Shown piece after piece: positions 1 through 64,000 of a DNA stretch of 64,000 bases. The stretch is from Bilabrum cf. latius (lineage: Eukaryota). The notes under the pieces are model-generated. The model had not been told where the DNA came from and did not search any database. It saw nothing but the letters and a program-made list of their open reading frames with translations. Positions within the stretch are counted from its first letter, which is position 1; every line of letters starts with the position of its first letter. Made by a program: the position numbers and the translations under genes. The stretch is from contig OZ237760.1 in the NCBI GenBank assembly GCA_965178125.1, positions 620,001-684,000 of the forward strand, given 5' to 3'.

Positions 1-3000
1 CCGCAATTGCACTTCGCACCTATGGCGTGTCGTGTTGGTCTACGGCGGCGCATACTGCGGCCAGTGCACTAATGAGGCTTTCGATCAGGTTCGCCATGTT
101 GTGCTTAGTGCTGCGGCACCCAGATACACCGAGTGCCCTGACTGATCCAGTCGTGCAGCGGATGGCCTTGACGACGATATCGCAGATGACATCAACCTGG
201 AAACGTATCAAGCCTTGATCTTGTTTCTCCTGCGTTGTAGCGCTGCCACCGGAGCTGCTTGCGGCTGATAGTACCTAACAAATGCCGTCCAACTGCACCT
301 GGAGTGTCTTCATCGTGAACAGTAGCTACGAGCATAGCGATTGCTCGAGGTGCTCGTGAACAAGCCGCAGGTCGTGACTGCAACCTTTACCGGTCACTGG
401 TGCATCATCTTCGATCTCAAACTCACTGCCATGCGTGTGGCAATGCTGCCAGCAATCAGATCCGCCACTCGTTGCACCTAGGGCCCCCTCCCCTAGCTAG
501 CTTTCTCTTGCAGTAGCAGCGAGTTTCATGGCGTGGCCGAATTCAATGGCGCTGCATGTTTCAGCGACAGTGCTCAGCCAACCTTGCATCGCACTACCAT
601 CACGATACGGTTCAGATCTGCTCGCTGCGCGAACCATGGACCCAAATGAGCTGGAGCCACTCGCCTGTCCGTGCGACTCTCGGTCGCTAAATGAGATACC
701 AGCTGAGTCAATTTCGGGTGCAAGTATCTCACTTGCCCGCCGTAGCATGCGCACTGCAAGGTCAACCGAGTCGCAACTGGTGTGAAACGAATCGCTCCAA
801 CAGACGCCACGACCCGATGCACCCCCCGTATCGCGGCCGAGTTCGGCTGCACGTCCTTCTCTCAACATCTGCTGGTCTGCAGCTGCAGCTCCCAGCAGCT
901 TCCTCGCATTCCTGACGCAGAGGGTTGCCAACCGGTCTCGAAAGAGCGGCGGGGCCTGCTTGCTTGTAGCTGAAGGGGAATGATGCATGCCTGGAAGTGC
1001 CGGCAGGGGTGCCTCTCTTATTTCAACCGGTGAGTCTGAATACGAGGCCCGGAATGCTCCCTCCTTCTCTATGGACACTGCGTGCGCACCACTCGCACGA
1101 AACAGCTCAAAGATAGCTCCAAGTGGCATGGCAGACAAAGATTCCGCTGGAACCGAATCAAGCTGCCGGCGGAGTTCTGCGGATCGATCCGGCGATGACT
1201 GCGGTGTTTCCACAGCTGATTCCGCACGCTGTAGAATCCACTCGTGGCTGCTGTCCAGGTCGAGCAAGCCTACCAAGCTTAGAGTCACACCACGTGGATG
1301 AGATGCTTGATTGGTGTCGTCTGCGTACTGCTGCTTGGCTGTCTTTCGGTCTGATTTGAGGCTGTCGGGGTCGCTGATTCCGTCGTGGCTGCGTTGCAAG
1401 CTGAACACCCTCACAATCTAGCTGCCAGGCCGCCGAACAACAAAGTAGCTCTTGGATGCGTCGGTGCAAGCTCGGTGCAGAAACGCAGAAACATGGCCAG
1501 GGGTATCAGCACCGCTACCTCCACTGTGGTCCGCTCCTTCCTTGCCAATGCTATGCACCGCAGATCTGCGTGGTATCCCATCCTGTTCACGAGGCACGAT
1601 CGAACATTCGTCTTCGCATGTGCCCGCCGGCTCATCCACTGTCGATTCCACAGATGCGCTGGAGGGCAACGCCAGTGCAGGCAAGCCGTACGATCCACTC
1701 GAGGGCATTGCTTCCACGACTGGCGAGCTCCCGGCAAACTGGAGATCTAGATCAACGCCGACTGATGCAAACCTACCGCTTGGGTGATCGTTTAGCCATG
1801 CATCTAGCTAGCGCATGGCTCCGGCTGCGTTACTGGTGGAAGCCATGTGCCTCGAATCTAGGCTCCCGCGGAGGACCGCCGCGTGCTGCATCGAATGGTA
1901 TGCTAGCTGTGCTCGTCTTACCAACCTGCTTTGATCCCCTGGCACGCTGCCCTTCCGGGTACGCTGCGATGACCCCGTCCTAGTAGGATGCTACCCCGTT
2001 GCGGCGAACAAGCCGTTGTACTCGCCGCTTTTCCAGGCGTCTGCTGGCTGGGCATAGATCGACGATGCTGCGCTGTCATCAGATTCGAATCCGGACGCAG
2101 AATCTAGGTCAATACTGGCTCGTCGTGGGCTGTCAGGTGCAAGCGGCGGCCTAACTGGGTGACAAACGGCTAGACTCGCGGGCTGCACATCCATTGCACT
2201 GACCGATGGAGCCCCTATTGAAACACCTGCGCCAATCTTGCCCCTCGTGTGGTTGACTGCCGCCCCCTTGGCCTTGCCTACAACACCGTCTAGGTCGGTA
2301 GAAGCCGTCTATCCATCAGGCTATCTGGCAACTGGGCCTGTCGCCGGGCCTAAAGAAGCCTGCATGCCACGCTGAGACGCCTCGGTGGAAACTGCAGAGG
2401 CTGTTCCTACCGGTGAGCGGGAAGGCGGAGCATGGCGAGTGGTCGCAACATCAGAACTACCGTAAGCGGAAGAGGCAAGCGGGCCGTCTGATTCAGCACT
2501 CTGACCCCTCGTCTATTCCAGGTTCTGCTCGGCGCTTGAAGGCCGTTTCGTGTCGCTTGGTGGGGTTGCCTGCGCGGCTGCCGCTGACGGTTGCTGCTCA
2601 GTCTCAACCGGTACGCTGACTAGGGCTGGCTCCCGTGCATTGCCCTATGGTTTGACACCGTCACTATCTATGCTATCCGACTACGAAGTGGCGCCTGCCC
2701 CGGTCGGTTTCGATTGCTGGGCCCACGCAGCCCTGGCCAGGCGATCGAGCAAAGAGTGCTGCTCGCCTGCAGCCCCGAGCAGCTATCTCGCAAGCTGGCG
2801 CAAGACAGACGGAGAAGCAAACGAGTACTTGTTAGCAGGTTTATCCGAGATAAGTCTTTGACTACTCTTCAACATCTCTTGGATTGGATCGACGTGTTCC
2901 CGCGGATGCCTTGCTGATGGACCCACGTGGCGCAGCATGTGCCGAATCTCCCCATCATTCGCAACTATCAAGTGAAGCTGCTGCAGCAGCATTGCTTGGC

Positions 3001-3286
3001 TTTCGGTCGATCTGGATTTCGCGGAGCCAAGGACTGAAACCATCAAATCAGCCAGCTGCCGATGGGGAAGGCGGTCAACAAGCAGGGCATCGCCGCCAAG
3101 AGAGTGAACTGCGAGCACTCTTATGCCTGAGACAGGCATGTTCTCTTTCGGTGGTGATCTGTGCCCAGCATTGGTGGCTCCAATCGTGGCTTTATCTAAG
3201 AGCCGACCGGTGGTGGAATGCAGCACAGCCTCTGCGCCTTCTAGACCAGACTCTACCACAGATATGCTGCCTGAGGTTTGAGACAT
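1..3286 (-). CDS. Hypothetical protein, >1,090 aa, 3' end beyond the window edge; 13 in-frame TAG codons
   Basis: ORFs 2783-3286, 1991-2194, 1418-1717, 497-1414 and 20-211 share one frame. Manual reading of the gaps found only TAG (20, 275, 326, 497, 1418, 1808, 1991, 2309, 2321, 2513, 2645, 2681, 2783) and no TAA/TGA. ATG at 3286. No recognisable domain. Confidence 0.7.
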
Positions 3287-3507
3287 ATGGGATCAATCAA
3301 ATATTCCTGGTGTGCTTGTTCTTCTGCATTTAATTCGTCTGGGAGAGAGGCAACACCGATACCGGAATATGACCGGGGCGAAGAAGAGGCCACGTGGCCA
3401 CAAGCAGCAGTGGTTCTTGAGAACGAGCGACTCAAGCCAGGGTCACCAGCGTGGAAAATTTAGAGCGCAGTGTAGTGAATCATAGACAAACGATATGCAA
3501 GACCCGC

Positions 3508-5031
3508 TCAGCCCCTTCCGCGACCTGCCCGCTGCTGCCCACCTTTCGATCCCGGCCTCCGCCCTCCCTGCACCGGTTGACCACCTTGCGCCCTCGACGA
3601 CTAGATCTACGACCTCCCACTACCATGCGATGCACCCTTCGACACACCACCTCTCCCAGCAGCACCTTTGCCCCGCTAGATCCCTGCTGCCTTGCTGGCC
3701 TCTTCTACCGTCCACACGCGCTCCCCCACCGGAAGGCTCCCAGAGTCCAGTGCCCTCGCGAACTCGATCTCGGTGAACTCCAGGGCCCGAGCTGCCTCCA
3801 GATGCATCCTCTGCTGCTTCAGCAGGTCGATAAGCCTCATTTGTCTCTTGAAACCCTCCATCAGATGCGCCCGCTGTCTCTCAAGCACCCTCACCTGCTT
3901 CCTCAATGCATCCACACCCTGGGTCGCGTCGTGCACTGACCGCTTGCGTCGCTCCTGCTCCTGCTTTAATTGCTCCCTGAGAGCCTCACACTCCTCGGTC
4001 TTACGACGAAGACGGGTTTCCAGCAGCTAACGCTCCCGATCGCCTCCCGATGCTGCCTTGCGCTGCTCCCTGGCCGCCTGCTCCATCGACTTGGCCTCGG
4101 TCGTGGCCTGGCCGGCCCGCTATCTAAGTCGATCCGCTTCTTCCATTGCGCGGCGTCGGGCGGCTTCGCTGGTATCCAAGCGCTTTCTCAAAGCATCGGC
4201 GTCCCTCCTGGCCTCCCTCGCCGCACTCGTCACATCCTTGAGCCTCCGGGTTGCTGCCAGGCGGGCGGTCGTTGCCTCCCTAACATCGCCCCTCAAGGCC
4301 TCCGCCTCAGCCTGCAGGAGCCTCACGGCGGTCTCCGGGGGCACGTCTGGGTGCAACTGAAGGGGTGGGCGGGACGGCGCAGCTCTGCCCTGGTCTTCGG
4401 TGTGATGAGTGTAGGCGGACGCTGGCCTGGTGCTGCTCGCCTCTGTGCGCTTGGCACGCTTGGACGAGGTGTACCTGGATGACGCCAACAAGGCTGCCTA
4501 GCGCGATCCGTGTGCGTGATCCCCGGCTCCGCTGGAGTCTGGGTCGTTACCTTCATCAGATCTATCTGACCGTCCAGGTCTGTCTGGAACGCCCTATCCA
4601 CCAACACGCTGCTTCTGGGCCCGAAGTCGTCGCGCGCCGCCAGCTCTAGGCTTCGGTATAGCACTTGCTGGCATTTGTCCGGGCTTGCTTCTGCGTGCTT
4701 GCTCTGATACGGCGCTTTCACGCTACTCTTCGGCTGCATGTCTTCCGGTTGCAGCTGTGCGCCCGAAGGTTGCATGCCCTGAGTTGCTTGCATTGTTCGA
4801 AAGCGTAGATCCACCAACAGCACTCAGAAGCTGTTTAGCATATTCTCGATCATCTGCTGTAAGCTCATCCGCCGAATCGAACAGCGTGGCTTGGCCACTT
4901 GTGGACGGTTTGAATGCAGCATTGCTGGCAGTGCCTGCGTCGCGGTCTAGCTCCTCATTTAACCTACGCAGCTATCGTTCTCGGTCTATAACCGACTGCG
5001 GCATACGCATCACGCTATCATCTTCCTCCAT
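3508..5031 (-). CDS. TEX9: TEX9-like coiled-coil (centriolar/ciliary) protein
   Basis: The C-terminal LMEGFKRQMRLIDLLKQQRMHLEAARALEFTEIEFARAL matches the conserved TEX9 C-terminus. The N-terminal ER*LRRLNEELD resembles the TEX9 N-terminal helix. One frame runs from ATG 5031 to TGA 3508 with 9 TAG and no TAA/TGA. Confidence 0.8.
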
Positions 5032-5341
5032 TCTAACCTGAAGCGTGATTCTGTCGAACTGCAACTTGTGTTGGCGCCGCGCACATATCGATGTTGCGGA
5101 ACTATACGGCTGTGGACTTGTGGACGGCCATGACAAACAAATTGCTTAACAGTACAAGGTGGGCCCAACGCGCCGCTGAAACAAGTCATCATGTCCTGCA
5201 GAACAACCCGGTGATCACTTTCTCGAACACCATGACCGCGCCTAGCACAAGAGCAATCGCCTCGCTGAACGACCAGGTGAGGCCCCCGGCAACCCCTGCC
5301 ACCGACAGGTCGGGCACCACCAGCTTCAATTCGCCGTTCCA

Positions 5342-6298
5342 TCACACTGCAGTATACGCAAAGCACCCAAAAAAGAGCGTATGAGCGTAGAACATGCCCA
5401 GAAGCACCCCCAGCTAGGACTGGAAGCTTTTCCTCTCCTCCTTCGTTTCTGCCACTATGTCCACCGCGGCATCAACACACTCGCAACAGCTACTCAGAAT
5501 CAGCACGAAAGCCGCCCCGCACAACAGAGCGGCAGGTATCTGCGTAAAGGCCAGATACCCGCAGAACCCCACCAGCGTGCTGATCTCAGCCTGCGCCAGT
5601 CCCTTGGAGAACGCTGCCCCCTCCGGCCAGCCCCTCATACTGTTTGTAGACTTTATGGCTACTCTCACTGGCCCAATCGTCGCGTGGCACCTGGAGTCCA
5701 CGCAGTACGCGATCGAGCAGCATGGTGGAGAGGAGTGGAACACGCGGACCGTGACGGTCCCGCTATCCATCGAATGCTCTCTATTGTCGTTCATCACGGT
5801 GAGCACGCAGGCAGAGCCTGCGCCAGGTATCTCAGTAGGGCTTTGGGCATCAACAACTTTCAGACATAGTTGCTTCGTTCCAATAGAACCAGCAGTGCAA
5901 TTGTATTTGCTCGTGACAACCAATAGCCGTTGCGTCTGTGGTGACACACCACCGGTGGGTCTCAAGATTGCTTCGCTGGACTCGGCACATACCGGATACG
6001 TACCGAGAGAGCCCCTCGAGTAGAACAGTGAATTGCGTGCTGTATGCCCAAGGATTGCACGCTGGTCTCCGACAACCACCGCTGCGGTCTACATGGCAAC
6101 CAAGGTAAGACAAACCTTACCGCCAGCCAACAGTCCCCTGTACCACGGAAGCTCGAAATCCATGGAAGCAGAATATAGATTGTTATAATGTACACTTCTC
6201 TGCTTGCGTGGCATCACTCGCGAACGTGATCTTCGTGGTGCAGTGGTGGGCATCAAGTAGCAGCTACACTTCGCTCCGAACGGATCCTCGTCCATCAT
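5342..6298 (-). CDS. Hypothetical membrane protein (~318 aa) with C-terminal hydrophobic helices
   Basis: ORFs 6089-6298 and 5414-6079 are joined in frame by TAG. Reading through TAG 5414 gives LGVLLGMFYAHTLFFGCFAYTAV then TGA 5342. No family recognised and the start is uncertain. Confidence 0.45.
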
Positions 6299-6353
6299 CG
6301 AACAACAAAACGCGCCATTCGTAAAATGAAATGCAACCGTAGCCTGTAACTAC

Positions 6354-7646
6354 TCATTCAGTAGGCTTGTCCCACTGGGTGCGGCCGTCCTCGTGCCCAT
6401 AGTACGTGTCGCCATCACCGTCCTGGTACGCCGTCCACCCAGCGGGCAGGGCATCCTCAGCGGCATCCTCTGGTGCAGGAGCCGGTGCCTCTGCTCCTGC
6501 CTCTGCCACAGGCCTATCCCACTGGGTGCGGCCGTCCTCGTGCCCGTAGTAGGTGTCGCCGTCGCCATCCTGGTAGGCAGACCATCCCGGTGGCAGCTCG
6601 TCTTCGCCGCCACCCCCGGACTCGGAAGCAGCGGGCGATGCGGCAGCTGGCGACGCTGCCTCCTCCTCCTCCTTGACGGCGGCGGCGGCAGCAGCGGGTT
6701 CCGCAGGCGCCGCGCCATCCTCTGCCTCTCCCTCCTCGTCCTCGTCCTCATCGTACACGTTGAGGGCCTTCGCGAACGCCACACGGGAGGCTGCCGTGGA
6801 TCCCATGGAGAGAAGAGTGGGCTATCCCCTCGCCTTGGCCAGCTGCTCCTCTGTGAACTCCCTCTTATTCTTGGTCGCCATTTTGAGGCCCAGCTGCGGA
6901 CCGTCCCACTCCGGCATCTTCTGCCTCACTGTCCTTCCGAGAGCGTGGATGTGCAGAGTGACTCCGGCGATATTTTTCTTATCGTACAGATCCGGCGTGG
7001 AGAACATTTCGAATTCATTCACGCCAAATGCGCGCGCGGCTTTCAAGTAGTTGCTGACGTTTTCCTGCGAGCACGAGCAGAAGCTATTCAGGGCCACCAA
7101 AAGTACGCCAAGGCATTCAAACATGCACAACAACATGGAATGCGCATGTGTTAACAGACGCCCAACTTTGGATGTGGCCTCACCATTTGCTTGAACTTGC
7201 TGGTTTTGCTGAGGCTGATCTTTGGGACACTTTTCGGACGAAGTTTATTGATTAGCCTGCGAGTCTTGATACGGATTAGAGCGTTCTAAATAAACTGTCC
7301 GAAGTGGTAGGGATGGCTTGTTTTCCCTCTGTTGATCAACACGAATCAAACGGCAACATTGACAAAAGATGAAAAACGTAGCTTTACCGTCTGTAGAACG
7401 ATTCAACTCACCTACATAGCATGACACCATCTCGGAGACTATCTTCATACGTTTCCTGCTGGAACTCCTTGCCAGTCACAGCTTCAATCCACTGCTCAAA
7501 AGGATCCACGAAATGGTCGACACTTGGCAAGCATACAGTTTGACTCATTCAGAGCAGCAAATAAGACTTTACCAGCTAGACGAACCCCTTACCTCCTATG
7601 CTTCCCGTTCTGCCTTTGCATCGCGCTGCTGACTTGCTGCTGCCAT
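6354..7646 (-). CDS. Calponin-homology (MP20/transgelin-type) protein with two C-terminal WW domains; 4 exons
   Basis: Spliced reading: MAAASQQRDAKAEREA*E|WIEAVTG...SLRDGVMLCR|LINKLRPKSVPKI...FKQM|ENVSNYL...FSTPDLY. Introns at 7492-7592, 7257-7411 and 7065-7183, all GTRAG..GCAG. Two LPxGWxAYQDGDGDTYYGHEDGRTQWDxP WW repeats. TAG at 7596 and 6822; ends at TGA 6354. Confidence 0.9.
6371..6596 (-). repeat. Internal duplication encoding the two WW domains (6371-6449 and 6518-6596)
   Basis: Two ~79-bp copies 147 bp apart both begin cccactgggtgcggccgtcctcgtgccc and differ mostly at synonymous sites. Confidence 0.85.
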
Positions 7647-7817
7647 GGTTTTTTGAGATACGAATGGATCGGGTCCCGCGGGTGGGCCCATGATGTGGTT
7701 CCGTATTTGCGCGGCGCCTATAACCGAGCACCTCCTTCGGAATTGGCCAGACTGTGCAGACAGCAAGTCTATTGATAGCATCGCCGATATTTTTGCTTAC
7801 TTTCCGCTGATTTTATC

Positions 7818-10800
7818 ATGAGCTCTGGCCCGGGGAACCGCAGCCTCCCATTCTCTGTGTTTTGCATTCGTTTAGAACGAATACTGGAAGTCAAGAAGTC
7901 GGGGTCCCGGTCGATTCAAGATAAACGACGAGCAATCCTGTTCCCCAAAAGTATGATTGAAATGTGGCGGTCTTGGCCTGCTGATGCCGAAGCTGGAACC
8001 GCTCGGTCTGATGATCCCGCCGGAAGCGAACTGGCCCCAGAACGCCAAAGCATAGGTGACATCGCGCCGTATATTCGGCTACTGCTGCCGCAAGAATCAC
8101 ACAGAAACTTTGGTATGAAAGAAAAAAGTCTTGCAGCTGCATTCGCTAATGCGCTCTAGCGAAATAGCCTGCAGAAGACGCTTGAAGATGCAAAAAAGTA
8201 CATTGGCAACTTTGGCGCTGCCGTCGAGAAGTACGTGGACGCCGCTGGAGAGCGCTCGCTGTTTCGTTCGTACCGCCCAGACATTCGTAGTAAGGATATT
8301 CTCGAGGCGTGGAAGAAGCCGCGTCGTCGGGGGGTCCTCACCGTGGCAGAAGTGGACCACATGCTGCATCGGCTGCATGTGGTGAATCGATCGGGCAGCA
8401 ACACAGACAAGTCGGAGAAGCGCTAGGCGATCATGCGAGAGGCGGTCCGGGCTATGGCCCCGTGGGAGCTCAGGTGGTTTGTCAGCATCATCCTTAAATT
8501 CCTACACATTAAGATGGACTATAGAAGCATCCTTCCCGCCCTCCACCCCGACGCTCTCACGGTGTTTCAAAGCAACGCGGACCTTAATGATGTCTGCTAC
8601 AGTGAGACGCTGCGCGACCCCACCCAGAAAGCATTCAGCAGCGTGAAGCCATTCAACATGATCATGCCAATGCTGGCGGAAAGGGTGCACTCCAGGTTGG
8701 CACAGTCTGAGCATGAGACCATGCGCCGGGCATGTCTCTGGTTCACAAAATCATACGATGACCCAGCTGCGGGTGGCATGGCTACCACTGGCGCTGCTGC
8801 CATGATGGACGATTTCGATGGCCTGTTGGGAGACACGGGCGCAGGGCCGATCGAGGAAGATGATGAAGAGGCAGTCCGCACGCGCGATCTTGGCTGGTTG
8901 CAGAGGCGCCACCAGGGTGGTTTCTTTGTTGAGGACAAGCTGGACGGGTTCAGACTGTTGATCCACAAACGGCTGCCACTAGCTGCTGGCGGTGGGGCCT
9001 CCTCAGCTCCGACTGCGTCGTCCTCATCATCCTCTGCTGCTGCTGCAGCTGCTGCCTCTGGACCATCACAGCCTGGTCTGCTTGCTGGGGTTGGTGCCTA
9101 GTCCGAAGTCATGTGCTTTAGTAGGATGCGAATCGTAGAGAGCAAGTTCTGTGCAGTTTTGCAGGACCACGTTCGGCAAAGCGTACGAGCTGGTGATGCC
9201 GTGATCGACGGCGAGCTGCTGGTGGTGGACGCGTCTGGCGTCCCTTTGGACAAGCAGCTGCTGCGGCCGGTCGCAGGCGTAGAAGTGGAGGCAATCAAAT
9301 CGCACAGGGAGGGTCATACCGGTAGCTCCTCATCAACTTCGTCCTCGAGCTCATCCGCAAAGCCGTCGCCATACAGACATGGTGCATCGCTTGCGGCTGG
9401 GACTGGCTTCATGGGCGGCGGTTTTGGCGGCGTGTACGGCGGGTCACAGGGCGAGGAGGAGCCCCTCCTTCCGGCTGGTGCGCCCATCGATCCCATGGAT
9501 GACGACTTTTAGCGACTGCGGGGCCTCGCGTGGAGCAAGCGCGGTCAGTCCGATCCTGAAGGTGCAGCGAGGGCAGGCAAAGCAGGGCGCCTATCTAAGA
9601 GAAAGCAGCCGCGCAAGCACACTACCATGCGCGTAGCGCAAGAATTTGGTCCTGATGGCGACATGGGCGCAAGCATGCTGGCCGAGCGTGGCGACAGTGA
9701 TGATCGTGACGAGGACGCCGATGAGGATGAGGACAAAGACGAGGCCGGTGGGAACAAGGCAGCCGCGGGTGGCAACGGCGACTTCAACTGGGACGCGGCC
9801 GGCCTGCACCTGCAGCACGTGGCGTTCGACGTGCTCTTTGTAGATAAATGGGACGAGGGCAGGATCAAAGCAGAGTGCAAGCCTGGCCTAATTGCCCAGC
9901 TCGAGCTCCTGAGGAAGACCTCGGGGGCGCAGAAGGGCCAGCTGCCCACGGGTGACCTCACTCGACTGCCGCAGTGGCAGCGCAACATCCTCCTGCGAGC
10001 CTTGGTACGGCCCGCCCCGGGGCGTATCCACCTGCACGAATCCACTTGGGTCAGCTCTCACGCACCACGGGAGGTGCTGGACAGCCTGCCAGCCGGCAGC
10101 AGCGACATCGACATCATGGCTAGGCACCTAGGCATGCTGTACACCAAGGCAAGCGAAGCAAAGCTAGAGGGCATCATGCTGAAACGATCCGATGCCACGT
10201 ATGAGCTCGGTGATCGCTCCAGGAAGTGGCAGAAGCTGAAGCCGGAGTACGTGCCTGGCGCCATGGACACACTCGACCTGGCGGTCCTGGGCGCATGCTA
10301 CAGTTCGGGCCGGTCTGCCGGCCGCAGGGGGCTCACTGGACTGACTCACTTCATCGTCGGCTGCAGGGTTGAGTCTCCTGGGGAAAGGATCCGGTTTGCG
10401 CCGTGTGGGAGGGTCGGCACGGGGTACACGTTTGATGAGCTTCGTTAGATCCAGACGAGGCTGACCCGCTGCATGGTGCAGAGGCAGCTGCCGCCCGGTG
10501 CCAGGCGATCCGGAGCTGAAGGCTCTGCAGATCTGCCAAAGGAGCTGTTCGGCGAGTCGCGGTTTACTCCCGACCACCAGCCCGACTTTTACGTGAGGCC
10601 AGAGGCGATCCACAACACCGTGGTGGTGGAGGTAATGGCATCGCAAGTGCGCGAGTCAGACGAGTTCGGTGCCGGCTTCACGCTGCTCTTTCCACGGGTA
10701 GAAGATGTGCGTCGTCCGCAGGTGGGGTCGGCAGAGGTAGATGCAGTGGACGAAGATGGTAGTATGCAGGCCGTCAGCTTGCGAGACCCGAGAGACAAGG

Positions 10801-12584
10801 GGCCCAGCCAGTGCACCCACATAAGCGAGCTCAAGCAGATCATGGTTGACAGGAATGGCCACCTCAGGAACGAGCAAAAGGCAAAGGAGCTGGCCGCGAA
10901 GGGCGATTCGGGCGGGCGCATGCGCGGCATGTACAAATAGGGTTCGGGCAAGAAGCGGAAGATGGCAGTCACGCGCACGAACATGGCCTCGGCGCTGTCG
11001 TTCAGCGTGACCGATGCAAACGTCCCGCTCCTGCAAGCGGCGAGCGGGGCGGGTTCGGGTGATGCAGAATCCAAACCGCTGGCAGGCAATGACATATTCG
11101 TGCAGCTGCAGGGTGGCACATCGGAAGCCGCAAGGCGGAACAACGCTGAGGTCCGCGCGCTCATGGGGCGCCTAGGAGGCACGTTGTTATCGAATGAGAG
11201 AAATGCTCGGTACGTGGTGATCGTCGATTCCAAGGACGCTGGCGCAGCCTCCATTCTTTCGTCCGCGAAGCGGTTGTACTCGAACGCACAAGCCAAAGCA
11301 TCCGCCAAGCGAGTGTCCGCTATGCGGTGGAAAAACCCGAAAAGGCAGGAAGAAGACCTCCGCAAAGCCGACAGGATCGAGGAGGAGGTGTGCAACCGCG
11401 ACTTTGTGCTGCTCGAGTGGCTGCGTGCCTGCGACAGGGCCGGGCACGTTGTGCCGATCCGCTGGGAGCACGTCATTGTGCCCAGCTTCCAAACTCGCCA
11501 GGAGCTGACCAGGATCAGCGACCAGTTCCACGACTACTACGAAGAGGACGCCACGAAGCAATCACTGGAGCGGTCCCTCGCAGAGGTGGAGCGGCAGGTA
11601 CAGGCGCTGGTTCGGGCTGGCGCAAGGGGGAGCTCGGGTGCTTCCGCAGCCAAGAAGCGTCGAATTGACACATCAGCGGGCGCAGGTGCTGATCTGAGCC
11701 AGCTGGCGCTGTTGCACGGCAGCGAGAGGGAGAGGGAGGACGGTCGTGCTGCATCTCGCGAGGAGCGATTCGACGTGGCTCTGCATGGCATGCTTGCGCA
11801 GCTGATGTAGGACGATCTGGATGGCGAGGGCGGTTCGCAGGACGGCGCGAGCCCGTTCGGCGACTTGGGGTTCCTTACGCAGGGTGAAGCTGGCATGTTC
11901 ATGATGTGGGTGCCTACTTCGTGGGCGTTGATCAACCGCCTCGGGGCGGCATCTGGCAGCTCTGCACCTTCGAAAGCTGCGGCCCGTGGTAGGAGCAAGC
12001 GGGCCAAGGGCGAGCATGCAGGGCCACAGACAGCTGCCGCAGTGCCGAGACGCCTCGTTGTATGGTTCGATGGCAGGCAGCGCGGCACAGTCATAGGCGG
12101 TTCCGACATAAAAGCTGTCCCTGGGTCGAGTTCGGGAAGGGCACTTGCGCTGCGGGAGACATACCTCGCGTAGATCGACTGCGCGTGCATGTGGCTGCAG
12201 AGCCGGGGCGCTGCCATTGCCGGCAGTCGGGAGGACGAGGACGTCCTGGTCGAGGTGCACGGAAGTGGCCCTCCTGGTCCTGACTTTGTGGCGCTTCCAG
12301 GGCGGGCTGTGGTAGGCATGGAGTGGGTGGAGGCTTGCAAGAAGCATGGTACTGCAGTGGATCCGAGTCAGTTCCAAATCTGGTCGCCACAGGACAGCCC
12401 TGCTGGAGGCATTGGAGGAGCACCCATGGAAGATGACTTTGGTATGCCCGCTATCGGCCGAGGCGGATCGAAGGGGCAAGCTCCCATGCAGGGCGCTGCT
12501 CGCAACTCTGGTACGCCAGGTGTTGCCGCAGTGCAGAGGCGGGCACGCAAGGGTAAGAAGAGGTTTACCCGCAAGAGGGGCTAA
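7818..12584 (+). CDS. LIG4: DNA ligase IV (NHEJ), ~1,588 aa, intronless, 8 in-frame TAG
   Basis: N-terminal DNA-binding domain (IRLLLPQESHRNFGMKEKSLA), motif I EDKLDGFR, IDGEL, AFDVL, EGIMLK, Y..GDRSRKWQKLKPEY, DTLDLAVLG, RVGTG, LLFPR and BRCT-like C-terminal segments. TAG at 8157, 8424, 9099, 9510, 10446, 10938, 11808, 12171; ends at TAA 12582-12584. Confidence 0.93.
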
Positions 12585-12712
12585 GTATGAATGCCAAGCA
12601 GGGCAGGCCTAGTAAGTTGGCGCCGGAGCACCCGATTCTGATGCAGTTGCTACGAAAGTATCCATTTTTTGTTCACACAACTTCAAACTCTGCAACAGCC
12701 TACTACAGGAGG

Positions 12713-14677
12713 TCAGGTCCTCCCCGCGGCACCCATCGGCACCTTCGGAACTGCCGACTTTTCAGCACTCTCCTTGCCATTCTGCCCACTCGTCGCCACC
12801 GTACCCAGCGCCACCGGGTCCTCGTAATCCTCCTCCCTCGCGACCTTGACCTTCCTCCTTCCCCAGCTGGTGTTGAGCAGCCCCCTGGGGTTCCAGATGT
12901 GCATGCAGCTCTCCGGCTAGACCTGGTACTGATCGTCGACCGCCCTGCACACGATCTCCACGTCTGCCTCCTTGGGCGCGGCGGCACCCTTGCCGCCCTT
13001 ACGCGCCTGCTCCAGCTTTGCCTGAGGTACGGGTACCTCGGCGCTCCACAGGGTCCACGTCCAGTCCCTGCCTCTCTTCGCCTGGTGCGCCGCGTCGGCT
13101 GGCTTTTCCTCCAGCTCAGCCTCCGTCCAGGTGTCGCCTCCGTCGGCAGACACGTCCACGCGCACGATCTTGCGGCCTCCGCCACTGTAGGCGTACCCTC
13201 GCACAGGCACGCCATCCACCTCGACCTCCCCCAGCGGCAGCACCGCACCCTCCTTCGGCTCGCACACCTGCCCCTAGATCGGCAGGTCCTGGATCGACGC
13301 GGCGGTTTCGTAAGGAAGCTTGGAGGGGTCCGCAGAGGGCGAGAATGACTTATAGTCGTGCTGCTGCCAGTGGGAGGGGCTTTCCTCCTCTGCCAGCACG
13401 ATCCGGTTGAGCCATTTTACCTGCCTGGCACCCACTACCCCGGGTGCAATCAGCCGCAGGGGATATCCGTGGTCTGCGGGGAGCTCTTCGTCGTTCATGG
13501 AGTGCGCGATGATGACGTCAGCGGACGACTGGAGCGCCTTGTGGGCCGGGACAGAGGCCCCGTAGCACTTCCCCGTGATGTCGCAATCAGCGCCCTCCGC
13601 CTGCACGTGAAGCACCCGCCCTAGTTCCGGGTTAGCGCCCCCCTGCATGATGCCGTCCGGGTCCACCCCCGCGTCTTTGAGAAGGTCCCTGAGCCTGACC
13701 CCCGTCCACCTCGCCGTGCCGATAGCCCCGTCCCTCCAAGAGAGCCCCCGGACCTGCCTTGCCTCACTCATCTGCTGCCTGCGGTTACCGGCGCACTGGA
13801 GGGTCACGGGGACCGTGACCTGCGGCAGCCGGTGCTTCAGGTCGTCCACCGTGTATGCAACCCGCTTGCCTCCGAGGCCCAGCCCGCTCACTTCGAGCCT
13901 GAAGCGGCCCGACTCGACGTCTTTCGCTGGAATGTGGGGAACAGCCAGGTGGTTTCTCTTGTAGTGAAGATCGTTTGGCGTGTAGAAGTGCGATGTCAGC
14001 AGCTGGGGGTTGGTCTCGGCATTGAACGGCTGGCTCGAGTTGATGTCGAGGCCCATGCCAGCCAACGGCCGGTCGGGCTCGTGCGCGAACGGGTCGCTAT
14101 CCTCCATCTATTTCTTTGGTTGCTTTCTGGGCTTGGCGGCTAACGGGACGTCTTCTGGGTGCAAGTTGCCAATGCGAAATGTCTCGAGAAGCGAGCGAAC
14201 GCTCTGGCTGTCCTTGTGTATGGCAAACACTTTCCAGAACGGTTCCACGGACCCGCCTGCCGCCATCATAATCTTATCTTTTCCTCCTGGGTGGCTGTCT
14301 ACAAAGTTTGTCACGTCATACACGCCATGTCTGTATATGACCCAGATACCGCCGGTTTCCTTCGACACGTGAGACTTAACTTCTTCTAGCCGAAGAGTGG
14401 GCAAGCCCGCGGTAGGTTCCCCGAGTACGATCCCACCATTGCGTGTATCATGCGATTCAACAGCCTCTGCATCATGCTAGCAACGCAACTGATACGTTCC
14501 GGCGCAGGCTGCGGCTAAAGAAGCGGCTGTTGCTGCAGCCCAGCCAAACGACGAACCGTCGAATCTTCGCCGCCCTTCCGTAACTTCCAACGCACCTAAT
14601 CGGCTACTAGTGGCCAAGCACGCTGCATTTCGGCACGCAAAGGCTATTCGCCAACTTCTCCGGCCTGCCTGACGCAT
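12713..14677 (-). CDS. SUOX: Sulfite oxidase (targeting peptide + cytochrome b5 + Moco + dimerisation domains)
   Basis: Cyt b5 motif VYDVTNFVDSHPGG; PFNAET, RNH, TLQCAGNRR, HGYPLR..PGVVGARQVKWL, GYAYSGGGR, IWNPRGLL. TAG at 14477, 14108, 13274, 12917; ends at TGA 12713. Confidence 0.95.
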
Positions 14678-14825
14678 CGAAAGGCTTGTTGAGCTCGCTT
14701 TGTCCTGGTGCAGCTGACCGCTGATGTTAGTTCCGCAACCGTCGCGCGCGGCGCCCCAGCAGAAAAGTGCACGCTACGCTTTCATTGCACTTGCCTGATT
14801 CCGGCCATCGCGGCCGAGCAAAAAC

Positions 14826-17800
14826 ATGCAGCAGAGTGATAAACTATCTCTTTAGGTTTCGCGTTGGGATCCAGGTCGCCGAAGGCTTCGTTGCTTCGAA
14901 TGTAGTTAGCAGTAGAGGCACGACTTCTGGGCATCTTGGCGACGGTTCAGGCTACTAATAGCCCTATCTGCCCTCGTTGTAGCCGCCAGGATCAGTTTTG
15001 TTCATATTATGCATAGCAGGCATGCTAGACTTCGCTATGAGACTTCGCTGGAATTTGATAAGGATTCCTAGTAGAAGCTGATGTACGGCAGACCAGCAGA
15101 ATTTACGCTTGATGATGGGCACGTTTCGCCGCCTTGGATTGATGATATGCCTGCCGCCGGATAGCTTTACTTACACGACCATGCTCGCCTGCTGGAAAGG
15201 GAGACTGGCGATTCGGCTGGCGAAGAGTCTGAACGATAGTTGCACCCCACTGAATACGACGAGGTCTTTGAGGGCAGTGGCAAGAAAAAGAAGCCAAAGT
15301 CCGACCCAAAGGACGATTTTACTATTCGAATCATGCTATGGGTTACATTGCCAGTGTCCATCTTGATGTGCCTCGCGCTGATGGCAAACTACATTACCGA
15401 CAAGCAGCGTCGTAGGCACCCTGCCTCGCTCGTCTTGGGTCGCTCCATCTACGATGCGATATGCTGCCTCGTTCTGCTCAGCTCCATGATCGTGCTGGAC
15501 AAGGACTCTAAGAAGGACGGCGGCTCGGACGCTGGCAGCGGCGAGGAGGACCTGTGCAGGCCTTTCAGCTTCTTTGTGGAGTTTGCTGCCCTGGGCGCGG
15601 AATTTTACGTCCTCATGCTGTCTCTTGATTTCATGATCGCGGTGAGCAACCCCTTCACGAACTTTCGCCAGAACAGGGGCCGCTACCACTTGGGCGTGGG
15701 CGTCTGCTCCGCCTCCATGTCGCTCGCCATGGTGATGATCGAAGGGGGCTACAAGAAGGGGGAGCCCTCCTTCTGGGGCGAAGACAAGGTCCTTGGGATC
15801 TGCTGGATTCGGAGAGACAACGGGGACACGGATCCCACCAACGTGCTGACCTTCTTCGTGGCCCCCATGTGCTTCGTGTTCGTGGTGGCGCTGTACGCAG
15901 TCATGTTCGCCAACCAGCGGCTCGGACAGGGGCTGCCAGCCACGCTGCAGACCCGGCTGTCGGTGTTTAGGACGCACATTGCATTTGTGGGCAGCTATGT
16001 CGTGTACTGGTTCATCTTTGCGGCCGCGTACATCGCCAGTTTGACTGAGAGCAAGAAGGACGGGAGCAGGGACACCCAGGGTGTGGGCATCGCGGTGCTG
16101 CTCGCGATCGCCGTGGGCTCCAGAGGAATCGTGACTGGGCTCGTGTGGTTTGCATCCAGGAATGCCATTTCCTGCTTGTGTGCAGGAAAGCAGGACGGCA
16201 GTGGCGGCTCCAGCAGGCGGCGGACGGGCAGGGCTAACGACCTGAACGTCGCCTTGAGGAAAGAGATCCTCTTCTACACTACCTTTGGGATCCGCAAGTC
16301 GGTCAAGTATGCCGGCAGGTTTCCGAAGTGCGACCGGACGGGCGGCGTGAACCCGAACTCTGCCACTGCGAGGCGGGAGGGGCTGGGTAAGGTGGGTATC
16401 CACTACAACCGCATACTGCTCACGCGCGAGTTCGAGGCGGGCAGCTGGACCCGGCAGAGGAGAGGGGCTGGCGATCATGGGCGCAGGGGGGCCGGGCGTG
16501 GCAGAGGCAGGGCAGGCAGAGGCGAAGATGGGGGCTCGGCAAGCAGTGCAGCCACGGCTGTGCCCAAGATTGAGGCCAGGGGAGAGACTGCGCGGGTGAC
16601 CGGGGGCTCGTCCGCCTCCGGTGCTCGCGGTGGGGCGGATCGCCAGGCCACGCTCCGGGCAGTCAGGGTGTCGGAGTCACACGGCGGCATCGGACAGCTG
16701 GTGAGGCGCGGGAGCGGCACGGTATCTGGGAGCTACGTGCCGCCGGCCATGGGAGGGACCTCAGAGCTTAGCAATGAACATGATATTGGAGCAGGTGCCG
16801 GGCAGGGCAATGGTACAGGTAGAGCGGGACGAGGCGCGAGATCTTCCGCCATTGCGTACATACAGCAGGGGCCGCGAAGCCGCAGGCGTCGTCAGGCGCG
16901 CGGCGTGGCCAAGCTGGCTGGCGCAGCGGTCCGGGCGGGGCAGCACGTCGCCAAGACGATCGGCTCCCAGATGGGCTCTATGCGGTCAGCAGCCGGGGCT
17001 CCAACGCGGACGGACTCCGGCACTTTCTCGCTGGAACAGAAGCGGGGGGAGTACCAACCGACTAGAGGAGCCTAGAACGGCCAGTCTCAGGCTCGCAGCT
17101 TGGCTGTGCCCGACAAGAAGCGGGCCTAGACGGTGGGTGTTGGCCAGTCTCGCCGAATCACCGCCATCTCTCTCCCACGGATGAGCCACGAGTACAACTA
17201 GAGCCATGACGGCGGCGGCGGATCTCCCCACCTTGGCGTGGTGGGTGGTATGGAGGGCGCGGAGCCTGAGCTGGGTCTGGTGGGCAGCGGCGTCGGCGCC
17301 TCTCCATCGAGGGGCGGTCGCAACGCATCGATCGGATTCGCGGCGGAAAGCGCACGCAGGGCACGTGAAAGTGGCCTTCCCCCGGGGATGCAACGGTCGG
17401 TGACGGAGATGGGGCACCTACGGGGCCGCACGTCCATGCCTGCCGCAGCGAAGCGCGACAGGCGAACCTCTGGTGAATCGAGCGAGAGCGATTTTGTGGC
17501 TGGGCTGGGCAACCAAGAAGAGCTTCGGCAGGAGCAGGAGCGGGAGGAGAAGGCTGCGATGGCCGGCGCTGCCGACATTCCCATCGCGTTGGTGAGCGGT
17601 GCCGGCGGAAGGGGCCAGAGCGGGGCCGGTGGCAGCACGCCGACTGGCGTGGCAGGTGCGCTCAATGCCGCTCTTGGGCTCGGAATCAACACGCAGGCGC
17701 AGCAGCAGGGCGCCGACATTTCTGCGCTGGTGAATCCCGACGGGGCTCGCTCTGACGTGGAAGTGACGTCATCGTCCGACTCGAGCGACGGGAGCTCAGC

Positions 17801-20800
17801 GTCAACTGGATCTACTGGAAGCGGTAGCCAGTCTGGGTCCGAGTCGGTGTCGGGAACCGTCCGAAGTGTGAGGACAGGGACGACCGGCGGCGACGCCGTG
17901 GATGCGAGCAGCAGCGCGGCCGGTGCGACAGGTCAAGACCACTCTATTCTTCGGCCAGCGCCTGGCGATGATAGCAACAACGGAGCAGCGGGTCGTCACG
18001 CCAATACGCCGGAGGGCAGCGAGGCCGGGAGCCGGCTAGCGTCCATCGGAGCCTCCGACGACAGCGAGAACGACGAGGGGATCGAGGGTGGGATGGCTGC
18101 CCCACGGTCCCGGTCGCGGGGGCCTCCGATCGCGGTTGCCACAGCGGTGGCCATTCCCGTGACTGGGGGTTCGGGCGGGTCTGGCACTGGCTTGGACGCG
18201 CAGCTAGACTCCGAGATGGACGCGATCCAGAGACAGCAGCAGCTGCAGCGCGCCAGTCACCACGATCGCAGCTCTCTGCCGCCGCTGACCGCGTCTGCTA
18301 CCAACTCGCACACAATGCGGTCCGTTCCGGCAGATTCGCTTCACAGCCTCAACGCCGGGGAGCCCTTGCGGATCAAGACCACGGGTGGGCGCGAAAGCGG
18401 CGACCGAGTGGATGCAGACAGCAGCGGTCACGCCACCCCTGACATGTTCTCGCGGATGTCACCCGCCCCGGGCAATTTGAAGATCGAAGATGCCTGGGAT
18501 ACAACGCACGGGGTCGCCGACCTGCACCCACCAATGGGCACCAATTTGGACGCTGCCTAGGCGCAGGAGCTGCGGGCTGGCTTGCTGGGCACGGGCGCGG
18601 GAGTGCACACTGGTATCGCATCCAGGCTTGCCCTGCATCACCACAGGCTGCAAGCGCAGGCCAGGGAGGGCGACGGGACCGGATCCTCCTCGCACGCGCG
18701 GGGGTCCTCTCCGGGGAACACATCGAACGAGGGGAAGGCGGCAGCGGATGGCACCACGACGTCCTTGAGCTCGAAGCACCACCACCACCACCATCACAGA
18801 AGGGGCAGCCACCATCGGCACCATCGGCACCATCGCCACGGCCACCACCGGAGCCACGGTCACGGTCACCACGACAAGAACGACGTGCGGACCAGGTACT
18901 CCCGCATGTACGGCGGGTACGGCCCCGGGCATTTTATTGGTGGATTCGGCGGGGAGCAGACGCATAACGACCTGATGCTGTTCGCCAAGCAGTGGGACCG
19001 CATTCGCAAGTGGATGTCGCTGGAGGAGCGCTGGCAGCACTCGGAGAAAAAGAGGCAGCACCGCCTCAGGAAGCTGAGAGACGCACCAGTGGAGGACAGC
19101 GAGGCGCAGACCCGGCTGCGGGAGCTGGTTGCACCCCATCCTAGGCCCATGCCCGGCTCTAACCCCACCTCGGCTGCCCCATACGAGCACACAACTCTGC
19201 CAGCGATGTCTAAGGGCGCCGGCAGCTTCTGGGAGAGCTGTCTAGAAGACACAATCTTCGGGGAGGTGCTGCAGTACCTGACCTGCGGGAACCTATTTGG
19301 GTGCGACAACGAGCAGGCGTTTGTTTTTAGAGACTACGAGCCGCACATTTTCAAGAGGATTCGGGAGCAGGATGGCATCGAGTAGAACGCATACGAGAGC
19401 GCGTTAGGAGAGACCCGTCGCGAGAAGTTCAGCGAGGGCGCAAGCGGAGCATTCCTGTATTTCAGCGGCGACGAGCGGTTCATCGTGAAGACGATGCAGA
19501 AGGAGGAGTGCGACCAGCTGCTGGCGATGCTTTCGGACTACCAGCAGCATCTCAAGGCGTACCCCGACAGCTTTCTGACTAGATTCTACGGATGCCACAG
19601 CCTTCGGATGTACGGGCACGTCATGTACTTTGTCGTGATGGGCAACGTCTTCATCACGCAAGGGAAGACCATCCACGAGAGGTTTGACCTGAAGGGTTCC
19701 TGGGTCAACCGGCACAGGCAGCCTGTGGAGAAGGGCAAGCAGATGGAATGCAGGTACTGCAACCAGAAATTCGTGGTGGGGGACAAGCGCGAGGACGGCA
19801 TGTGCACGGCGAGACCGAACCGCAACCACGAGCCCAACAACGTCAGCAAGGACAACGACCTGAATTTCAAGCTGAGGCTGGACCACGCAACCACGAGGGC
19901 TGTCGGCGACACCATCATCGCGGACACCAATTTCCTTCGCGACCACGGCATCATGGACTATAGCCTTCTGCTGGGCATTCACCGCGAAACGTATCACCTG
20001 ATGGTGGAGAACAACGACGAGAACGGCGATGGTCTCGTCTCTGGCGGCGGTGCCTCTTCAGAGCTCTCTGCAAAGCGAGGAAGCGGGACAGGGGGCTCTC
20101 GCTCGCATCTCTCGAGGGATGGAGGGCACGGGAACGGGAACGGCCGTCCGCCGCGCATGGGCCGGCACCTCGCGACCACCAGTCATATTCGCGGCGTCGT
20201 GGCCGTGTCAACTGAGAGCAAGCTGGGCTAGTGGGCCACTGAGGACGCGTAGAAGGAGTACATCGGGGAGGAGGGAATGCCTGAGCCAAGGGCTGCTAGC
20301 CAGGGCGGTGGGGCCTCCGCGTATTCGGCGGGGGCAGGCAGCCGCAGTGGGATGGGGCAGCGGGGCGGGCACCGCGGCGGTTCGTTACCGACGGATGGTC
20401 TCCGCGGCGTAGAGGATACCCGCCACCACGGGCACCACGGGTCCATGCGCTCGCACGTCTCTAGCCTCCGTGGCGGGTCCATGACCCATAAACCGAGCCC
20501 GCTCCGATCTGCAGTCCTACCCAAGCGCGGTGAGGGGGGTGGGGACCAGGCCAGGTCCAGGCAGTCCCAGTCTCGCGATCGCTCCTCAAGGGCCGGTCAG
20601 TCGGCAGGCGGGGTGGGACTCGACAAGACTGCGTCAGGGGCGTTTCACGGCAGCAAGATAATGGATGCCGGGGGCCAGAGCAGGGGCGTGCTGCGTCGAC
20701 TGGACACGCCGAAACCGAGGGAGGAGGGCTATCGCGCTGAACGGCGCACTGGATCCGGCGGCAATCACCGGGATCGAGACATGACGCAGCGGCTGCGGCG

Positions 20801-22607
20801 AGCTCCCACTGAGGGCGGGCAAACCACCTGGGGCCTTCACGTCGGTACGCCCACGGAGAGAGGCAGCGGGGGCGGTGGCAGCGCCTGGGGCCTGGAGAAG
20901 CCCCCCACTCCAGCGGTAGGGCGGTCGTTGGACATCGGGCCAGACGCCGGACCTGGGCATGGCCTCGCAGATCAGGCGGACGCGGAGGAGGCCGAGCTGG
21001 AGGCCCTCCGGAAGGGGGGCCGGAACCGCGGGGGTGTCCAAACCGGCGGGAACAAGCAGCCTTCGGGTGCGATCAGGGTGTCTGGCGCCCAGCGGGACGC
21101 CGACGACATGGAGGACGTGCTGGGGCTCGCGGTGGGCGGGTTTGCGGGAGAGCTGCGGGACGAGCTGTGCGAGGGGCAAGGTCGGAATTCAGGCGATGAT
21201 GCGCCGCCTTCTTCGCCGCCGAGAGGGGGCGTGCAGGACGAGGAGACACTGGGCATGCTGGCAGGTCATGCTGTGTGGTCCGACGCCCGTGGCATGGCCG
21301 TTGTGGACGAGGAAGCAGCGCGGCGGCCGGACGACGGCGATCTGCCCGGAGGTGATGATGAGGGGCAGGGGGGCGACCTCGGCGTGGTGTTGCACTCGGC
21401 GTCGCACCGCAACAGCAAGTCCAAGAAGGGTCGCGATAGAGGTACCGAGGACGGCAAGGGCAGAGGCCGGGCGGCAGGCCCCGTGGCGCAGGTGGTCGGC
21501 CTCAGATAGGTACCCTCACGTGGCTCGCTTGCGCAGCAAGCACTGGGCATTGCTGCTGGCGGCGTGGGGAAAAGCGAAAGCCAGAATGGGGCCGGGAGCG
21601 GCAGCGGCCCGGCGGTCGCCCCAGCACCAGGCCTGCACGCGCCTCGCTTCTCGCGTGTCCGTTCAGTTTTGGGGCACGACACAATGATGTCAGGAAAGGC
21701 CAGCGAGGCGGGCGGCGGAGGGCCGTCTGCTGCAGCTGCATCGCGTACAGTGGATGGGCATTCGGAGGCCGGAAGGGGAAGGCTGCGGCACAGGCGCGCG
21801 CACCGGCACAAGGGTGGTGGAGGCGCAAGCAGCAGCGCGCTGGCGAAGGCAGCTGCTGCGGAGGAGGGCAGGGTCTCGAGCAAAGAGGCTGGTGCTGGGA
21901 CGGGCGGCATGGTGGAGTCGCAGTTCCGCAGTTTTTACGGCGGTCTCCGCGCTGCGATGGTAGAGTCGCCCGGCATCTACTACATGGGAGTCATCGACAT
22001 CCTGCAGGCGTTCACGCTCGAGAAGAGGATGGAGCGCTTCGTGAAGACATACTTCCTGTGCCAGGACCCGCTTGGGATCAGTGCGATCGAGCCGAGGCAG
22101 TACGCGAGCCGGTTCCGCCGCAGGGTTGTGTACTAGTGCCTGGACCACTACGTGCCCACGTCCGACCAGAAGGATCTGGACTTCGAGGACGAGGCCTTGG
22201 ACATGGAGGAAATGGAGGAAATGGGCTGCCTGCGCGGGTGGTTGCGGTGCGAGGGGGACGATCATGAGGACGAGGTGGAGCGGATTTGGTTGGAGAGGCT
22301 GGCAGATGAGCGGAGATAGGGTTAGCTACAGCGGGTGGCTGTGCTGCGGTCTGGACATGGGTCTGGGCCCGGCAGGACGGGGACGAGGAGGAGCTCTATG
22401 CACGGGTCTGGGTCCGCGTGGGGGGTGCAGCAACCGCCGGTGCTGGGGCGGTAGGCCACGGTATCTGCTTACGGACGGGCGCGGCTGCCATCGGCCGAAC
22501 ACGCCAAGGCTGGGCCTGTCGCAGTTCCTAGGTCGCACGCGCAGCACGGCAGAGCGACCGCAGCTCTGGATTCCGGCGACTTGAGCAAGCCCCTGCTGCG
22601 GGACTAA
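14826..22607 (+). CDS. GPCR-PIPK fusion (7TM receptor + PIP5K kinase), ~2,590 aa, about 19 in-frame TAG
   Basis: 7TM region ~15330-16160, then the LR(x)9GI motif LRKEILFYTTFGI. PIPK motifs FRDYEPHIFKRIR, FSEGASGAFLYFS, FIVKT, FDLKGSW, KDNDL, IMDYSLLLGIH and YYMGVIDILQ. One frame with no TAA/TGA from ATG 14826 to TAA 22605-22607. The start could alternatively be 15009 or 15081. Confidence 0.9.
18777..18872 (+). repeat. His-rich (CAC/CAT) low-complexity coding tract within GPCR-PIPK
   Basis: Encodes HHHHHHHRRGSHHRHHRHHRHGHHRSHGHGHH. Confidence 0.8.
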
Positions 22608-22745
22608 TTGTGCATACCCGAATCGCATGCTCCGTTTCAAAGTTAGTGTGGTTGTGCCCAAAATGTAGTAACGCGATGACACGAAAGGCATTCGGATCAC
22701 TGGCAAACCCGGGAACGTCATCGCTTCGCCTTGCCTACCAAAACT

Positions 22746-22778
22746 TTGCCCGAAAATCAAGATTCGTTCGTTCGTTCG
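22746..22778. promoter_or_regulatory. Intergenic 33-bp motif TTGCYCGAAAATCAAGATTCGTTCGTTCGTTCG, copy 1
   Basis: 32/33 identical to 53046-53078; lies ~70 bp upstream of the Nudix ATG. A regulatory role is inferred from position only. Confidence 0.5.
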
Positions 22779-22847
22779 CTGCTCTTGAAATAAGCGCTAC
22801 AACTACTTGGGGCGTCATATTGTCCTCTTTGACATCCTTAGGGCTCC

Positions 22848-24587
22848 ATGTCAGCTTTCACTTTAAAGTGCAACAAGGACAGGTTTGGCGGCCGGGTCTG
22901 CGAATTAGGTCTGAGCTCTTCCCACCGTGGCTCCAAGCCGAGTGTCTCATAGTTCGAGGAGTACTTGGTGGAACACATAGAGAAATGGAAGTCAGAACAA
23001 GCTAGGGGCATTTGGATTAAGGTCCCTTCAAGTCTTGCACAATACTTGCCGCCCATGATCCAGCGCGGCTTTCGGTTCCACCACGCACAAGCCGGTTACG
23101 CGATGATGATTCGTTGGCTTTCGGAAGACCCGAATGATCCAGATGTGCTACCGGAGTATTGCACGCAGAGCCTTGGAGTAGGTGGGCTGTGTTTGCGCAT
23201 GTCCCCCCCGGGCACGTTTCAAGAACGAGAAGTCCTTGTGGTTGTAGAAAAATACAGTTTTGATGAATTTGATCGCTGGAAGCTCCCTGGAGGCGCCGTG
23301 GATCCTGGTGAGAGGATCTAGGATGCAGCAGAGAGGGAGCTGCTGGAGGAGACTGGAGTGGCTGCCCAGTTTCGCTCGGTCGTTTGCATACAGCACACGC
23401 CCAAATTTAGATTTGGCAGAGGGGATCTGTACGTCGTATGCAGGCTAGAGCCGCCCTCGGACTACTCTCAGCACGAGGTGCGGCCCCAGGCCGGTGAGAT
23501 CGAGAAAGCCGTGTGGATGCCAGTGTCCCGCTTCCTCGCCGACCCACACGTTCTAGCCACCAACAGGAGATTTGTAGCAATGGCCGTCCTGCATGAGGAT
23601 CGAGGCGTGCCCCACATGATCTTGGCCGGAACCAGCTGCCCCATCCCCGCCCCCGATGACCCCGAGCACCCGGACGCGCCGCCGCCCATGTCCCTCCGAG
23701 ACGTTGGGCCCGGCAGAAGAAGGCCACTCCTGCAAGACGCAAAGCCGGACCAATGGCGGCAGGGCACCTCCGCAAAGCTTACGGATCCGGCGGCAGCAGC
23801 ACTAGCGTCAGGGGCCGGCACACAGGACAAGGACAGGCACAAGGACAGGGACAGGCACAGCAGCAGCTTGGCACCCCGGTTGCTGCGCCAGGCCTCCGGC
23901 CCGTCGGGCATTGCTGAGACTGTGATGATGGAGCCGACAGATGGAGGGGACCAGGCCCTACCGGAGACACCTGCAGCCAGTAGCAATGGGGGGTCCGGAG
24001 GGGATGCAGCTAGTGGAGGCGCTGGATCTGGGGGAGCCTCCCCGCCCAAGGCAAAGAAGGTGTGGCAGTACAAGGTGGATGTGATACAGCCGTGGCCCAG
24101 GTGGAGCTAGGAGGCTGCATGCAGTACCGCTAGGGGGTTGAAAGGGGCCAACAGCGGTAGTTCTGCGGGAGAACAAGCCAGGCGGGCTGCCGCTGGCCAG
24201 CAAGGATTCGGCGCTCTGGCTACGGATGAGGCGGAGGGTTGGCCCCGCGAGTGGAAGGACGGCAGGGCGCACTGGTACCCATCCAGCGCTGACGGGCAGC
24301 TCCTCCTGCGCGGAGAGGCCTCGAAATCTTCCTCACCGGAGCTCGCCAAGGGAATGTCTCGAAGGGTAGCGACTGGGCAGGCCGTGTACGGGACTGGTGC
24401 AGACAAGGGGCTGGTTCAGACGACATTGGCATCGGGAAAAGACGATGTCACGGTGGCTGCTAAAGAAGGCATTGTCGATGGCGTGGCCAAGTGGGTTGGT
24501 ATCAGCAGCGATAGCGTGTTTTTGGGCACCATGGCTCTAGGGGTTGGAGTGGGCGTGCTGCTTGGCATCGCCTCGAGGCGCATTTGA
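22848..24587 (+). CDS. Nudix hydrolase of the NUDT6/AtNUDX type with a C-terminal transmembrane tail
   Basis: ATG 22848; DRFGG...WKSEQARGIWIKVP...GFRFHHA...LPEY; Nudix box GGAVDPGERI*DAAERELLEETGV with TAG 23319 inside the box; further TAG at 22950 and 24108; hydrophobic tail FLGTMALGVGVGVLLGIA; TGA 24585-24587. Confidence 0.9.
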
Positions 24588-24728
24588 GCCGGTTCAGTGA
24601 ATTGCAGCCTTAGATCTGCATAAAGCCTATCGACACTGTTCGACATCACATTGGATTTCACGTTGGAAATATATCGTAATCTGGCCACATCCGCAATTGC
24701 GCACCACAAAGCAGCAGCACCGCGCCAC

Positions 24729-27700
24729 TCATCGGATCCGTCGCCCGTTCATGTCATACTCGACAGCAGCGCCACCACCCCTCCGCTTCGACGGCGACAT
24801 GAACCCGCTCTCACTCCCATCAGCGTTCGCAGCGCGACTGGGAGTAAGAGCACCCCCATCCCCGCCCTGGAAGTTGCCCTCTCCGGACCCACTGCGCGTG
24901 CGAACTCGAGGGCGGGCTGACGAGCTGCCTGCCTTGGGCGTTCGAGGAGGTACCGAAGGCGGCTCCGTTGCATGCACAGCCCGTCCGCTTGCAGTGCGCT
25001 GGATGCCGCGCGGGGCTCTCTTCTTTGATCCCAACCCGCTCGACTTGTTGTTGTCGTTCTCCTCATCCTCATCCGTCGCTGTCCCGGCGCGTGGCCTCTG
25101 CAGTGCCAGTGCTTTGGCGACGCGGCGGCGTTTTCGCGCGCTTGCAAGGGCTGCTCGCTGCTTACTCGAAGAGAGAGGGGCTCCAACAGTGCCCTGTGTG
25201 CTCTGCTGCTGCTAGCTGCCCTGTAGGCCGTGCTGCGCCTTGCTGTCTCGCTCGTGCGAATCGTTCGAGGACGACGATGCTTGAGAAGTCATTGTCACAC
25301 TGCCAGTAGCTCCCCCCACCACACCCGATGCGTTCTCACCTGCAGTATCTGCACTGTCGCCCCTCAATCCAGCCGAGTGGGCCCTGGCCAACAGACGCAC
25401 CAACGATCTAGGTGATGCGCCACTGAGCACGCCTGCCAGCTTATGGGCCAGCTGAGCGGATGGGCTGTCTGGGCTGGCGGATGAGGCACACGGCGCTGTC
25501 GTCGCAGTGCCCGGTGTGCTCGGCGCCTGAGGCTCAACAGGTGCACCTCTTCGTTCCTTTTCCTCCCCTGCCTCTGATTCTGCCTGCGCCCGAGAGCGCT
25601 TGCTGCCGGCCCGCAACTCCCTCAGCTGCATCTTCGTGCTCTCAACTACCGCCTCTATGCGCCTGCTAGAGAGAAGTACAGGCCTGGCGATTCCCATGGC
25701 AGCGTCACTTTCACTTGAGATGCCGACTCCACTAGGACTGCTGCTGCTGCTGCTTGCTGGCTAACCGTCGCTACCAGGAGACACAGCGGATGCAGCTGCA
25801 GGCAGCACCTTGAAGTCCATCGCCGATGCCATGGACTGCCTATCACCTGGTACCGTGTGGCCCGGCAGTGATCTGTGCTATGACGGGCGGGAGCTAGCCT
25901 CCTTGAGTTCCTCCTGTGCACTGGCGAGCTGTTCCCGGAGCTCCTTGGCCTCTACCTCCATCGCCTGCACCCTCTCCACGTGCTCTGCCTGCGCTTGCTG
26001 CAGCTGCTGCTTGAGACGGGCGTGTGCGCGCTGGGACTGGGGGGAGAACAGGCCTCCATTTCGTGACGAGTGCGTCCCGCCGGGCCGAGCTCCGCGCCTT
26101 GCGGCAGCAGCGGCTCCGCCGTCGCTCTGAATGGCCCTTGCACGCTGGCCAAACTGAAGGCTGCACAGGGTCTCGGCGGCATCGTCCGGCTCTGGGGACA
26201 CGGCAACGACTAGCGTGGTGCTGGCAGAGCCCCCCAAGCAGTCTTGCAGCAGCCGCGTTACGAGTGAATCGCGGTACGGGATGTGGGACATTGTATCCTG
26301 GGATTGGGAAGAGCTTGCTGCTGCCGCTGCAGACGAGGACGACGAGGACGTCGACACACCGCCATTACGCTTAGATTGCGCCGCCCGGCGCCGCGCATTC
26401 TACTTGTTCCGCTAATCTGCCTGCGCAAGCGCAGCCACGACATTGCCCAGTGCACTCAGGCTCTTGTTGATGGCCTGGGCCTCTTTCAGCCTAGCACCTG
26501 CAGCGACTGCCGCCGCGGACTTGCCTCCCATTCCACCGGTTGAAGAGGACGCCTGGGAGTCGAGGTTGGTGGACGACAGCCGCTCCGATCCTGCCAGATC
26601 GACGAGGACGAGCTTTCCGCGCTGGACGGTGGGGGGAGGGCAGGAGCCATCAGGAGCTTGCACAGAGGCCTTCGCGATTGCCACGCGCACCATCACGATC
26701 ATATGGGAGCGGCTAGAGACGGAGTTGATGCCGTTATCGGCGGTGGCGCGGCGCCTGCTGGCTTGCTCAAAGAAAGCCATCGCGTCCTGGTTGGAAGAGA
26801 CGGCGGTCCACTCGGCCCCCACTGGCACCACCTCGCCTTCGGACGTGACGCGGATGCTGACTCCGACCTGCCCTCCTTTCGCGCTAGACCCCTGCTCCTG
26901 GGTAGCACCCAGATCTCTGATGCGCTCGTTGTAGACCTCTAGCGCGGCAAGTGCGACGAGCCCAAAGCGCTCTTTGGATGCTGCATTCACGCCGCCGTCG
27001 TGGCCAGTACAAGGTGCGCCGGCGCTTGATGCAACGGCGGCGGCTGCTGCTGCGTCGATGGCGTCGTCCTCCATCTGAGCCATTCTATCGTCGAACACTC
27101 GCCTGGAAGCCATCACCCGCACGCCCCTGAGGTCAAGTTGCTGCAGGAGAAACTAGATCGACCTTGGCTGCACGCCACCCTGCCCAGCGCCCTCCCCGCC
27201 CACCATGCTGTGGGTCTTTCCGCTTCCAGTCTGTCCGTAGCATGCGACGCAGGACGTGCCACCGTCCAAGACACGCTCCACCGACGCATCCACCTCCTGC
27301 CACAGGTGCACCTGGCCGTGGGACGGGCGCAGCACCCTGTCAAAATCAAACACCTGCACGCTGCTTCCGTCTCCTTTGGCCGACCCTACGGGGGACCCCA
27401 GCCCAGCCAGGCCCGCCCTGCCCTGTACCCTCACAGCTAGCGACGACTCGCTCGGGAACTCGACTGCTTTCTGACCAGATCCATCCCTCCCAGACCGCCT
27501 GCCCCGCTTGCTGGGCCTCACCCTGGCGACCACCCTCACGCATCCTCTGAGCTGCTCGATGACCCTTCTGAGCCGCCTCGACTCGGCCTCTGCCTCGCCG
27601 ATCCTGACCTTGCACTGCCGCTGCAGGAGGTCTGCACGCGCCGCGATGGCCGCACCTGCCCGTGCCGCCGCGGTGCTGTTCCCCGCCTCCACGCCCAGCC

Positions 27701-30700
27701 TCCGTAGCCCTAGCAGCCGACCCCTGATCGCAACCACCTCCCTCCGTAGCGCAGCCAGGGTGTGCTGTGTGGCGGCGTCCATCAGCCGCTGCGAGCCCGC
27801 CTGGCCGACCACGCTCACCCTGCAGCCACCCACCATCGTCGATGCGCGAGTGGCACCCTCACGCACCCAAGTGGATTCTTTCTGTTCCGGCTCTGACGAA
27901 GACTGTCCGTTCCCATTTACGATGCAGTGCACCCAGCCAGGCACCACTGGTCTTGCTCCAGCGCTGCCGCTTGCCAACGGTCCTCGAAGCGGAGTGCCTG
28001 GCGCGCTTCCTCCTCTGCCTGCATCCGGCTGCCCCTGCAGCCCGATGGGGTGCCACTAGGGAACAAATGGGGACAGGAGGGCAACCGCTGCTAGGGGGGC
28101 GTGCAGGGCGAGACGCGCTGCCAGGTTCCACAGTAGCCTCGGGTGGTGGCTGGCCATTCTATCCAGCCGCAGCGCCACTTCCCCCTCCGTCTTCACCACG
28201 CGTTCCAGCAAGAGTCGCAGGGATCTGGAAGAGATTAGCTCGCACTCGTGCTGCCCGTCCTTAAATGGGGACGAGGAGGACGCTTTGGAGCTGGCGGCTA
28301 CTCCGGCAGGCACAGAGCCGGTGCTGCTCTTCTCGTTCCGGCCGCAGGTCGTCCACTCGACCTGGATCCTGGGAGAAAACCCAGTCCCACACGACGGACA
28401 CCTGTGCTGCAGCCCTGCAGCGCCACCACTGCCGATGGTCGTCTCGTCCCTTATCCCATCCGTGCTCCGAATCTGCTGCACCAGGCTGCCCTGGAGCCCG
28501 CAGGTTGGGTTGGGGCATCTTGACGAAGCAGCAGCAGCTATGCTCACGGATGTCCACTGCGGGAACGGGTGGGATTCCCCGCTGTCGCTCTGGTTTTCGA
28601 GTTCCTGCTGCAGGTTCACGTTGAGTTGCACCGTTCCTGTAGGTCCCACGGCCTCGAGCGGCAGTGCCTCCACGTAGGCCGTCTGCTGCTGCGTTTTGGT
28701 ACGTCTAGCGAGGTGCAACGCTACCTGGGACAGGTGGTTGCACGTCACCAAACCAGCCAGGTAGGCTGTCTCCGTCATGCTCCATGCCTAGTAGGAGGGC
28801 GCTTCTAGACTAGATGGTGGCTTCCCTGCCCTTTCCTGCACCTCTGACCACACGGCCTGCACGTCTGCTGCAGAGCACTTAAGCATGGCGCACTTGAGAG
28901 CGTCTCTGAAGACTTGGCCGGGACCGCGCTCATCTGACTGTCTCTCTCGCTCCAGTATGAGCAGAGTTGCTCGCAGAAGGCCGCGGTCGGCGGCCTGCCA
29001 CCCGTTCGGCGCTGCGAGCTGCTCGGCTGTCACGTACGCTGGGCTTGACAGTGACGTGGGCGAAGTATCCGACTCCCCATCGTCTGTCATGGCCTGTTGC
29101 ACAGGAGCTTCTGCAACAGATCCAGCTGCCGCTCCCACGGATGTTTCCTGCTGCTTGCGGGTTGGAGAGAACAACCGAAGCCGGCTAACCCCTGGTCTAG
29201 ACCGCAGCGGACTCGCTATGCCCTGCAGGACCTTTGCATCAGATACCAGGCGCCGCAGTGGCGTTCCGCTGCTGCTAGCATTGATCCCATTCTCTGCGCT
29301 TGAACCATAGGAGTACCCTTGTTCCCCTGCACCACTGTGTGACGATGATGAAGATGAGGAGGCAGACGGTCCGGACGAGGTAGCGTGGTGGACGGGCGAG
29401 TCGGTCCTGGCCAGGATCTCCGCTGCCGCCCTCCTCGCTCTGTGCATGTCGAGCCTCTGGCGACGCGCGGCATGCTTGCTCATGGCTGGACCAAGGCCGC
29501 CGCTAGCTCCATTGGAAGCATACCCGCCGGCTTTCGATGCATGCCCCACCGCTGCAGACCAGGTCGCCTTGCCTTCCGCAGCCCGAGCAGCTTTCAGCCC
29601 GCTCACACCACCTTCCACGTCCCCTCTTCCACTCAGCAAGCTGCCGCCAGCATCCGATCCTGCAGCGCTTTCCAGCACCAGATCGCCCAGCAAGGATGCA
29701 CGGGGGCCGTGCGCCACCAATCCAATGCCAGAAGACCTCCTGTGCTGCTCCGCCTTGCCCGCTGCACCAAAGAGCCTGGCAAACCAACCGAGAGGGGCTT
29801 TGCTGCCGCCACCAGCCGGACTGATGGAGCTAGAGCCCACGCCATCCAGCCCAATGCCGCCAAGCGACTTGCGCGACGCGGCGCGGGAACGCCGCCGCCT
29901 CGCAGCCGCTGCGTGTGACCTGGTGCCCGTGGATTCGCCCGACATTGCCCTGCCCCTGCTGCTGTCGCCTACAGACGCAGAATCGCAAGCGTCTTCGTCA
30001 GCGTCCACCCTGGACCGCAGCGCGGCGGCTTCTTCAGCACCAGTGTCGGGGTACATGTCTCTGCGTCCCTGGTACTGGTCCAGCACCGTCTCTATGGCGT
30101 CGCAGCGCAGCACGTCCTCCAGCGTGACCTGGTGCACTGCCAGTCGGGCCACGCTGCCCTCTTCCGTGGCGGCCCGCAGCCGTTCCGCGGTCTCGACCGT
30201 GGCTGCCTAAGGCGGCAGCACGACGGTGGTGGTGCAGTGGCCCAGCTCATGGGCGTCCGCTAGCAGCCGGGGCTTGGCACCCTTGGACTGGTCCAGCAGA
30301 GCGTCCACTAGAGCGGCGTGCGGGTCCTCGCCAGCGTTGGGCCGAGTCTGTCGATCCAGGAACCCGGCAAAGCACTGCGTCTGGAAGAGCTGTTCCAGGA
30401 ACGGACGCGCCTCAGGCGATGAAACGGAGAGCGCGCGCGCAGTGTCATACTCAACAGCTGCCATATTCGAGGCGGCGTGCTTCGGGCTTGCTGGACCTCC
30501 AGCAGCAGTGCCACTCGCCCCGACACCGGCCCTCTCATCGTCCTCCTGCCCCTGATCCCCGTCCTCTGTGATCAGAAACGCGTCGTAGTCGCCGATCAGT
30601 CGAAGCCACACGCGGGCTGTCGCATCGCATGCACTGGCCGCAACGGGAGGAGGCGCAACACTCACCCCGCCGCTCACCGTGCTCCTTGCCACGGGTGCCA

Positions 30701-32333
30701 CGAGCCCGCCGGCCGCGCGCCCACGCGACGATGCGCCGATCCCGTGCTTCGTTCTCGCCGCAAGCACGCGGGCCCGCCTGACCTCGTCCCTCCAGCACCA
30801 AGCTGGCGCGGCCGCGGCTGCGAAAGACGCAGTGCTTGCACTGCTGGTCCCATGGGACGGAGTGGATGCCGCGCTCCTAGACGTCTAATAATGCATGCTG
30901 CGTGGCGTGCTTGCGGCGCTGCTGCTTGCGCTCGCTGCTCCGCTCACAGCTCCTGTACCAGTGGCCGCTGCCATTTCAGCGATCTCGTCTGGGCCTGCCA
31001 CTAGAGTCGCGCCAATAGAGCCGACAGGCCCGTCGCCGTGGACGTACGCAGCCTCTACGCGGCACAAAGAAGCGACAGACACGCCAGCCGCCGCGTGCCC
31101 GCTGCTGAACGCGGCGTGCAGTTCCTTCATCGCCGCCCTTGGCAGCTCTGGTGCCTGGCACGCGGCGAGTTCCCTGCCATCCATGTCCCTTTCCTGCCTG
31201 GGCCGTATTAGGAAAAGGGTGCACGAATCGTCTGTGCCCGTGACGGCCGCCTGCTTTGGCCTAGCCGCCGGGCCGTGCCCAGGCTCTGTGAGCTCCTGCT
31301 GGCTCAAGACAACGGACTCGGCTGCAATCATGGGAGGCATAGGAGCAGCTGCCGTCATTGCGCCGCCTGCACTCGTCACGGCGCCGACCCCCATGTCCAC
31401 CACCAGCAGCCTGTCCGTGTTCGAGCCCTGACTGACGTGCTGCTCCAGCGCCTCCAGCCCCCTGTCCCTCTCCACTCCCAGGAAGAAAGGGCATGGGCTC
31501 TAAAGCAGGCACTCGAGTGGCACTGCCTCCGGCATGACTGGCACAAAGGCGTGCTGCCACTCGAGGGGCCAGAGGAGGGCCTGAGTCGCACGGGCGATGG
31601 GGGGGAGGGTCTCCTCGCAGGGACACAGGAGCACGATAGATATCTCTAGCGCCATGCAGCGGAGCAGCTGCGCGGCGCCCTCCGGGCCCAGCGTGCCGAG
31701 CAGAAGCGACACCTCATCGTCCAGGCTACCGCCAGGCGGCGAGCACAGAGGGGGCCGCTGCAGCTCGATCGCGTCCTCCAGCGAGTTGAAAATAACGTCT
31801 GATCTGTTTTTACCCTTGCCTTTGGCTTTGTTTCTGTGCGTCGACGGGTGGCTGGCGACCACTGGGAACGGTGAAACGTGCATCTTTCGCAAGCCGCGAG
31901 GAATCGACGGCAGATCGTGGCACAGCTGTGCCAAGCAGAAGGCAGTCTGCTGCACAGTGATTGCAGCAGAAGATTGTCCTGGTACTGACCTTGCAGCCTG
32001 CGCAATCGCACACGGCAAGGCGCTGAGCGCTCGCTCCATCGCGGGCAGCACCTCCGGGAATTTAGTCAGCATCACAACAGCGCAGCTTTCGAGCCTAAGC
32101 GCCGAGCAATGCAAGATGTTCCTAATTTCATCCGTCACTATAAAGCTCAAAACCTGTGGTTTCCCGGAACTGACGTTTCTGGACGTCAAAAACATGCCTA
32201 TCGATTCGGGGGCTGGCATTCTCGGCTCCGAGGGGGATTCTAAGTCTTTAAGAGGCCACCGCCACTCAAGAACGCACTATTTGCCTGCATCAATCCCTAA
32301 ACAACCGGCATATTGGATAGGAAGCCTTTGCAT
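24729..32333 (-). CDS. DENN-domain (DENND4/CRAG-like) protein fused to a kinesin-14-type motor, ~2,534 aa, intronless, 12 in-frame TAG
   Basis: Ten ORFs in one frame separated only by TAG. DENN core LLWPLEWQHAFVPVMP..L*SPCPFFLG; dDENN FLEQLFQTQCFAGF; DENND4-like C-terminal block SLRLLLERVVKTEG..HPRLLWNL; kinesin LRGCVRVVARVRP, YGQTGSGKTHSM, EVYNERIRDL, NSVSSRSH, LVDLAGSER, INKSLSALGNV, HIPYRDSLVTRLLQDCLGG. ATG 32333; TGA 24729. Confidence 0.8.
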
Positions 32334-32566
32334 ATTGCTGGAACTTCGATCTGAAATCTCCGAAACCAACGGTCTGTAAAATTGCAATTCCGAGTTGTTG
32401 ACCGGCTGCATGCACTGGTGGCCACTGACGGGCAGAGGTGACCCTGTGTGTACGATGCGTAGTCACGACTTCGATCCAAGCGTGATGGCAGGAAACGCGC
32501 CAATTGTATTAGAGAGTATGCATTGCAAGCACGGCAGCACTGCTGTAGGCCTAGAGCCAGCACTGG

Positions 32567-34252
32567 TCAGCACGCACCAGCAGCCGCCCCAGCTGCGACC
32601 ACGAACGCATACTCGTACGGCCCAAGCTAGAGCGGAGAGCCCGATCGCAGCGTGGGTGGATCGCTGAGAGTCGGGACGGCAAAGTCTGGCCCCGGGCCGA
32701 GAGCCAGGTCCTCCCAGCTGTCGCTGCCCGAGCGCCACTGGGCCCCGTCAGAGCTTAGCAGTGCCGACGACCCAACACGGCTGGAGCTGGAGGCGGCGGC
32801 AGCGCTGCTCCGCACCTGCCAGACGCACAGGGGGTCCTTGTTCCCCGGCAGGGACACCTCCATTGATTCGGAGCCGATATTCGCGAGCAAGTAGGTGGCC
32901 GCCCCCTTGTCGCCCGGCTGCACGCACCGGTTGCGGGGTAGGCGGGCCGCGGCAGAGCACGACGCGAATGCGTTCAGATCCGAGAGGTGGGCCTCGGCCG
33001 AGCCCTGGGCCTGGATATCCACGGTGAGAACCGTGCTACCCATCGTGCGCGCGTGCAGCATGGCCGTAAAGTAGGAGGGGTGCGGCAGGTGGGTGGTGCG
33101 GTTGATGAGCTCGTAGTCCCCCCCGATGAGCGTGCTCCTGGCGAACCGCTGCACCCCGTCGTTCCGCAGCTGCCCGAGCACAGTGGTGTACCACACCATG
33201 TCTGCGTATCGGTCCGTCCACCCTGCTGCGCCGCCCTGGGATGCGGGACCCACCTCGCCCGCCATGGCCTGCAGACCTGGGTACTGGCTAGCCAGTTCGG
33301 CGGTGTGGTGGCCGTTCACAGTAGTGCTGTGGATCGAGCTCGGGTCAATGAGCTAGCCAGCGCACGAGATGTTGCTTGATGAGCACTAGTAGTCGTGGTA
33401 CGTCGTATAATTCAGCACGTGCGCACATGTGTCTAGGAATGGCTAGAAGAACGCAGGCTAGAACCGCGAGTCTGGCCCCACGAGCATGGGGCGGCTCGAT
33501 GCGTCCGTCCAAAGCTAGCTGATGATTTCGCTGACCCGGATAGTGTCCTTGGCGAGGACAATAGGCTCGACCTTAAACCGGCCGTTCCCCAATTCGTTCC
33601 TGCGAAAGCTTAAGTGCGAAGCTTGCACCTCGGAGCTGCAGCTACGTGCTGCTGGAAGTGCGCGCTCTACAACACCGCATCAGATTTCTCACCCGAGCTC
33701 AAATGCTGCTACAGAGCTATTGTGTTCTTTTGCAAACTTCAAGAGGGCTTCTAGATTATCAGTCGACATGGGCGACGTCTTGTTTCCGGGCTCTCTGTGG
33801 TACATCCCATTCAGGCCAAAAAACAATTCTACACCTGTTTTGGCGCGAAACTCTTGGATCTACTACCATCGATCCATTGTAAGGCATTTTGTTTGGGGCT
33901 CAGGCTTTTGCGGCGGGTTGGTTACGTTGGGGCACTCGGTTTGAGATCCAATGACATACACGACTTGATCTGCCGGTGTACCTCCAATTCTCCATGTTGC
34001 GGGAGTCACCGCCTTTACTAGATTGATCAACTTTGGATCAGTCAGGTTTAGGGTCAAAATACCACCGTCGGGTGACCATTTGTCCCCGTAAGGCCCATAA
34101 TTAAGATAGTAATCGGTGGTGAACCCGACGAAGGCATCTGCGACTCGTCGGACAGCATGTTTAGCCGTACTCCCATTTATGGAAACACTGAAAGAAGAGC
34201 CCTTCGCTAGTAACGCACTCGAAGCTGCAGCTGCAACAAAGAATATTATCAT
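32567..34252 (-). CDS. GH79 heparanase/beta-glucuronidase-like secreted glycosidase; 2 exons
   Basis: Signal peptide; WRIGGTPAD; CLTMDRW**IQEF; FFGLN; catalytic FELGNE formed across intron 33600-33692; nucleophile region AGEVG; RSTLIGGDY; PHPSYF; C-terminal PL*LGPYEYAFVV...AC then TGA 32567. 8 TAG. Confidence 0.9.
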
Positions 34253-34942
34253 TGACCGTGCTGTAGACTGCCAAGTCGTCTAGGAAGGCGGCGGGGTTTC
34301 TATCCTGCAGAACTCCGAGTCGTCTCGCAACGACCTAGATCTAGCATTGGCCCATCTGAGATCTGTGTTCCCACGCTGTCCAATTAGAGCCGATTGGGGG
34401 ACAAGCAGCACTTCGATTCGCGTGCCGTGTTTTTGCAGCGTGGCTATGGGGGAAGCCGGGAGCGACAGCTGAATCACGCCCCCATTGCCAGAACCAAGCC
34501 ACTCTGTCAAGTCAGAGCATACTGCACTGGCAGCTAACAAACAAGCAGTCTAGCTTCAAGGCAAGTCACTCTTCAAGGGTTTCTGCTTGCCTTGTGCCCT
34601 AGCAAAGCGTCTGTCGGGGCCCCCGCGGGCGAGCTCCCTCCGTTGGTGCCCGCCACGAGCGGCTGCAGCGGGTTCACCTTGCTCCTCTCCGCCAACACAT
34701 CGATCCTCCGAAATTTTTCTGGGTTTGCGGCAACCATGGCCGCCCTGCGAGTAGCAGGAGAAGTCGATGGAGGGGCGGGGAGAAGCAAGGTGTCCGGGGC
34801 TGCGAAGCAAACTGCATTAGTCTATCTAGCTAGGACAGCTGGGCATGCACGAAAACAACAACAACAACAGCAGCAGCAGCAGTAGCAGCATTGGCAGATA
34901 AGCCAGCGGCAGCAGCGCAGATAGACGGGCAGAACCCTCGAG

Positions 34943-37900
34943 TCAGAATCTACGGTCCCTGTCAGACTGCCCATTCCCGGCCCGCTGGATCTGCTTGTCC
35001 CTGTCCCCACCGGTCGGGCAGCACCCGCAAGCACAACCGGCCCCATCGTGGCCGGAAGTCCCACCCCTCGCGCTGCACGTGCCGCTGCTTGGCCTGGATT
35101 TCCAGTCCGTGGGCTGTGCCGCGACGGGGAGGCTGGAGCTGTGCATGCGGGCCTGCTCCATCTGACGGCACGACTGGCCTAGCTGCTGCGAGCGCGCGGC
35201 GGAATATGACGGGGACAATCGACTTTCTAACCTTCTTTCATCTTCCGCGGTGTGGCACAGGCCACACCGGAAGTACGCTCCCAAGCACCCGCAGAGTGGG
35301 GGGTCGAACGGTTCCTGCGCCGACAGGAACTTGAGGGTGACGTACGGGTCCTCGGCACTTGGGCCGGTCTCCTCTGTGCCCGATCGCACCATCCACGCGC
35401 GGTAGAATTCAATGGGTGCTATGGCCACAACCACCATGAGCAGGTTTGTCAGCCAGAGTTCGGGGCTCCAAACAACGACGTTAAACGATCCCAAGTCGAT
35501 AAAGTTCGAGAGGGAGCTCGTGTTGTTGGCCATGATTCCCACGACGAGCGAGAGGATGTGCATCCCGAAGATGGCGATGATGTTGTACCAGGTCCAGATG
35601 CTGAGCTCGTACAGCATCACAAAGTCCTGCACCAAAACGTACCCGTTGAACATCACCAGCCCCAGCGACTCGTACACGCTGCCTTCTTCCCATCGCCGCG
35701 CCGACAGGAAGAGGATGAGCATCATCACGATGGCGTGGTAAGCCGCGCGCAGCAGCCATAGGCCGAACTCCCTGTAGTTCAGGAATGTGTTCTCGTTGCA
35801 GCGGCGGTACACGGTCGGGAAATTTACGGCGTGCACCTGGTTGATGTCCTTGTCCACGCAGAAGAATACGATGGGGACGAACAGGGCGGCGTTGTACGCA
35901 GCCACGCAGAGCGAGTTGAACAACGACACACCGCTGAATCCCGCCAGCCACTGGAACCCGATCTGGATGAAGCAAAACACGAAGGACTTGTAGAAGCTAT
36001 ACTGCGCGATCACCGCCGTCCTGTAGTACGAGTAGTGCCCGTGCACGAGGAGGAGCCTTTCCAGAGCGCGGAAGAACGCGACCTGATAATCGGCAGCGCG
36101 GGAAGCCTGCAATCCCTCCTTGCCTCGGATGCCCACTCCCACCTGCGCCTCCTGAATCATGCTGACGTCGTTGCCGCCGTCTCCTATGGCAAGGGCCACG
36201 TGGCCCGCGTCTCGGACCAGCCGCACTAGCTGGGCCTTCTGCGCCGGAGTGACCCTGCAGCAGATGACCGACTTGGCCTGCAGGCACAAAGCGGCAAACT
36301 CGTCCCGGTGAAACTCAAGGGCGATCCGGACGGTGTCACCCTTCACAATAATCGTGTAGGGCTCCTTGGCCGGGCCGCCAGAGGCGCCCGCGAGGGGGTT
36401 GCTGGAGCTCCCTGCACCGCTGCCCCCCGCGCTGGGCCCGGCGCTGACGGACGAGTCGGGCGCCCCCACGCCCCTAGTGCCGCACCACGCGGCACCAAAG
36501 ATGCGCAGCAGGCCGGTCCTCTCACCAGGCAGTTCCTCACCGAACTTGTACCCCTGCCCCTGCAGCTGCTGCTTGAGTTCTCTCAGCCGCGCGCCCACCT
36601 CTGTCTGGTCCTTGCCCGAGAGGACGAGGGGCGGGATGGTGTCGCTCTAGTTCTAGGCGCCTGCGCGCACCGGCAGCAGCCTGCACGTCTTTGCGATCGT
36701 GCCGGCGGTGCTCTGCTTGTCCCCCGTGCACATCCAGAACCTCACGTTGCCCTGCCTGAGCTTGGCGATCGTCTCGGGCACCTGGTCCTGCAGCTTGTCC
36801 TCCACGGCGGTGGCGCCCACCAGAACGAGGTCTCTCTCCATCCGCGCGAACAGCTCGTTGCGCTTGTCCTTCCTTCCCTCCAGGGCGGTGTTGGCCGCCT
36901 GGAACTCCTTCACGAACTCGGCGTGCTGGTCCTCTGATAGGTCCCTGTACCCGAAGACGAGCGTCCTGTAGCCCGCCTTGGCCCACCGGTTGACCCTGCT
37001 CTGTATCCTATCCCTGTGCGGCTCCTGCCCCTGCGCGGTCATGATCTCGCCCGGCTTGGTGTTGAGGAGCATGTCGTCAGCCCCCTTGACGTACAGGCGG
37101 CTCTGGCCCCTCCCGCCGGGGGTGCTGGGAGGCAGCCGCACCAGCACGGACATCCGCTTCCTGTCCGAGTCGAAGGGAAACACCGCAACCTGCTTGTACT
37201 CGATGCGCCCGCCCGGCTCGTTCACCGTCACGGTCTGCTCATCAGTGCCCCCGTCCCGGGCCAGCAGCGCCACGCCCAGCTGGGCCGAACCCTTGAGGAA
37301 GGCCTCCTCGTCGGGGCTCGACGCCTTGTACTTGACGGGTATCTCGTCCAGCCCCGCCAGCTTGCCGGTCGCCGCCGGCATGCTGAGTGCCGCTGAGGCG
37401 GCCGCGCCACCGCCGCTCCCTGCCGCCGGCTGGTTCTCCTTCGGCTCCGGCCTCACGTCGTTGTTGAGCGACATGTTCCTCAGCATCTCCAGCACGCTCG
37501 AGGCAGTTGCGCCGTCCTGCGCCTCCCTCCGTGTCCTCGCGGCCACGTGGTTCGAGAGGAGGGACGTGCGGCCCATGCCCACGGTCGATGGGGTGGGCGA
37601 GGCGGAGCCGCTCCCGCCGCCGCCCATCCGCTTGCTTTCGGAGTGGCCGGCGGCACCACCACCACTGCCGCTCTCGCTCTCCTCCTCCTCCGCCTGCGCC
37701 TCCTCCGAGCTGGGCATCACGGAGTCGTCCTCACCGTACGTGTCCTGCGCCCTGCCCAGCACGGTCACCATCTTGAGCACCATGATGTTCTGCGTGAGCG
37801 TGCCTGTCTTGTCGGTGAGCACGTACTCGATCTGGCCCAGGTCCTCGCTGAGGGCTGTGCTGTTTGGGATGGCCGCCGAGTCGGTGACAGGGTCGTAGAG

Positions 37901-39574
37901 CTGCTGGTCTCCCGCAATCATGTTAGAGTAGACCAGCTTGGCGAGGTCCAGCGTGACCTTGAGCGATATGGGGATCATGGTGCTGTTAAGGAGGAGGAAC
38001 CTGGCCGGGATGATGAGCGGCTGGTAGCCGGGCTCATCGTCCCTGCTCGGGTACAGCAAGTACCAAGTGTCCCGGCCGTTGTTCTCTTTCCATGTGTTCC
38101 CCAGTACGCCTAGGATGGCCACCAGCACCAGCTAGAACGCAAAGATGTAGATGACGATCTCGTTGATCGCGTCATCGGTACGCGTAAACTTGGGAGCCGG
38201 GGGCTTCTTGTTCTTGCCAAACTTGGTCGCGTTGCCCACGTACACGACGAGGGCCAGGGCCCAGTCCGTGTTGCGGACGTGGGTGGCCTGCAGCAACAGG
38301 TTGCTGGCGTCCAGTCCGACCCCTTTCTCTCTCTGCCCCACGTCGGCTTTCTTCTCGTAGAGCACGCCCTCGAACTCGCCCAGGTTGTCGTCGGGGGGCT
38401 GGCAGGTCACCCCCCCCGTGAAAGAAGCGGCAGCGGCGGGGGTCTTGATGGACTTGGTGATGGGCCTGCTGAAGCGCCCCTTCAGATTGGACTCGCCGTC
38501 CAGGTTTGTCGTCTGGATGAAGCAGTCGCCGTTGGGTGCGGAGCTGGCCAGCAGGACGCAATCGCAGGGCACCTCGTCGTCTCCGTGCAGCTTGAGGATG
38601 TCGCCCACGCGCACGTCCCAGCTGGCAGTGCTAACCTCCTCTCCCCCCCGCAGCACACGCACCTGCCTGTTGTTGGCCTCGCGGTCGGACCTCCATCTGC
38701 CCAGGTCGTCCGAGGCTTCCTTAACGGCCGTGATGCCGAAAATCACTGCGAGCGAGCGAGCACGAGCGTGAAACGGGCGGCCAAGCACGGGAATGCAGGT
38801 TATGGCGCTGATGAAATACGCAGGGGAGTTGACGCTTCTATTCGACGAGCGGCGAATTTGCCAGACACGATCCGACCCGCACAAAAGTCCAAAACTACCG
38901 GAGGGGCGATGTTCGACTCCTGCAGGCCCTTTCTCACCTAAAAGCGGAATCCATGTCGTCAGTGGATCGACGGGAGTAATTTCACTGTTCAATTGCAGGA
39001 ACCCGATCAATAAAAAGTACAGATTCATTGGACGACTGCGATGGAAAAACGACGTGGTGTGCATACGGGTGGAAACAGTGGGCCAGTCGGCTGCACTGAA
39101 TTCGAATACAGGAGGGCAAACACAAGGACCGGTTACGTTGATATCAGTTCCAATGCCTTGCTAGGTCAGCTGGGAGAGCACAGCAAGCAAGCGGCAATTG
39201 GGTGCACGCACGCACCTAGCTTCAGAACATGCATCGGGCTCGCCCTGCCAGCCAGGGCTATAGTTTACTTGCAGCTCCAATTCGGCACGCAAGAGAAGCC
39301 TGCCCGCTAACGCAATCAAGCTGTGGCGCACACCATGATGAACATCCAGACCGTGCACGAGCCAAACTAGGTTTGAAGCGTCCACGACATGCTTTCGCCA
39401 AACAATACTGCATCCTCACCTGAACTACTCAATAAGATTATACAGGATGAAGTTGTACCATGTATATTTCGTGTTTGTAATGGTGTTGTCGCCATAAGGG
39501 GCATTCGACTCAGGGTCATTGGCTAGGATCCGCCTTTCGCCCTCCTCCTCGCCACCCCACGGGCACATTCCCAT
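34943..39574 (-). CDS. P4-type ATPase (phospholipid flippase, ALA2-like); 3 exons
   Basis: NTITNTKYTWYNFILYNLIE*FS|RPMNLYFL; LDGESNLK; IPISLKV; DKTGTLTQN; SPDEEA; KGAD; TGDK; CCRVTPAQKA; IGDGGNDVSMIQ. Introns at 39036-39419 and 38746-38937. TAG at 39425, 38132, 36653, 36647. Ends at TGA 34943, though the 3' end may differ (see findings). Confidence 0.93.
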
Positions 39575-39841
39575 GGTGGGAATCCAAATCGATGCGGTGG
39601 CTCAAGCTGTATGCTTATGCACGTCAGTTATAATCAGAGTCCCTTCGAATGGTGGATTAGATAGCAACGAATTGTCGGTGCAAGCGCGCGGCGATTCTAC
39701 GTATGTTGCGTGTAGTTTTGCGAGTTGCAGCGGCACGCAAGTGGTTCGGAGTTTCCATCGATTCTGCCACATGAAAGGACGCATGTTAACCGTAGCGAAC
39801 AATTTCCAGCAATTAAGCGTACTAGATATTAGTTTTGTTAC

Positions 39842-42778
39842 ATGAAGCGAAGAAATTCATCTAGAAAGCCCCGATCGAACCGACGAAATCGTCGGAATCG
39901 AACGAGGGGGTAGGATGCTCCGCCGCCCACCCCACCGCACGAGTCCGGATCTGACTACATCGCGACACTAATAGCAAGATAGCAGGCTATTGAAGGTCAG
40001 TTTGGTGGCTCGCGGTCAGGCGATGTTTACCTTGTTAGCCGCGAAAACGGCGATCATCAGAGCCGGTCGCGGTTTCTTGGTGGAGTACGCGGCGAAGCCG
40101 CCAGCGCCAGTGCAGCCACCAGTGCAGCCGCTTCCGGTGCAATTGGCAGCAGCAGCCCTTAGATTCAGGCCAGCCCGCTGGCTAGCTTTTTTGAGCAGGA
40201 CTTCATTGGCGCCGGGCAAGCAGAGGTCGGCTCCGAGCACGGCGCAGCCCCGAGCCCTGCGGCTAGGCAGCTCAGCGGTGCGGATCCGGACGGTGGGGAC
40301 AATAGCCCCAGAGTACACGGCGACACAACCACTCGAAAAGTCTAGGCATTGGCTCTAGGTGTCCCTGCCACCATGACAGAGCAGGGAACCGCCAGAGATG
40401 CGGTGGCATCAGGCGCCTCGGCTGGTGCGCCACATCATGATGCCAACGCCCCGACCACCGCCAGCGGCGGCAGTGGTAGCGTTAGCAGCACACCCACGGG
40501 TGCGCGCTCGGACACCTGTACGAAGGGCACCAAAGACTCGGAATCGATCGGACTCAGCCGCTTCGCTAGCCTGAGGCGGGCCAGCGGCCAGTTTGCAAGG
40601 GAGGCGGAGCGGACGACCGCCGCATAGGCTGCCAGCAGCGCTGCTGGAGCCATGCGTGGAGGCCGGCCCGTGGTTGGAACCGGAACCGGAATCGGGACAG
40701 GGACAGGGACAGGGACAGGGACCGGAAGCGGGGCGGCCTCGCAGCCGAGCTCGTTCACGGCGAGGCAGGACCAGTCCAGCGGTGCATCGGATTCTACGGA
40801 AACGATCCAAGTGGGCGGCAGCGGTATCACCAACGGCAAGCCGGTCGGGGCTGCGGCTGCAGGGAACACGCCTCTAGACCCAGGCAGTGCGGCTCAGAGG
40901 CTCCGACTGCCAGGAGCCCCCCGATCTCGGGCAGGTGCAGGTGCAGCAGGGGGAGGCGACGCCGCGAGCAGCGAGCTCGATCCGAACGTGGGGTGCTGTA
41001 CGCCCACTTCTCGGTCCTCAAGCGTCCTGAGCGATGAGCCGCCGATAGGCAGGGGCGAAGACGGTGTGACGAGTGCTTCCGGGGACCGCGGGGGGGCCAC
41101 CTGGGGTGTCAACGATTTTGCGTCGGAGCAGGGACCCGACCCAGCCTTCCAGCAGCCTACGCAAGGAAGCGACTTGTCTGGTCCCGGGGGCGGAGGGGGA
41201 TTTGTGCCCCAGGACCGCCAGCTATCTCCCAGTAGCATGGTACGTGCTGACAGCGCGGAGGCGCAAGCAGCCGTGGCAAAGGCGCGCGCGAGGCACCTGC
41301 GGCAGCTGGATTCGGAATCGGAATCCAGGAGGCTCCGACGGTCTACCTCTGGAGGACCGGGGAGAAGCGGTTCGATGCCTGCCACTCGGCCGGCAGCTGC
41401 TGGCAGCAGCAGCAGCAACGGGAGCGGAGGCGTTGCCGGAGATGCAGGGGGCGACTTGGACGAGGGCGAGGACGAGGATGAAGACGAAGACGAGGAGGAG
41501 CAAGAGGAGGAGGAGCAGCTTTTGAACGAGCACGGGGTGGCGGCAGTTCTCAGAGATGCCCTGGGCCCCGTGGCGCCAGAGAGCATCCCGGATGAGCTGC
41601 GACGGCAGGCCGCGCTGGGTCCTGCTCTGAACGACAGTGGTGCTGGCGGTGCGTACAGCCGGGCCGGAGGGACACCAGCATCTTCATCTTCATCTTCATC
41701 CGCCACTGGCCCTGATGGTGTGCGTGGCGCCCCTGCGGAACCACCCATGTCCGAGGACACCCGCCGGCTCATGGAGGCGTTCAGGCGCAGGCAGAACGGC
41801 GAGAGTTTGGACCGAGGTGCTGGTGCTGGTGCTGGCGCTGGTGCTGGCCTGCACCAGGCCGGCTTGTCTCACCGGAAGGGCGGGAGGAGGCAGAGGCAAA
41901 GGCACAGGGAGAGGGAGAAGGACAGGCAGTAGGGCCGCAGGCACAAGGCGGGTCCGCGCCCCTTGAGCGCTGCGCAGTAGCACACCCAGGGAACAACGGA
42001 TGACTTTGATCCGATCCGCGTGAAGGACGGCCCGGCAGCTGCGCCTCCTCGGGCGGCTGGCCGCCAGCGCAGTCTCAGCTGCGAGTGGGGCGGAGAGCCG
42101 CAGCCCATAGCGTCCGAGCAGCCCGCCATCGCGAGACAGCACCGGGGACATGGGCATGGTCATGGACACAGCCATGGTCGACAGCATCGTGGTGACGGGT
42201 TTGTTCCGAACAACCGCGACGGAGGAGGGAATCTACCCCGGGCGCGGCTCGGCCACAAGCGCCGGCGATCCATGAGCGACGATTTCGCGGGGCGGTCTTC
42301 TGTTGCCCCTTCCTCTCTGGCAGATTTGGGACCAGATGCAGGAGACAGACGCGGGAGCATGCAAATGCAAGTCCAAGCGCACCATCCCCCACCGACTCGC
42401 GGATAGCACTATCTGCAGCACCAGCAGCACCAGCAGCGCCAGCACTCGCGCCCTTTGGGCCGCCAGGGAAGCGACAGGTCTGTGAGATCTGCCGGCAGCA
42501 ACGCCTCCCACGGGTCAAGGGGTGGCGTTGCGGACGCAGGCGCAAGTGGAGACGGCCGCGGTGAGTCTGGCAGAGGCACTGGCAGAGGTAGGGCCAGCAG
42601 CAGGGGCAGGGGCAGCAGAGGTCGTGGCCGAGGCCGAGACCGAAGCGGCCTCATGAGGGGCTCCCTGCCACGGCCCGGTCCGTCCCGGCATGGCTAGCAG
42701 ACTGGAGAGCGGCCTGCGAAGCGAGCTCGCACGGATGGAGCAAGCGCACGGCTACGGGTGGAGCTGGCACCCGGGTGA
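39842..42778 (+). CDS. Low-complexity Gly/Ser/Ala/Arg-rich hypothetical protein, ~978 aa
   Basis: One frame from ATG 39842 (basic N-terminus MKRRNSSRKPRSNRRNRR) to TGA 42776-42778 with 9 TAG and no TAA/TGA. Acidic run and G-T repeats; no domain recognised. Confidence 0.6.
40676..40727 (+). repeat. Hexamer tandem repeat (GGAACC/GGGACA) encoding (Gly-Thr)n
   Basis: ggaaccggaaccggaatcgggacagggacagggacagggacagggaccgga, within the 39842-42778 ORF. Confidence 0.75.
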
Positions 42779-43070
42779 ACGGCTGCGTGGCCATATCGGT
42801 GCCGCACAACACGCCTGGGGTGGCCCCGCTTTCACATCCAACTCGAGCCGAGCGTGAAGGTGCTCTGTATCTGTAGTGCGATAGTACGTGTTTGTGGCAG
42901 CCACTGGCATGCGGCACGTGTTTCTTGCCAGCAGTATTCGGATTGTGGTAACTCGATTGTGCCAACGATCTGTCCTGTTCAATTCAACCGCCTGGGGGCT
43001 AGACTAGTCAGGCAGCCTGCCTTGCCTGGCGCAGGCCAACATACGGCCAGCCACCCGCACCCACCCCAAC

Positions 43071-44906
43071 TCACTGCCTGCCGCCCTGCACCTCCTGCCC
43101 GGCTGCAGCACCCTCGGAGCCGCCGCCGAGCACGAGCCCGACCTCCTGAAGAGCCTCCGTGTCCTGCGTGACCCTCGCCACCACGCACGCCTGCAGCTCG
43201 TCGAACTGCTCCCGCTCCCGCTCCCTCCCCTCCCGCAGCTCGGCCGAAGCGCTCGCCCCTGCGCCCAGCCTGTCACTGAGGTCGGCGTTCTTCTTGAACT
43301 CGGTCTCGAATGCGCTCGCCTGCGAGGGGCAGACCACCTGTCCGGAGCACATCATCAGCGCAAGGTGCGCCGTCGCCCTCTCCTCCTCCGTGGAGGCGCT
43401 CGCAAGCCGCTTCTTGATCACGCTGCAGCGCTTGTCAAGGCCCTCCAGGCGGGCGGCCGCGGCGCGCTGGGCCTCCGTGAGCTTTTTCTTGGCCGCGGCT
43501 GCGGCCTCTGCGGCTCGCCGAGTGACGCCAGCGGAGGGTGCCGCCTGTTCCGCAGCCCGGGCGGCCTGCTCCGCCTTGTTGGCCCCGTGGGTCTCCCCCC
43601 CCTGGTCCAGGGCAGCCTTGACCTCTGCAGGGACCTGGGAGGGGTCGATCCCAGAGGAGTGGAAGACGAAGGCGGGTCTGCGGAGGGCTGCAAGCATCCT
43701 CTCCGAGAAGCGCGCGATCCGGTCCATGGCGGCAGAGGGCGAGTCCACGGCGGGCCGCACGTCCACCCAGATCGAGTCGAGGCTGCCGGTCCCATCCGCC
43801 CCAGCGTTGGGGTTCGGCTGCCCCTCATCCACAGAGTAGTAGTCAATGATGTACCTGACTTCCTTGCCGTCACCCCTGTCCACGTACCAGTCGTGCCTAT
43901 CAAAGGGGAACCCCCAGCCGAGCATGCTCTTGAGCTTGGCCTTGATCGAGAGGTCGTACGGACGTCCGCGGAACCGGCGCAGCTTGGGGCAGCCTGGCTT
44001 GTGTTCGCTGCGAGAGCAAGGATGCAGAGGTGAATGATGCAAAACATGAGCACATACGGCGGATGGATCACATGCAATACAGGGATGCCGCACTGTTGGG
44101 GGCGGCGCGCTACCAGGCGACACAGAGGCCAGCCCATCAGCACCGATCAGCCCGAGCACTGCGCAACGTCCGCAAGAATCCAGCCGGACAAGCAAAGCAA
44201 AACAAATGATTCCAAGCAGAAAATGCAATGCAATAGACCAGTCTCACGCTCCGTGCAGCTTCTCCCAGTCAAGGAGACGCTTCCACGTCAGCTCGTTCAT
44301 GCCATTGTGAATCGCCACTACCACGTCCATGTCGCTGGCTGTCACGTCATGCGCCTTGTTCTTCCTAACTAAAGCATTGTAGAACATCTGTGGGGACGGG
44401 TATGTCCAAGTTTCCTTCTCCGTGCCGCCCTTTGGGATGGAAGACCTCACTCGCTCGGTAGACAGAGGAGCGTCCTGACCAGGGGCAGGCTTCTGCGTGT
44501 CGAGCCCCTTCGGCATCATGTTATCAGGGTTGATCTCCTAGGAATAAACATTGTAAACCTTCCCTTTGGCCGCCGAGTTTTCTGCCTTAGGCTGGGTGGA
44601 CGGCTGCGAAACCTGCTCCTGGCTCGCCGTTCCCCGCTAGGGCAGCGTGGGATGGCCAGCCGGCAGGCTTGAGGCGGATGCCATAGCCTGGTCCGGAGAC
44701 TCTTTACCTTTGTCGTGGTACGGGCACTGGCCTGCCCCGGAGCGCATCATATCCGCCAGGCCAGGGATGCTCTTGGCTGACTTGCCGCTGTGATCAACAG
44801 GGCAAGACCCAGCTTTGGGTGCCTCTCCGTGATTAACTGGGCACCCTTTGGCCTGCGAACCGCCATCACCATCACATCGTGACATCGAGTTCGGGACATT
44901 CCCCAT
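43071..44906 (-). CDS. HCCS: Holocytochrome c synthase (cytochrome c heme lyase) with a C-terminal extension; 2 exons
   Basis: CPV heme-regulatory motifs (GCPVNH, SCPVDH); YNVYS*EINPDNMMP; LSTERVRSSIPK; WTYPSPQMFYNAL.RK; IHNGMNE..W; FRGRP..LS.KA; PFDRHDWYVDR; VRYIIDYY; VDVRPAVDS. Intron 44008-44247; TAG at 44637 and 44538; TGA 43071. Confidence 0.93.
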
Positions 44907-45061
44907 TACTTACGAATCACAACTGTGCCGGGGCGAGGAAGTCCAGATTGACGGAATCAGGATAATAACAATTACACGCAACATTAATGAGTGCGCGGCG
45001 CCCATTGTTCCGTAATTGTCTGGTTCGACCAAACAGCCGTCTATTTGGCTCGAATCAAACC

Positions 45062-46094
45062 ATGAAATTGCTTGCTATCGTTGTATTGCTCGTTACAAGT
45101 ACTACGTTTTCCCTTGGCCAGACAGAATAGACGCCAAACAACGCGTTCTGCTCCTGGATCGCCTCGCACCTGCCATCTGAGTGTAGCTTGTATTCCGACT
45201 GTTTGGGGATTGGATGCAGCGTCGACCTGTGGCATGTGGATACAATTGGATTTGGAGCTGGTCTCCGGCTTTGTGGCAACCCGGTAAGGTAATAAATGAG
45301 TTTGGCACGCGGAGATGGTGCGCGGGTCTGAGGCTGGGAGACCCATGCAAACACCCGGCCCGCGCACCTTCCGTAGCTTTACACAAACAATTGAACTGCA
45401 TCCTGTATGCAGACGCCAATGCCTCGGAGAAATAAGTGCAGACTTTCCACCAGCAATCAAACCAGTAGCTCCCCTCCCTTCTGCCTCGCAGATTGTCGCG
45501 GACGTGCACGTGAACGAGTCTAGGCTTGGGCTTCACTGGAGCTGCGGCATCTCTGGCTCTGCAAACATCCCGGTGCCAGGGCTGAGCGTCGAAGTGCCTG
45601 ACTTTGGGACCGTGGGAGTGGCGCTCGTGGCTTCTGTCGGCACGCAGGGCTCGAACGTGGTCATTGATTTGGGACTCACGGGGTGCGTCGGTGCGCAGCC
45701 TGAGGGCGAGCGGGACCTGATCGAAATGGAGCAGATCGGGGCTGCGCTGCGGGGCAGCAGCAGCGGTAGCAGCTCCTCCCCGTCCTCCTCCTCTGCTTCA
45801 GTCGAGAATCCCGAATCGATGGGAGGGTGTCTGCAGACTCGGGATGGTAGCCAGGAGGAGTGGGGTAGGAGGGTGCAGTCACTGGGGTGGTATGGGGAGT
45901 CGCAGGCGCAGTCCCTCTCCCGGGGTCGCGACGGAGCAGCTGCTCGGGAGGAGCGAGCACCTGCTTCGGTTGGGCAGAGCGAGTCGCGTCTTGACAATGG
46001 AACCGCGGGTGAAGGCAGTCCCAACAAGTGCCTGCCAACCCTGCACGTCCTGCAGCTGGACATTCCTGCCAGCGTGCTGCCCTGCAGCCTGTGA
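45062..46094 (+). CDS. Secreted Cys-containing hypothetical protein; 2 exons
   Basis: ATG 45062 gives signal peptide MKLLAIVVLLVTSTTFSLG, then TE*TPNNAFCSW...C..C..C..CGNP. Intron 45284-45491 (GTAAGG..CTCGCAG) joins in frame to the ORF ending at TGA 46094. Confidence 0.7.
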
Positions 46095-46346
46095 CGATCC
46101 GGAATCCGGAGTCCGGATGGGCTGCCATCTCCGCGCGGCTTGGTGCCATCGAAAGAATTGCAGCAAGTCTAGCAATCGGATTGCCTTGGACATGAACGGT
46201 ATGAACGTAGACTGTAGACCAAGCACGGATTCGTGCACAAGCGGCAAATCTAGCTCATCAGTTCGATTGTCCGCCGCAGAGGTTCACGAACCTTCGATCC
46301 TCGGCTTCAGGTCTGCAAAAGTTAATCATTGCCTGTTACTGTGTCC

Positions 46347-46950
46347 ATGGCGGCAGCAGGAGCCGCGGTTCCATCCGAACCGTTTATTAAGATTATAACG
46401 TAAGCTAGCTGATGTTTGTTGCCTTTCATCAAGGTCACAAAATCGGCCTGCCTACTGCCAGACGTTGCGTTCCGGTTTCGAGATATTCACAATTTGCAGG
46501 GGTGACGGCCACACATTCCACGTCGAACGGAAGTGTGCTTTTGTGTCTAGCACAATTCGAACCATGATGACCGGTAAGAGACTGGTTTATGCTGTGTTCC
46601 AGGCTTTTTCTTGCCACATGAATCCATTCAACCCATGCACGAGTTGTATTTCGCATCGGCTTGCAGGGGAAATGGCTGAGGCCCGAGAAAATGTCGCTAG
46701 ATTTCCTGAGATTGACGGCCAAGTCATGGAGCGAGTAATTCAGTACATGCATTACAAGGTGAGTACTTGCTCAGCAGGATTGCCCGAACGAACATCTCGC
46801 ATCCGAAGATTGTGCTGCTGCATGTTTCGCACCACATCTCTCGAATCGCAGGTTAAGTATAGCAACAGCAGGACTCCACCACCGGACTTTCGCATCGCCC
46901 CAGAGATCGCGTTGGATTTGTTGATGGCTGCCAACTACTTGGGGTGCTGA
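46347..46950 (+). CDS. ELOC: Elongin C; 4 exons
   Basis: [46 protein letters not shown]...[13 protein letters not shown]...[22 protein letters not shown] then TGA. Introns at 46400-46499, 46574-46666 and 46759-46851. No TAG codons. Confidence 0.95.
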
Positions 46951-47319
46951 CTAGGCCGCGAGGAATTCGCGTAGTTTGTCGTGTGGCTGATATGCTAACA
47001 CAGGAAATGCTATCACAAAAATCTCCGTTCCTATAGTGCTACCAGGTTCGATCTGCTGCAGCCCAACACCCCACCGACTCCGGTCCAACGCAAACCATCA
47101 CATCCCGCGCACTCGTGCTCGGACCCCATTGTCAGTGGCCTGTGGTCGTCACTGTGCACGCCATGGTGCTGTCCATGGTGTTGTCCACTGGTCGAATGAG
47201 CCAGACTACCAGCAATGCAATGGACGCGTCCGTCTATCGAGCATCGACACATGTTCGAGTGGGCGCATGACAACTGGCCCCCCTAGGCACGACTTCAAGC
47301 AAAGCAGAATAGCACCCCA

Positions 47320-47820
47320 TCACTTCTGCTGCTTCATGAAATGCACAATACCAGCTCCCACCAGGCCCCCAACGACTGCAGCGATACCGCACTGGACAGC
47401 CATTTGTGCGAGATCTGTCTTCGCTGCTCTAGGGGCTTCAAAATCCACAGCAAACTTGTCCGAGCAGATCGCCCCGATGGCTTTCTTGATATCGCAATGG
47501 ACAGGGTCGGCCTAGTATTCCTCAAGCGCCTTCTTGCTGGCCACTCGAACGCTGAGGCCGATGTCGTACTTGCCTGTGCTCACTGGATGGAAGTTGTTTC
47601 CGACGCTTACCTCCTCTACGGTGGGTACAGTCTCTACCATACTAGCAACTGCGCAAAGTACCATAGGCAACTATGACTTGAATATGCTGTTTCCGAGCCT
47701 GTCAGTGAATCAAACTGCGTATCAATAACCAGTCACTGTCTTACGGTCTCCCATGACCTTCTCGATCGTGTTTGCACTGGTTCCCTCCTTCCATTTAAAC
47801 AAAACAATGTGCTCAACCAT
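47320..47820 (-). CDS. Stress-responsive A/B barrel (Dabb) protein with a C-terminal transmembrane tail; 2 exons
   Basis: MVEHIVLFKWKEG...D|LASMVETVPTVEEVSVGNNF...YDIGLSVRVASKKALEEY*ADPVH...FAVDF, then a hydrophobic tail and TGA 47320. Intron 47649-47744; TAG 47512. Confidence 0.85.
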
Positions 47821-47966
47821 TGCGCCGCGGGTGTTGAGAATGGAATGGGCCCGTGTCTTGGATCCAATGGCGACAATTAAGTGCATCATCTTCGTAAATT
47901 GTCGCACCGAGTAATTGAGTAGACACTAATACTCTAGTTAAGCATGCGCCACACAAAGTCCAAGCA

Positions 47967-50465
47967 TCACCCATTCACTCCGATTTGCTCCCGAATGGCC
48001 TCGTCCAGCACTCGCACGCACTCCAAGTGGCCACCCATGCAAGCCGCCTCCATCGCTGACACCTCCTTCGTCACACCGCCCGCTTCCACGAGCCCTTTCT
48101 TCCACAGCCCGCCGCCCAGCCTGCCCAGCCGCAGCCGCTTCCCCAGCTCCAGCGGCCTCCCGTCTCTCGCGCTCCGGAATATCAGCTCCGAGTCCCTCTT
48201 CACCCCCACAGCCCTCCTCCACATCAGGAGGGCGCCCCCCCTCCTCTTGCTATCGATCCGGAGCGCCCGCTCGCACAGCCGCGCCGGCCCCGCCCACTCG
48301 CTCTCCGGTCCTTCTGCCTGTGCATTCACTCGGACCCTTGCCACCGCATCCATTGCCTCGACCAGCCCTGTCCCGGACCAAGCGGCAGGGAGCAGGTACC
48401 CGCGCGTGCGGTAGAGGACCGGCTGCCCGCCGACCTTTACTTCCCTCAACTTCCCATCGGGCCCTCGCTCAGGCTCCCTCATCCCATCCAGCACTGCACC
48501 CGCGATGGCAAAGGCGTCACCAGGGCACCCGATCGACTGCCTCAGCGCCCGAGCAGCGTACTGGCACACCTGCCTGGCATCCAGCTGCTTGCTGAAGGGC
48601 CCCGCGAGCATTCGCAGAGCGCACGTTGCCCTGTCTGGGCGCGGGTCCTGCTTCAGCCACTGCCTCACGATGTCGGTGCGGTCGTCGTCGCAGACCTGGA
48701 ACAGCTCAGGGAGAGCATCATCGTGCGCACGTTGGTTTGGGGTCGCGACAAGTACATGCACTAGCCCCGGGGCATGGGATCGAACGGCGTCTCGCAGCAT
48801 TGGCACGTAAGGCTGCAGTGCAGCAGCCAGGTCTAGTCCATCCAACTAGAATCGAACGCTGGGCTAGCATACAATCGACTGCAGCCCGGCACAGCCCACC
48901 ACAATGTCTCTCAGCTGCACCCAATCGCTCGATGGCTCTGCCACTTCAACTTCTATGTGTCGCAAGCTCGGTCTGTTCGTCAGCGCTCTAACTGCCTGCC
49001 TGCTGCTGTACGGGAACATCGCTCCTTGTCCTTGCTGTGGGTCTGGTGGGAGCACACTGTCCGCGTCCAGCTTCACTCGACTGCCGCCAATCACTTCAAG
49101 AGACCGATTCTGTTCCAGCATATCGCACAGTAGCCGCTGATTTGCATCGATTCCTGCGACGTACACCTCTCGGATGGATGCGTTCTGCTGCAGTCCTGCG
49201 ATCAAGTACGAGGGCGAGCCCACGAACGTGCCTTCCAGAAGCAGCGATTCGACGGTGGTATTGCCCGACAAGCCCTCCCCAAGCAATCTCGTGGACTCGG
49301 AGTCGAATCTACAGCGCCAGAGTTCCAAGTGATTTAGTCTGTTTTCCTGATGGAGCGCGAGAGCTAATGCTGCCATCAACGCGGGCGACAGAACCACGCA
49401 TTCGAGGACGAAAGCTGTGAGGCTGCAGTTGGGCAGGGCCAAGCCCCCCAGCAAGCACTGCATGGCATCAGTCCCAACGAATTGGCTAAAATCATTGATA
49501 CGCAGCTCGAGCAGCTTGGTGCACGGCCTGCGATCTCCTGCAGAGTCTCCTCCCCCTAGCAGCCTCACGAGCTGGTCTGCTCCAGCGGCTGTCAGTGTCA
49601 AGTCGTTCAGGCGTAGCTTCTTGATTCTACCGCAGGGATTTCCTAGGATGCTATCACAGAGAGCTTGCCAGAAAGCTGCGGATCCGAAGATCTCGGCCAG
49701 CTGAAGGCTGAGCTCTTCGATTCCGGTATGCTCCCGGAGAGTCCTGATAAAGTCATCATGAGCTGCCAGTGAACGCTCAGATCTTATCGGGGGATGACAA
49801 ACAATCGACCGTATGCTTGGCCTTTCTCGCACTGCTTTCCAGAACTTGCAATACTCGGCGTCATCGTTCTTGCCCTTGACTGCGACAGAAGCGATTCTAT
49901 TGCACGTGGCTAGTACGCCGGAAAGGGAGCCCCAGGCACTCTGGTTTCCCCGGTAGTGCAACGAAACCAATCCAGGCCTACACTTGAATTGGTCAACGTA
50001 TGTAGACCCAAAATGACCCCCCCTTCCTGGACGAAAGTGAACAGATTCTAATTGTCGGCACTCTGATAAGGCAGCTACCAGCCGTAGGTCAACGTTGCGC
50101 TGAAGAAGTGGACCCGACGGCAAGGTGAGCTCAACCAAACTTTGAGCGTTGTTGTTCAGCAGTGTGGATGCTACGTGAGCCCACGAATTTGCACCAAACC
50201 CATAGTAGGCCTAATGCAACGGAATACTGATATCAACACAGCTCAGCTACTTAATACGCGATGCTGCGTACTAAAACTCCTGCAGAGATATAACTCCCAC
50301 AACTTGTACCGAAATTTCCTGCAAGGCGCTGAGATGTCGCATGGCCTCGACGAAATCGCTTCGTGATAACAAATGAGAGTCGATGGTGAGGCTTGCAGAG
50401 CGCGCTAGCGGTCCAACTCTTTGGGAAATGGCAAATAAGTCACACTCACTTCTTGGCCAATCCAT
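47967..50465 (-). CDS. RNI-like leucine-rich repeat protein, ~832 aa
   Basis: LxxLxL-type repeats (IEELSL, IKKLRLNDLTL, LNHLELWRCRF, GLSGNTTVESLLL, LQQNASIREV, LEQNRSLEVI). ORFs are joined in frame by 5 TAG; ATG 50465; TGA 47967. Confidence 0.7.
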
Positions 50466-50649
50466 GAGTACTGCTTTCCTTCGGTCAAACAGCTACATTG
50501 CGTCTTGGGGAATGCAGGCAGCAGTTTGCCCCCCGAAACCGGAACCAAAACCGGAATTCAACAAATGGACAAGGGTTCCTCATCTGAGTCCGGGTTTTGT
50601 TACGATGTAGTGAGTGCAGCCTCGTACTTACGGCCCGAAGCCACAAGCA

Positions 50650-52891
50650 TTAGTCCTCCAGCCAGTCCTCTCCCAGCCCCTCGTCCGTGGCCTCACCGGC
50701 GACAGCCCCCGCCCCGACGTCGTCCTCACCGAGCCCCTCCATCCCATGCTCCTCTTCTTCCTCGTCATCCTCTCCTCCCTCCCCCGCCCCTTCTTCATTG
50801 CTGCGCTACTACTGCCCTTCTTCCTGCACTTGATCGCCGGCACCGTTGCTGCCCCCACCATCCTCCTCCTCCTCCTCCTCCTCCAGCTCCCCTTCAGCAG
50901 CAGCAGCAGCAGCACCCGCCGCGCCCTCCTCCATGAACACGTCGTCATCTTCATCTTCGTCCCGGCCATCCTCATCCCCACCCAGCTCCAGGTCCGCCTC
51001 CTCCTCGCTGCCACTGCCAGCCTCCTCTTGATTACCCTCACCATCACCGCCACCGCCACCCACCTCAACCCCCACTTCGCTCTCATCCGCAGCCCCAGCA
51101 CCGGCCCCAGCACCGCCATCATCCCTCTCCTCCTCCTCCAGCGCAGCCGCGTCCTCCTCGTCAGAGTCCCCGCCCAGTCCCACCACAAGCTCTCGATCAT
51201 CGTAGCCTGCGCCGGCAGCAGCAGCAGGAGCAGCGGCAGCTGCACCACCAACGGCAGCCCCAGCAACGACAGCACCGCCAGCAGCAGCACCACCGGCTCC
51301 GATCGCCGCCGCGCCACCCATCTCGATGTCACCTTCATCATCGCCCGCACTCGTCACACCTGTCACGCCCCAGTCCTGGACCCCGTCCCCTCCGCCCGCC
51401 ATGTGGTAGTCCGCCCGGACGGGGGCGTAGACGTACGCGATCGTGTACACGTACGCGTTGAACAGGACGTGGAAGAACATAAAGTCCAGAGCGTGGTCGA
51501 CGTCGAACTGGTACACGGCACCCACCCCCAGCCCTGCGATCGTCGCTGCCAGGATGAACACGTGCAGCGCAAACACGGCCCGCTCCCCGTCTGTCCTCCC
51601 GTCGCACACGTTCTTGGTCGAGCACGCCAGCAGCACCACGACGTACAGCCCGTAGAGGCCTGCCATGAGCAGCCCCAGCACCTCGAGGAACACGAGGACG
51701 GCCCCGTCCTCGGTCCAGTCGTACAGCGGGTCCTGCTGCTGCCTGAAGATGACCCACCCGTAGAAGGACACGGCCAGCAGCCAGTACACGAACATGAGCA
51801 CGATCTTGGGGAGGAAGAAACCGCAGAAGGTCAGCCTCTCGGGCTGCTCCGCCGCCAGGATACCGAACTCGCCCAGCAAGAAGGTCATGAGAGCTGCCAT
51901 GAAGGTCACCTGGAAGCCCAGCTGGATGAAGGCGAAGAAGGCCCGCGGGGTGTAAAACTCGAGGATGAACACGGGATTGTTGTACAGGAAGAGCAGCACG
52001 AGCAGGAGAGCGATCCAGTTGAGGCTAAAGGCGCTGTCTGCAGTGGCTGATGGGTCCAGGCACAGCCCGCAAAAGGCGGAGCCCCTGCGCCCGTCGGCGT
52101 TCACGGCGGACTGCGCGTAGACGTACGTGAGGCCGACCATGAGCGTGGTCACGCACAGGGTCAGCTTCACGCCGAGCTCGAGCTGGGCGAAGGCGGCGTT
52201 CCTGTAGCGGAACAGAAAGTCGACCGTGTCGATCGTAGAGAGGTCCTGGTCCCCGGGCAGCTGCACCTCGAAGTAGTAGAGCGAGTACTGCACGCTGTTG
52301 GTCCTGAAGACGAGCAAGGGGTCGCACGAGCCGGCCCCAGAGTCGCAGTCGAGGACCCTCGTCACGTTTTCGGCCGCGATCGTGTCCCAATTTGAGGCAT
52401 CGGTCGCGTCCTTGCCGGGCTTCAGTCCCATCCACCGCACGTGGAGATCCAGGTTCCTCTCAATCTTGCTGTCGAGCTCGTCTTGCGGGCGGTGCACCGT
52501 CATGTCGAGCTCGAAAAACTGCACTAGGCAGTCGAAGGGCATCAAGAGATCGGGATTTGCAGGAAATTTGACAAAAATATAAACTTTGGCTCGCATGAGA
52601 ATGCCTCACCTGCGTCCAACGCTTCGAGATCTGGAATTCATGATTCCAGCACCGTGGAATTCGAGGAATAATCGCACGAGACGTCTCGTCCGAAACGCAT
52701 CTGGTCGCGGGGTTTGCGAGTTCAACATTGGTACCTCTCTGTGACGGAGCCTTTTCGATCAGCATGCTCGGTCCTAGCACGCCGGCCAGCACCGCGATAA
52801 CAATCAGCAACGCATTGACCGCGGCAATCCCGATGCAATGCGTCCGAGATATGTAAGACAGCCGCTTTCCTGCAACTCCACTTGGATTCAT
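50650..52891 (-). CDS. TMEM181: TMEM181 (Wntless-related) multipass membrane protein with an acidic tail; 2 exons
   Basis: KRLSYISR..GVLGP; NAAFAQLE; LLFLYNNPVF; FFLPKIV; FNAYVYTIAYVYAP. Intron 52519-52609; CAG TAG TAG at 50814-50806; ends at TAA 50650. Confidence 0.8.
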
Positions 52892-53045
52892 CCTGAGCAC
52901 CAGTTATTTGCAGCTGATAGCCTGAAAAACGGCGCTTGAATCGTTTAACTGATGCACCGCCGGTGGAGGCCTACGAACCCTCGAAGAACGTTCCATTCTG
53001 ATGCATCAGCTGGTCAGCCGGTCAGCCGGTCTGCAGCTGGGGCGG

Positions 53046-53078
53046 TTGCTCGAAAATCAAGATTCGTTCGTTCGTTCG
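53046..53078. promoter_or_regulatory. Intergenic 33-bp motif TTGCYCGAAAATCAAGATTCGTTCGTTCGTTCG, copy 2
   Basis: 32/33 identical to 22746-22778; ~155 bp upstream of the TMEM181 ATG, in the opposite orientation relative to the downstream gene. Confidence 0.5.
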
Positions 53079-53307
53079 TGGTTTGTTACTCCTCTTATAT
53101 CGATAGTGCGGGAGCTACTAGCGCTCAATTCAAATCGGACGCACAAGGCACATGCTCGTGGCACCCGCAGGCAGCCGTGGAGCAGGTGCCGCGAACGGCA
53201 TGAAATCCACCAGCCTAGCAAGCAATCCAACCCAAGCAGGTCCAGCCTCGGACAAGGAACATAACCCCGCCATAGCACCGCAGCGGCTCTCGCTCGCCCC
53301 GCGCCCA

Positions 53308-55018
53308 TCACTGCCCACCAAGCACCCGCTTGCAGATGTCCAGCATCATGGTCGGGCGGTCCGACGGGGCCATGTGTCCCGCCGACAGCACGTAGTACAG
53401 CCAGAGGTTCTTGTGGTTCTGGACGAACGCGCCCGTCTGTCTGGCCGAGGGATCCGTGTTGGAGGGGTACAGCGGGGTCTTCTTCTGGTTGTAGAAGGGC
53501 TGCATGCCCTCCCACGTGAGCTTCTTCATCCAGAGCTCGGCGCCTGTGGTGCAGCAGATCAGGTCCAGCTGGCCCTCCAGCACGTGCACCGGGAAGCCGC
53601 GCTCCAGAAGGGCCTCCACCTGGCCGATCGAAGGCTTCATGAAGTCAACGGATAGCTCGGAGAACACGTCGCCAGACTGCCCTCCCCACGACACGCCGTC
53701 CGGGATGGAGAATCCCGACTTCCCGTTGAGCTTGGTCTTGACCGGGCCGTTCATCAGCTGAGACAGCGACTCGGCGTGGTACCTGCCCAGGTGCCTGGCG
53801 CGGGCCAGCTCCAGCTCGGGGGTGGCCATGGGTGCGCTTCCCGCCAGCACGCGGGAGAAGTCGGCAGACGCGAGGCCCTTGCCGACAGCCACTCCCAGCG
53901 CGGTGGCCCTGCCCGCGTCCAGGCCTTGTTCCCTGGTCAGGGCGGCGGCGGCGGAGGCGGAGGCCTCGTCGTCGGGCGCGTTGTGCTTCAGGATGTAGTA
54001 GAAGTCCACGCCGTCTGCGTTCTCTTCGATCACGTTCTCGGCCTGCCCCCACAGCTTGCTGGCGTTGGCCCACTGCCCCGCCTGCACGGCTGCAGTGCAC
54101 GCCTCGGAGGTCTTCTGGTAGTCCTCGAGCTCGTACTCGTTGAAGAGGCTCGTGCTCTTGAGGAAGGGTCCCCACGCGTTCACGTAGTCGATGCCCGAGA
54201 TCCACGAGTCGCCCAGCTCCACTCCCTTCAGGTTCAGCTTTAGCTTGCCCGCGTCCACCGCGTCCAGGAGAGTGCGGGCCGTCTCGCTCGTCACCTTGCC
54301 GCCGTACGACTCCGAGAAGATCCAAAGCGGCTGCTCCGCGGCGCTTGGGTACAGCTTGGTGGAGAATTCCTGCCAGAAGGCGAGCAGGTCGTCCGCGACC
54401 TCCTGGTTCGTGGTAGCGTAGTCGTTCTGGTTCTCCACGTACGAGAAACCGGTGCCGACCGGGGAATCCTGCGATAGTGAATAACGGTGGCTATCTTGCC
54501 AAAGACCGGATGGTGCAACAAGCTAGACACTAACTATCCCTGGTCTGATGGGAAACACGCGCTCACGACAAACAGCAGGTTCGCCTGCGAGGCCCAAGTC
54601 GTATTGCGAGGGTCCAGGTTCACATCGAGAACTCCGATCTCCTCGAAGTTGCCGAAGCCAGTGCTGCTGGCTCCGGGGCCACCTGCGCAGAAGAAGCTAG
54701 CGATGAGATCGAAAAGCGTGCCGCTTGCTTTGGCGGCGCGCGGAGTCTGGATTGCTCGCTTGCTGGCCTAGTTGCCTCACCTTGATGCCACTGAATGATT
54801 GGTTCCGACGTACGCTGCGCTGGGGAGCTACCCTGCTTGCCATACAACCACCAGAACAGGTGGCATCCGGGCCGCACCTCAACGTAACCCCAGTCCTCGT
54901 CTGGAATGCCAGCAGCAGCCATGCTGGCTGCGGCGTCCAGCCGGGCACGCACTTCATTGTGAGCCGCAGCAAGAATGCTGCCTGCCGCAAAAAGCATTGC
55001 TGAAATTGAAGCTCTCAT
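53308..55018 (-). CDS. SCPEP1: Serine carboxypeptidase S10 (SCPEP1/RISC-like); 3 exons
   Basis: Signal peptide; WGYVEVRPGCHLFWWLY; WHQG|GPGASSTGFGNFEEIG; LLFV|DSPVGTGFSY; ESYGGK; GDSWIS; DFMKP; GQLDLIC; AGHMAPSD. Introns at 54683-54780 and 54469-54566; TGA 53308; no TAG. Confidence 0.93.
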
Positions 55019-55279
55019 GACTGATATATGATCTGAACTGCGACGAGCCATTCGCGGAAGGAACGAACCCCAATATCTGCTTTCCGAACGTTCTCCGATG
55101 TCGGATGCCCGCAATGGGCGTGCGCTGCTGTCTGGCGGTGGGTCCAGATACCCGCGAAACAAGCAATTTATAGGCTTAGGATATTGTTTGTTTTCCCGCT
55201 AGCTGCATATGTATTCCACTGCTGCTCGACCGGAACTTGCGACCACGAGGATCGGATCAAACAAACGAAGCGAGCGAGC

Positions 55280-58200
55280 ATGGATCACAAGAATTCCGAA
55301 ACACTTCAATTCACTCGAGCTAAGAGTTGTGAACTGGGTACTATGTTGTGCGTGTTTTAGCCGGCATTCCCCTTCCGTGGTGCAAGCCAACAGGACAAAG
55401 TGCTGAGGCACGTTGAAAGGCTTCGACGACTGGAAGCACCGGGACGGCGCCACAACCTTGCTGCCTCAGCAACGCAAACACGAACGCCAATCCTCACCGC
55501 AAACGATTGGATTTTAAGCTTAACAGATAGTGAATTGCCCGATTTGATACGAACAGGCCACGTTGACTTGAGTGTTTCAACAGACTTGCTGGCGTCAATG
55601 CGAACACAAGGGCTGGCAGCAAGTGAGCACGACATTGTACGTAGTTTTGGAGATGAATTGCCGGCACACACATCTGATCTAACGGATATACTAAAGGCTG
55701 GAAACATTCAGTACGATTCACACTTGGCTGAGGTCGTGGAGGTGCCTTTCGCAATCGCGGCTCGGCTGCCACTGCTGCCGCAGCGAGCACGCAGCAAAGC
55801 TGCTGTCGTGCCAGTTGAGTTTGACCCTATTTCTCTCCATGGCCGATTGGAAGCGCTTCACATGGTTGAGCAAGGCAAGGTTGAGCTGGTTGAAGCTGCT
55901 AGATCGGCAGTAGTCGAGTGGATCACGAGCAACGAGCTTGCGGTTGCAGAGGCGCTGGAGACTCTGCACGAATAGAGTAGGCTCAACCAGGCAGAACCGC
56001 CAAGCCAGCGTGTGTTTGATGTTGAGCCATCGCTGTCGATGCAGTTGTCTGCTTGTATGTCTGGCAGTGTTGACGTGGCCAGCGCAGTAGAATCTGTGCG
56101 GTGCCTTCCTGCGGCAGGGGCAGGTGAGCGCCAGCGGCAGTACAGAGACACAAAAGACCATCCAGCTCTGGTAGCAATGATCAAAAGTAACCGAACAGTT
56201 GATCAAGTTGGTGTGGCTCAAGTACATTCTAATGGAGCCTGGACTGAGGCAGAGTGGGATGCCAACGCAAGCATCCTTGCTTGTCTCAGCTCTCCGGAAT
56301 GGTACCCGAAGAGCGCACGTCTGGACTCGGAGAACGAAGCAAATGCCATTTTTGAGCATCCAACTAGCTGGTTCGATGATTTTAATGCTTAGTACTTGCA
56401 TCAAAGGTCGCTGTTTCTGCCCCTGGGCCCGCTGGGAGCCGACCTGCAGCTGCACGCGCCGCCCGGTGCCGGCTTGGTGCATAGAGCGGTGCTGGATTCC
56501 CGCGCAGCTTCATCGATGATCTCATAGAGTGCCCTTACCCAAGTTGAGCGTGCTGCTGAGCAGGTATTTACTTGCATCACGGATGACTCGCTGCCGCACA
56601 TCGAGGCGAACCCCTACCGGCTGGCACCTCTGCTCAGCCTAGCGACACCCAGCAGCGTGACCCAGTGGGGTGCGACAGCGAAGGCTGGATCGTTTGACCC
56701 CCTAAGTGCTCTCAATAGTAGCATCCAAGAGAATGGTGTGGCAGCAGGTGTTTCTGCGGTTGAGGATGAGGATGAGGATGCCAAGACGGATCCGGCCGAG
56801 TACACGGCCAGCCTGGGCAAGCTCAGGTCTCCAACTCCACACCTAAGGGAGGGCATGCACTTGGCTGCTAGGCAATAGGCGATGCAGGCCGGAGTTTCTG
56901 CAATCGACATGCGCACGGCGTTACTGCGTGGTGCATCCACGCCTTCTGAGTCACCAAGCACGGGCTGGACGGCATTCCCCAGCATCGATCTGTCCATCCG
57001 CACCGGACGCGCCCACAACCGACAGACCCCTCTCGATGCGCTGATGGCACAGGAGCAGGCACGAACCGGCGGGAGTTCTTCCTCTCACGCGCCGAGCACA
57101 ACGTCAACTCTTGTCCTGGCAGATGCAATCTTGGCACCTCACGCGACGTGCGCCAGTGCCGGGGCCAGCGGCATCCAGGATGATGCCACAGGGACGACCG
57201 CACTTGCAAGGTTCGAGCTGATCGGGTCGAGCGACGTCATGGCCGAGCAGCTGCTATAGCAGTCGTCCACGAAAGCAAGCTCACATACGGCCTACCGGCA
57301 ACGTCCAAAGCAACCGCACAATAAGAAGTCCGACAAGCAAGGAGAGGATCACCGAGGTCCCGCAGCGACCGCCATCACCGCACCTGCAGAGCCGACAAAG
57401 CCGCCTGCTACCAAGACGATCGGTTCGTTCGCCGATCACGTACCGAAGTCCAGTCGTGATCATTCCAATGCTCCGTCTACTCCTATTCGTGGCATGGCGG
57501 CTCCAGCAGCTGCGTCCGCCGCGTCGGTTCAGAGCTACGTGTCTCGCATGAGCTCAACAAGCCGACGATCCGCCAGGCGAACCACCGAAAGCCCGCTTCG
57601 GCAGGACACGCCGAGAAATGTGGCGACTGACAGCGCTGCCAACCAAGCGGAGCGGTGGCTCAATGTGCCGCATAGCCCAGCCCCGATCGACATCGCGAGT
57701 CCAGCATCGCACCATCCTGCGAGCGTGGCGCACTCCGTATCATCGACGTCGTCGCATGCAAGAAGGGTAGCACAACCAGCTGAGCCAACAATGGCCCCAC
57801 TTGAGCTACCGCCTGCTAGTAGGCTAGTCCTATGCAACGGGACTACTGCCGATGGCCTTGCGGGAAGCAGCCTTGGGCAGGTTGCTGGACACCGGTCCCA
57901 GTACGCCGCGGCATCCCGGCGATTGGACAGGGACCGCAGGTTCTCATCCCTGATCGAGATCGACCGCGAGGCTGCAGTGCTGTGCGTCCATGGAGATCGT
58001 TTTGATCCCGCCCAAGCAAAGCAGCATGGAGCAAGCACCCTTCACGAAATATGCGCAACGGCGCGCGACTACCCCTGGCTGCACGTGGTGCTGCTACTTG
58101 TAGGACCCCACGTCGACCAGCTCTTTGACGCGTTCAACTCGCTGTCGGCAATGGTTTCCGCACTGGGGTTGGAGTCCGTGCAAGCCGAATTCTGCTTCTC

Positions 58201-59923
58201 CAAGGAACACGTCAAGCAGCACGTGGATCGTGCGGTGCGCAGTTCGATACGGAGGTCTGCGGCTGTCGCATAGAGCGAGACGGATGCAGAGCTGCGCTCC
58301 ACGCTGCTGGACCACAGCGAGTGGAAGAATCCCAAGGAAGGAACGTGGGAGCAGTTTCTTGCGAGCCTACCCGGATGCGGACCAACAGCCGCGCAGGAGG
58401 TGCTCACAGGGTGGGATGCAGACGGAGATGGCAACCTGGGCGGCTGCATCCTGGACTTGCAGCAGATCCCGATCGAGACGATTTTGATGCAAGCATCCGT
58501 GCCTCCGTGTGGGAATGTTCTGTTTGCCGGTGGGATCAAACGTGCGATCTCATTTTGCGCAACCGAAGAGCCAGGGGAGCTGTACGAGCGCGTAGTCACA
58601 GGCGTGCTCGCAGATGTTGCGCAGCTGGCCAACCAGCAAGCCGCAGGTAGAGCCAATCAGGCGGCATCTGTGCCGCATCGAGTGCGCCGCTAGACATCGT
58701 CACTGGATGCACCAGTCATTCTGAACGCAGACCCTCGGCCACCCGCGCAACCCCGAGACAATCGGAGTAAGCTGTCGCATTCAGGTGGCGAGCGCAGCTA
58801 CAGCACTGGTGAACCGCGCTTGATCGAGCCCCCAGCGAACGAGACAACCGGTAGGCGTAGTCCCGGCGGACATGCAACCGCAACACACGCTCCATCGCAG
58901 ATTCATCAGGGAGGGCGTCCAGCAGGCGCAAGTGATCGTCTGGAGCACCTGTTGCACCGGCCGCTAAGCGATCTCTCGCAGCATCCTATACACAGCATTA
59001 CCCAGCACCGTCCTGCATCGAGCAGCTCATTGGCGCTGCCACAAGATGCAGTGCATCATGGAGCGCAAGCCGCCCATAGCATGTGGAATCAGTCGCCTAT
59101 AGGGCAACCGTAGTACACAGCCCAGCGAAGCTAGCTGCAGACGATGCAATCCATGCGCCCGCGCTATGAATATGCCGTCTCTCCACGCTCGCACGCCCGA
59201 AGCCCCCAGGGAATCGGCACGCAAGCTACCCGTCGCAGACTTGGAGCCATGCTAAGCGGCGGGGTCATGCAGAGCCCCGGCCCGCAGGCATCAAGTAGAG
59301 TACCTGCAGCGATTGGTTACGGCTAGCCAGCAGCACCACAAGAAGCGCGGAACGACCATCTGCGCTCTCCAGGTGTCAGTAGCCTTTCAAGAGCACGCCA
59401 GCTCGCGTTGTCATCCAGACCGACGAGTGCTATCGGCGCACTGCGACCCTAGTTTGCGTCTGGCCACCACCCGCAGCTGTCATCCGGTCGATACTCAGGA
59501 CAGCAGCACGAACACTATGGGTATCGGCCGTCGGTTCCGCGCGATAGACCAGGCTCCCGCTCCCAGTCTATGGCAGGCTCGTCTGGATGGCATATGCCGA
59601 GCGATTCTTCTGAGGCGCCGCATGGACACGGACATCCCGATCACAGAAGGTTGTCCCACGCAGTGGCCTCGGCCGACAGCGGCCTGGGCAATCAAGGGAG
59701 CGTCAGTAGGAGTGCCAGAGCTTCACAAGCAAGGGGTGGGGCGCCGGGCACAGGCTCATGCTCGGAATCGGTGGCGCACAGCTCGGAGGAGCACGTTCAC
59801 CTGTCAGGCGTGCGCGTCTAGTCCGGTACGGCAACCCCGGAAGAGGTAATGAAGCTGCGAAACAGGCGGCTGGGGGTAAGCGCGGGCAGCAAGGGGGGCC
59901 AGAGTCGCCTGCAGTGGTCGTGA
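55280..59923 (+). CDS. SHOC1/Zip2-like (XPF/ERCC4-like + HhH) putative meiotic crossover protein, ~1,547 aa
   Basis: Nine ORFs in one frame separated only by TAG (13 in total). ERCC4-like segment (LIEIDREAAVLCV...YPWLHVVLL), HhH-like EQFLASLPGCGPTAAQEVL and C-terminal RRLGV...GGQSRLQWS then TGA resemble SHOC1 features recalled from memory. The size is similar to SHOC1. Confidence 0.55.
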
Positions 59924-60107
59924 TGGCCGCCCGTTCACAATTGGTCGCTAGATAATGATAGACTCAGTGCAATTAGCAAGCGCAGTTTGTAGCAGCACTT
60001 CAAAATCACAACTATCCGAGTTGCGTAACTGACCAAGCACAGACTCCGCCTTGTCCACCAGGCTATCCTTGCTTCAAGCCACAGCCCGTTCCGATGTGTG
60101 CACGTGA

Positions 60108-63100
60108 TCATTGGTCCTCCTCCCGATGCCGTTTTGACCCAACTGGTAGGTTCAAAGTAGCACCTGCCGGCTGCTGCTATCCCTTCGAATTGCTAGCAGT
60201 TGTCGAAGCACCATCCTAGACGGGTGAGTTGTAGTGCACCGTGCGCCTCGCTTTCGACGGCCGCTCAGTCGAGGACTCAGCCGAGCGAGCCTGGATCTGC
60301 ACGGCAGCCTGCTGTGACTGCGCCGCTCCAAATGCGCCTGCTTGACCTGCTGTAGCAACTGCACCCCGCGGCGATACATCTCCCTTGGCAGCCATGCGCC
60401 ACGCCGCTGCTGCCACCTTTCTGGACATGGCGTTCAGCAGTGCCACCCGCTCGCTCTCGGTGCTGGCTGCCTAGCCAGCGCCAGCGCTACCCCTCGCACC
60501 CGTGGGTAAGGTATGAGGCTGCTACGCAGCCGCCATGGGCTACACAGGCATCTGGGCCGATGGATTCGTAGGCAATGCCACGGCTAGCCTATGACGTTGC
60601 TGCGCCACAGGGCCTGCTTGCGAAGGAGCGGTGATGCCGGTCCTACCAGCTGCCCGCACAATCTGTGGTGCGGCAGCTGGACCAGCTCGAGCGAGATTCG
60701 GCTCCGTTATCGCCCTCGGTCGCTTGTGGTGGGACACGCTCCGATTCGGCTGGCTCGGCTGCGACGCATGCTTGGCTGCGCTGATGGCGGTGCTAGTGCT
60801 CGTGCTTGTCGCACGGTTCGGTGCCACGGTGCCGATCGCGCGATAGGGCTGGAGGTGTACCTGGGCCACGAGACCAGCGACACTAGCACAGGGCAGGCCC
60901 CGAGGCACCATGAGGCTGCCATCGGCCCCAGCCGTGGAAATCACGGGCGACTCCGAGTTGTTGAGCACGTCAGCCATGCGCCGCTCCAGCGCCAAGTGCG
61001 GGTTGTTCGGGTCGTCTGTCTCGTCCTCGTCGTCCACGTCGGCGTCGACGCTCCTCTGGATCTAGGCAGCACCAGGCACGTACTGAGTGAGCGACAGACC
61101 GATGCGGCTTGCAGAGCCGATCGAGAACGTGTTTGATCTAGAACGACCCCCCCTGCTGCGCCGCCCTCCCCGCCCTCGCCTCCTCAGCTGTGAGCTGCCC
61201 CAGGTGAGCTGCTGCTGCCCAAGGGGATCGTCCTGTGCGCCCGTGCCTGACGCCGAGGCACTTCCCGACACGTGCGCCGCACCGACGCTCGAGTCAGCTG
61301 ATAGCCCGACGGGACCGTGCCTGTTGGTCTGTGGCCCAGACCCTTCCAAAGTCCCGCTGCCGCTGACGGCACCTGCCAGTCGCCGAGCCGCCAGCCGGAA
61401 CTGCTCAATGGCTGCACCGCGGGGCGAAACGAGCTGCCCGGCTCCGCCGCCCTCCTCTTCTTCGTCTTCGTCTTCGTCATCATCCGACATGCCCCCTGCC
61501 ACTTCGTCAAATTCCTGACCATCTCCCGAACCGCCGCTGCTGCGTCCCTCCACGTCGCTGCCCTCGTCCTCGTCCACTCGGGACAGGAGGGCCCGCTGCA
61601 GCAGCCTCGCGGTGCGTCGAGCTCTCGAGCTGCCCCCATCGGACACCGCATCCAGTCCGCCGCTGGGACCTCGCACTGGGACCGACGCCGGCCGGGAGAG
61701 CCCGTGCTGTTCGTGCTGCTCACCGCCGTGTGGGATCTCGCCCCCACCACTGCTGGAGTCGGTGCCTGCACTCCGCTGGCGGCTGGGTACCGCGGGCCCG
61801 AAAACATCCCGGCTGTCAGCTCTGCGCCTGGTACCCGACACGCCCGCCACATCGGCGGGGGCCGTGCGCCTACCGCTGAGCAGCTCTTCTCCCTCCAATG
61901 CCTCCAGGTCACCTGCGGCGGCCTCCTCGCTGAGCATGGTGCCTGCCATGGCCAGCACGCTGCCGACCTTCTCTTCCGCATGTCTGTCGTTCTCGCTCAT
62001 CGCAGCTGCCGGTCGAGTCCACGCAAGGAGACCCGGCTGCGCCCACGACGACGAGGAGGACGCCAAGCCAGCGCCGGCCCGCCCGTGCCCATGCATGTGG
62101 TCCATGAGGCCGTGGCGCTGCTTGGGCGACGGCTGCGCCCTTGCGCCCCGCCTGCCCTTATCAAGCGAAGCCGCGGCCGACGGCGCTCCGTCGCTGCCAG
62201 ATGCAACTGATCCAAAGGCTGGGGGATGGGAGTGCAGCTCACCGTTCAGCTCCCGGGAGAGCCCTTGAGGCTCCGGCGAGCCCCCGCCGCTCGCCATCAC
62301 GGCCCCTCCTTGCCCCTCGCTACCCATCTCCAGGTCCTCCACGACGATCCAATCGGCCCCTTCTGGCACCTCGTCATCCAGAGTGGCCACAGGGGAGGAC
62401 GCCAGCTCCAGCATGAGCCCACTCGATGCGGCGTGGAGAGTGTTGGGGCGCCGTGGTTCCGTGGCAGCGGCGCCGGTCCCGATGAGTGGGGGTCGGTGAC
62501 CGGCGCGGTGGCCCGGAGTGTGGGTTCCGTGGTGGTGATCGTTGAAGTCCCCCGCGCCTGCCCTCTCCAGCAGCAGCTGTCTCGGCGAGAACGGGGGCAC
62601 GCCTGCGATACGGGCGCAGAGGTCCAGCTGCTGCCACACCTGGGCTCCAAAGTGCTGCTAGCACAGCCTGCTGTCCGCACCGGGCCCGTTGTCCAGCCCC
62701 TTGCTCCTCGGAGGCGACCTCAGTCCCAGCCCGCTGAGATGTCTTTGCTCCTCACGGTACTCTGTGAGGAGGGTCCCCATAGCCGTGCGGGCCGCTTGCA
62801 CGCACTCAACCGCGGTCTGCTGCAGGTGCATTCGGTTCACCTCAGACATGCCCTTTCGCTTGAGACCCTGCTGCAGCGAGTACGCAGCTCGCACCGCCGA
62901 GTCTTGCGCCACCCTGCTGGCCATGAGCACCTGTTTGTCCACCCTCTCGAGCACCCTGTCCTCTAGAGCCAGTCCTGCGACTGACAGCGGAGCGCCGACA
63001 CCGGTAGACGAGAATGCCTGCCCGCCCATGGGCAGCTGCAGTCGGATACTGCCGGTGCTCGACCCATTTGGTGCGCGATACTGCCCCCCTTTCGCGCTGG

Positions 63101-64000
63101 ACGAGGTGCTGGTTGGCAGGGAAGCAGCCGTGGAGGCAGTCGTAAGGCCTCCGGTGGTGACTGCATTGGCGCGACCCACGTTGATCCGCAGCGCTGGCAC
63201 TTTGGAACGACCTGCGCCCGAAGAAGCAGCAGCAGCAGCAGCAGCAGCGACGGCTGGGGGGCGGCCTCCTCTCCCCGACTTCCCGGATTTGCCAGTCTTC
63301 CCGGCCTTACCGACGACTGCCCCCCCCTTGCCCTTGCCCTTGACGGTGCTCCAAGCAGAGCCTCCCCTGCCTCCCTGCTTGCGCCTGCTGCCGATCCCGG
63401 CGCTGCTGCGGCCGCTCCTGCGGGCGGCCAACCCAGCCGCAGCCGGTGGCGCGCCTGCTCCTGTGCCGTTCCACACGCCCGTACTTGCCCTCCCAGCGCG
63501 AGTTGGCAGTGACGGGGCCGCGGGACCTGCCCCTGAAACCAGCATAACTCCTGCCCCCGCAGCCGCACTCGCACCGACCACTGTTGTCGCGCTGGCTGCA
63601 GCCCTCTACTCCGCCGATGCCGCCATGAGTTCGCCGATTTCAGGGACGTCGCCGTGCGCTGACCCCGCGCTGGCCGACCTGTGGTTGTACCCGGTTCCAT
63701 TCCTTGCGCCTCCACCGCCCCTACCTCCTCCTGACGGTGACAGCCGCAGCACGCCAGTACCCAGTGGCGGACCCCTGGTGAGCGGCCTGCCCTCCACCAT
63801 CTCGATCAGCTCGTCAGTGCCCGTGTCTACTTGCCCTCGGCCCCTGCATTCTGCCGCGCGCTTGTGCAGCTTCTGGATGTACTTTTGCGCGTGCGTGCGG
63901 ATCTGCACGACGGACCTGGTTGGTACCAGGCCCTAGATCTGCTTCCAGTCCTTCCCGTAGGTTCGCAGGCCCTCCACGAACGTATCGTGCTCCACATCAC
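60108..64000 (-). CDS. SHAQKYF-class single Myb domain protein with a long low-complexity C-terminus (5' end beyond the window)
   Basis: EHDTFVEGLRTYGKDWKQI*GLVPTRSVVQIRTHAQKY, with TAG 63933 inside the Myb domain. One frame to TGA 60108 with 9 TAG and no TAA/TGA. Confidence 0.85.

What the first reader, a model, noticed from the sequence alone, without database searches (positions are those of the whole stretch)
1..64000. Non-standard nuclear genetic code: UAG is a sense codon (Gln) across the whole window
Seen in the sequence: 19 of 21 genes run through in-frame TAG codons (about 125 in total). This includes essential genes and positions inside catalytic or folded domains: the Nudix box (23319), kinesin motor (27153), Myb domain (63933), ligase core and PIPK domain. 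Frames up to 7.8 kb contain only TAG interruptions and end at TGA or TAA. Established knowledge: UAG-only reassignment to Gln matches NCBI table 15 and is rare in nuclei (reported for the fornicate Iotanema spirale and a few ciliates). Inference: this organism looks like a stramenopile-type protist, a group for which I know of no such code, so this may be an independent, undescribed reassignment.
Basis: partly seen in the sequence, partly recalled or inferred. Interest (0 to 1): 0.97.

Follow-up and report, generated by a model that had tools for sequence, protein, structure and literature searches.

The report
Nuclear code reading UAG as glutamine
This stretch comes from a GC-rich, intron-poor protist whose nuclear genes use the normal stop codon UAG as a glutamine codon while UAA and UGA still end genes, a rare kind of genetic-code change that seems to sit in a lineage where it has not been reported.

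Summary
With TAG read as sense, the window opens into 14 long frames of up to 2602 codons. Reading TAA as sense changes nothing. These frames hold 120 in-frame TAG and no in-frame TAA or TGA. All 13 closed frames end in TGA (10) or TAA (3).

TAG means glutamine. In 120-homologue alignments made with TAG masked as X, three TAG sites fall in Gln columns: 120/120, 118/120 and 74/120. Close relatives carry CAG or Q at four more sites and N at one.

Contigs of runs from three studies carry the same TAGs with no differing letter, no indel and no splice across them. At least two relatives share the trait.

The lineage is only weakly placed. One P4-ATPase tree puts it in a clade whose only named member is the stramenopile Cantina. 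It is not ciliate-like.

Seven literature searches found no such case outside Iotanema and some ciliates. The tRNA-Gln(CUA) and eRF1 could not be examined, because no genome is held.

Verdict: a new lineage with a known code variant (table 15).

The parts
12716..14677 (-). Sulfite oxidase CDS (Cyt-b5, Mo-binding and Mo-co dimerisation domains). Starts at the first ATG inside the gene-sized contigs and ends in TGA at 12713-12715. Holds 4 in-frame TAG.
   Evidence: Pfam E 2.6e-54, 2.7e-32 and 4.3e-16. PDB 1sox E 3.6e-107. Contig pieces 12652-14691, 12683-14664 and 12655-14694.
12917..12919 (-). In-frame TAG in the Mo-co dimerisation domain (context YQV-X-PES).
   Evidence: The column is Q in 120 of 120 homologues. 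It is Q in chicken sulfite oxidase 1sox.
13274..13276 (-). In-frame TAG at the start of the dimerisation domain (context DLPI-X-GQ).
   Evidence: The column is Q in 74 of 120 homologues; the rest are T 23, I 9, V 7, N 6, L 1. It is Q in 1sox.
34946..39415 (-). P4-type phospholipid flippase frame, ending in TGA at 34943-34945. Holds 3 TAG inside the domain span and 1 upstream. It has one in-frame GT..AG intron at about 38750-38937, and the N-terminal exon is not resolved.
   Evidence: Pfam PhoLip_ATPase_C E 5.8e-48 and three other domains. Intron ends read.
38132..38134 (-). In-frame TAG in a transmembrane segment of the flippase (context IFAF-X-LVLV).
   Evidence: Q in 118 of 120 homologues, with 1 gap and 1 I. 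CAG in relative L002, context 18/21 identical. Q in P0124.
36647..36655 (-). Two in-frame TAG codons, 36653-36655 and 36647-36649 (context RAGA-X-N-X-SD).
   Evidence: Both are Q in P0121, a protein 1013/1059 identical to the window's.
24729..32462 (-). DENN/dDENN plus kinesin-motor fusion gene of 2577 codons with 12 in-frame TAG, ending in TGA.
   Evidence: Pfam Kinesin E 4.9e-66 and DENN E 1.3e-15.
27153..27155 (-). In-frame TAG in the kinesin motor (context PRSI-X-FLLQQL).
   Evidence: Aligned with Q of KIFC3 (5wde), the best PDB hit.
14799..22607 (+). Frame with a weak seven-transmembrane match followed by a phosphatidylinositol-phosphate kinase. 2602 codons, 19 in-frame TAG, ends in TAA. 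The first ~150 codons (7 TAG) may be 5' leader.
   Evidence: Pfam PIP5K E 2.9e-69; 7tm_1 E 7.8e-4, below the cut-off. One contig of run X5 covers 14799-22675 with no differences and no gaps.
22833..24587 (+). Nudix hydrolase frame ending in a hydrophobic tail. 4 TAG, including 23319-23321 in the Nudix box. Ends in TGA.
   Evidence: Pfam Nudix_hydro E 2.5e-20 and NUDIX E 3.3e-17. The box TAG lies in a variable column: W in 4zb3, G in 3h95.
7776..12584 (+). ATP-dependent DNA ligase (ligase IV-like) frame with long insertions. 9 TAG, ends in TAA.
   Evidence: Pfam DNA_ligase_A_N, A_M and A_C. Human LIG4 E 2.5e-24. The TAG sites lie in variable or gapped columns.
60108..63998 (-). SHAQKYF-type Myb protein frame, open at the window end. 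9 TAG, including 63933-63935 in the Myb domain. Ends in TGA.
   Evidence: Pfam Myb_DNA-binding E 1.3e-8. PDB 6nvz E 6.2e-13. The column reads K, S or A in the three hits.
2..3292 (-). Frame with no known family, open at the window end, with 13 TAG. The TAG at 2783-2785 is Q in a relative and the TAG at 1418-1420 is N in a relative. A relative's called protein stops just before the TAG at 497-499.
   Evidence: No Pfam match. P0247, P0248 and P0246.
3508..5145 (-). Coiled-coil-like frame with 9 TAG, ending in TGA. It has the highest TAG density (16.5 per 1000 codons).
   Evidence: No Pfam match.
39377..42778 (+). Low-complexity frame with 13 TAG, ending in TGA. Its counterpart in relative L002 is a 429-codon frame with 7 in-frame TAG.
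47967..50579 (-). Frame of 870 codons with no family match and 6 TAG, ending in TGA.
50650..52605 (-). Wntless-like membrane protein frame with 2 adjacent TAG in the acidic tail, ending in TAA.
   Evidence: Pfam WLS-like_TM E 8.1e-36.
53308..55014 (-). Serine carboxypeptidase S10 frame. 2 TAG lie upstream of the matched part. Ends in TGA.
   Evidence: Pfam Peptidase_S10 E 1.1e-49, matched only from profile position 92.
55037..59923 (+). Frame of 1628 codons with no family match and 13 TAG, ending in TGA.

Best explanation
The window is nuclear DNA of a GC-rich (about 0.60), gene-dense, intron-poor eukaryote. In its genetic code UAG has been reassigned from stop to glutamine, while UAA and UGA remain the only terminators. 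This is the pattern of NCBI table 15.

Shown here:
- TAG occurs in frame throughout conserved and non-conserved genes, at about 7 per 1000 codons, or about 14% of all Gln codons.
- TAG sits where homologues and close relatives have Gln.
- It has no fixed sequence context.
- It is never needed as a terminator in this window.
- It is shared by at least two related taxa seen in environmental and other public data.

Inferred from how such codes work elsewhere, not tested here: a tRNA-Gln with anticodon CUA (or an efficient near-cognate tRNA-Gln) decodes UAG, and eRF1 has lost or weakened UAG recognition while keeping UAA and UGA.

TAG is rarer in genes with high GC3 (2.7-3.5 per 1000) than in genes with low GC3 (11-16 per 1000). 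That fits a minor, probably slowly decoded codon that arises mainly by CAG-to-TAG transitions.
For: (1) Frames. Only TAG-as-sense opens the window. In frame there are 120 TAG against 0 TAA and 0 TGA. Out of frame in the same DNA there are TGA 569, TAG 280 and TAA 106. 22 TAG are flanked by Pfam matches in the same frame.

(2) Identity of the residue, always with TAG masked as X:
- Sulfite oxidase columns are Q in 120/120 and 74/120 homologues, and Q in 1sox at both.
- The flippase column is Q in 118/120, and CAG in relative L002 with 18/21 identical context.
- Two further flippase TAG are Q in the 96%-identical P0121.
- The kinesin TAG aligns with Q of KIFC3.
- The TAG at 2783 is Q in P0247.
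- Over the 5 well-filled homologue columns, summed log-odds are Q +13.8 bits and the next residue T -7.6.

(3) Stops. 10 TGA and 3 TAA end the 13 closed frames. Reading TAA as sense too adds only 24 and 2 codons to the two affected long frames.

(4) Not an error.
- A 49-kb and a 10-kb contig of run X1 match 12600-32500 with 0 differing letters.
- So do gene-sized contigs of X5, X6 and X7, which come from two further studies. There are no indels and no joints over TAG sites.
- 34 of the 40 in-frame TAG in that stretch lie in the listed X5 pieces.
- Contigs of two studies stop at the same gene borders (12652/12655 and 14691/14694) where X1 runs on.

(5) Shared trait. L002 (P4 exon 308/372 aa identical) has a 429-codon frame with 7 in-frame TAG. 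The called proteins of P0121 and P0246 begin or end at window TAG sites.

(6) No context motif follows TAG.
Against: - One well-aligned site (TAG at 1418) is N, not Q, in relative P0248.
- Sites in the Nudix box (W, G), Nudix N-domain (V), ligase (D or gaps), Myb (K, S, A), DENN (gap or C) and two sulfite-oxidase linker columns are variable. They give no support.
- Q is only 1.38-fold enriched next to TAG, less than Y, C and I.
- No tRNA gene of any kind is in the window or in L001/L002. No genome is held. So neither a tRNA-Gln(CUA) nor eRF1 was seen.
- The library type of runs X5-X7 is not on record, and the tool's guess for X5 is 'probably DNA'. Retention of UAG in mRNA is therefore likely but not proven.
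- There is no protein-level evidence.
- Only 13 gene ends were examined, so occasional use of TAG as a terminator elsewhere in the genome is not excluded.
Confidence: 0.93

Rival explanations
1. Ambiguous code. UAG is translated as Gln inside genes but also ends translation in some genes, depending on its position near the 3' end. This happens for reassigned stops in Condylostoma, karyorelict ciliates and Blastocrithidia.
For: Only 13 gene ends could be examined. The listed gene-sized contigs end only 4 nt after the Nudix stop, and just inside the kinesin frame's end. The 3' ends are therefore poorly defined. Ambiguous codes are documented in the abstracts listed.
Against: 0 of 13 closed frames needs TAG as its terminator: 10 end in TGA and 3 in TAA. 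Sulfite oxidase and the PIP kinase run past their last TAG through conserved C-terminal segments to TGA/TAA, with contigs continuing 61-68 nt beyond. The Nudix frame runs through its last TAG to a hydrophobic tail.
Confidence: 0.06
2. UAG is not formally reassigned. It is read through at high efficiency by near-cognate standard tRNAs (Gln-CUG, and possibly Tyr, Trp or Lys), giving mostly Gln but a mixture. There would be no dedicated suppressor tRNA, and eRF1 would still compete.
For: No tRNA-Gln(CUA) was seen, because none could be looked for. One site aligns with N and many with variable residues. TAG is depleted in high-GC3 genes, as expected for a poorly decoded codon.
Against: The density is about 7 per 1000 codons in every frame, with up to 19 TAG in one gene. 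That would make full-length product vanishingly rare unless decoding is near-complete. No read-through context follows TAG. The three strongly conserved columns are all Gln. The trait is kept across relatives of 78-96% protein identity.
Confidence: 0.04
3. Artefact or decay. The TAGs would be assembly or sequencing errors, pseudogenes, unrecognised introns, or sites edited to CAG in the mRNA.
For: None found. The RNA nature of runs X5-X7 is only a guess by the tool, so editing is not strictly excluded.
Against: - Only one of the three stop triplets occurs in frame: 120 TAG against 0 TGA and 0 TAA.
- Contigs from three studies carry identical letters, with no indels or joints at TAG sites.
- TAG falls exactly in conserved Gln columns inside folded domains.
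- Relatives carry their own in-frame TAGs.
Confidence: 0.01

Closest known systems
UAG-only reassignment to glutamine ('genetic code 15', NCBI table 15). Reported in the fornicate Iotanema spirale, the ciliate Protocruzia tuzeti and twice within phyllopharyngean ciliates (PMC11687900, Discussion passages read; 'genetic code 15' as named in the abstract of PMC9523058, listing).
   Same: UAG is in frame in ordinary nuclear genes and aligned with Gln, and UAA and UGA are kept as terminators.
   Different: The host lineage differs.
- The window is about 60% GC, with long genes that have few or no introns.
- No ciliate protein is among the best 120 hits of either search.
- A P4-ATPase tree groups it with the stramenopile Cantina.
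- It encodes a cytochrome-b5 sulfite oxidase with an N-terminal presequence-like extension. By inference this fits an aerobic mitochondrion, unlike an anaerobic fornicate.
UAR (UAA+UAG) to glutamine codes (table 6 type): many ciliates, ulvophycean green algae, Hexamita, Streblomastix, Amoeboaphelidium protococcarum (PMC11687900 and PMC5304391, passages read).
   Same: A stop codon is captured by Gln decoding, and CAG/TAG interchange occurs between relatives.
   Different: TAA is not sense here. There are 0 in-frame TAA in 17,011 codons, and 3 frames end in TAA. Reading TAA as sense barely lengthens any frame.
UAG-only reassignments to other residues: Leu in the rhizarian exLh and some ciliates, Ser in Scotinosphaera, Glu with UAA=Lys in an uncultured ciliate (PMC11687900 passages; PMC10553269 abstract).
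   Same: UAG and UAA have become uncoupled.
   Different: The residue is different. Log-odds over homologue columns favour Q by more than 20 bits over any other residue. L appears in 1 of 120 homologues at one site and S in none of the top counts.
Ambiguous stop/sense codes: Condylostoma, karyorelicts, Blastocrithidia (abstracts listed).
   Same: A standard stop codon is translated inside genes.
   Different: Dedicated terminators (TGA, TAA) end all 13 closed frames here, and no TAG terminator was needed. Dual use of TAG elsewhere in the genome is untested.

Membership tests
NCBI table 15-type nuclear code (UAG = Gln; UAA, UGA = stop) | In-frame UAG inside conserved protein-coding genes | tested here: met
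   120 in-frame TAG in 14 frames. 22 are flanked by Pfam matches in the same frame.
NCBI table 15-type nuclear code (UAG = Gln; UAA, UGA = stop) | UAG positions correspond to glutamine in homologues | tested here: met
   Gln in 120/120, 118/120 and 74/120 homologues. CAG or Q in close relatives at 4 sites and N at 1. Q in KIFC3. Log-odds Q +13.8 bits against -7.6 for the next residue.
NCBI table 15-type nuclear code (UAG = Gln; UAA, UGA = stop) | UAA and UGA are not translated and serve as terminators | tested here: met
   0 in-frame TAA or TGA in 17,011 codons. Terminal codons are 10 TGA and 3 TAA. TAA-as-sense gives no gain. This covers the window only, not the genome.
NCBI table 15-type nuclear code (UAG = Gln; UAA, UGA = stop) | A tRNA-Gln with anticodon CUA (or another tRNA able to read UAG) | not testable with these tools
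   No tRNA gene in the window, L001 or L002. No whole genome is held.
NCBI table 15-type nuclear code (UAG = Gln; UAA, UGA = stop) | eRF1 with altered stop-codon recognition | not testable with these tools
   eRF1 is not encoded in the window.
NCBI table 15-type nuclear code (UAG = Gln; UAA, UGA = stop) | UAG present in mature mRNA (no editing, no splicing out) | tested here: inconclusive
   Gene-sized contigs of runs X5-X7 (two studies) keep all covered TAGs with 0 differences and no joints. The runs' library type is not on record, and the tool guesses 'RNA?' or, for X5, 'probably DNA'.
NCBI table 15-type nuclear code (UAG = Gln; UAA, UGA = stop) | Gln found at UAG positions in peptides | not testable with these tools
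   No proteomic data are available here.
Ambiguous stop/sense code (Condylostoma/karyorelict/Blastocrithidia type) | The reassigned codon also terminates genes near the transcript's 3' end | tested here: not met
   0 of 13 closed frames requires TAG as terminator. The sample is small and the 3' ends are poorly defined.
   In the P4-ATPase tree the window and two relatives (100%) sit inside a 99%-supported 18-row clade whose only named member is Cantina marsupialis. Amoebozoa, plants, Capsaspora and Anaeramoeba fall outside it. In the sulfite-oxidase tree the window is an unplaced long branch. No rRNA is in the window.

The most novel reading that the evidence does not exclude
This is an independent, so far unreported origin of the UAG-to-Gln nuclear code in a stramenopile-affiliated, Cantina-related clade of GC-rich heterotrophs. 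The clade would contain at least three or four taxa already present, unrecognised, in public metagenomes and run assemblies: the window organism, P0121 at 96% protein identity, L002/P0124 at about 80%, and perhaps the more distant source of P0247/P0248. It would be the first stop-codon reassignment known in stramenopile nuclei. It would also be a rare case in which UAG and UAA are uncoupled in a high-GC genome.
Probability: 0.45. Interest if true: 0.82.

Novelty: new member of a known kind. Interest (0 to 1): 0.72.

Why it matters
Changes of the nuclear genetic code are rare. Cases where UAG and UAA have different meanings are rarer still; the Discussion of PMC11687900 lists only a handful.

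A new, non-ciliate lineage with this code adds an independent data point for three questions:
- how stop codons get captured;
- whether capture depends on low use of the codon in a GC-rich genome;
- how eRF1 and tRNA-Gln co-evolve.

There is also a practical consequence. Every standard-code annotation of this organism and its relatives is fragmented. The database proteins P0121, P0246, P0247 and P0248 are pieces cut at TAG sites. Such genomes are therefore under-recognised in metagenomes and need table 15 for gene calling.

Tried and rejected
- The window has no tRNA and no Rfam match. L001 and L002 have no tRNA.
- The homologue search with the DNA ligase found nothing at E<=1e-10 among 8000 candidates. 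Low-complexity words probably dominated, and the search was wasted.
- PDB alignments for ligase, Nudix, Myb and DENN put their TAGs in variable or gapped columns, so they are uninformative about the residue.
- Neighbour-residue test: Q is enriched only 1.38-fold beside TAG, so it is not decisive.
- The sulfite-oxidase tree did not place the organism.
- The TSA prefix of the EukProt hit P0126 could not be tied to a species. Two searches found 0 papers.
- The representatives search with the 1097-aa unknown frame gave only 3 hits.
- Sequencing runs: no RNA holder is listed.
- Contig depths were not used to rank genes, as the tool forbids.
- One joint in an X5 contig (18795 to 31440, 21 letters on the short side) was treated as a chimeric contig.
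- L001 (44% P4-ATPase homologue) reads open under the standard code, so it is not part of the TAG-sense group.
- Considered and rejected: TGA as sense. Its longer frames (maximum 1018 aa) are the usual GC-rich noise and do not follow the Pfam-matched genes.
- Supplementary files of papers were not consulted. They might list further UAG=Gln taxa.


Full report
**What is in the window.** The 64-kb window is about 60% G+C with no N. It has no tRNA gene and no Rfam match. No whole genome is held for it.

Under the standard code the longest stop-to-stop frame is 611 aa. If TAG alone is read as sense, the window resolves into frames of 2602, 2577, 1628, 1602, 1490, 1296, 1133 and 1097 aa and more. 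Reading TAA as sense changes nothing. Reading TGA as sense gives only the scattered medium frames expected in GC-rich DNA, with a maximum of 1018 aa.

Nine of my 14 long TAG-sense frames carry ordinary eukaryotic domains in the right order:
- a ligase IV-like DNA ligase;
- a cytochrome-b5 sulfite oxidase;
- a PIP kinase behind a weak seven-transmembrane match;
- a Nudix hydrolase;
- a DENN-kinesin fusion;
- a P4-type flippase;
- a Wntless-like membrane protein;
- an S10 carboxypeptidase;
- a SHAQKYF-type Myb protein.

At least one canonical GT..AG intron is present in the flippase. This is nuclear eukaryotic DNA.

**The observation.** The 14 frames hold 120 in-frame TAG, or 117 in the 17,011 codons after the first ATG. 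They hold no in-frame TAA or TGA. Out of frame in the same DNA the counts are TGA 569, TAG 280 and TAA 106. Random decay would therefore have produced about twice as many TGA as TAG.

The count of coding TAGs is an upper bound, because start codons are unknown and two frames begin with probable leader sequence rich in TAG. A conservative count is 22 TAGs flanked on both sides by Pfam matches in the same frame.

The two 7.8-kb frames are as described. I did not delimit 21 genes, so '19 of 21' is confirmed only in spirit: all 14 long frames carry at least two TAG.

**Which amino acid.** All comparisons were made with TAG masked as X, so the alignments could not be pulled towards Gln.

Sulfite oxidase:
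- The two TAGs in the dimerisation domain align with Q of chicken sulfite oxidase.
- Among the 120 best homologues, these columns are Q in 120/120 and in 74/120, the rest being T, I, V, N and L.
- Two TAGs in linker regions fall in variable or gapped columns.

Flippase:
- The transmembrane TAG is Q in 118/120 homologues.
- It is CAG in the related metagenome contig L002, where 18 of 21 surrounding residues are identical.
- Two further TAGs are Q in P0121, a database protein 1013/1059 identical to the window's.

Other sites:
- The kinesin-motor TAG aligns with Q of KIFC3, the best PDB hit.
- In the unknown frame 2-3292, one TAG is Q in P0247 in a well-conserved stretch, and one is N in P0248.
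- Over the five well-filled homologue columns, summed log-odds are +13.8 bits for Q and negative for every other residue, the next being T at -7.6.
- Sites in the Nudix box, Nudix N-domain, ligase, Myb and DENN domains lie in variable columns. They are neither for nor against Gln.

In total, of eight sites with a trustworthy context, seven are Gln and one is Asn.

**The other two stop codons.** All 13 closed frames end in TGA (10) or TAA (3). Making TAA sense as well lengthens the two affected long frames by only 24 and 2 codons. CAA makes up 20% of CAA+CAG. If TAA were a Gln codon used in proportion, roughly 29 in-frame TAA would be expected in these frames, and none is seen (the expectation is my arithmetic). 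TAG has no conserved downstream context, so a read-through signal is unlikely.

**Is it real DNA and real mRNA?** I laid contigs of four public runs on 12600-32500.
- Run X1 bridges the genes with 49-kb and 10-kb contigs and 0 differing letters.
- Runs X5, X6 and X7, from two other studies, give gene-sized pieces with 0 differing letters, 0 indels and no joints at TAG sites. Examples are 12652-14691, 14799-22675 and 22751-24591.
- 34 of the 40 in-frame TAGs of this stretch lie in the listed X5 pieces.
- Pieces from two studies stop at the same places (12652/12655 and 14691/14694) where X1 runs on.

The library types are not on record, so retention of UAG in mRNA is likely but not proven. Assembly error, however, is excluded.

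**Relatives.**
- L002 is a 3.6-kb metagenome contig with GC 0.545. It is syntenic with the window, and its P4 exon is 308/372 aa identical. Its neighbouring frame of 429 codons is open only with TAG as sense and has 7 TAG.
- The called protein P0121 starts just after the window's TAG at 38132.
- P0246 (82% identical) ends just before the TAG at 497.
- P0247 and P0248 are short pieces from contigs of up to 11,336 nt.

Standard-code gene callers have evidently cut these relatives' genes at stop codons in the same places. By contrast L001, a 44% flippase homologue, reads open under the standard code. The trait therefore belongs to a small clade, not to one strain.

**Who is it?** No marker gene is in the window.
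- The best named sulfite-oxidase hits are oomycetes at 45-46%, but animals and algae score almost as well. The tree leaves the window on an unplaced long branch.
- In a P4-ATPase tree the window, P0121 and P0124 form a 100% group. That group lies inside a 99%-supported clade of 18 rows whose only named member is the stramenopile Cantina marsupialis (EukProt name). Amoebozoa, plants, Capsaspora and Anaeramoeba fall outside.
- No ciliate protein is among the 120 best hits of either search.

A stramenopile affiliation is thus plausible, but it rests on one gene and one named taxon.

**What is known.** The Discussion passages of PMC11687900 list UAG-only-to-Gln codes in Iotanema spirale, Protocruzia tuzeti and two phyllopharyngean ciliate lineages. 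They list UAG-to-Leu in a rhizarian and UAG-to-Ser in Scotinosphaera. PMC5304391 (passages) gives Amoeboaphelidium as UAR-to-Gln.

Full-text searches combining UAG, glutamine, genetic code and reassignment with stramenopile(s), protist, Codetta or Amoeboaphelidium returned no paper describing such a code in a stramenopile or in any organism resembling this one. For those hits I saw listings and abstract starts only. Papers outside that library, and supplementary files, were not seen.

**Mechanism.** It is shown that UAG is decoded as Gln, that UAA and UGA terminate, that there is no context dependence, and that the trait is inherited within a clade. The rest is inferred from other reassigned codes and was not tested: a tRNA-Gln(CUA), probably derived from tRNA-Gln(CUG), together with an eRF1 that no longer recognises UAG efficiently.

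TAG density falls from 11-16 per 1000 codons in low-GC3 frames to about 3 per 1000 in the highest-GC3 frames (flippase, S10 peptidase, Wntless-like). This fits a minor codon that arises by CAG-to-TAG transitions and is selected against where codon bias is strong.

**Verdict.** The finding is real and correctly interpreted. It is a known code variant (table 15) in what appears to be a new, non-ciliate, possibly stramenopile lineage with several environmental relatives. The lineage, the tRNA and eRF1 basis, and protein-level proof remain open.

Noticed in passing
window 38750-38937 (- strand): An in-frame intron of about 190 nt with GTGAG...CAG ends interrupts the P4-ATPase between the conserved 'IPLL' and 'AVIFGITAVKE' segments. 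The true N-terminal exon lies further upstream (blastn to L002 matches 39047-38933 and 39574-39415). Introns therefore exist but are few.
   Followed up: partly
window 53308-55014 (- strand): The S10 carboxypeptidase frame matches Pfam only from profile position 92 onward. The upstream part of the frame, which holds 2 TAG, looks non-homologous. The N-terminal part is probably on another exon, or the start is mis-set.
   Followed up: no
window 14799-22607 (+) and 24729-32462 (-): There are two unusual fusion architectures. One is a weak rhodopsin-type 7TM match followed, after more than 1000 low-complexity residues, by a split PIP5K domain (a GPCR-PIPK-like bigram). The other is an N-terminal DENN/dDENN module fused to a C-terminal kinesin motor.
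   Followed up: no
all 14 frames: TAG density falls as GC3 rises: 2.7-3.5 per 1000 codons at GC3 0.78-0.82, against 11.5-16.5 per 1000 at GC3 0.56-0.62.
   Followed up: partly
window 12600-32500, runs X1-X7: Identical sequence is held by runs filed under three different coded organism labels (A, B, C) in three studies. Either the labels differ for one organism, or it travels as an associate or contaminant of other cultures.
   Followed up: no
window 14692-14798: The divergently oriented sulfite-oxidase and PIP-kinase genes are separated by only about 108 nt between the ends of the gene-sized contigs. Other spacers (22676-22750 and 24592-24733) are similarly short. The genome is very compact.
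   Followed up: no
protein cluster of P0131: A flippase in the sister group of the window's clade is 90%-clustered with a protein labelled Symbiodinium sp. KB8. That record may be a contaminant from a different protist in that assembly.
   Followed up: no
L001 (metagenome contig, 12,875 nt): This contig is a 44%-identical flippase homologue with 1715- and 1351-codon frames that are open under the standard code. It is a useful standard-code outgroup for dating the reassignment.
   Followed up: partly
window 43074-44243 (- strand): A 390-codon frame with GC3 0.78 has no in-frame TAG. It was not characterised. It overlaps a + strand frame at 43150-44034 with GC3 0.85.
   Followed up: no

Follow-up and report, generated by a model that had tools for sequence, protein, structure and literature searches.

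It is rare for a nuclear genetic code to give UAG and UAA separate meanings; the available text of two reports names Iotanema, Protocruzia, two phyllopharyngean ciliates, a rhizarian and Scotinosphaera (PMC5304391, PMC11687900). The reassignment of UAG alone to Gln, the type of code listed as NCBI table 15, is described in the same text for Iotanema spirale, Protocruzia tuzeti, Hartmannula sinica and Trochilia petrani. In the table 6 code, reported from Amoeboaphelidium protococcarum, ulvophycean algae, hexamitid diplomonads, Streblomastix and many ciliates, both UAR codons specify Gln. Other codes reassign only UAG and keep UAA as a stop, but to a different residue: Leu in the rhizarian exLh and some phyllopharyngean ciliates, and Ser in Scotinosphaera. 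The 64-kb stretch of DNA analysed here, hereafter the window, resembles the table 15 type in its retention of UAA and UGA as stops and, on the reading that we favour, in the use of UAG for Gln. With table 6 it has in common the reassignment of a stop codon to Gln, whereas TAA is not a sense codon here and terminates three of the ORFs.

TAG is a sense codon across the whole window, and its occurrence in frame goes far beyond what chance would give. The longest stop-to-stop ORF under the standard code is 611 aa; with TAG as sense this rises to 2602 aa, and eight ORFs exceed 1000 aa (2602, 2577, 1628, 1602, 1490, 1296, 1133 and 1097 aa), while reading TAA as sense leaves the longest ORFs unchanged. 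A tally of 18,873 in-frame codons, taken from every gene examined, contains 133 TAG codons and neither TAA nor TGA, the counted ORFs being bounded by TAA and TGA and covering 56.6 kb of the 64 kb. If TAA stood to TAG as CAA stands to CAG (165:644), about 34 in-frame TAA codons would be expected against the zero observed; since TAA and TGA served as the boundaries of the ORFs, part of this deficit follows from the method. Set against the 165 uses of CAA, the absence of TAA is not the pattern of table 6, in which UAA would be sense as well. The in-frame TAGs are scattered over the full length of the ORFs, for example from aa 170 to aa 1091 of the 1097-aa ORF, and lie inside continuous Pfam domains in genes for HCCS, Dabb, SUOX, ligase, kinesin, GH79, Nudix, P4-ATPase and Myb. 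The codon tally effectively refutes the idea that they are errors of sequencing, lesions of pseudogenes or sites of sporadic read-through. The same reading is opposed by the ORF of a relative, P0148 (82% identical), the one candidate among 8000 scored that passed in a search for fragments of relatives' ORFs spanning the TAGs of the 1097-aa orphan ORF. P0148 does not span such a TAG; it stops short, ending exactly one residue ahead of the TAG at 499..497 of the window, and this end point suggests that the TAG is conserved there.

A code in which TAG is sense and yet also ends some genes has precedents in Condylostoma, Blastocrithidia and karyorelict ciliates, as described in the available text of PMC5304391 and bioRxiv 10.1101/2022.04.12.488043, and ORFs bounded by TAA and TGA would run on past any gene end marked by TAG. 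We regard this as very improbable here: the 15 long ORFs terminate at TGA (12) or TAA (3), all 18 modelled gene ends, which include those of the CH, HCCS and Dabb genes, carry TGA or TAA, and the TAGs run along entire ORFs. TAA and TGA are retained as stops, and the type of code is one already known, NCBI table 15. Three of its features are found in the window, namely UAG within conserved genes, UAG opposite Gln in homologs and UAA kept as a stop; the second breaks down at the W-2 column of the CH gene and the TM3 column of a P4-ATPase, both considered below.

The first-pass annotation had singled out three TAGs, in CH, HCCS and Dabb genes, as independent Gln codons. All three are present; since they lie on the minus strand, the single numbers by which they were quoted (7596, 44538 and 47512) are the lowest base of each codon. 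Table 1 lists the modelled genes.

Table 1. Positions in the window of the three genes with flagged TAGs and of the sulfite oxidase ORF that served as a cross-check
Feature	Position	Strand	Remarks
CH gene exon 1	7593..7646	minus	ATG 7646..7644; flagged TAG 7598..7596, one codon ahead of the GTAAGG donor
CH gene intron 1	7492..7592	minus	101 nt, GAG|GTAAGG...GAGCAG|TGG
CH gene exon 2	7412..7491	minus	spliced model
CH gene exon 3	7184..7256	minus	spliced model
CH gene exon 4	6354..7064	minus	TGA stop included; second TAG 6824..6822; two WW domains (Pfam WW 2.5e-13)
SUOX ORF	12716..14851	minus	cross-check; conserved TAGs, first bases 13276 and 12919
HCCS exon 2	43071..44007	minus	TGA 43073..43071 at end; Cyto_heme_lyase 3.1e-23
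HCCS intron	44008..44247	minus	240 nt
HCCS exon 1	44248..44906	minus	flagged TAG 44540..44538; second TAG 44639..44637 in unalignable insert; Cyto_heme_lyase 1.4e-33
Dabb exon 2	47320..47648	minus	flagged TAG 47514..47512; C-terminal hydrophobic tail; TGA 47322..47320; Pfam Dabb 2.5e-12
Dabb intron	47649..47744	minus	96 nt
Dabb exon 1	47745..47820	minus	ATG 47820..47818

The CH gene is calponin/transgelin-like: PF00307 is matched in 13 of its homologs and PF00402 also in 12 of them, and an HMM of these 13 homologs matches the structures of calponin 1, calponin 2 and transgelin. The string EREA*EWIEA, on which the claim for this gene was based, is split in the DNA, where EREA-TAG-E is followed by GTAAGG and WIEA is joined to it only on removal of the GT..AG intron. 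The splice between exons 1 and 2 is supported. For this gene only, translation might instead start at ATG 7548, which is in frame with exon 2 and reads openly into EQWIEAV with an ordinary CAG Gln codon; the flagged TAG would then be noncoding and the site silent on the code. We consider such a start unlikely, as the model with exon 1 scores 180.5 bits against the homolog HMM and the TAG-free alternative 168.8, a difference of 11.7 bits, and extends the homology by about 11 profile positions, exon 1 aligning to the conserved N-terminal helix of the family. Furthermore, the splice sites of intron 1 fit the local consensus, a GT[AG]AG...CAG pattern shared with the other four modelled introns, and the upstream ATG 7646 has the context AAAAAACCATGG.

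With exon 1 in place, the flagged codon is an in-frame TAG in a real gene, at the W-2 column of the family. The expectation of Gln at that column did not hold. Among the 13 homologs it is occupied by Leu in nine, Gln in two, Met in one and Phe in one, the two with Gln reading EAQTWIE and QAQEWIEA, and in five solved calponin/transgelin chains by Arg, Arg, Ile, Arg and Val; our HMM of the homologs likewise favours Leu there. Taken by itself, this column would speak for TAG as Leu. The second TAG of the gene, in exon 4, is opposite Gln in two near-identical orthologs, P0121 at 97% and P0122 at 88% identity, support that comprises two proteins and is at the level of protein sequence only.

For the HCCS gene, both exons match Cyto_heme_lyase (PF01265), with 117.2 bits for exon 1 and 83.2 bits for exon 2 against a cut-off of 23.8, and the spliced protein scores 349.6 bits with an HMM of 120 homologs, the alignment running across the junction. 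VYNVYS-TAG-EINPDNMMP is uninterrupted within a single exon. At the flagged column, 113 aligned homologs carry Gln in 69 cases, then Arg (17), Glu (13), Thr (11), Ala (2) and Asp (1), and Leu, Lys and Ser are absent; the best 14 matches all have Gln, and our HMM of the homologs places Gln first (219.4 bits, Arg 218.4). The Pfam model is flat over the two TAGs of exon 1 (Ser 119.0, Gln 117.0, X 117.2 bits). Since the Pfam model is flat and the near homologs carry Gln, the Gln here is a feature of the subfamily, not a consensus of the family. The second TAG (aa 90) falls where 116 of the 120 homologs have a gap, and our HMM is flat there too.

The Dabb gene (PF07876, 47.7 bits, the curated cut-off being 25) encodes a spliced protein of 134 aa that aligns over its full length to an HMM of Dabb homologs (131.6 bits), and ALEEY-TAG-ADPVH likewise lies uninterrupted in one exon. 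Gln occupies the flagged column in five of nine informative homologs; the other four have Gly, Leu, Glu and Asn. Both profiles rank it first, Pfam by a margin of just 0.5 bit and our HMM by 105.5 to 104.0 bits, and here too the Gln is found among the nearer homologs. Relatives usually carry Gln at only two of the three flagged TAGs, those of HCCS and Dabb, and there only among the nearer homologs.

Both conserved TAGs of the sulfite oxidase ORF are opposite Gln in the chicken enzyme (1sox). A P4-ATPase ORF contains four TAGs, of which the one aligned, in TM3 of the conserved core, faces Leu in the human proteins ATP8B1 and ATP8A1; this, together with the CH column, makes the earlier statement that five unrelated families agree on Gln an overstatement. 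The TAGs of the Nudix gene fall in columns that vary among solved structures (Trp, Gly, Pro and Ala at one, Val and Ala at the other), and the N-terminal TAG of PIP5K gives 132.7 bits for each of 10 residues tried, since the domain envelope does not reach this codon. Such partial agreement has a parallel in two ciliates with UAG as Gln, in which, in the available text of PMC11687900, columns with conserved Gln account for 58–70% of TAG sites.

TAG was also read as each of the 20 residues in eight Pfam families with 16 TAGs, and the scores were summed. Gln is the best-fitting residue for TAG, ranking first of 20 with 589.3 bits, followed among the residues of interest by Lys (585.5), Asn (582.8), Glu (580.7), Asp (580.3), Ser (578.2) and Leu (561.6). 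Four further families, those scored for seven residues, bring the total to 12 families and 20 TAGs, for which the sums are Gln 803.9, Lys 798.1, Glu 795.5, Asn 794.5, Asp 791.5, Ser 790.7 and Leu 770.9. Within single families some other residue is slightly ahead of Gln in nine of the 12: Ser in HCCS (by 2.0 bits), Ala in Myb (2.7), Asn in GH79b (1.3), Leu in the P4-ATPase (E1-E2_ATPase, 37.1 against 36.2 bits, 0.9), Glu in NUDIX, LigC and Kinesin, and Asp in GH79a. The residue composition beside the TAGs separates Leu, Met, Arg and Gln by less than 1.5 bits, too little to be informative.

As evidence for Gln, these sums, the exon-4 TAG of the CH gene and the two SUOX TAGs are stronger than the three flagged columns. 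The sums bear on the identity of the residue in two ways. Leu lies 27.7 bits behind Gln over eight families and 33 bits over 12, so that a reading of TAG as Leu, in spite of the CH W-2 and P4-ATPase columns, is strongly disfavoured; Leu is also absent from the HCCS column, and the close CH orthologs carry Gln. The other polar residues (Lys, Glu, Asn, Asp or Ser) come much closer, Lys trailing by 3.8 bits over eight families and 5.8 over 12, and several of them lead in individual families, as listed above. Precedents exist in Scotinosphaera, where UAG is Ser, and in a ciliate in which it is Glu, both in the available text of PMC11687900. Nevertheless we judge a polar residue other than Gln to be very improbable, given the first rank of Gln in the sum (with Ser 13.2 bits below it over 12 families), the Gln in both CH orthologs and at both SUOX positions, and an HCCS column dominated by Gln in which neither Lys nor Ser occurs. 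The overall claim that TAG specifies Gln is therefore supported, although the case from the three flagged columns is less strong and more varied than was proposed. We conclude that the window very probably derives from the nuclear genome of a GC-rich eukaryote in which UAG encodes Gln and UAA and UGA are stops, the flagged TAGs of the CH+WW, HCCS and Dabb genes being ordinary Gln codons.

How would such a code be read? A tRNA-Gln with the anticodon CUA would decode UAG, and eRF1 would have lost its recognition of this codon, by analogy with the known cases. In the available text of PMC5304391, a tRNA-Gln(CUA) reads UAG and not UAA, and the eRF1 of Iotanema is altered. ARAGORN finds no tRNA genes in the 64-kb window, Rfam gives no match there, and there is no eRF1 gene among its ORFs.

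The window differs from the organisms with a table 15 type code in its GC content (55–67%, about 60%) and its GT..AG introns. Ciliates are AT-rich. Iotanema is described as anaerobic in the available text of PMC5304391, whereas the genes of the window form an aerobic set that includes HCCS and sulfite oxidase. Among organisms with the table 6 code, the Amoeboaphelidium genomes have 40.5% and 39.9% GC (PMC10608142, in its Table 1), compared with about 60% here, and on this ground Amoeboaphelidium is rejected as the source of the DNA. A TAG-free stretch of the SUOX protein matched only generic molybdopterin clusters in a protein atlas. The DNA may come from a GC-rich aerobic lineage, neither ciliate nor fornicate nor aphelid, for which no change of code has been described before and in which the reassignment of UAG alone to Gln evolved independently, a suggestion that we put forward only tentatively and hold to be somewhat doubtful.

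Another such code, this time from a GC-rich aerobic eukaryote, would provide independent evidence of the way in which UAG can be uncoupled from UAA by eRF1 and a tRNA(CUA). It has a practical side as well: proteins predicted for relatives visibly break off at TAGs in the public sets, P0148 being an example, and annotation of this genome with the standard code would truncate nearly every gene.

Under the standard code, the longest stop-to-stop open reading frame (ORF) in the window is 611 aa. With TAG as a sense codon, ORFs of 2602, 2577, 1628, 1602, 1490, 1296, 1133 and 1097 aa appear; with TAA as sense, the longest stop-to-stop ORFs stay the same. The TAG-sense ORFs encode a ligase IV-like protein, sulfite oxidase (SUOX), GPCR-PIPK, Nudix, DENN-kinesin, GH79, P4-ATPase, a Wntless-like protein, an S10 peptidase and a Myb protein. 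Among 18,873 in-frame codons we counted 644 CAG, 165 CAA and 133 TAG; TAA was counted 0 times where about 34 would be expected under a TAG-like reading at the CAA:CAG ratio, a zero to be read with the caveat that these ORFs, covering 56.6 kb of the 64 kb, are bounded by TAA and TGA. Fifteen long ORFs terminate in TGA (12/15) or TAA (3/15). In-frame TAA is absent and both TAA and TGA act as terminators, and therefore only UAG is reassigned.

Several ORFs have features of their own. In the 2602-aa ORF a PIP5K kinase domain occurs together with a weak match to a 7TM receptor, and the 2577-aa ORF carries DENN/dDENN domains with a kinesin motor at its C-terminus. In-frame TAG-TAG tandem pairs occur in three ORFs. 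The 1602-aa ligase ORF, which ends in TAA, would gain only 2 aa with TAA as sense, probably owing to a further stop two codons beyond. The gap between the two GH79 ORFs, which share a frame, probably marks either a boundary or a short intron. The 1097-aa orphan ORF has one relative in the databases, P0148 (82% identical), whose sequence ends one residue ahead of a TAG of the window; a TAG at this point in the relative as well, combined with standard-code annotation, would give just such an end.

Positions in the window of the gene models, codons and ORF features discussed
Feature	Coordinates	Strand	Remarks
CH gene, exons 1 to 4	7646..7593, 7491..7412, 7256..7184, 7064..6354	-	TGA end
CH gene, first intron	7592..7492	-	101 nt
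CH gene, flagged TAG	7598..7596	-	
CH gene, exon-4 TAG	6824..6822	-	
CH gene, WW repeats	6354-6640	-	
HCCS exons	44906..44248, 44007..43071	-	Pfam Cyto_heme_lyase 1.4e-33, 3.1e-23; TGA end
HCCS, flagged TAG	44540..44538	-	
HCCS, extension	43071-43700	-	~210 aa past Pfam domain
Dabb exons	47820..47745, 47648..47320	-	Pfam Dabb 2.5e-12; TGA end
Dabb, flagged TAG	47514..47512	-	
Dabb, hydrophobic tail	47320-47420	-	
P4-ATPase, TM3 TAG	38132-38134	-	
GPCR-PIPK type ORF	14799-22604	+	2602 aa, 19 in-frame TAGs
DENN-kinesin ORF	24732-32462	-	2577 aa, 12 in-frame TAGs
Ligase ORF, probable further stop	12582-12590	+	
TAG-TAG pair, GH79	33862-33867		
TAG-TAG pair, Wntless-like acidic tail	50808-50813		
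TAG-TAG pair, GPCR-PIPK N-terminus	15069-15074		
Gap between GH79 ORFs	33680-33691	-	12 nt, two stop codons
TAG one residue past the end of P0148	497-499	-	

The first-pass annotation had called three TAG positions Gln columns, in the CH, holocytochrome-c synthase (HCCS) and Dabb genes; all three triplets are present, on the minus strand. The peptides it quoted for HCCS and Dabb each read uninterrupted within a single exon, whilst that for the CH gene is split by an intron: the DNA reads ..EREA-TAG-E and then GTAAGG, and WIEA is joined only after the intron is removed. All five introns modelled have the form GT[AG]AG...CAG. Alignment of the spliced HCCS protein crosses the exon junction (349.6 bits), the full-length Dabb alignment scores 131.6 bits, and the product of the CH gene is calponin/transgelin-like and has two WW domains at its C-terminus. 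In the CH gene a TAG-free start can be drawn, from ATG 7548 in frame with exon 2, and against an HMM of 13 homologs this model scores 168.8 bits; the spliced model with exon 1 scores 180.5 bits and carries homology into the conserved N-terminal helix. For these two reasons we accept the proposed splice, and the later start seems improbable.

What TAG encodes was assessed with a Codetta-like test, in which domain regions were translated with TAG as each residue and scored against Pfam. Twenty residues were compared over eight informative families (HCCS, Dabb, Mo-co_dimer, Kinesin, DNA_ligase_A_N, two GH79 pieces and Myb), and seven residues when E1-E2_ATPase, NUDIX, Nudix_hydro and DNA_ligase_A_C were added.

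Summed Pfam scores (bits) for TAG translated as each residue
Residue	8 families, 16 TAGs	12 families, 20 TAGs
Gln	589.3	803.9
Lys	585.5	798.1
Asn	582.8	794.5
Glu	580.7	795.5
Asp	580.3	791.5
Ser	578.2	790.7
Ala	576.2	
Arg	575.0	
His	574.9	
Thr	574.8	
Met	570.5	
Gly	565.7	
Val	562.3	
Cys	562.0	
Leu	561.6	770.9
Tyr	559.7	
Pro	559.4	
Ile	557.6	
Phe	551.2	
Trp	548.5	

Gln leads the other polar residues by a few bits only, and in 9 of the 12 families some other residue is slightly ahead of it. Hydrophobic and aromatic residues, Leu included, are firmly excluded by the summed scores. The two TAGs of SUOX that fall within its conserved dimerisation domain lie opposite Gln in the chicken enzyme; every one of the four alignments shown is to a construct of chicken sulfite oxidase (wild-type, mutant or truncated), and they therefore represent one homolog. 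The exon-4 TAG of the CH gene is Gln in both close-relative orthologs, the ORF-called proteins P0121 and P0122 (97% and 88% identity over the 110-aa query region); against distant homologs an HMM prefers Val there and is neutral to Gln. The Nudix TAGs sit at variable columns. The P4-ATPase TAG in TM3 lies opposite Leu in human ATP8B1 and ATP8A1, and E1-E2_ATPase scores Leu 0.9 bit over Gln; Gln would be an unusual polar residue for that helix. The Pfam sums, the SUOX sites and the exon-4 orthologs are better evidence for Gln than the three flagged columns. Taken together, these comparisons make Gln very likely as the meaning of TAG, in keeping with the first-pass annotation overall and, at subfamily level, with its HCCS and Dabb columns, though not with its CH column.

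In 120 aligned HCCS homologs the TAG column holds Gln 69 times, Arg 17, Glu 13, Thr 11, Ala 2, Asp 1 and a gap 7 times, with no Leu, Lys or Ser; all 14 top-scoring homologs have Gln. An HMM of the homologs ranks Gln first (219.4 bits; Arg 218.4, X 217.1), but Pfam Cyto_heme_lyase is flat across the exon's two TAGs (Ser 119.0, Asp 117.7, X 117.2, Gln 117.0 bits). On these alignments Gln is therefore a feature of the YNVYSQ.I subfamily, which suits the earlier wording "many protist HCCS", and not the family consensus. The HCCS protein begins Met-Gly, and a piece of its extension near ..CSGQVVCPSQA.. aligns with a C-terminal motif of some homologs.

For Dabb, an exhaustive representative search gave 11 matches at E <= 1e-3, of which ten were aligned (the 6305-aa P0137 was excluded) and one, P0138, stops short of the TAG column. 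The nine informative homologs have Gln in 5/9 and Gly, Leu, Glu and Asn in 1/9 each. Gln is top in Pfam Dabb (48.2 bits; Met 47.7, Ala and Asp 47.6, Leu 47.5) and in an HMM of the homologs (105.5, with the runner-up at 104.0), and the Gln column holds at subfamily level, with four homologs of the nine departing from it. The protein ends in a tail-anchor-like hydrophobic tail, as do P0138 and the homolog P0146.

The CH position, two residues ahead of the invariant Trp, is not a Gln column as judged from its homologs: Leu occurs in 9 of 13, Gln in 2, and Met and Phe in 1 each; five solved chains have Arg (calponin 1, calponin 2, chicken calponin), Ile (transgelin-2) and Val (transgelin), and the HMM prefers Leu (182.1 bits) to Met (181.9) and Gln (181.5). 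The "MP20-type" motif proposed for it fits two sequences (EAQTWIE and QAQEWIEA) and none of the remaining homologs. The two WW repeats of this protein are near-identical, each with the pattern ..GW.AYQDGDGDTYYGHEDGRTQWD.P; a WW domain is absent from all 13 transgelin-like homologs retrieved.

Decoding would presumably involve a tRNA-Gln(CUA) that reads UAG and an eRF1 without UAG recognition that keeps UAA and UGA. Excerpts of PMC5304391 describe a Tetrahymena tRNA-Gln(CUA) that decodes UAG, not UAA, and a T32G change within the GTS motif of Iotanema eRF1. In the 64-kb window, ARAGORN found no tRNA genes, there were no Rfam matches, and no eRF1 was seen among the ORFs.

Excerpts of PMC11687900 and PMC5304391 list UAG-only reassignment to Gln in Iotanema spirale, Protocruzia tuzeti, Hartmannula sinica and Trochilia petrani, UAG as Leu in a rhizarian and some ciliates and as Ser in Scotinosphaera, and UAR as Gln in Amoeboaphelidium, ulvophytes, hexamitids, Streblomastix and ciliates. 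The window has a GC content of 55-67%, whereas the Amoeboaphelidium genomes have 40.5% and 39.9% (PMC10608142, Table 1). Its HCCS and SUOX genes point to aerobic mitochondria, in contrast to Iotanema, described as anaerobic in the excerpts of PMC5304391. A GC-rich, non-ciliate aerobe with UAG-only reassignment to Gln was not found in the literature consulted, which was incomplete and not queried by organism, and this is no proof of novelty. The type of code is already known, and the window would be at most a further example of it.

What the first reader, a model, noticed from the sequence alone, without database searches (positions are those of the whole stretch)
12582..50652. UAA is decoupled from UAG and appears to remain a stop
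I found no in-frame TAA inside any exon, although CAA is common and TAG occurs about 125 times. TAA appears only at three inferred gene ends (LIG4 12582, GPCR-PIPK 22605, TMEM181 50650); the other 17 visible ends are TGA. Most known eukaryotic UAR reassignments change UAA and UAG together, so a split implies an eRF1 that reads UAA/UGA but not UAG, plus a CUA-anticodon tRNA. Caveat: a TGA follows the LIG4 TAA two codons later, so that case alone is not decisive.
Basis: partly seen in the sequence, partly recalled or inferred. Interest (0 to 1): 0.8.

Follow-up and report, generated by a model that had tools for sequence, protein, structure and literature searches.

The report
UAG codes glutamine, UAA still stops
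In this GC-rich eukaryote the stop codon UAG has become a glutamine codon while UAA (rarely) and UGA (usually) still end genes, a rare but already described kind of genetic code seen here in what may be a new lineage.

Summary
In 21 coding stretches (18,492 codons) TAG is in frame 129 times, and TAA and TGA never. About 31 TAA would be expected if TAA:TAG followed CAA:CAG (P about 1e-12). Of 19 visible gene ends, 16 are TGA, 3 TAA and none TAG.

TAG means Gln. One sulfite-oxidase TAG aligns with Q in 120 of 120 homologs. Against a syntenic relative (L001), 7 of 8 well-aligned TAG columns pair with CAG.

TAA terminates. The relative's PIPK ends with TGA in the same alignment column as the window's TAA. 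A relative's TMEM181 protein ends at the residue just before the window's TAA. Coding signal drops after both. The LIG4 TAA cannot decide, because TGA follows two codons later.

The code matches the UAG-to-Gln-only type known from Iotanema, Protocruzia and two phyllopharyngean ciliates. In the cases whose stop usage I read, UAA is the dominant stop; here UGA is. The relative shares the code, so it predates their split.

The proposed mechanism, a tRNA-Gln(CUA) plus an eRF1 that ignores UAG, could not be tested. No genome is held and no tRNA lies in the window. The organism is unidentified, and its GC content differs from Amoeboaphelidium's.

The parts
12582..12584 (+). TAA at the end of the LIG4-like gene (CDS about 7818-12584). 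TGA follows at 12588-12590, so this end is not decisive.
   Evidence: A contig of run X5 covers 7761-12675 without differences.
22605..22607 (+). TAA stop of the GPCR-PIPK gene (CDS about 14826-22607). The next in-frame TGA is at 22677-22679.
   Evidence: The ortholog in L001 ends with TGA in the same alignment column (...GDLSKPLLRD-TAA against ...GDLRRPLLQG-TGA). GC3 falls from 0.73 to 0.35 and the coding score from +0.08 to -0.66 after it.
50650..50652 (-). TAA stop of the TMEM181/Wntless-like gene (CDS 50650-52596). The next in-frame TGA is at 50485-50487.
   Evidence: Relative protein P0241 (81% identity, 663 aa) ends at ...GLGEDWLED, the residue before the window's TAA. The coding score falls from +0.51 to -0.31 after it. 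Read-through to the TGA would run past the first ATG (50498) of the next same-strand gene.
12917..12919 (-). In-frame TAG in the sulfite oxidase Mo-co dimerisation domain, at an invariant Gln position.
   Evidence: Q in 120 of 120 homologs. It aligns with Q of chicken sulfite oxidase 1sox.
13274..13276 (-). In-frame TAG in sulfite oxidase at a mostly Gln position.
   Evidence: Q in 69 of 120 homologs, T in 28, I in 15. Q in 1sox.
22134..22136 (+). In-frame TAG in the conserved C-lobe of the PIPK domain (RRRVVYqCLDHY).
   Evidence: It pairs with CAG in L001; 15 of the 17 surrounding columns are identical.
38132..38134 (-). In-frame TAG in the P4-ATPase gene.
   Evidence: Relative P0121 has Q at this position (IFAFqLVLV against IFIFQLVLV).
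14799..22675 (+). Stretch covered by one intron-less 7,877-base contig of run X5. It bridges all 19 in-frame TAG of the PIPK CDS and the TAA.
   Evidence: table 8: 0 other letters and 0 gaps. The TAG are therefore in this contig unchanged. That X5 is RNA-derived is my inference; the tool labels it 'RNA? (probably DNA)'.
12713..12715 (-). One example of the 16 TGA gene ends (sulfite oxidase). The others are at 3508, 5342, 6354, 24585, 24729, 32567, 34943, 42776, 43071, 46948, 47320, 47967, 53308, 59921 and 60108.

Best explanation
The organism uses a nuclear code in which UAG is a full glutamine codon, while UGA (the main stop) and UAA (a minor stop) still terminate translation. This is the UAG-to-Gln-only type; from recall, it equals NCBI table 15. 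Shown here: TAG is in frame at Gln positions, TAA is never in frame, and TAA sits at orthologously confirmed C-termini. A relative about 70-79% identical in DNA shares the code. Inferred, not shown: UAG is read by a tRNA-Gln with anticodon CUA, probably derived from tRNA-Gln(CUG). Such a tRNA cannot pair with UAA. eRF1 would have lost efficient recognition of UAG while keeping UAA and UGA. Since nothing decodes UAA, it stays a stop even though this GC-rich genome seldom uses it.
For: TAG is sense. The longest ORF is 612 aa with TAG as a stop and 2,603-2,627 aa with TAG read through. Ten of the 16 long ORFs have Pfam domains.

TAG means Gln. In sulfite oxidase, 120 of 120 and 69 of 120 homologs have Q at the two TAG in conserved context. 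Against L001, 8 TAG columns have at least 10 of 17 identical neighbours; 7 pair with CAG and 1 with CGT. P0121 has Q at the P4-ATPase TAG.

The contig of X5 that spans the PIPK gene carries the TAG unchanged.

TAA is not sense. It occurs 0 times in 18,492 in-frame codons, where about 31 to 61 are expected. It occurs 0 times in 11,972 codons of the Pfam-supported genes alone and 0 times in 3,389 codons of L001. TGA-only ORFs have no internal TAA.

TAA is a stop. The PIPK ortholog ends with TGA in the same column. P0241 ends at the same residue as TMEM181. Coding score and GC3 fall after TAA as they do after the TGA stops. No gene end is TAG (0 of 19).
Against: Only 64 kb plus a 10.9 kb relative were available. 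A rare sense use of TAA, well under 1 per 20,000 codons, cannot be excluded.

Only 3 genes end in TAA, and one of them (LIG4) is uninformative.

The stop codon behind P0241 is not known, because only the protein is held.

Of the 22 TAG columns where both species have a codon, 13 pair with non-Gln codons. Twelve of these have at most 9 of 17 identical neighbours, many of them in low-complexity stretches; the thirteenth is the CGT column at 12 of 17.

Two of the 4 sulfite-oxidase TAG lie in variable regions where Q is only 10 of 120.

Neither the tRNA nor eRF1 was seen. That runs X5-X7 are RNA is my inference from spliced joints, not their recorded type.
Confidence: 0.87

Rival explanations
1. 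Both UAR codons are reassigned to Gln, as in the ciliate, dasycladalean and hexamitid code. TAA is simply too rare to appear in 64 kb of a GC-rich genome, and the three TAA 'ends' are read through to the next TGA.
For: The genome is 60% GC and TAA is the rarest of the three triplets: 197 on the + strand against 496 TAG and 739 TGA. A-ending codons are disfavoured; CAA is 19% of CAR.
Against: A-ending synonymous codons are still common in frame (CAA 150, AAA 124, GAA 284). About 31 TAA are therefore expected and none is seen (P about 1e-12). Orthologs end where the window has TAA. Coding signal collapses after TAA. Read-through of the TMEM181 TAA would overlap the start of the next gene.
Confidence: 0.03
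2. UAA is neither a sense codon nor an efficient stop. It would be effectively unassigned, or leaky and context-dependent, with the three TAA ends backed up by downstream TGA.
For: Each of the three TAA is followed by an in-frame TGA, 2, 24 and 55 codons downstream. TAA is a minority stop, 3 of 19.
Against: At two TAA ends a relative's protein ends at the same position. In L001 the PIPK codon there is TGA, a single-base stop-to-stop change. The 23- and 54-codon tails look non-coding. In-frame TGA within a few dozen codons is expected by chance at the off-frame TGA density (619 of 36,942 triplets).
Confidence: 0.06
3. The code is as described, but the mechanism differs. There is no dedicated tRNA(CUA). 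UAG would be read by the ordinary tRNA-Gln(CUG) through a first-position mismatch, made efficient by a weakened eRF1 or an altered tRNA or ribosome. This is analogous to the tRNA-Trp(CCA) with a shortened anticodon stem that reads UGA in some trypanosomatids and ciliates (PMC13092985, abstract seen in a search listing).
For: No tRNA gene of any kind was found in the window or L001, so nothing favours either mechanism. Panek et al. note that the tRNAs behind most nuclear stop reassignments remain unidentified (PMC5304391, passage read).
Against: TAG is as frequent in frame (129 of 18,492 codons, 7.0 per 1000) as out of frame (7.9 per 1000). That implies efficient decoding, which in other lineages goes with cognate CUA tRNAs: Tetrahymena and hexamitins (PMC5304391) and the Leu-CUA tRNAs of two TARA ciliate MAGs (PMC11687900, passages read).
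Confidence: 0.12
4. Artefact: the TAG-bearing ORFs are pseudogenes, or the TAG are edited or spliced out of the mRNA.
For: None found.
Against: There are 129 TAG but no TGA, TAA or frameshift in 18,492 codons. Contigs of run X5 span whole genes with 0 differences from the DNA and keep the TAG. TAG positions are Gln in homologs. The relative has TAG at other Gln positions.
Confidence: 0.01

Closest known systems
Iotanema spirale (Fornicata) nuclear code: UAG = Gln, UAA and UGA stops (Panek et al. 2017, PMC5304391; passages read)
   Same: Only UAG is reassigned, and to glutamine. UAA is kept as a stop. The same mechanism was proposed there: a tRNA-Gln(CUA) derived from tRNA-Gln(CUG), plus an altered eRF1.
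   Different: The organism here is an unrelated, GC-rich, intron-poor eukaryote. In Iotanema UAA is the dominant stop; here UGA is (16 of 19) and UAA is a minor stop (3 of 19). Iotanema's eRF1 carries T32G in the GTS motif; eRF1 was not seen here. Iotanema was known from a transcriptome; genomic DNA and a syntenic relative are available here.
Ciliates with UAG = Gln only: Hartmannula sinica, Trochilia petrani and Protocruzia tuzeti (McGowan et al. 2024, PMC11687900; passages read). NCBI table 15, 'Blepharisma', is recalled, not checked in a call.
   Same: The codon table is the same: UAG is Gln, and UAA and UGA are stops.
   Different: Ciliate genomes are AT-rich to moderate in GC (27-54%) and UAA is 'the preferred stop codon'; UGA is their least used stop. 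Here GC is 60% and UGA dominates. The argument that UAA is protected from reassignment by heavy use does not apply here.
UAR = Gln codes: Tetrahymena and other ciliates, Dasycladales/Cladophorales/Trentepohliales, hexamitin diplomonads, Streblomastix, and Amoeboaphelidium protococcarum as reported
   Same: UAG is read as Gln and UGA is the main or only stop.
   Different: UAA is also Gln there. Here TAA is in frame 0 times in 18,492 codons and ends genes. The window is probably not Amoeboaphelidium, whose assemblies are about 40% GC (PMC10608142, table 1) against 60% here.
Other UAG-only reassignments: rhizarian exLh (UAG = Leu, PMC5304391) and Scotinosphaera (UAG = Ser with TAA as a stop, PMC8271138; passages read)
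   Same: UAG is decoupled from UAA, and UAA is retained as a stop.
   Different: The amino acid differs. Here TAG sits at Gln positions: 120 of 120 Q at one site, and 7 of 8 CAG in the relative.

Membership tests
UAG-to-Gln-only nuclear code (Iotanema / Protocruzia / phyllopharyngean type) | UAG occurs in frame at conserved glutamine positions | tested here: met
   Q in 120 of 120 and 69 of 120 homologs. 7 of 8 well-aligned TAG columns pair with CAG in L001. Q in P0121.
UAG-to-Gln-only nuclear code (Iotanema / Protocruzia / phyllopharyngean type) | UAA does not occur in frame inside coding sequence | tested here: met
   0 of 18,492 codons in the window and 0 of 3,389 in L001. TGA-only ORFs have no internal TAA. 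The sample is only 64 kb plus 10.9 kb.
UAG-to-Gln-only nuclear code (Iotanema / Protocruzia / phyllopharyngean type) | UAA terminates genes | tested here: met
   Two of the 3 TAA ends coincide with the C-terminus of an ortholog, and coding signal drops after them. The third, LIG4, is uninformative.
UAG-to-Gln-only nuclear code (Iotanema / Protocruzia / phyllopharyngean type) | UAG is not used as a stop | tested here: inconclusive
   0 of 19 gene ends is TAG. However, ORFs were extended through TAG by construction. Only for PIPK does an ortholog show conserved sequence beyond the last TAG.
UAG-to-Gln-only nuclear code (Iotanema / Protocruzia / phyllopharyngean type) | A tRNA-Gln with anticodon CUA and no tRNA with anticodon UUA | not testable with these tools
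   No genome is held. No tRNA in the window or L001.
UAG-to-Gln-only nuclear code (Iotanema / Protocruzia / phyllopharyngean type) | An eRF1 N-domain altered so that UAG is not recognised | not testable with these tools
   eRF1 is not in the window, and no permitted query sequence or genome was available.
UAR-to-Gln code (ciliate / dasycladalean / hexamitid type) | UAA in frame at Gln positions alongside UAG | tested here: not met
   129 TAG against 0 TAA in frame; about 31 TAA expected.
Codes with all three stops also used as sense (Condylostoma, Blastocrithidia, Amoebophrya) | UGA and UAA in frame in coding sequence | tested here: not met
   Neither TGA nor TAA is in frame in the CDS stretches. 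The one apparent in-frame TGA, in HCCS at 44244-44246, lies in a GTGAG...CAG intron.
UAG-to-Ser (Scotinosphaera) or UAG-to-Leu (rhizarian exLh, TARA ciliates) | UAG at conserved Ser or Leu positions | tested here: not met
   The conserved TAG positions are Q. One P4-ATPase TAG aligns with L in a human homolog in a variable membrane helix, but with Q in the close relative P0121.

The most novel reading that the evidence does not exclude
The window and its relatives (L001, and probably the sources of P0241 and P0121) would represent an undescribed clade of GC-rich, intron-poor eukaryotes outside ciliates and metamonads. A single sulfite-oxidase tree places the window next to oomycetes (support 0.80). 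The clade inherited a UAG = Gln code in which UGA, not UAA, is the dominant stop. This would be the first UAG-only reassignment in which UAA is rare as a stop yet still not captured. UAA would then be kept by mechanism (CUA anticodon, eRF1 specificity) rather than protected by heavy use, which is the explanation offered for ciliates. Genome data exist, so the tRNA and eRF1 changes would be directly readable.
Probability: 0.45. Interest if true: 0.7.

Novelty: new member of a known kind. Interest (0 to 1): 0.55.

Why it matters
UAG and UAA almost always change meaning together in nuclear codes. Each independent case where they split helps separate two explanations for that coupling. One is tRNA wobble, since a UUA anticodon also reads UAG. 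The other is a limit on what eRF1 can tell apart.

[quoted passage not shown] Its retention there could be put down to the cost of losing it. Here UAA ends only 3 of 19 genes and is still not a sense codon, which points to mechanism rather than usage.

There is also a practical point. Gene callers that use the standard code or table 6 would mis-annotate this genome. Under table 6, two of the 19 proteins (PIPK and TMEM181) would gain false tails of 23 and 54 residues, and LIG4 two residues. Under the standard code nearly every long gene would be cut into pieces.

Tried and rejected
- **Whole genome:** none is held.
- **tRNA and Rfam scans:** the window and L001 gave nothing.
- **Sequencing runs:** no RNA holder is listed. 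I laid X1, X5, X6 and X7 on 5001-25000.
- **Contig ends:** the X5 contig over PIPK ends at 22675, 2 bases before the next in-frame TGA. That would be telling if it were the mRNA 3' end. But contig ends are not transcript ends, only one run reaches this place, and other contigs end 4 bases after (NUDIX) or just before (kinesin) their stop codons. I do not use it as evidence.
- **PDB alignments:** those of PIPK and the P4-ATPase put TAG at variable positions and were uninformative. The kinesin search at E <= 1e-40 returned nothing.
- **Model-free scan:** I looked for stop triplets flanked by coding-like sequence on both sides. It flagged 3 of 377 TAA, 40 of 975 TAG and 0 of 1,487 TGA. The 3 TAA (35739 +, 51953 +, 15605 -) all lie antisense to Pfam-supported genes, where the mirrored GC3 mimics coding. 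The scan is weak, since it recovers only 40 TAG, and I rely on the gene-based counts.
- **Identity of the organism:** an aphelid was considered and is unlikely, because Amoeboaphelidium assemblies are about 40% GC (PMC10608142). A green alga was considered because of the Ala/Gly/Ser-rich inserts and plant-like P4-ATPase hits; this is unresolved. The best homologs are only 45-50% identical, apart from the unnamed relatives. The Atlas search gave family but no useful taxonomy.
- **Literature:** eight searches found no report of a UAG = Gln-only nuclear code outside Iotanema and the ciliates. The library lacks most subscription journals. Karpov et al. 2013 and the 2022 aphelid genome paper were not read. 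No supplementary files were opened.
Full report
**What the window is.** The 64 kb is 60% GC and is densely packed eukaryotic nuclear DNA. With TAG as a stop the longest ORF is 612 aa. With TAG read through, ORFs reach 2,603-2,627 aa.

Pfam recognises a DNA ligase IV-like gene, a cytochrome-b5/Mo-co sulfite oxidase, a PIP5K with a long N-terminal region, a NUDIX hydrolase and a DENN-kinesin fusion. It also finds a P4-ATPase, a cytochrome c heme lyase, a Wntless/TMEM181-like protein, an S10 carboxypeptidase, a Myb protein, GH79, a Dabb protein, an Elongin C-like protein and a CH-WW protein.

No whole genome is held. No tRNA or Rfam family lies in the window.

**Check of the observation.** I first used ORFs bounded by TGA alone, so that neither TAG nor TAA was prejudged. 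The 16 long ORFs (18,441 codons) hold 124 TAG scattered along their length and 6 TAA.
- LIG4 codon 1603 of 1605
- PIPK codon 2603 of 2627
- TMEM181 codon 652 of 707

The other three lie 5' of the first ATG (the 3508-5214 gene) or 5' of the end of the sulfite-oxidase contig.

In 21 CDS stretches (18,492 codons) TAG = 129, TAA = 0, TGA = 0, CAG = 628 and CAA = 150. If TAA:TAG followed CAA:CAG (19% A), about 31 TAA would be expected, giving P about 1e-12. From the TAA density in the other two same-strand frames (122 of 36,942), about 61 would be expected. In the Pfam-supported genes alone (11,972 codons) TAG = 60 and TAA = 0.

Nineteen gene ends are visible: 16 TGA, 3 TAA and 0 TAG. The coordinates and the TAA GTA TGA at LIG4 are as stated.

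**What TAG encodes.** Green algae of the genus Scotinosphaera read UAG as Ser, and a rhizarian reads it as Leu (PMC8271138, PMC5304391), so Gln had to be tested.
- In sulfite oxidase, the TAG at 12917-12919 aligns with Q in 120 of 120 homologs.
- The TAG at 13274-13276 aligns with Q in 69 of 120. The other two TAG lie in variable regions.
- One metagenome contig, L001, is syntenic with window 17484-27320 (PIPK, NUDIX, kinesin) at 70-79% DNA identity in the conserved blocks.
- In the PIPK and kinesin alignments, 22 columns have TAG in one species and a codon in the other. Eight of them have at least 10 of 17 identical neighbouring columns. Seven of those 8 pair TAG with CAG and one with CGT.
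- The other 14 columns sit in weakly aligned, often low-complexity sequence. They pair with CAA (1), TAG (1) or other codons (12).
- A second unnamed relative's P4-ATPase fragment (P0121, 77% identity) has Q where the window has TAG at 38132-38134. Its gene call stops just before a window Gln, as expected if a TAG sits there.

TAG is Gln in the window organism, and the L001 and P0121 comparisons are consistent with the same reading in its relatives.

**Do the TAG reach the mRNA?** Contigs of runs X5, X6 and X7 carry intron-less joints at 7063>7183 and 7255>7411, and X6 also at 7491>7593. These are GT..AG on the minus strand, and the DNA-like run X1 lacks them. The longest X5 contigs also break at gene boundaries. 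I therefore read these runs as RNA-derived, although none is on record as RNA and the tool labels X5 'probably DNA'. One X5 contig covers 14799-22675 with no difference from the window. It bridges all 19 TAG of the PIPK CDS and the TAA.

**Is TAA a stop?** Three lines of evidence bear on this.
- *PIPK.* The C-termini of the window and L001 proteins align to the last residue...GDLSKPLLRD then TAA, against ...GDLRRPLLQG then TGA. The sequences diverge beyond that point. TAA and TGA differ by one transition, the pattern of a stop-to-stop change.
- *TMEM181.* The only database relative, P0241 (81% identity over 99% of the query), is 663 aa and ends at ...EATDEGLGEDWLED. That is the residue before the window's TAA. 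Its own stop codon is unknown.
- *Downstream sequence.* In frame after both TAA, the codon-usage score and GC3 fall as they do after most of the 16 TGA stops (the gene ending at 5342 is an exception). TMEM181 goes from +0.51 and 0.73 to -0.31 and 0.54. PIPK goes from +0.08 and 0.73 to -0.66 and 0.35. Reading TMEM181 through to the TGA at 50485 would run past the first ATG (50498) of the next gene on the same strand.

LIG4 cannot discriminate. L001 adds 3,389 coding codons with 14 TAG and 0 TAA, and its three gene ends are all TGA.

**Mechanism.** The codon assignments are shown; the machinery is not. The simplest model, taken from Panek et al. 2017 and McGowan et al. 2024 (passages read), has two parts. 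A tRNA-Gln(CUA), one base away from tRNA-Gln(CUG), reads UAG but not UAA. eRF1 has lost UAG recognition. TAG is as frequent in frame (7.0 per 1000) as out of frame (7.9 per 1000), which fits efficient, cognate decoding. A rival without a dedicated tRNA cannot be excluded here.

**Comparison with what is known.** The codon table matches Iotanema spirale, Protocruzia tuzeti, Hartmannula sinica and Trochilia petrani (PMC5304391, PMC11687900). From recall, it also matches NCBI table 15. So the kind is known.

Two things differ.
- *UAA is not the main stop.* In Iotanema, the rhizarian exLh and the phyllopharyngeans UAA is the dominant stop, and the ciliate authors argue that this fixes it as a stop. 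Here UGA ends 16 of 19 genes and UAA only 3.
- *The lineage looks different.* The genome is GC-rich and intron-poor, with short GT-AG introns of 101-155 bases. It has a GPCR-PIPK-like gene, and its sulfite oxidase falls next to oomycetes in a single-gene FastTree (support 0.80). That is weak evidence.

The window is probably not Amoeboaphelidium, which is reported as UAR = Gln and whose assemblies are about 40% GC (PMC6299283, PMC10608142). Eight literature searches found no matching report.

**Verdict.** This is a real and rare code variant of a known kind, probably in a lineage where it has not been described. It has one instructive twist: UAA is a minor stop and yet has not been captured. 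The tRNA and eRF1 predictions remain open for lack of a genome.

Noticed in passing
window 44006-44247 (-): The two halves of the cytochrome c heme lyase gene are in the same frame and separated by an in-frame TGA at 44244-44246. The TGA is part of a GTGAG 5' splice site. A CAG acceptor lies near 44008, so this looks like an ordinary intron of about 240 bases and not a recoded TGA. No RNA contigs were laid here.
   Followed up: partly
window 6147-7760 (-): A calponin-homology plus double-WW-domain gene has three short introns of about 119, 155 and 101 bases, seen as joined forms in contigs of X5, X6 and X7. The spliced frame holds 2 TAG and ends in TGA at 6354-6356.
   Followed up: yes
window 24732-32462 (-): One 2,577-codon ORF combines an N-terminal DENN domain with a C-terminal kinesin motor preceded by a microtubule-binding region. 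This is an unusual architecture, and L001 conserves at least its motor part.
   Followed up: no
window 12652-12675: Contigs covering the convergent LIG4 (+) and sulfite oxidase (-) genes overlap by about 24 bases at their 3' ends. Intergenic spacers elsewhere are about 150 bases, so the genome is very compact.
   Followed up: no
window 22746-22780: A (TTCG)n microsatellite lies in the PIPK-NUDIX spacer. The DNA-like contigs of run X1 break here, and short high-depth contigs pile up.
   Followed up: partly
L001 6210-6341: The NUDIX ortholog of the relative has an intron of about 130 bases that the window gene lacks. This shows intron gain or loss between the two species.
   Followed up: partly
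window 35739 (+), 51953 (+), 15605 (-): Frames antisense to real genes score as coding in this GC-rich genome because GC3 is mirrored. The only three TAA with coding-like flanks on both sides all lie in such antisense frames. This is a trap for model-free scans.
   Followed up: yes
window 6690-6750 and 9034-9062: GC-rich low-complexity coding repeats (Pro/Ala/Gly-rich) produce many chimeric joints and loose ends in the contigs of all four runs. These joints are assembly noise, not rearrangements.
   Followed up: no
window 46399-46950 (+): An Elongin C-like gene (Skp1_POZ match; it ends ...[10 protein letters not shown] then TGA) appears to be split by at least two introns. Its exon structure was not worked out.
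   Followed up: no

Follow-up and report, generated by a model that had tools for sequence, protein, structure and literature searches.

In-frame TAG codons of a sulfite oxidase gene and its neighbours are probably read as glutamine in a GC-rich eukaryotic nuclear genome

Results and discussion

We have analysed a 64-kb stretch of DNA, referred to here as the window, which has a GC content of about 61% and carries about 20 genes. Our reading, to which we assign a probability of roughly 0.9, is that this is nuclear DNA of a GC-rich, gene-dense, intron-poor, aerobic eukaryote in which TAG encodes glutamine while TAA and TGA terminate translation. Since TAG stands for Gln and both TAA and TGA end genes, the code is of the type of NCBI table 15. 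The assignment of TAG follows from glutamine-dominated alignment columns in a sulfite oxidase, from exchanges of TAG and CAG with a relative found in metagenome data (L001), from a near-identical flippase variant, from further columns in a heme lyase and the flippase, and from the combined log-likelihood of these columns. Eukaryotic nuclear traits of the window include genes for a kinesin, a phosphatidylinositol-phosphate kinase (PIPK) and a flippase, as well as a GT-AG intron. A change in which TAG becomes Gln and TAA and TGA stay stops is of a rare but previously described kind.

An intact sulfite oxidase gene with four TAG codons

The sulfite oxidase coding sequence lies on the reverse strand (12713..14677), with its ATG at 14675-14677 and a TGA stop at 12713-12715, and, with TAG as a Gln codon, specifies 654 residues. 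The standard code cuts this frame into pieces at 14477-14773, 14108-14476, 13274-14107, 12917-13273 and 12713-12916, separated only by single TAGs; translation with table 15 yields a single ORF from Met to TGA. The first-pass annotation had proposed this frame with TAGs at 13274 and 12917, and both positions and their flanking motifs, SIQDLPI[TAG]GQVCEP and VCRAVDDQYQV[TAG]PESCMHIWNPRG, were confirmed. These two TAGs are codon 468 (13274..13276), at the start of the dimerisation domain, and codon 587 (12917..12919), within that domain; each is opposite Gln in the chicken enzyme and CAG in L001. The frame contains two more TAGs: codon 190 (14108..14110), in the linker between the cytochrome b5 and molybdopterin domains, where L001 has CCC, and codon 67 (14477..14479), in the N-terminal presequence region, which is opposite CAA (Gln) in L001 in a poorly conserved context.

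The predicted protein has the three-domain layout of eukaryotic sulfite oxidases, as judged from both Pfam and PDB matches. A cytochrome b5 heme-binding domain (14162..14389, reverse strand; PF00173 Cyt-b5, E 3.3e-16, 59.5 bits against a cut-off of 23.7) is followed by a molybdopterin-binding oxidoreductase domain (13367..13930, reverse strand; PF00174 Oxidored_molyb, E 2e-54), which contains the conserved cysteine stretch TLQCAGNRR, and by a C-terminal Mo-co dimerisation domain (12842..13297, reverse strand; PF03404 Mo-co_dimer, E 1.7e-32), which contains both TAGs flagged by the first-pass annotation. The PDB match is chicken sulfite oxidase (1sox_A, E 1.6e-128), and the b5 domain aligns with that of the chicken enzyme and with cytochromes b5. 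The animal-type enzyme represented by chicken 1SOX has the same domain order and the same active-site stretch; 'tlqcagnrr' is identical in chicken, and its cysteine is the residue that is changed in the PDB entries labelled C185S and in a second mutant entry. The alignment with chicken runs end to end through all of the TAGs, is gap-free at the TAG positions and reaches residue 464 of the 466 in the chicken chain. Compared with chicken 1SOX, the linker of the window protein is longer, its dimerisation domain carries about 23 inserted residues, and its C-terminus is extended by about 40. Among the near-full-length best homologues listed, identity to the window protein ranges from 34% to 54%. 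The first 90 residues or so, ahead of the b5 domain, form an Arg-rich extension that may target the predicted enzyme to the mitochondrial intermembrane space.

The standard code breaks this gene four times, as would be seen if the TAGs were untranslated, that is, if they belonged to a pseudogene or to introns, or marked sequencing errors or RNA editing sites. Such an explanation is almost certainly wrong. The 654 codons are free of frameshifts and of in-frame TGA or TAA, the chicken alignment is unbroken through the TAGs, every long ORF of the window shows the same pattern, and so does the relative L001, in which TAGs stand at different Gln positions. Four runs yield independent contigs that are identical at every base; the gene-sized contigs from three other public runs span the sulfite oxidase gene with 0 differences and no gap, and the TAGs are thus not lost there through an intron or a base change. 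The gene-sized contigs of runs X5-X7, whose RNA origin is only a guess, give a weak hint of transcript ends. The sulfite oxidase gene is thus intact, and ordinary except for its four TAG-encoded glutamines.

Residues found in other proteins at the TAG positions

The 150 best representatives of 10,402 sulfite oxidase matches (E<=0.001) were aligned with MAFFT. In the column of the TAG at 12917, Q occupies 131 of the 132 non-gap rows and the remaining row has R. The column of the TAG at 13274 is less uniform, with Q in 89 of 143 non-gap rows followed by T (32), N (9), S (4), I (3), V (2), F (2), M (1) and Y (1). Neither column contains a single L, W or E, and the chicken enzyme has Q opposite both codons ('elpvqsav' and 'ynvqpds'). 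The first-pass annotation had held that both TAGs align with Gln and not with Leu, Trp or Glu, and had suggested scoring the two columns in a family alignment; this claim is supported, as both columns are Gln-dominated and one is nearly invariant. Since just 9 of the 405 well-occupied columns of the alignment are Gln-dominant, the probability that two of two TAGs would fall on such columns by chance is about 5e-4. The other two TAGs (14108-14110 and 14477-14479) sit in variable or gapped columns; at 14108, 54 of the 150 rows have a gap and the commonest residues are A and S, with 18 each.

Two other genes of the window add well-occupied columns. An in-frame TAG in exon 1 of the holocytochrome c synthase (heme lyase) gene (44538..44540, reverse strand) falls in a Q-dominant column, in which Q fills 74 of 115 non-gap rows, ahead of R (16), E (13) and T (10). 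In the P4-ATPase (flippase), the column of a TAG in a membrane segment (38132..38134, reverse strand) is split between Q (61) and L (52) among 119 rows, and another TAG lies in a column variable between D and N. Two more flippase TAGs, together spanning 36647..36655 on the reverse strand (36653-36655 and 36647-36649), fall in gapped or variable family columns. In the PIPK domain, which was compared with the PDB, the TAG in 'GIE[TAG]NAY' is opposite P in a variable stretch. Altogether, four of the five TAGs in well-occupied family columns of sulfite oxidase, heme lyase and flippase are at Gln-dominant positions. The combined log-likelihood over these five columns is -5.7 for Q, followed by -22.1 for T and -29.0 for E.

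The flippase column with its 52 leucines, and Leu as the partner of TAG in two of 50 pairs in the comparison with L001 discussed below, are what could be said for TAG as a leucine codon. UAG is read as Leu in the uncultured rhizarian exLh and in some marine ciliates. For the present genome we give this reading almost no credence, as the two flagged sulfite oxidase columns and that of heme lyase are free of L, the combined likelihood does not rank L among its eight best residues, and near-identical variants of the window genes have Q or E, but never L, at the TAG positions.

TAG as a sense codon across the window

The pattern seen in the sulfite oxidase gene extends to its neighbours. All 15 long ORFs of the window have between 2 and 19 in-frame TAGs, amounting to 126 in 17,632 codons, while in-frame TAA and TGA occur in these ORFs only as terminators. 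The in-frame count of TAG (126) is on a level with its counts in the two remaining frames (135 and 152). When TAG is opened as a sense codon, the content of ORFs of at least 200 aa doubles, from 24,201 to 48,343 aa, and the length of the longest ORF rises from 612 to 2,603 aa. TAG accounts for about 14.5% of the Gln codons in the window (126 of 869), and CAA and CAG are used in a ratio of 150:593. The base that follows TAG resembles that which follows CAG (C in 38% and 37%, respectively), although this is too weak a test. Pfam families were identified in 8 of 17 scanned ORFs, besides those of the sulfite oxidase, the heme lyase and a carboxypeptidase. Adjacent to the sulfite oxidase gene on the forward strand are a DNA ligase-like ORF (7776..12584), which has 9 in-frame TAGs, ends in TAA and has an ortholog in L001, and a membrane-receptor/PIPK gene (14826..22607), which also has in-frame TAGs and ends in TAA.

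Relatives and near-identical variants

The ligase, sulfite oxidase and PIPK genes occur in the same order in L001 as in the window, and the two sulfite oxidases are identical at 426 of 603 residues. Within the two flagged motifs the positions of TAG and CAG are exchanged reciprocally: L001 has SI[TAG]DLPVQ and DD[TAG]Y[TAG]VQ where the window has SIQDLPI[TAG] and DDQYQV[TAG]. Among the 50 pairs of TAG with another codon between L001 and the window, Q is the commonest partner (10) and E is tied for second (5). The 40 non-Gln partners are mostly found in poorly conserved regions; in conserved contexts Q is the partner in 7 of 9 pairs, ahead of the next residue by 13 log units.

Closer still are some near-identical variants among database sequences. 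A flippase variant, P0162, which is 96% identical to the window protein (1014 of 1059 residues), has Q at both of the TAGs that it covers, those at 36653-36655 and 36647-36649. A PIPK variant with 97% identity, P0402, has Q at two of three covered TAGs, and the near-identical PIPK variants together have Glu opposite two of four. Overall, the TAGs covered by near-identical flippase and PIPK variants correspond to Q in four of six cases and to E in two. The database fragments P0077, P0162, P0402 and P0403 begin or finish at or near TAG positions.

The glutamates in the PIPK variants, the five E partners in the L001 comparison and the 13 of 115 E in the heme lyase column are the observations that would fit TAG as a glutamate codon. 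Reassignment to Glu has been described for UAR in Blastocrithidia and for UAG in one uncultured ciliate. We nevertheless consider it highly improbable here. E occurs neither in the flippase column nor in the two flagged columns of sulfite oxidase, is far behind Q in the five-column log-likelihood, and is not once the partner of TAG in the conserved contexts of the L001 comparison. TAG and GAG are separated by a single base change, and replacement of Gln by Glu is expected at loosely constrained sites.

The affinities of the window organism differ from protein to protein. In a FastTree phylogeny of 148 sulfite oxidases the window and L001 sequences group with two Trichinella sequences (95% local support), and the next clade outward adds sequences from Naegleria and a mite (84%); we put this grouping down to long branches in a single-gene tree. 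The best named matches of the flippase are scattered over Cantina, Anaeramoeba, Physarum, Basidiobolus and others at 32-45% identity, and the named heme lyase matches come mostly from green plants and algae, with additional matches in brown algae, a red alga, Arcella and Acrasis. Amoeboaphelidium is absent from the named matches in the homologue searches.

TAA and TGA as terminators

Of the 14 complete ORFs in the window, 11 end in TGA and three in TAA, and no in-frame TGA is found within the long ORFs. The L001 sulfite oxidase and ligase genes both end in TGA. In 10 ORFs (11,572 codons) whose limits are unchanged when TAA is opened, there are 83 in-frame TAGs and no in-frame TAA, a count that comes from one 64-kb window. 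GC3, which is 0.75-0.78 ahead of the stop, drops to 0.33 and 0.53 downstream of TAA in the PIPK and WLS genes, the two cases in which it could be measured. In this small sample from one window, TAA is a stop and not a sense codon.

It could be argued that TAA and TAG both encode Gln, as in NCBI table 6, and that TAA is merely rare in a GC-rich genome. TAA is indeed scarce, with 379 occurrences on both strands of the window against 983 of TAG; one of the three TAA-ending ORFs has a TGA two codons downstream; and UAR = Gln is described as the commonest variant code (PMC5304391, PMC11687900). This reading is nonetheless very unlikely. From the ratio of CAA to CAG we would expect about 20 TAAs alongside the 83 TAGs, GC3 drops to non-coding levels beyond both measured TAA stops, and the next in-frame TGA after the TAA of the PIPK gene lies past the end of the gene-sized contig.

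A different possibility is that TAG has a dual role, being Gln within genes and a terminator in some contexts. In six of the 14 complete ORFs, the last TAG is followed by just 19-33 codons before the gene ends in TGA or TAA, and with tails this short, termination at the last TAG is possible in these six genes. In one of the six, the Myb gene, the tail has a GC3 of 0.50, close to the 0.47-0.64 of six non-coding 3' flanks. Yet no gene in the window requires a TAG stop, the sulfite oxidase is conserved with chicken past its last TAG to its end, and tail GC3 is 0.58-0.84 in 13 of the 14 ORFs. A dual role of TAG therefore seems unlikely, and the preferred reading remains that of TAG as Gln, with termination at TAA and TGA.

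Comparison with known variant codes

The nuclear code of Iotanema spirale makes the same three assignments, with UAG as Gln and UAA and UGA as stops, and UAG is a minority Gln codon there (~8%, PMC5304391) as it is in the window (~14.5%). Iotanema is an anaerobic fornicate (PMC5304391), whereas the window has genes for a cytochrome c heme lyase and for a sulfite oxidase of mitochondrial type, both of which Iotanema presumably lacks. The presence of these two genes argues that the window comes from a different kind of organism.

The ciliates Hartmannula sinica, Trochilia petrani and Protocruzia tuzeti, in which UAG alone is described as Gln (PMC11687900), also share the code of the window. The window, with 61% GC and about 20 genes within a single 64 kb, appears to differ from them, as ciliate genomes are typically AT-rich and ciliates are not known to have a heme lyase.

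UAR = Gln has been reported for Amoeboaphelidium, many ciliates, hexamitids and some green algae. Amoeboaphelidium protococcarum is, like the source of the window, a case of stop-to-Gln reassignment, and it is a non-ciliate eukaryote; both TAG and TAA are reported to be Gln in this species (PMC6299283, PMC5304391, PMC11687900), whereas TAA behaves as a stop in the window. Two Amoeboaphelidium genomes have 40.5% and 39.9% GC (Table 1 of PMC10608142), as compared to 61% in the window. NCBI table 15 itself is labelled 'Blepharisma nuclei; some phages: TAG=Q'. The genes of the window are intact under this table, as shown for the sulfite oxidase; the phage cases are bacterial viruses, while the window is eukaryotic nuclear DNA.

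Decoding of UAG and significance of the code

By analogy with other UAG-only codes (PMC5304391, PMC11687900), UAG would be decoded by a Gln tRNA with the anticodon CUA, which cannot pair with UAA, and recognition of UAG by the release factor eRF1 would be lost or weakened. For Iotanema, eRF1 substitutions have been described at sites where the protein touches the third base of the stop codon (PMC5304391). ARAGORN found no tRNA genes in the window or in L001-L004, there were no Rfam matches in the window, and no eRF1 gene was among the window ORFs scanned against Pfam.

In the openly accessible literature we found no report of UAG as Gln in a GC-rich non-ciliate eukaryote. There is about an even chance that the window represents a separate and unreported origin of UAG = Gln with UAA as a stop, in a GC-rich, aerobic lineage that is neither ciliate nor fornicate. 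The change would then be old enough for at least two species to have it in common (the window organism and L001, whose sulfite oxidases are about 29% different).

For this genome and its relatives, annotation with the standard code fragments nearly every gene, and table 15 should be used instead. UAG and UAA change meaning together in nearly all cases, and PMC5304391 and PMC11687900 list just a handful of nuclear genomes in which UAG alone has become a sense codon. If a separate origin is correct, the window adds an independent case in which UAG is uncoupled from UAA. A further lineage of this kind, with its high GC, its long genes containing up to 19 TAGs and a sister species that uses the same code, would be a test case for how the uncoupling takes place through a CUA suppressor tRNA and a change in eRF1.

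Sulfite oxidase gene

The sulfite oxidase coding sequence occupies a single minus-strand reading frame that opens with an ATG (14675-14677) and closes with a TGA (12713-12715). With standard decoding this frame is broken solely by four lone TAG codons, at 14477-14479, 14108-14110 (in the linker), 13274-13276 and 12917-12919 (all minus strand). The last two had been flagged in the first-pass annotation, and both coordinates and quoted peptide contexts match the sequence exactly. When TAG is read through, the product has 654 residues and matches the Pfam families Cyt-b5 (E 3.3e-16), Oxidored_molyb (E 2e-54) and Mo-co_dimer (E 1.7e-32). Its alignment to chicken sulfite oxidase (1sox_A, E 1.6e-128) starts at the b5 domain, reaches the final residues of that enzyme, is ungapped at every TAG and includes the TLQCAGNRR active-site stretch common to both enzymes. 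The 654 codons are free of frameshifts and of in-frame TGA and TAA; the gene is intact, not degraded.

Contigs from four public sequencing runs were compared over window positions 7700-24700. One 49-kb contig of run X1 covers 7700-22779. In runs X5, X6 and X7, from two studies, the contigs fall into gene-sized pieces: 7761-12675, 12652-14691, 14799-22675 and 22751-24591 in X5, 12655-14694 in X6 and 12683-14664 in X7. Neighbouring X5 pieces differ markedly in depth (233 versus 34-38). These pieces resemble transcript assemblies, although in runs without an RNA record this is only a hint. All the long pieces listed are identical to the window at every base and free of gaps, so the TAGs there are not removed by an intron or a base change. 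The sulfite oxidase piece begins ~15 bases ahead of the ATG at 14677, consistent with that codon being the start. Where the ligase and sulfite oxidase genes converge, their gene-sized contigs share ~24 bases at the 3' ends (12652-12675); if these contigs represent transcripts, they have overlapping 3' UTRs and 5' UTRs of just ~15-30 bases.

Residue encoded by TAG

Both flagged TAGs had been proposed to encode Gln, not Leu, Trp or Glu, and scoring the two columns in a sulfite oxidase family alignment bears this out. The best 150 representatives of 10,402 matches (E<=0.001, 1.84 billion proteins searched) were aligned with MAFFT; the best homologues are 34-54% identical, except for one 77%-identical fragment. 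The column of TAG 12917 has Q in 131 of 132 non-gap rows and R in one. That of TAG 13274 (143 non-gap rows) has 89 Q, 32 T, 9 N, 4 S, 3 I, 2 V, 2 F, 1 M and 1 Y. Neither column contains Leu, Trp or Glu among the 150 homologues, and the chicken enzyme has Q facing both TAGs. Gln dominates 9 of the 405 well-occupied columns, giving a two-of-two chance of ~5e-4. The linker TAG at 14108 falls in a variable column (54 gaps, A and S most frequent) and is neutral on residue identity.

Two other families were scored as well. The heme lyase TAG at 44538-44540 faces a column with Q in 74 of 115 rows (R 16, E 13, T 10), while a second TAG lies inside an insertion without counterpart in the family. The flippase TAG at 38132-38134 faces a column divided between Q (61) and L (52) of 119, and of those at 36653 and 36647 one is in a gapped column and one in a D/N-variable column. 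Over the three proteins, four of five TAGs in well-occupied columns face Gln-dominant ones, and over these columns Q has a summed log-likelihood of -5.7, ahead of T (-22.1), R (-25.9) and E (-29.0), with L below E.

TAG usage across the window

The window has a GC content of 55-67%. When TAG no longer counts as a stop, ORFs of 200 aa or more hold twice as many residues (48,343, up from 24,201) and the longest reaches 2,603 aa, up from 612; opening TAA instead yields a small gain (28,471 residues). If TAG is treated as sense, ~15 long ORFs emerge in the window, alternating between the strands. Pfam families were found in 8 of 17 ORFs scanned (DNA ligase, PIPK, Nudix, a DENN-plus-kinesin protein, GH79, P4-ATPase, a Wntless-like protein and Myb), and a further scan of this type added cytochrome c heme lyase, serine carboxypeptidase and a Skp1/elongin-like fragment. 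All 15 long ORFs contain in-frame TAGs, 2-19 each. The 126 TAGs in frame (17,632 codons) are similar in number to those of the other two frames (135 and 152), whereas TAA (3) and TGA (11) occur in frame as final codons only, against 44 and 67 TAAs and 267 and 307 TGAs out of frame. TAG supplies ~14.5% of glutamine codons (TAG 126, CAG 593, CAA 150). With up to 19 TAGs per gene, leaky read-through would be incompatible with full-length protein, so TAG decoding must be efficient. TAG as a sense codon is thus a property of the genome, not of the sulfite oxidase gene alone.

Some of these genes show further features. A 240-base GT...AG stretch (44008-44247, minus) with an in-frame TGA inside interrupts the heme lyase gene; the Pfam profile matches over positions 24-174 and resumes at 200-298 past this stretch, probably a spliceosomal intron of the canonical type, of which the window has few. 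The PIPK gene (14826-22607, plus) encodes 2,593 residues. The N-terminal part is a multi-pass membrane region, and the PIPK domain at the C-terminus is broken up by long low-complexity inserts, a His-rich run among them. A database homologue 32% identical to it (P0407) has Pfam Dicty_CAR receptor and PIPK domains, so the product looks like a receptor-PIPK fusion. A single predicted ORF of 2,577 residues (24729-32462, minus) has Pfam matches to DENN near its N-terminus and a kinesin motor near its C-terminus. In the flippase ORF, ~60 residues between the conserved 'IPL' and 'ITAVKEASDD' (~38720-38910, minus) appear to lack a family counterpart and may represent an insertion or an intron that keeps the frame.

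TAA and TGA as stops

For 10 of the 15 long ORFs, limits and recoded-codon counts are unchanged whether or not TAA is a stop; their 11,572 codons include 83 TAGs and no TAA. Were TAA also Gln, ~20 would be expected from the CAA:CAG ratio of the window. Three ORFs (ligase, PIPK and Wntless-like) end in TAA. Third-position GC, measured past two of these stops, drops from 0.75-0.78 in the gene to 0.33 (PIPK, 24 codons) and 0.53 (Wntless-like, 55 codons), inside the range for flanks of TGA-ended genes. In the ligase a TGA follows two codons beyond the TAA, and in PIPK the next TGA falls outside the gene-sized contig. On the evidence of this one window, the code is one in which TAG is Gln and TAA and TGA are stops (NCBI translation table 15). 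Six genes have just 19-33 codons beyond their last TAG, which leaves room for TAG to act there as an occasional terminator.

Close relatives

A 77%-identical sulfite oxidase fragment (P0077) led to a 10.8-kb metagenome contig from a relative (L001) with the gene order of the window: ligase, sulfite oxidase, PIPK N-terminus. Its three stop-to-stop frames contain 9, 9 and 17 in-frame TAGs, and its ligase and sulfite oxidase genes terminate in TGA. The two sulfite oxidases are identical at 426 of 603 residues and exchange TAG and CAG within conserved motifs: SI-CAG-DLPI-TAG in the window is SI-TAG-DLPV-CAG in the relative, and DD-CAG-Y-CAG-V-TAG is DD-TAG-Y-TAG-V-CAG. Over three gene pairs, TAG faces another codon at 50 positions and TAG once. 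The 50 partners are Q 10; E, R and D 5 each; G, S and A 4 each; V 3; L, H and K 2 each; and Y, T, P and C 1 each, the non-Q partners being mainly in poorly conserved, low-complexity regions. In conserved context (at least 2/3 of 12 flanking positions identical) the partner is Q in 7 of 9 cases, Y in one and H in one. With substitution frequencies drawn from the alignments themselves, the assignment to Q scores highest, leading H by 13 log units in the conserved subset and E by 20 for all 50 pairs. The sole TAG-TAG pair of the 51 aligned positions is in a C-S-TAG motif of the PIPK N-terminus (2..2587, minus, in the relative; 14826 onward in the window).

Closer database proteins also point to Gln, though with more noise. 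A flippase fragment (P0162, 1014/1059 identical) has Q at both TAGs covered. A PIPK fragment (P0402, 623/644) has Q, Q and E at three, P0405 (203/216) has E at its single TAG, and P0404, 77% identical in its aligned part (242/315) and possibly from the L001 organism or a similar one, has A, K and A. The E residues in P0402 and P0405 are the main counter-signal to TAG as Gln. TAG to GAG and TAG to CAG are each one base change, and a reading of TAG as Gln can accommodate the two Gln/Glu replacements, both of which fall in variable stretches. The termini of P0402 and P0403 coincide exactly with TAGs in the window, as expected if variants sharing the TAG were clipped by a standard-code gene caller. 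Public variants 90-97% identical to the window's proteins (P0162, P0402, P0403, P0405 and P0406; genes at 34943-39415 and 14826-22607), and contigs 90-99% alike in the run containing the entire window, suggest diverged haplotypes, paralogous copies or sister strains.

Comparison with known codes

TAG is a frequent Gln codon here and TAA and TGA are the terminators. Judging from the explanation of other UAG-only codes in PMC5304391 and PMC11687900, UAG would be read by a tRNA with anticodon CUA, which would pair with UAG but not UAA, leaving UAA free to remain a stop; anticodon UUA, by contrast, would decode both. eRF1 would no longer be an effective competitor at UAG. Genes for tRNA-CUA and eRF1 were found neither in the 64-kb window nor in L001.

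UAG as Gln with UAA retained is described for Iotanema spirale (PMC5304391) and for Protocruzia tuzeti, Hartmannula sinica and Trochilia petrani (PMC11687900). Between them, PMC5304391, PMC11687900 and PMC6299283 also give UAG as Leu in some marine ciliates and a rhizarian, UAG as Ser in Scotinosphaera, and UAR as Gln in many ciliates, hexamitids, an oxymonad, some ulvophytes and Amoeboaphelidium protococcarum. The code itself is therefore of a known kind, not a new one. From the GC and gene content of ciliates, we presume that the window organism is not a ciliate. Iotanema is described as anaerobic (PMC5304391), whereas genes for a mitochondrial-type sulfite oxidase and for cytochrome c heme lyase are present here, which makes Iotanema an unlikely source. 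Amoeboaphelidium is ruled out as source by its genomic GC (40.5% and 39.9% in Table 1 of PMC10608142, against 55-67%) and by its reported use of TAA, a stop in the window, as Gln (PMC6299283).

No report matching this code and organism was found in the literature outside subscription journals; the genome's own authors may already be aware of the code. The organism is a probable new carrier of the TAG=Gln code with TAA and TGA stops. The sulfite oxidase TAGs are one clean piece of a larger fact, that this genome uses table 15, and the finding would extend the short list of nuclear codes in which UAG alone is reassigned to Gln.

Follow-up and report, generated by a model that had tools for sequence, protein, structure and literature searches.

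Results

Structure of the P4-ATPase gene

The window, by which we mean the whole 64 kb stretch of DNA that was analysed, carries on its minus strand a P4-ATPase gene of 1312 codons in four exons, with a TGA as the stop of the spliced frame. Four in-frame TAG codons (50, 289, 782 and 784) lie within it. Its features are as follows.

39575..39662, minus strand: 5' UTR, without ATG; transcript contigs reach 39645 (X5) and 39662 (X6, X7)
39420..39574, minus strand: exon 1, with a PF16209 match; its end is the transcript joint 39035/39420, found in 3/3 RNA-like runs
39425..39427, minus strand: TAG codon 50 in the E-Q-F motif, assessed by homologue column, L002, P0003 and PF16209 scan
39036..39419, minus strand: intron 1 (384 nt, GTGAGG...TCGCAG), absent from the X5, X6 and X7 contigs, present in the X1 DNA contig
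38938..39035, minus strand: exon 2, from transcript contigs; its product (SRPMNLYFLLIGFLQLN...) matches P0003
38746..38937, minus strand: intron 2 (192 nt, GTGAGA...TCGCAG), from the joint 38745/38938 in 3/3 RNA-like runs
35232..38745, minus strand: exon 3, which encodes most of the protein and has TAG codons 289, 782 and 784, from PDB and Pfam matches and transcript contigs
38132..38134, minus strand: TAG codon 289 in TM3 (IYIFAF-TAG-LVLV), assessed by homologue column, CAG in L002 and Q in P0003
36647..36655, minus strand: TAG codons 782 and 784 (36655-36653 and 36649-36647) in a non-conserved insert, AGA-TAG-N-TAG-SDT
34745..35231, minus strand: intron 3 (487 nt, GTTAGA...TCGCAG); loose contig ends at 35231 (X5, X6, X7) map to 34717-34743
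34573..34744, minus strand: coding part of exon 4 with the TGA stop (34575-34573); the first TAA or TGA of the spliced frame is codon 1313

The ATG at 39574-39572 is the first of the transcript, and the 88 nt upstream of it contain no other. A one-base ambiguity (a G) at the 3' end of exon 3 was resolved in favour of GT..AG borders. The spliced product has DKTGT at residue 396, TGDK at 758 and GDGGND at 939, all of which align with ATP8B1, and ATP8B1 is also the best PDB match of the protein (8ox4_A, E 1.5e-153). Both P4-specific domains were recovered (PF16209 in exon 1, E 2.7e-10; PF16212, E 5.9e-48), together with PF13246, PF00702 and PF00122 in exon 3; the 51-residue exon 1 peptide searched against the PDB gave no match. 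The protein thus shares the full domain set and motifs of human ATP8B1, ATP8A1 and ATP11C, yeast Drs2p and the plant 'phospholipid-transporting ATPase 2-like' protein, but differs from them in its long low-complexity Ala/Gly/Ser inserts. By these sequence characters it is a genuine P4-ATPase gene, intact, expressed and spliced, whose product is predicted to act as a phospholipid flippase.

The original prediction had placed one TAG at the EQF motif and a second in TM3, and both were located in frame, at 39427-39425 and 38134-38132 on the minus strand. The first stands in the context TAT AAT CTT ATT GAG TAG TTC AG/GTGAGG, where the slash marks the exon border, so that exon 1 encodes NTKYTWYNFILYNLIE-TAG-F and the S that follows spans the splice junction (AG/T). 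The second lies in ATC TAC ATC TTT GCG TTC TAG CTG GTG, giving IYIFAF-TAG-LVLVAILG. Read as a stop, codon 50 would leave a protein of 49 residues, in agreement with the truncation to about 50 that had been anticipated.

Transcript evidence

The RNA-like runs X5, X6 and X7, from two studies, each gave one spliced contig, from which 384 and 192 nt are missing between GT..AG borders. The RNA status of the runs is a tool's guess, and X5 was flagged 'probably DNA'; we nevertheless take the X5, X6 and X7 contigs as transcripts because they are spliced and have zero cover of introns 1 and 2. They show 0 differing letters from the window over 35231-38745, 38938-39035 and 39420-39645/39662, and all four P4-ATPase TAGs are retained in 3/3 runs. 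The DNA contig of X1 follows the window collinearly, introns included, and does not differ from it in sequence.

Since the spliced contigs match the window at each base, the TAGs are neither removed by splicing nor edited. The introns that are removed (39036-39419 and 38746-38937) exclude both TAGs of the original prediction, and the transcripts keep TAG at these sites rather than carrying CAG, which leaves that prediction standing on both points. At the other end of the gene, the transcript contigs extend approximately 50 nt beyond the TGA at 34575-34573, in loose ends of 217-222 nt that start at 34743. This is the only gene with a transcript-defined 3' end, and its spliced frame terminates at UGA.

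Residues expected at the TAG positions

In the alignment of the best 120 P4-ATPase homologues, the column of codon 50 holds Q in 75 of 81 residues (E 2, H 2, C 2; 39 gaps), and that of codon 289 holds Q in 114 of 119 (I 2, L 2, M 1; one gap). The metagenomic orthologue L002, which is 86% identical, has CAG at both sites, and P0003 (77% identical) has Q at both; the TM3 site is also Q in P0002, P0004 and P0006. These observations bear out the earlier assignment of Gln to the EQF and TM3 codons. Human ATP8B1 has L at the TM3 position, and Q at this site is conserved in the subfamily of the window's protein, not in all P4-ATPases. L002 has an in-frame TAG of its own, at a position where the window encodes E and P0003 has A.

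The columns of codons 782 and 784 consist mostly of gaps (105 and 104 of the 120 homologues), and here P0001 (97% identical; standard code) reads AGAQNQSDT, with Q at both positions.

A second gene of the window, for sulfite oxidase, contributed two further alignable TAG codons:

12917..12919, minus strand: TAG at the invariant V-Q-P position; Q in chicken 1sox_A, column Q 120/120
13274..13276, minus strand: TAG at the L-P-(I/V)-Q position; Q in 1sox_A, column Q 91/120

The other residues of the 13274-13276 column are T 18, N 5, V 4, L 1 and I 1. Columns with a Q majority make up 16 of the 1031 alignable P4-ATPase columns (1.55%) and 8 of 471 in sulfite oxidase, and both alignable TAGs of the P4-ATPase, as well as 2/2 of those in sulfite oxidase, fall in such columns. 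Because Q-majority columns are this rare, yet hold every alignable TAG of the two genes, the coincidence of TAG with Q goes beyond chance. In spot checks against PDB structures, a kinesin TAG aligned to a Q of KIFC3, a PIP5K TAG to P and two Nudix TAGs to V and W, the last three all at variable positions.

Each of the 20 residues was also placed at the TAG codons of four Pfam families and the bit scores were compared. Q came top in PF16209 (PhoLip_ATPase_N), the profile check suggested at the outset, with 38.8 bits and H next at 36.0, and again in PF03404 (119.5 against 116.8 bits). It ranked fifth in the heme lyase family PF01265 (112.5 bits; S 113.9) and third in the GH79 family PF03662, which has five TAGs (N 46.5, K 46.2, Q 45.2 bits). 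Summed over the four families, Q reached 316.0 bits, 5.2 ahead of N (310.8), which was followed by K (310.6), E (308.2), S (305.2), Y (296.1), L (293.9) and W (290.8).

TAA and TAG usage across the window

Codon usage was counted in 17 non-overlapping ORFs of at least 500 codons each (19,052 codons in total), which were bounded by TGA only and so involved no selection against TAA. They contain 637 CAG, 174 CAA, 139 TAG and 9 TAA. No long ORF of the window is free of TAG, which amounts to 139 of 950 Gln-type codons. If TAR as a whole encoded Gln with the bias seen between CAA and CAG, 38 TAA would be expected in place of the 9 observed (Poisson P 1.9e-8).

The positions of these nine are informative. 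Five precede start codons (relative ORF positions 0.04, 0.042, 0.066, 0.455 and 0.573) and one (0.646) belongs to a shadow ORF on the antisense strand. Real genes account for the remaining three, which are at 0.924, 0.991 and 0.999 of the ORF and fit true stops. Across the 17 ORFs, no TAA was found inside Pfam-matched, transcript-supported or otherwise confirmed coding sequence. From this absence in coding frames and the position at ORF ends, TAA would not be a sense codon, and UAA very probably acts as a stop.

Relatives of the window's proteins

Of the best 120 P4-ATPase homologues, none with canonical coding is more than 47% identical to the window's protein (P0002). The best named matches are scattered over Anaeramoeba, Plasmodiophora, dictyostelids, Capsaspora, Basidiobolus and plants, all as partial alignments. 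An ulvophyte origin is conceivable, but the green-plant matches are not the closest. Amoeboaphelidium, a parasite of algae with a UAR-to-Gln code, was considered as a source and set aside on its GC content (40% against approximately 60%). Nuclearia thermophila has 44% GC, and the preprint on it makes no mention of its genetic code. For the sulfite oxidase, identity is 43-49% to oomycete and animal sequences equally. In a FastTree analysis of the sulfite oxidase set, the window sits on a long branch, with an unnamed sequence beside it and a chytrid nearby (support 0.855); this proximity offers no more than a hint. The relative L001 (44% identical) has 0 TAG in 2,397 codons.

Discussion

A probable nuclear code with UAG as glutamine

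We consider it highly probable that the TAGs of the P4-ATPase are ordinary Gln codons, in a nuclear code in which UAG encodes Gln and the stops are UGA and, very probably, UAA. Decoding of UAG would call for a tRNA-Gln with a CUA anticodon and for an eRF1 that is blind to UAG while still recognising UAA and UGA; the 64 kb window itself yielded no tRNA genes.

Several other explanations were weighed against this one. TAG and TAA might both encode Gln, with TAA rare through high GC and TGA as the sole stop. UAR-to-Gln is the commoner variant, and ulvophytes use TAG more than TAA (PMC2984419, PMC11687900); the window also favours G at the third position, as the 637 CAG against 174 CAA show, and in the DNA ligase ORF a TAA near the end is followed two codons later by a TGA, so that either could be the stop. 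Against this stand the shortfall of TAA (9 against 38 expected), its absence from confirmed coding stretches and its placement in real genes at 0.924, 0.991 and 0.999 only, in ORFs bounded by TGA alone. Amoeboaphelidium genomes, moreover, have 40% GC (PMC10608142, Table 1), as opposed to approximately 60% here. We regard this two-codon capture as improbable. It also seems very unlikely that UAG is ambiguous, encoding Gln within genes and terminating near mRNA 3' ends, or that it is inefficiently read through. Context-dependent codes are described for some ciliates and Blastocrithidia, and the PIP5K ORF has TAGs (codons 2507, 2509 and 2552) after its last conserved domain and before a TAA at 2603. 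No gene of the window, however, requires TAG as a stop, and TGA is the stop of the sole gene whose 3' end is defined by transcripts. For leaky readthrough, 139 of 950 Gln-type codons and four TAGs in one essential-type gene would be too many to allow full-length protein.

The remaining candidates are a pseudogene, an assembly or sequencing error, or a residue other than Gln (Leu, Ser, Glu, Tyr, Trp, Lys or pyrrolysine). The standard code does read TAG as a stop, and nuclear codes with UAG as Leu or Ser are known (PMC11687900). The joint probability of these candidates is, in our view, close to negligible. The frame is otherwise open over 1312 codons with all catalytic motifs, and the gene is expressed and spliced; the sequence is identical in independent runs from three studies; and TAG occurs in each long ORF of the window. 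The Pfam sums of L, S, E, Y, W and K all fall below the 316.0 bits of Q, and a TAG occupies the invariant Q column (120/120) of sulfite oxidase. UAG as Gln remains the explanation that we favour.

Comparison with known variant codes

The window's organism appears to be aerobic, since the window encodes a cytochrome c heme lyase and a cyt-b5 sulfite oxidase, which imply aerobic mitochondria. Iotanema, by comparison, is anaerobic.

The code type itself is already known. UAG as Gln with UAA and UGA as stops is reported from one fornicate, Iotanema spirale, and among ciliates from Protocruzia tuzeti and two phyllopharyngean lineages (PMC11687900, PMC5304391), and the name 'genetic code 15' is used for it in PMC9523058. 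As in code 15, the window has TAGs at conserved Gln positions, TAA missing from coding frames and placed at ORF ends, and TGA as a stop. It differs from the code-15 lineages in its GC content of approximately 60%, its GT..AG introns of 192-487 nt and its very long exons. Among the best 120 P4-ATPase homologues, the named sequences include zero ciliates and zero fornicates. Because aerobic mitochondria are implied, homologues from ciliates and fornicates are missing among these sequences and GC content and introns differ, it is likely that UAG was captured in the window's lineage independently of the known code-15 lineages.

Codes of the UAR-to-Gln kind (NCBI table 6 type) occur in ulvophyte green algae, Amoeboaphelidium protococcarum, Hexamita, Streblomastix and many ciliates (PMC11687900, PMC2984419 and PMC8271138), and among oxymonads and hexamitids more generally. 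The window resembles them in the capture of a stop codon for Gln and in the interchange of TAG and CAG between relatives, but departs from them in having no sense use of TAA. UAG is Ser in the green alga Scotinosphaera, which keeps UAA as a stop (PMC8271138), and Leu in the uncultured rhizarian exLh (PMC5304391). In both, as here, UAG is uncoupled from UAA; the residue in the window is Gln, not Ser or Leu.

Implications

What sets this case apart is its setting, an intron-bearing, apparently aerobic eukaryote of approximately 60% GC that lacks close relatives among named organisms. Nuclear code changes are rare, and rarer again are those that give UAG a meaning other than that of UAA, with a handful of lineages named in passages of PMC11687900. 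Our search of the literature, which covered mainly the main text of papers outside subscription journals, found no GC-rich non-ciliate organism with UAG-to-Gln. It is conceivable, at slightly less than an even chance, that the organism belongs to a lineage without any known code deviation (GC-rich, intron-bearing, aerobic and non-ciliate), that the trait is shared by three or more relatives (those from which P0001, L002 and P0003 derive) and that UAG was captured independently with UAA still a stop. If true, UAG and UAA would have been uncoupled independently once more, this time in a genome of high GC content, for which AT pressure cannot account for a loss of UAG.

There are practical consequences as well. 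Gene callers that use the standard code cut the genes of the window's organism at every TAG; P0001 begins just past the TAG of TM3, and for the sulfite oxidase no database entry comes close to identity. Annotation, orthology assignment and contamination screens will be wrong for this organism and its relatives unless a code with UAG as Gln, and UAA and UGA as stops, is applied. A GC-rich, non-ciliate case with genomic and transcript data and graded relatives would also offer a system for the discrimination of UAG from UAA by eRF1, and the same system could show how a reassignment of UAG becomes fixed.

The flippase gene and its TAG codons

Judged by its sequence, the four-exon flippase gene is a P4-ATPase that is intact except for its TAG codons. 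Exon 1 matches PhoLip_ATPase_N (PF16209, 2.7e-10), and the long exon matches PhoLip_ATPase_C (5.9e-48) together with the Pfam families Cation_ATPase, Hydrolase and E1-E2_ATPase; the DKTGT, TGDK and GDGGND motifs are all found in the product. The top solved-structure match of the long exon is human ATP8B1 (1.5e-153), followed by ATP8A1, Drs2p, ATP11C, Dnf1/2 and Neo1, with 20 structure sequences in total at E <= 1e-20. Because the start ATG is the first in the transcript, the first TAG is codon 50 and the TAG in TM3 is codon 289. The peptide contexts quoted for these two TAGs in the original prediction are both present in the minus-strand sequence.

Features of the flippase gene
39574-39572, minus, start ATG; no earlier ATG within 88 nt of upstream transcript
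39427-39425, minus, TAG codon 50, in AAT CTT ATT GAG TAG TTC AG, then GTGAGG on the donor side
38134-38132, minus, TAG codon 289 (TM3), in ATC TTT GCG TTC TAG CTG GTG CTG
36655-36653, minus, TAG codon 782, in frame
36649-36647, minus, TAG codon 784, in frame
34745-35231, minus, intron 3 (GTTAGA...TCGCAG), from contig continuation, with a one-base ambiguity
34575-34573, minus, TGA stop of the last exon, end of the spliced frame

Transcripts retain the TAG codons

A sequence-run search found four runs from one sample (X1-X4) that hold the whole stretch and three from two other studies (X5, X6 and X7) that share 78-85% of its words, and run contigs were compared with the window over 34900-39700. 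The contig from X1 runs collinear to the window without any sequence difference, and this contig could itself be the source of the window. X5, X6 and X7 each gave one contig of 3.8-4.1 kb, covering 39645/39662-39420, 39035-38938 and 38745-35231 with no other letters and no gaps, and leaving out 384 nt and 192 nt at minus-strand GT..AG borders. The 'RNA?' label on these runs is a guess, and X5 is flagged 'probably DNA'; we took their contigs to come from transcripts on two grounds, the splicing and the complete lack of cover over introns 1 and 2. Past 35231 the contigs run on into sequence at 34743 and below, which defines the third intron and the last exon. At the contig level, the TAG codons are thus neither spliced out nor replaced by CAG in transcripts, which excludes both outcomes that the original prediction had named as refuting it.

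All three flippase introns (39036-39419, 38746-38937 and 34745-35231, minus strand) end in TCGCAG, and their donors are GTGAGG, GTGAGA and GTTAGA. A second, 404-nt contig of X5 is unspliced over the intron 3 donor (34900-35260) and has lower depth (36 vs 165); it may reflect a retained intron, pre-mRNA or a different transcript.

The residue encoded by TAG

The spliced flippase product, with X for each TAG, was aligned with the best 120 of 2061 homologues. In this set the codon-50 column, for which 39 of the 120 are N-terminally incomplete, has Q in 75 of 81 residues (E, H and C twice each), and the codon-289 column has Q in 114 of 119 (I 2, L 2, M 1) and one gap; at codons 782 and 784 most of these homologues have gaps. 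Since Q is the majority residue in just 16 of the 1031 columns that can be aligned, the placement of both alignable TAGs in Q columns is not chance. The TM3 position is L in ATP8B1, and conservation of Q there is subfamily-wide, not family-wide.

Close relatives carry glutamine at the same sites. The 86%-identical orthologue on metagenomic contig L002 has CAG at codons 50 and 289, and the 77%-identical protein P0003, whose product confirms the exon 1/2 junction, reads NLIEQFSRPMN and IYIFIFQLVLV there. The 97%-identical protein P0001 has AGAQNQSDT at the TAG pair of codons 782 and 784; it starts two residues past the TM3 TAG, the start that a standard-code gene caller would give. At every one of the four TAG sites, a conventional Gln is therefore present in one or more relatives of at least 77% identity. 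Q columns, CAG or Q in relatives and transcripts that retain TAG together support the Gln reading made originally from the sequence. L002 also has an in-frame TAG of its own at 1586-1588, eight codons past the ATG (WSS-TAG-EEG), where the window has E and P0003 has A; this relative, therefore, likewise reads TAG as sense.

Other amino acids were weighed by putting all 20 residues in turn at the TAGs and scoring the products against four Pfam families. For PhoLip_ATPase_N, the alignment proposed as a check on the original reading, Q scores best. Two of the families prefer S or N, and the four-family sums are highest for Q (316.0), followed by N (310.8), K (310.6) and E (308.2), with S (305.2), Y (296.1), L (293.9) and W (290.8) lower.

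Pfam scores by residue assigned to TAG
PF16209 (P4-ATPase N-terminus): Q best, 38.8; next H, 36.0
PF03404 (Mo-co dimer): Q best, 119.5; next N, 116.8
PF01265 (heme lyase): S best, 113.9; next D, 112.9; Q fifth, 112.5
PF03662 (GH79, five TAGs): N best, 46.5; next K, 46.2; Q third, 45.2

Other genes in the window

ORFs bounded by TGA are strikingly long and TAG-rich in the window. Pfam gave names to 15 of the 26 scanned, including a 7TM-PIP5K fusion, a DENN-kinesin, a DNA ligase, a cyt-b5 sulfite oxidase, a Nudix hydrolase, a Wntless-like protein, a cytochrome c heme lyase, a serine carboxypeptidase and a GH79 enzyme.

Selected ORFs
12716-14404, minus, animal-type sulfite oxidase with cyt b5, Moco and dimerisation domains (1sox_A, 1.9e-128)
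14799-22676, plus, PIP5K ORF, 2626 codons, TGA-bounded, C-terminal PIP5K (PF01504, 2.4e-69)
24732-32462, minus, DENN-kinesin ORF, 2577 codons, DENN/dDENN near the N-terminus, C-terminal kinesin motor and Microtub_bd
39377-42775 (plus), 55037-59920 (plus) and 5-3292 (minus), no Pfam match, each with more than 1000 codons and 13 TAG

Two alignable TAGs of the sulfite oxidase lie opposite Q of the chicken enzyme (ELPVQSAV and YNVQPDS), in columns with Q in 91/120 and 120/120 homologues, respectively. The protein collection has no homologue of it above about 49% identity, a gap probably due to standard-code predictions that break the gene at its TAGs. The kinesin TAG aligns to Q of KIFC3. Three further TAGs of the window, each compared with a single PDB homologue, lie opposite P, V and W; the positions are variable, and these matches favour neither reading. 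Across many genes, UAG is kept in mature mRNA at Gln-conserved sites and UAG and CAG interchange between relatives.

The PIP5K ORF, with 20 in-frame TAGs, has a multi-pass membrane region at its N-terminus, which 7tm_1 matches weakly (7.7e-4, short of Pfam's cutoff), and is a GPCR-PIPK-type fusion. The DENN-kinesin ORF is an unusual fusion with 12 TAG and no TAA. The three Pfam-less ORFs are rich in low-complexity stretches of Ala, Gly and Ser, among them a GTGTGTG run encoded by (GT)n.

TGA and, probably, TAA as stops

The codon count took in 17 non-overlapping ORFs, each 500 codons or longer (19,052 codons in all) and bounded by TGA alone, so that there was no selection against TAA. These hold 637 CAG, 174 CAA, 139 TAG and 9 TAA, vs 38 TAA expected if TAA coded for Gln at the CAA/CAG bias (Poisson P 1.9e-8). 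Five of the nine TAAs come before a start codon or, within the 5' part of an ORF, before the domains, and one is inside an antisense shadow ORF; the other three, at relative positions 0.924 (Wntless-like), 0.991 (PIP5K) and 0.999 (ligase), are consistent with true stops. From this count and these positions, the code is best read as UAG for Gln with UAA and UGA as stops, termination at UAA being a positional inference. The sole transcript-defined gene end, that of the flippase, is a UGA. The DNA ligase ORF ends in TAA-GTN-TGA (12582-12590, plus), a tandem of both presumed stops.

By analogy with other stop-to-Gln codes, for which such steps are established (PMC2984419), UAG would be read by a tRNA-Gln that arose from a normal tRNA-Gln and carries a CUA anticodon, and eRF1 would have lost recognition of UAG and kept that of UAA and UGA. 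The 64-kb window contains no tRNA genes.

Lineage and probable extent of the reassignment

The window has a GC content of ~60%, few introns (192-487 nt) and long low-complexity inserts. There is no close named homologue among the best 120 of 2061, where the best named P4-ATPase matches are scattered over Metamonada, Rhizaria, Amoebozoa, Opisthokonta and plants, with no ciliates. The sulfite oxidase is equally far from oomycetes and animals, and a single-gene tree gives a weak hint of the chytrid side. As the heme lyase and a mitochondrial-type sulfite oxidase are present, we infer aerobic mitochondria.

Metagenome contig L001 (GC 58.6%) comes from a more distant relative and carries two long ORFs (3-3140 and 4482-8534), a 44%-identical flippase (1351 codons) and an adjoining leucine-rich-repeat-like ORF (1046 codons). 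TAG is absent from their 2,397 codons, and this relative appears to use it as a stop. Given L001 without TAG and L002 with its own in-frame TAG, the reassignment seems limited to a clade around the window's organism.

PMC11687900 and PMC5304391 describe UAG-only reassignment to Gln in Iotanema spirale, Protocruzia tuzeti and two phyllopharyngean ciliate lineages, UAG as Leu in one rhizarian and ciliate MAGs, and UAR as Gln in ulvophytes, Hexamita, Streblomastix, Amoeboaphelidium and many ciliates; UAG as Ser is described in PMC8271138 for Scotinosphaera. Amoeboaphelidium was ruled out as the source by its GC content (40% vs ~60%). No description of such an organism was found in the literature, in a search that left most subscription journals and supplements outside, so unpublished status is not proven. 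The code type is the same as in Iotanema spirale, Protocruzia tuzeti and the phyllopharyngeans, but the kind of genome is very different. Read more widely, UAG-only reassignment in a GC-rich, non-ciliate eukaryote would be a further case of a known code type.
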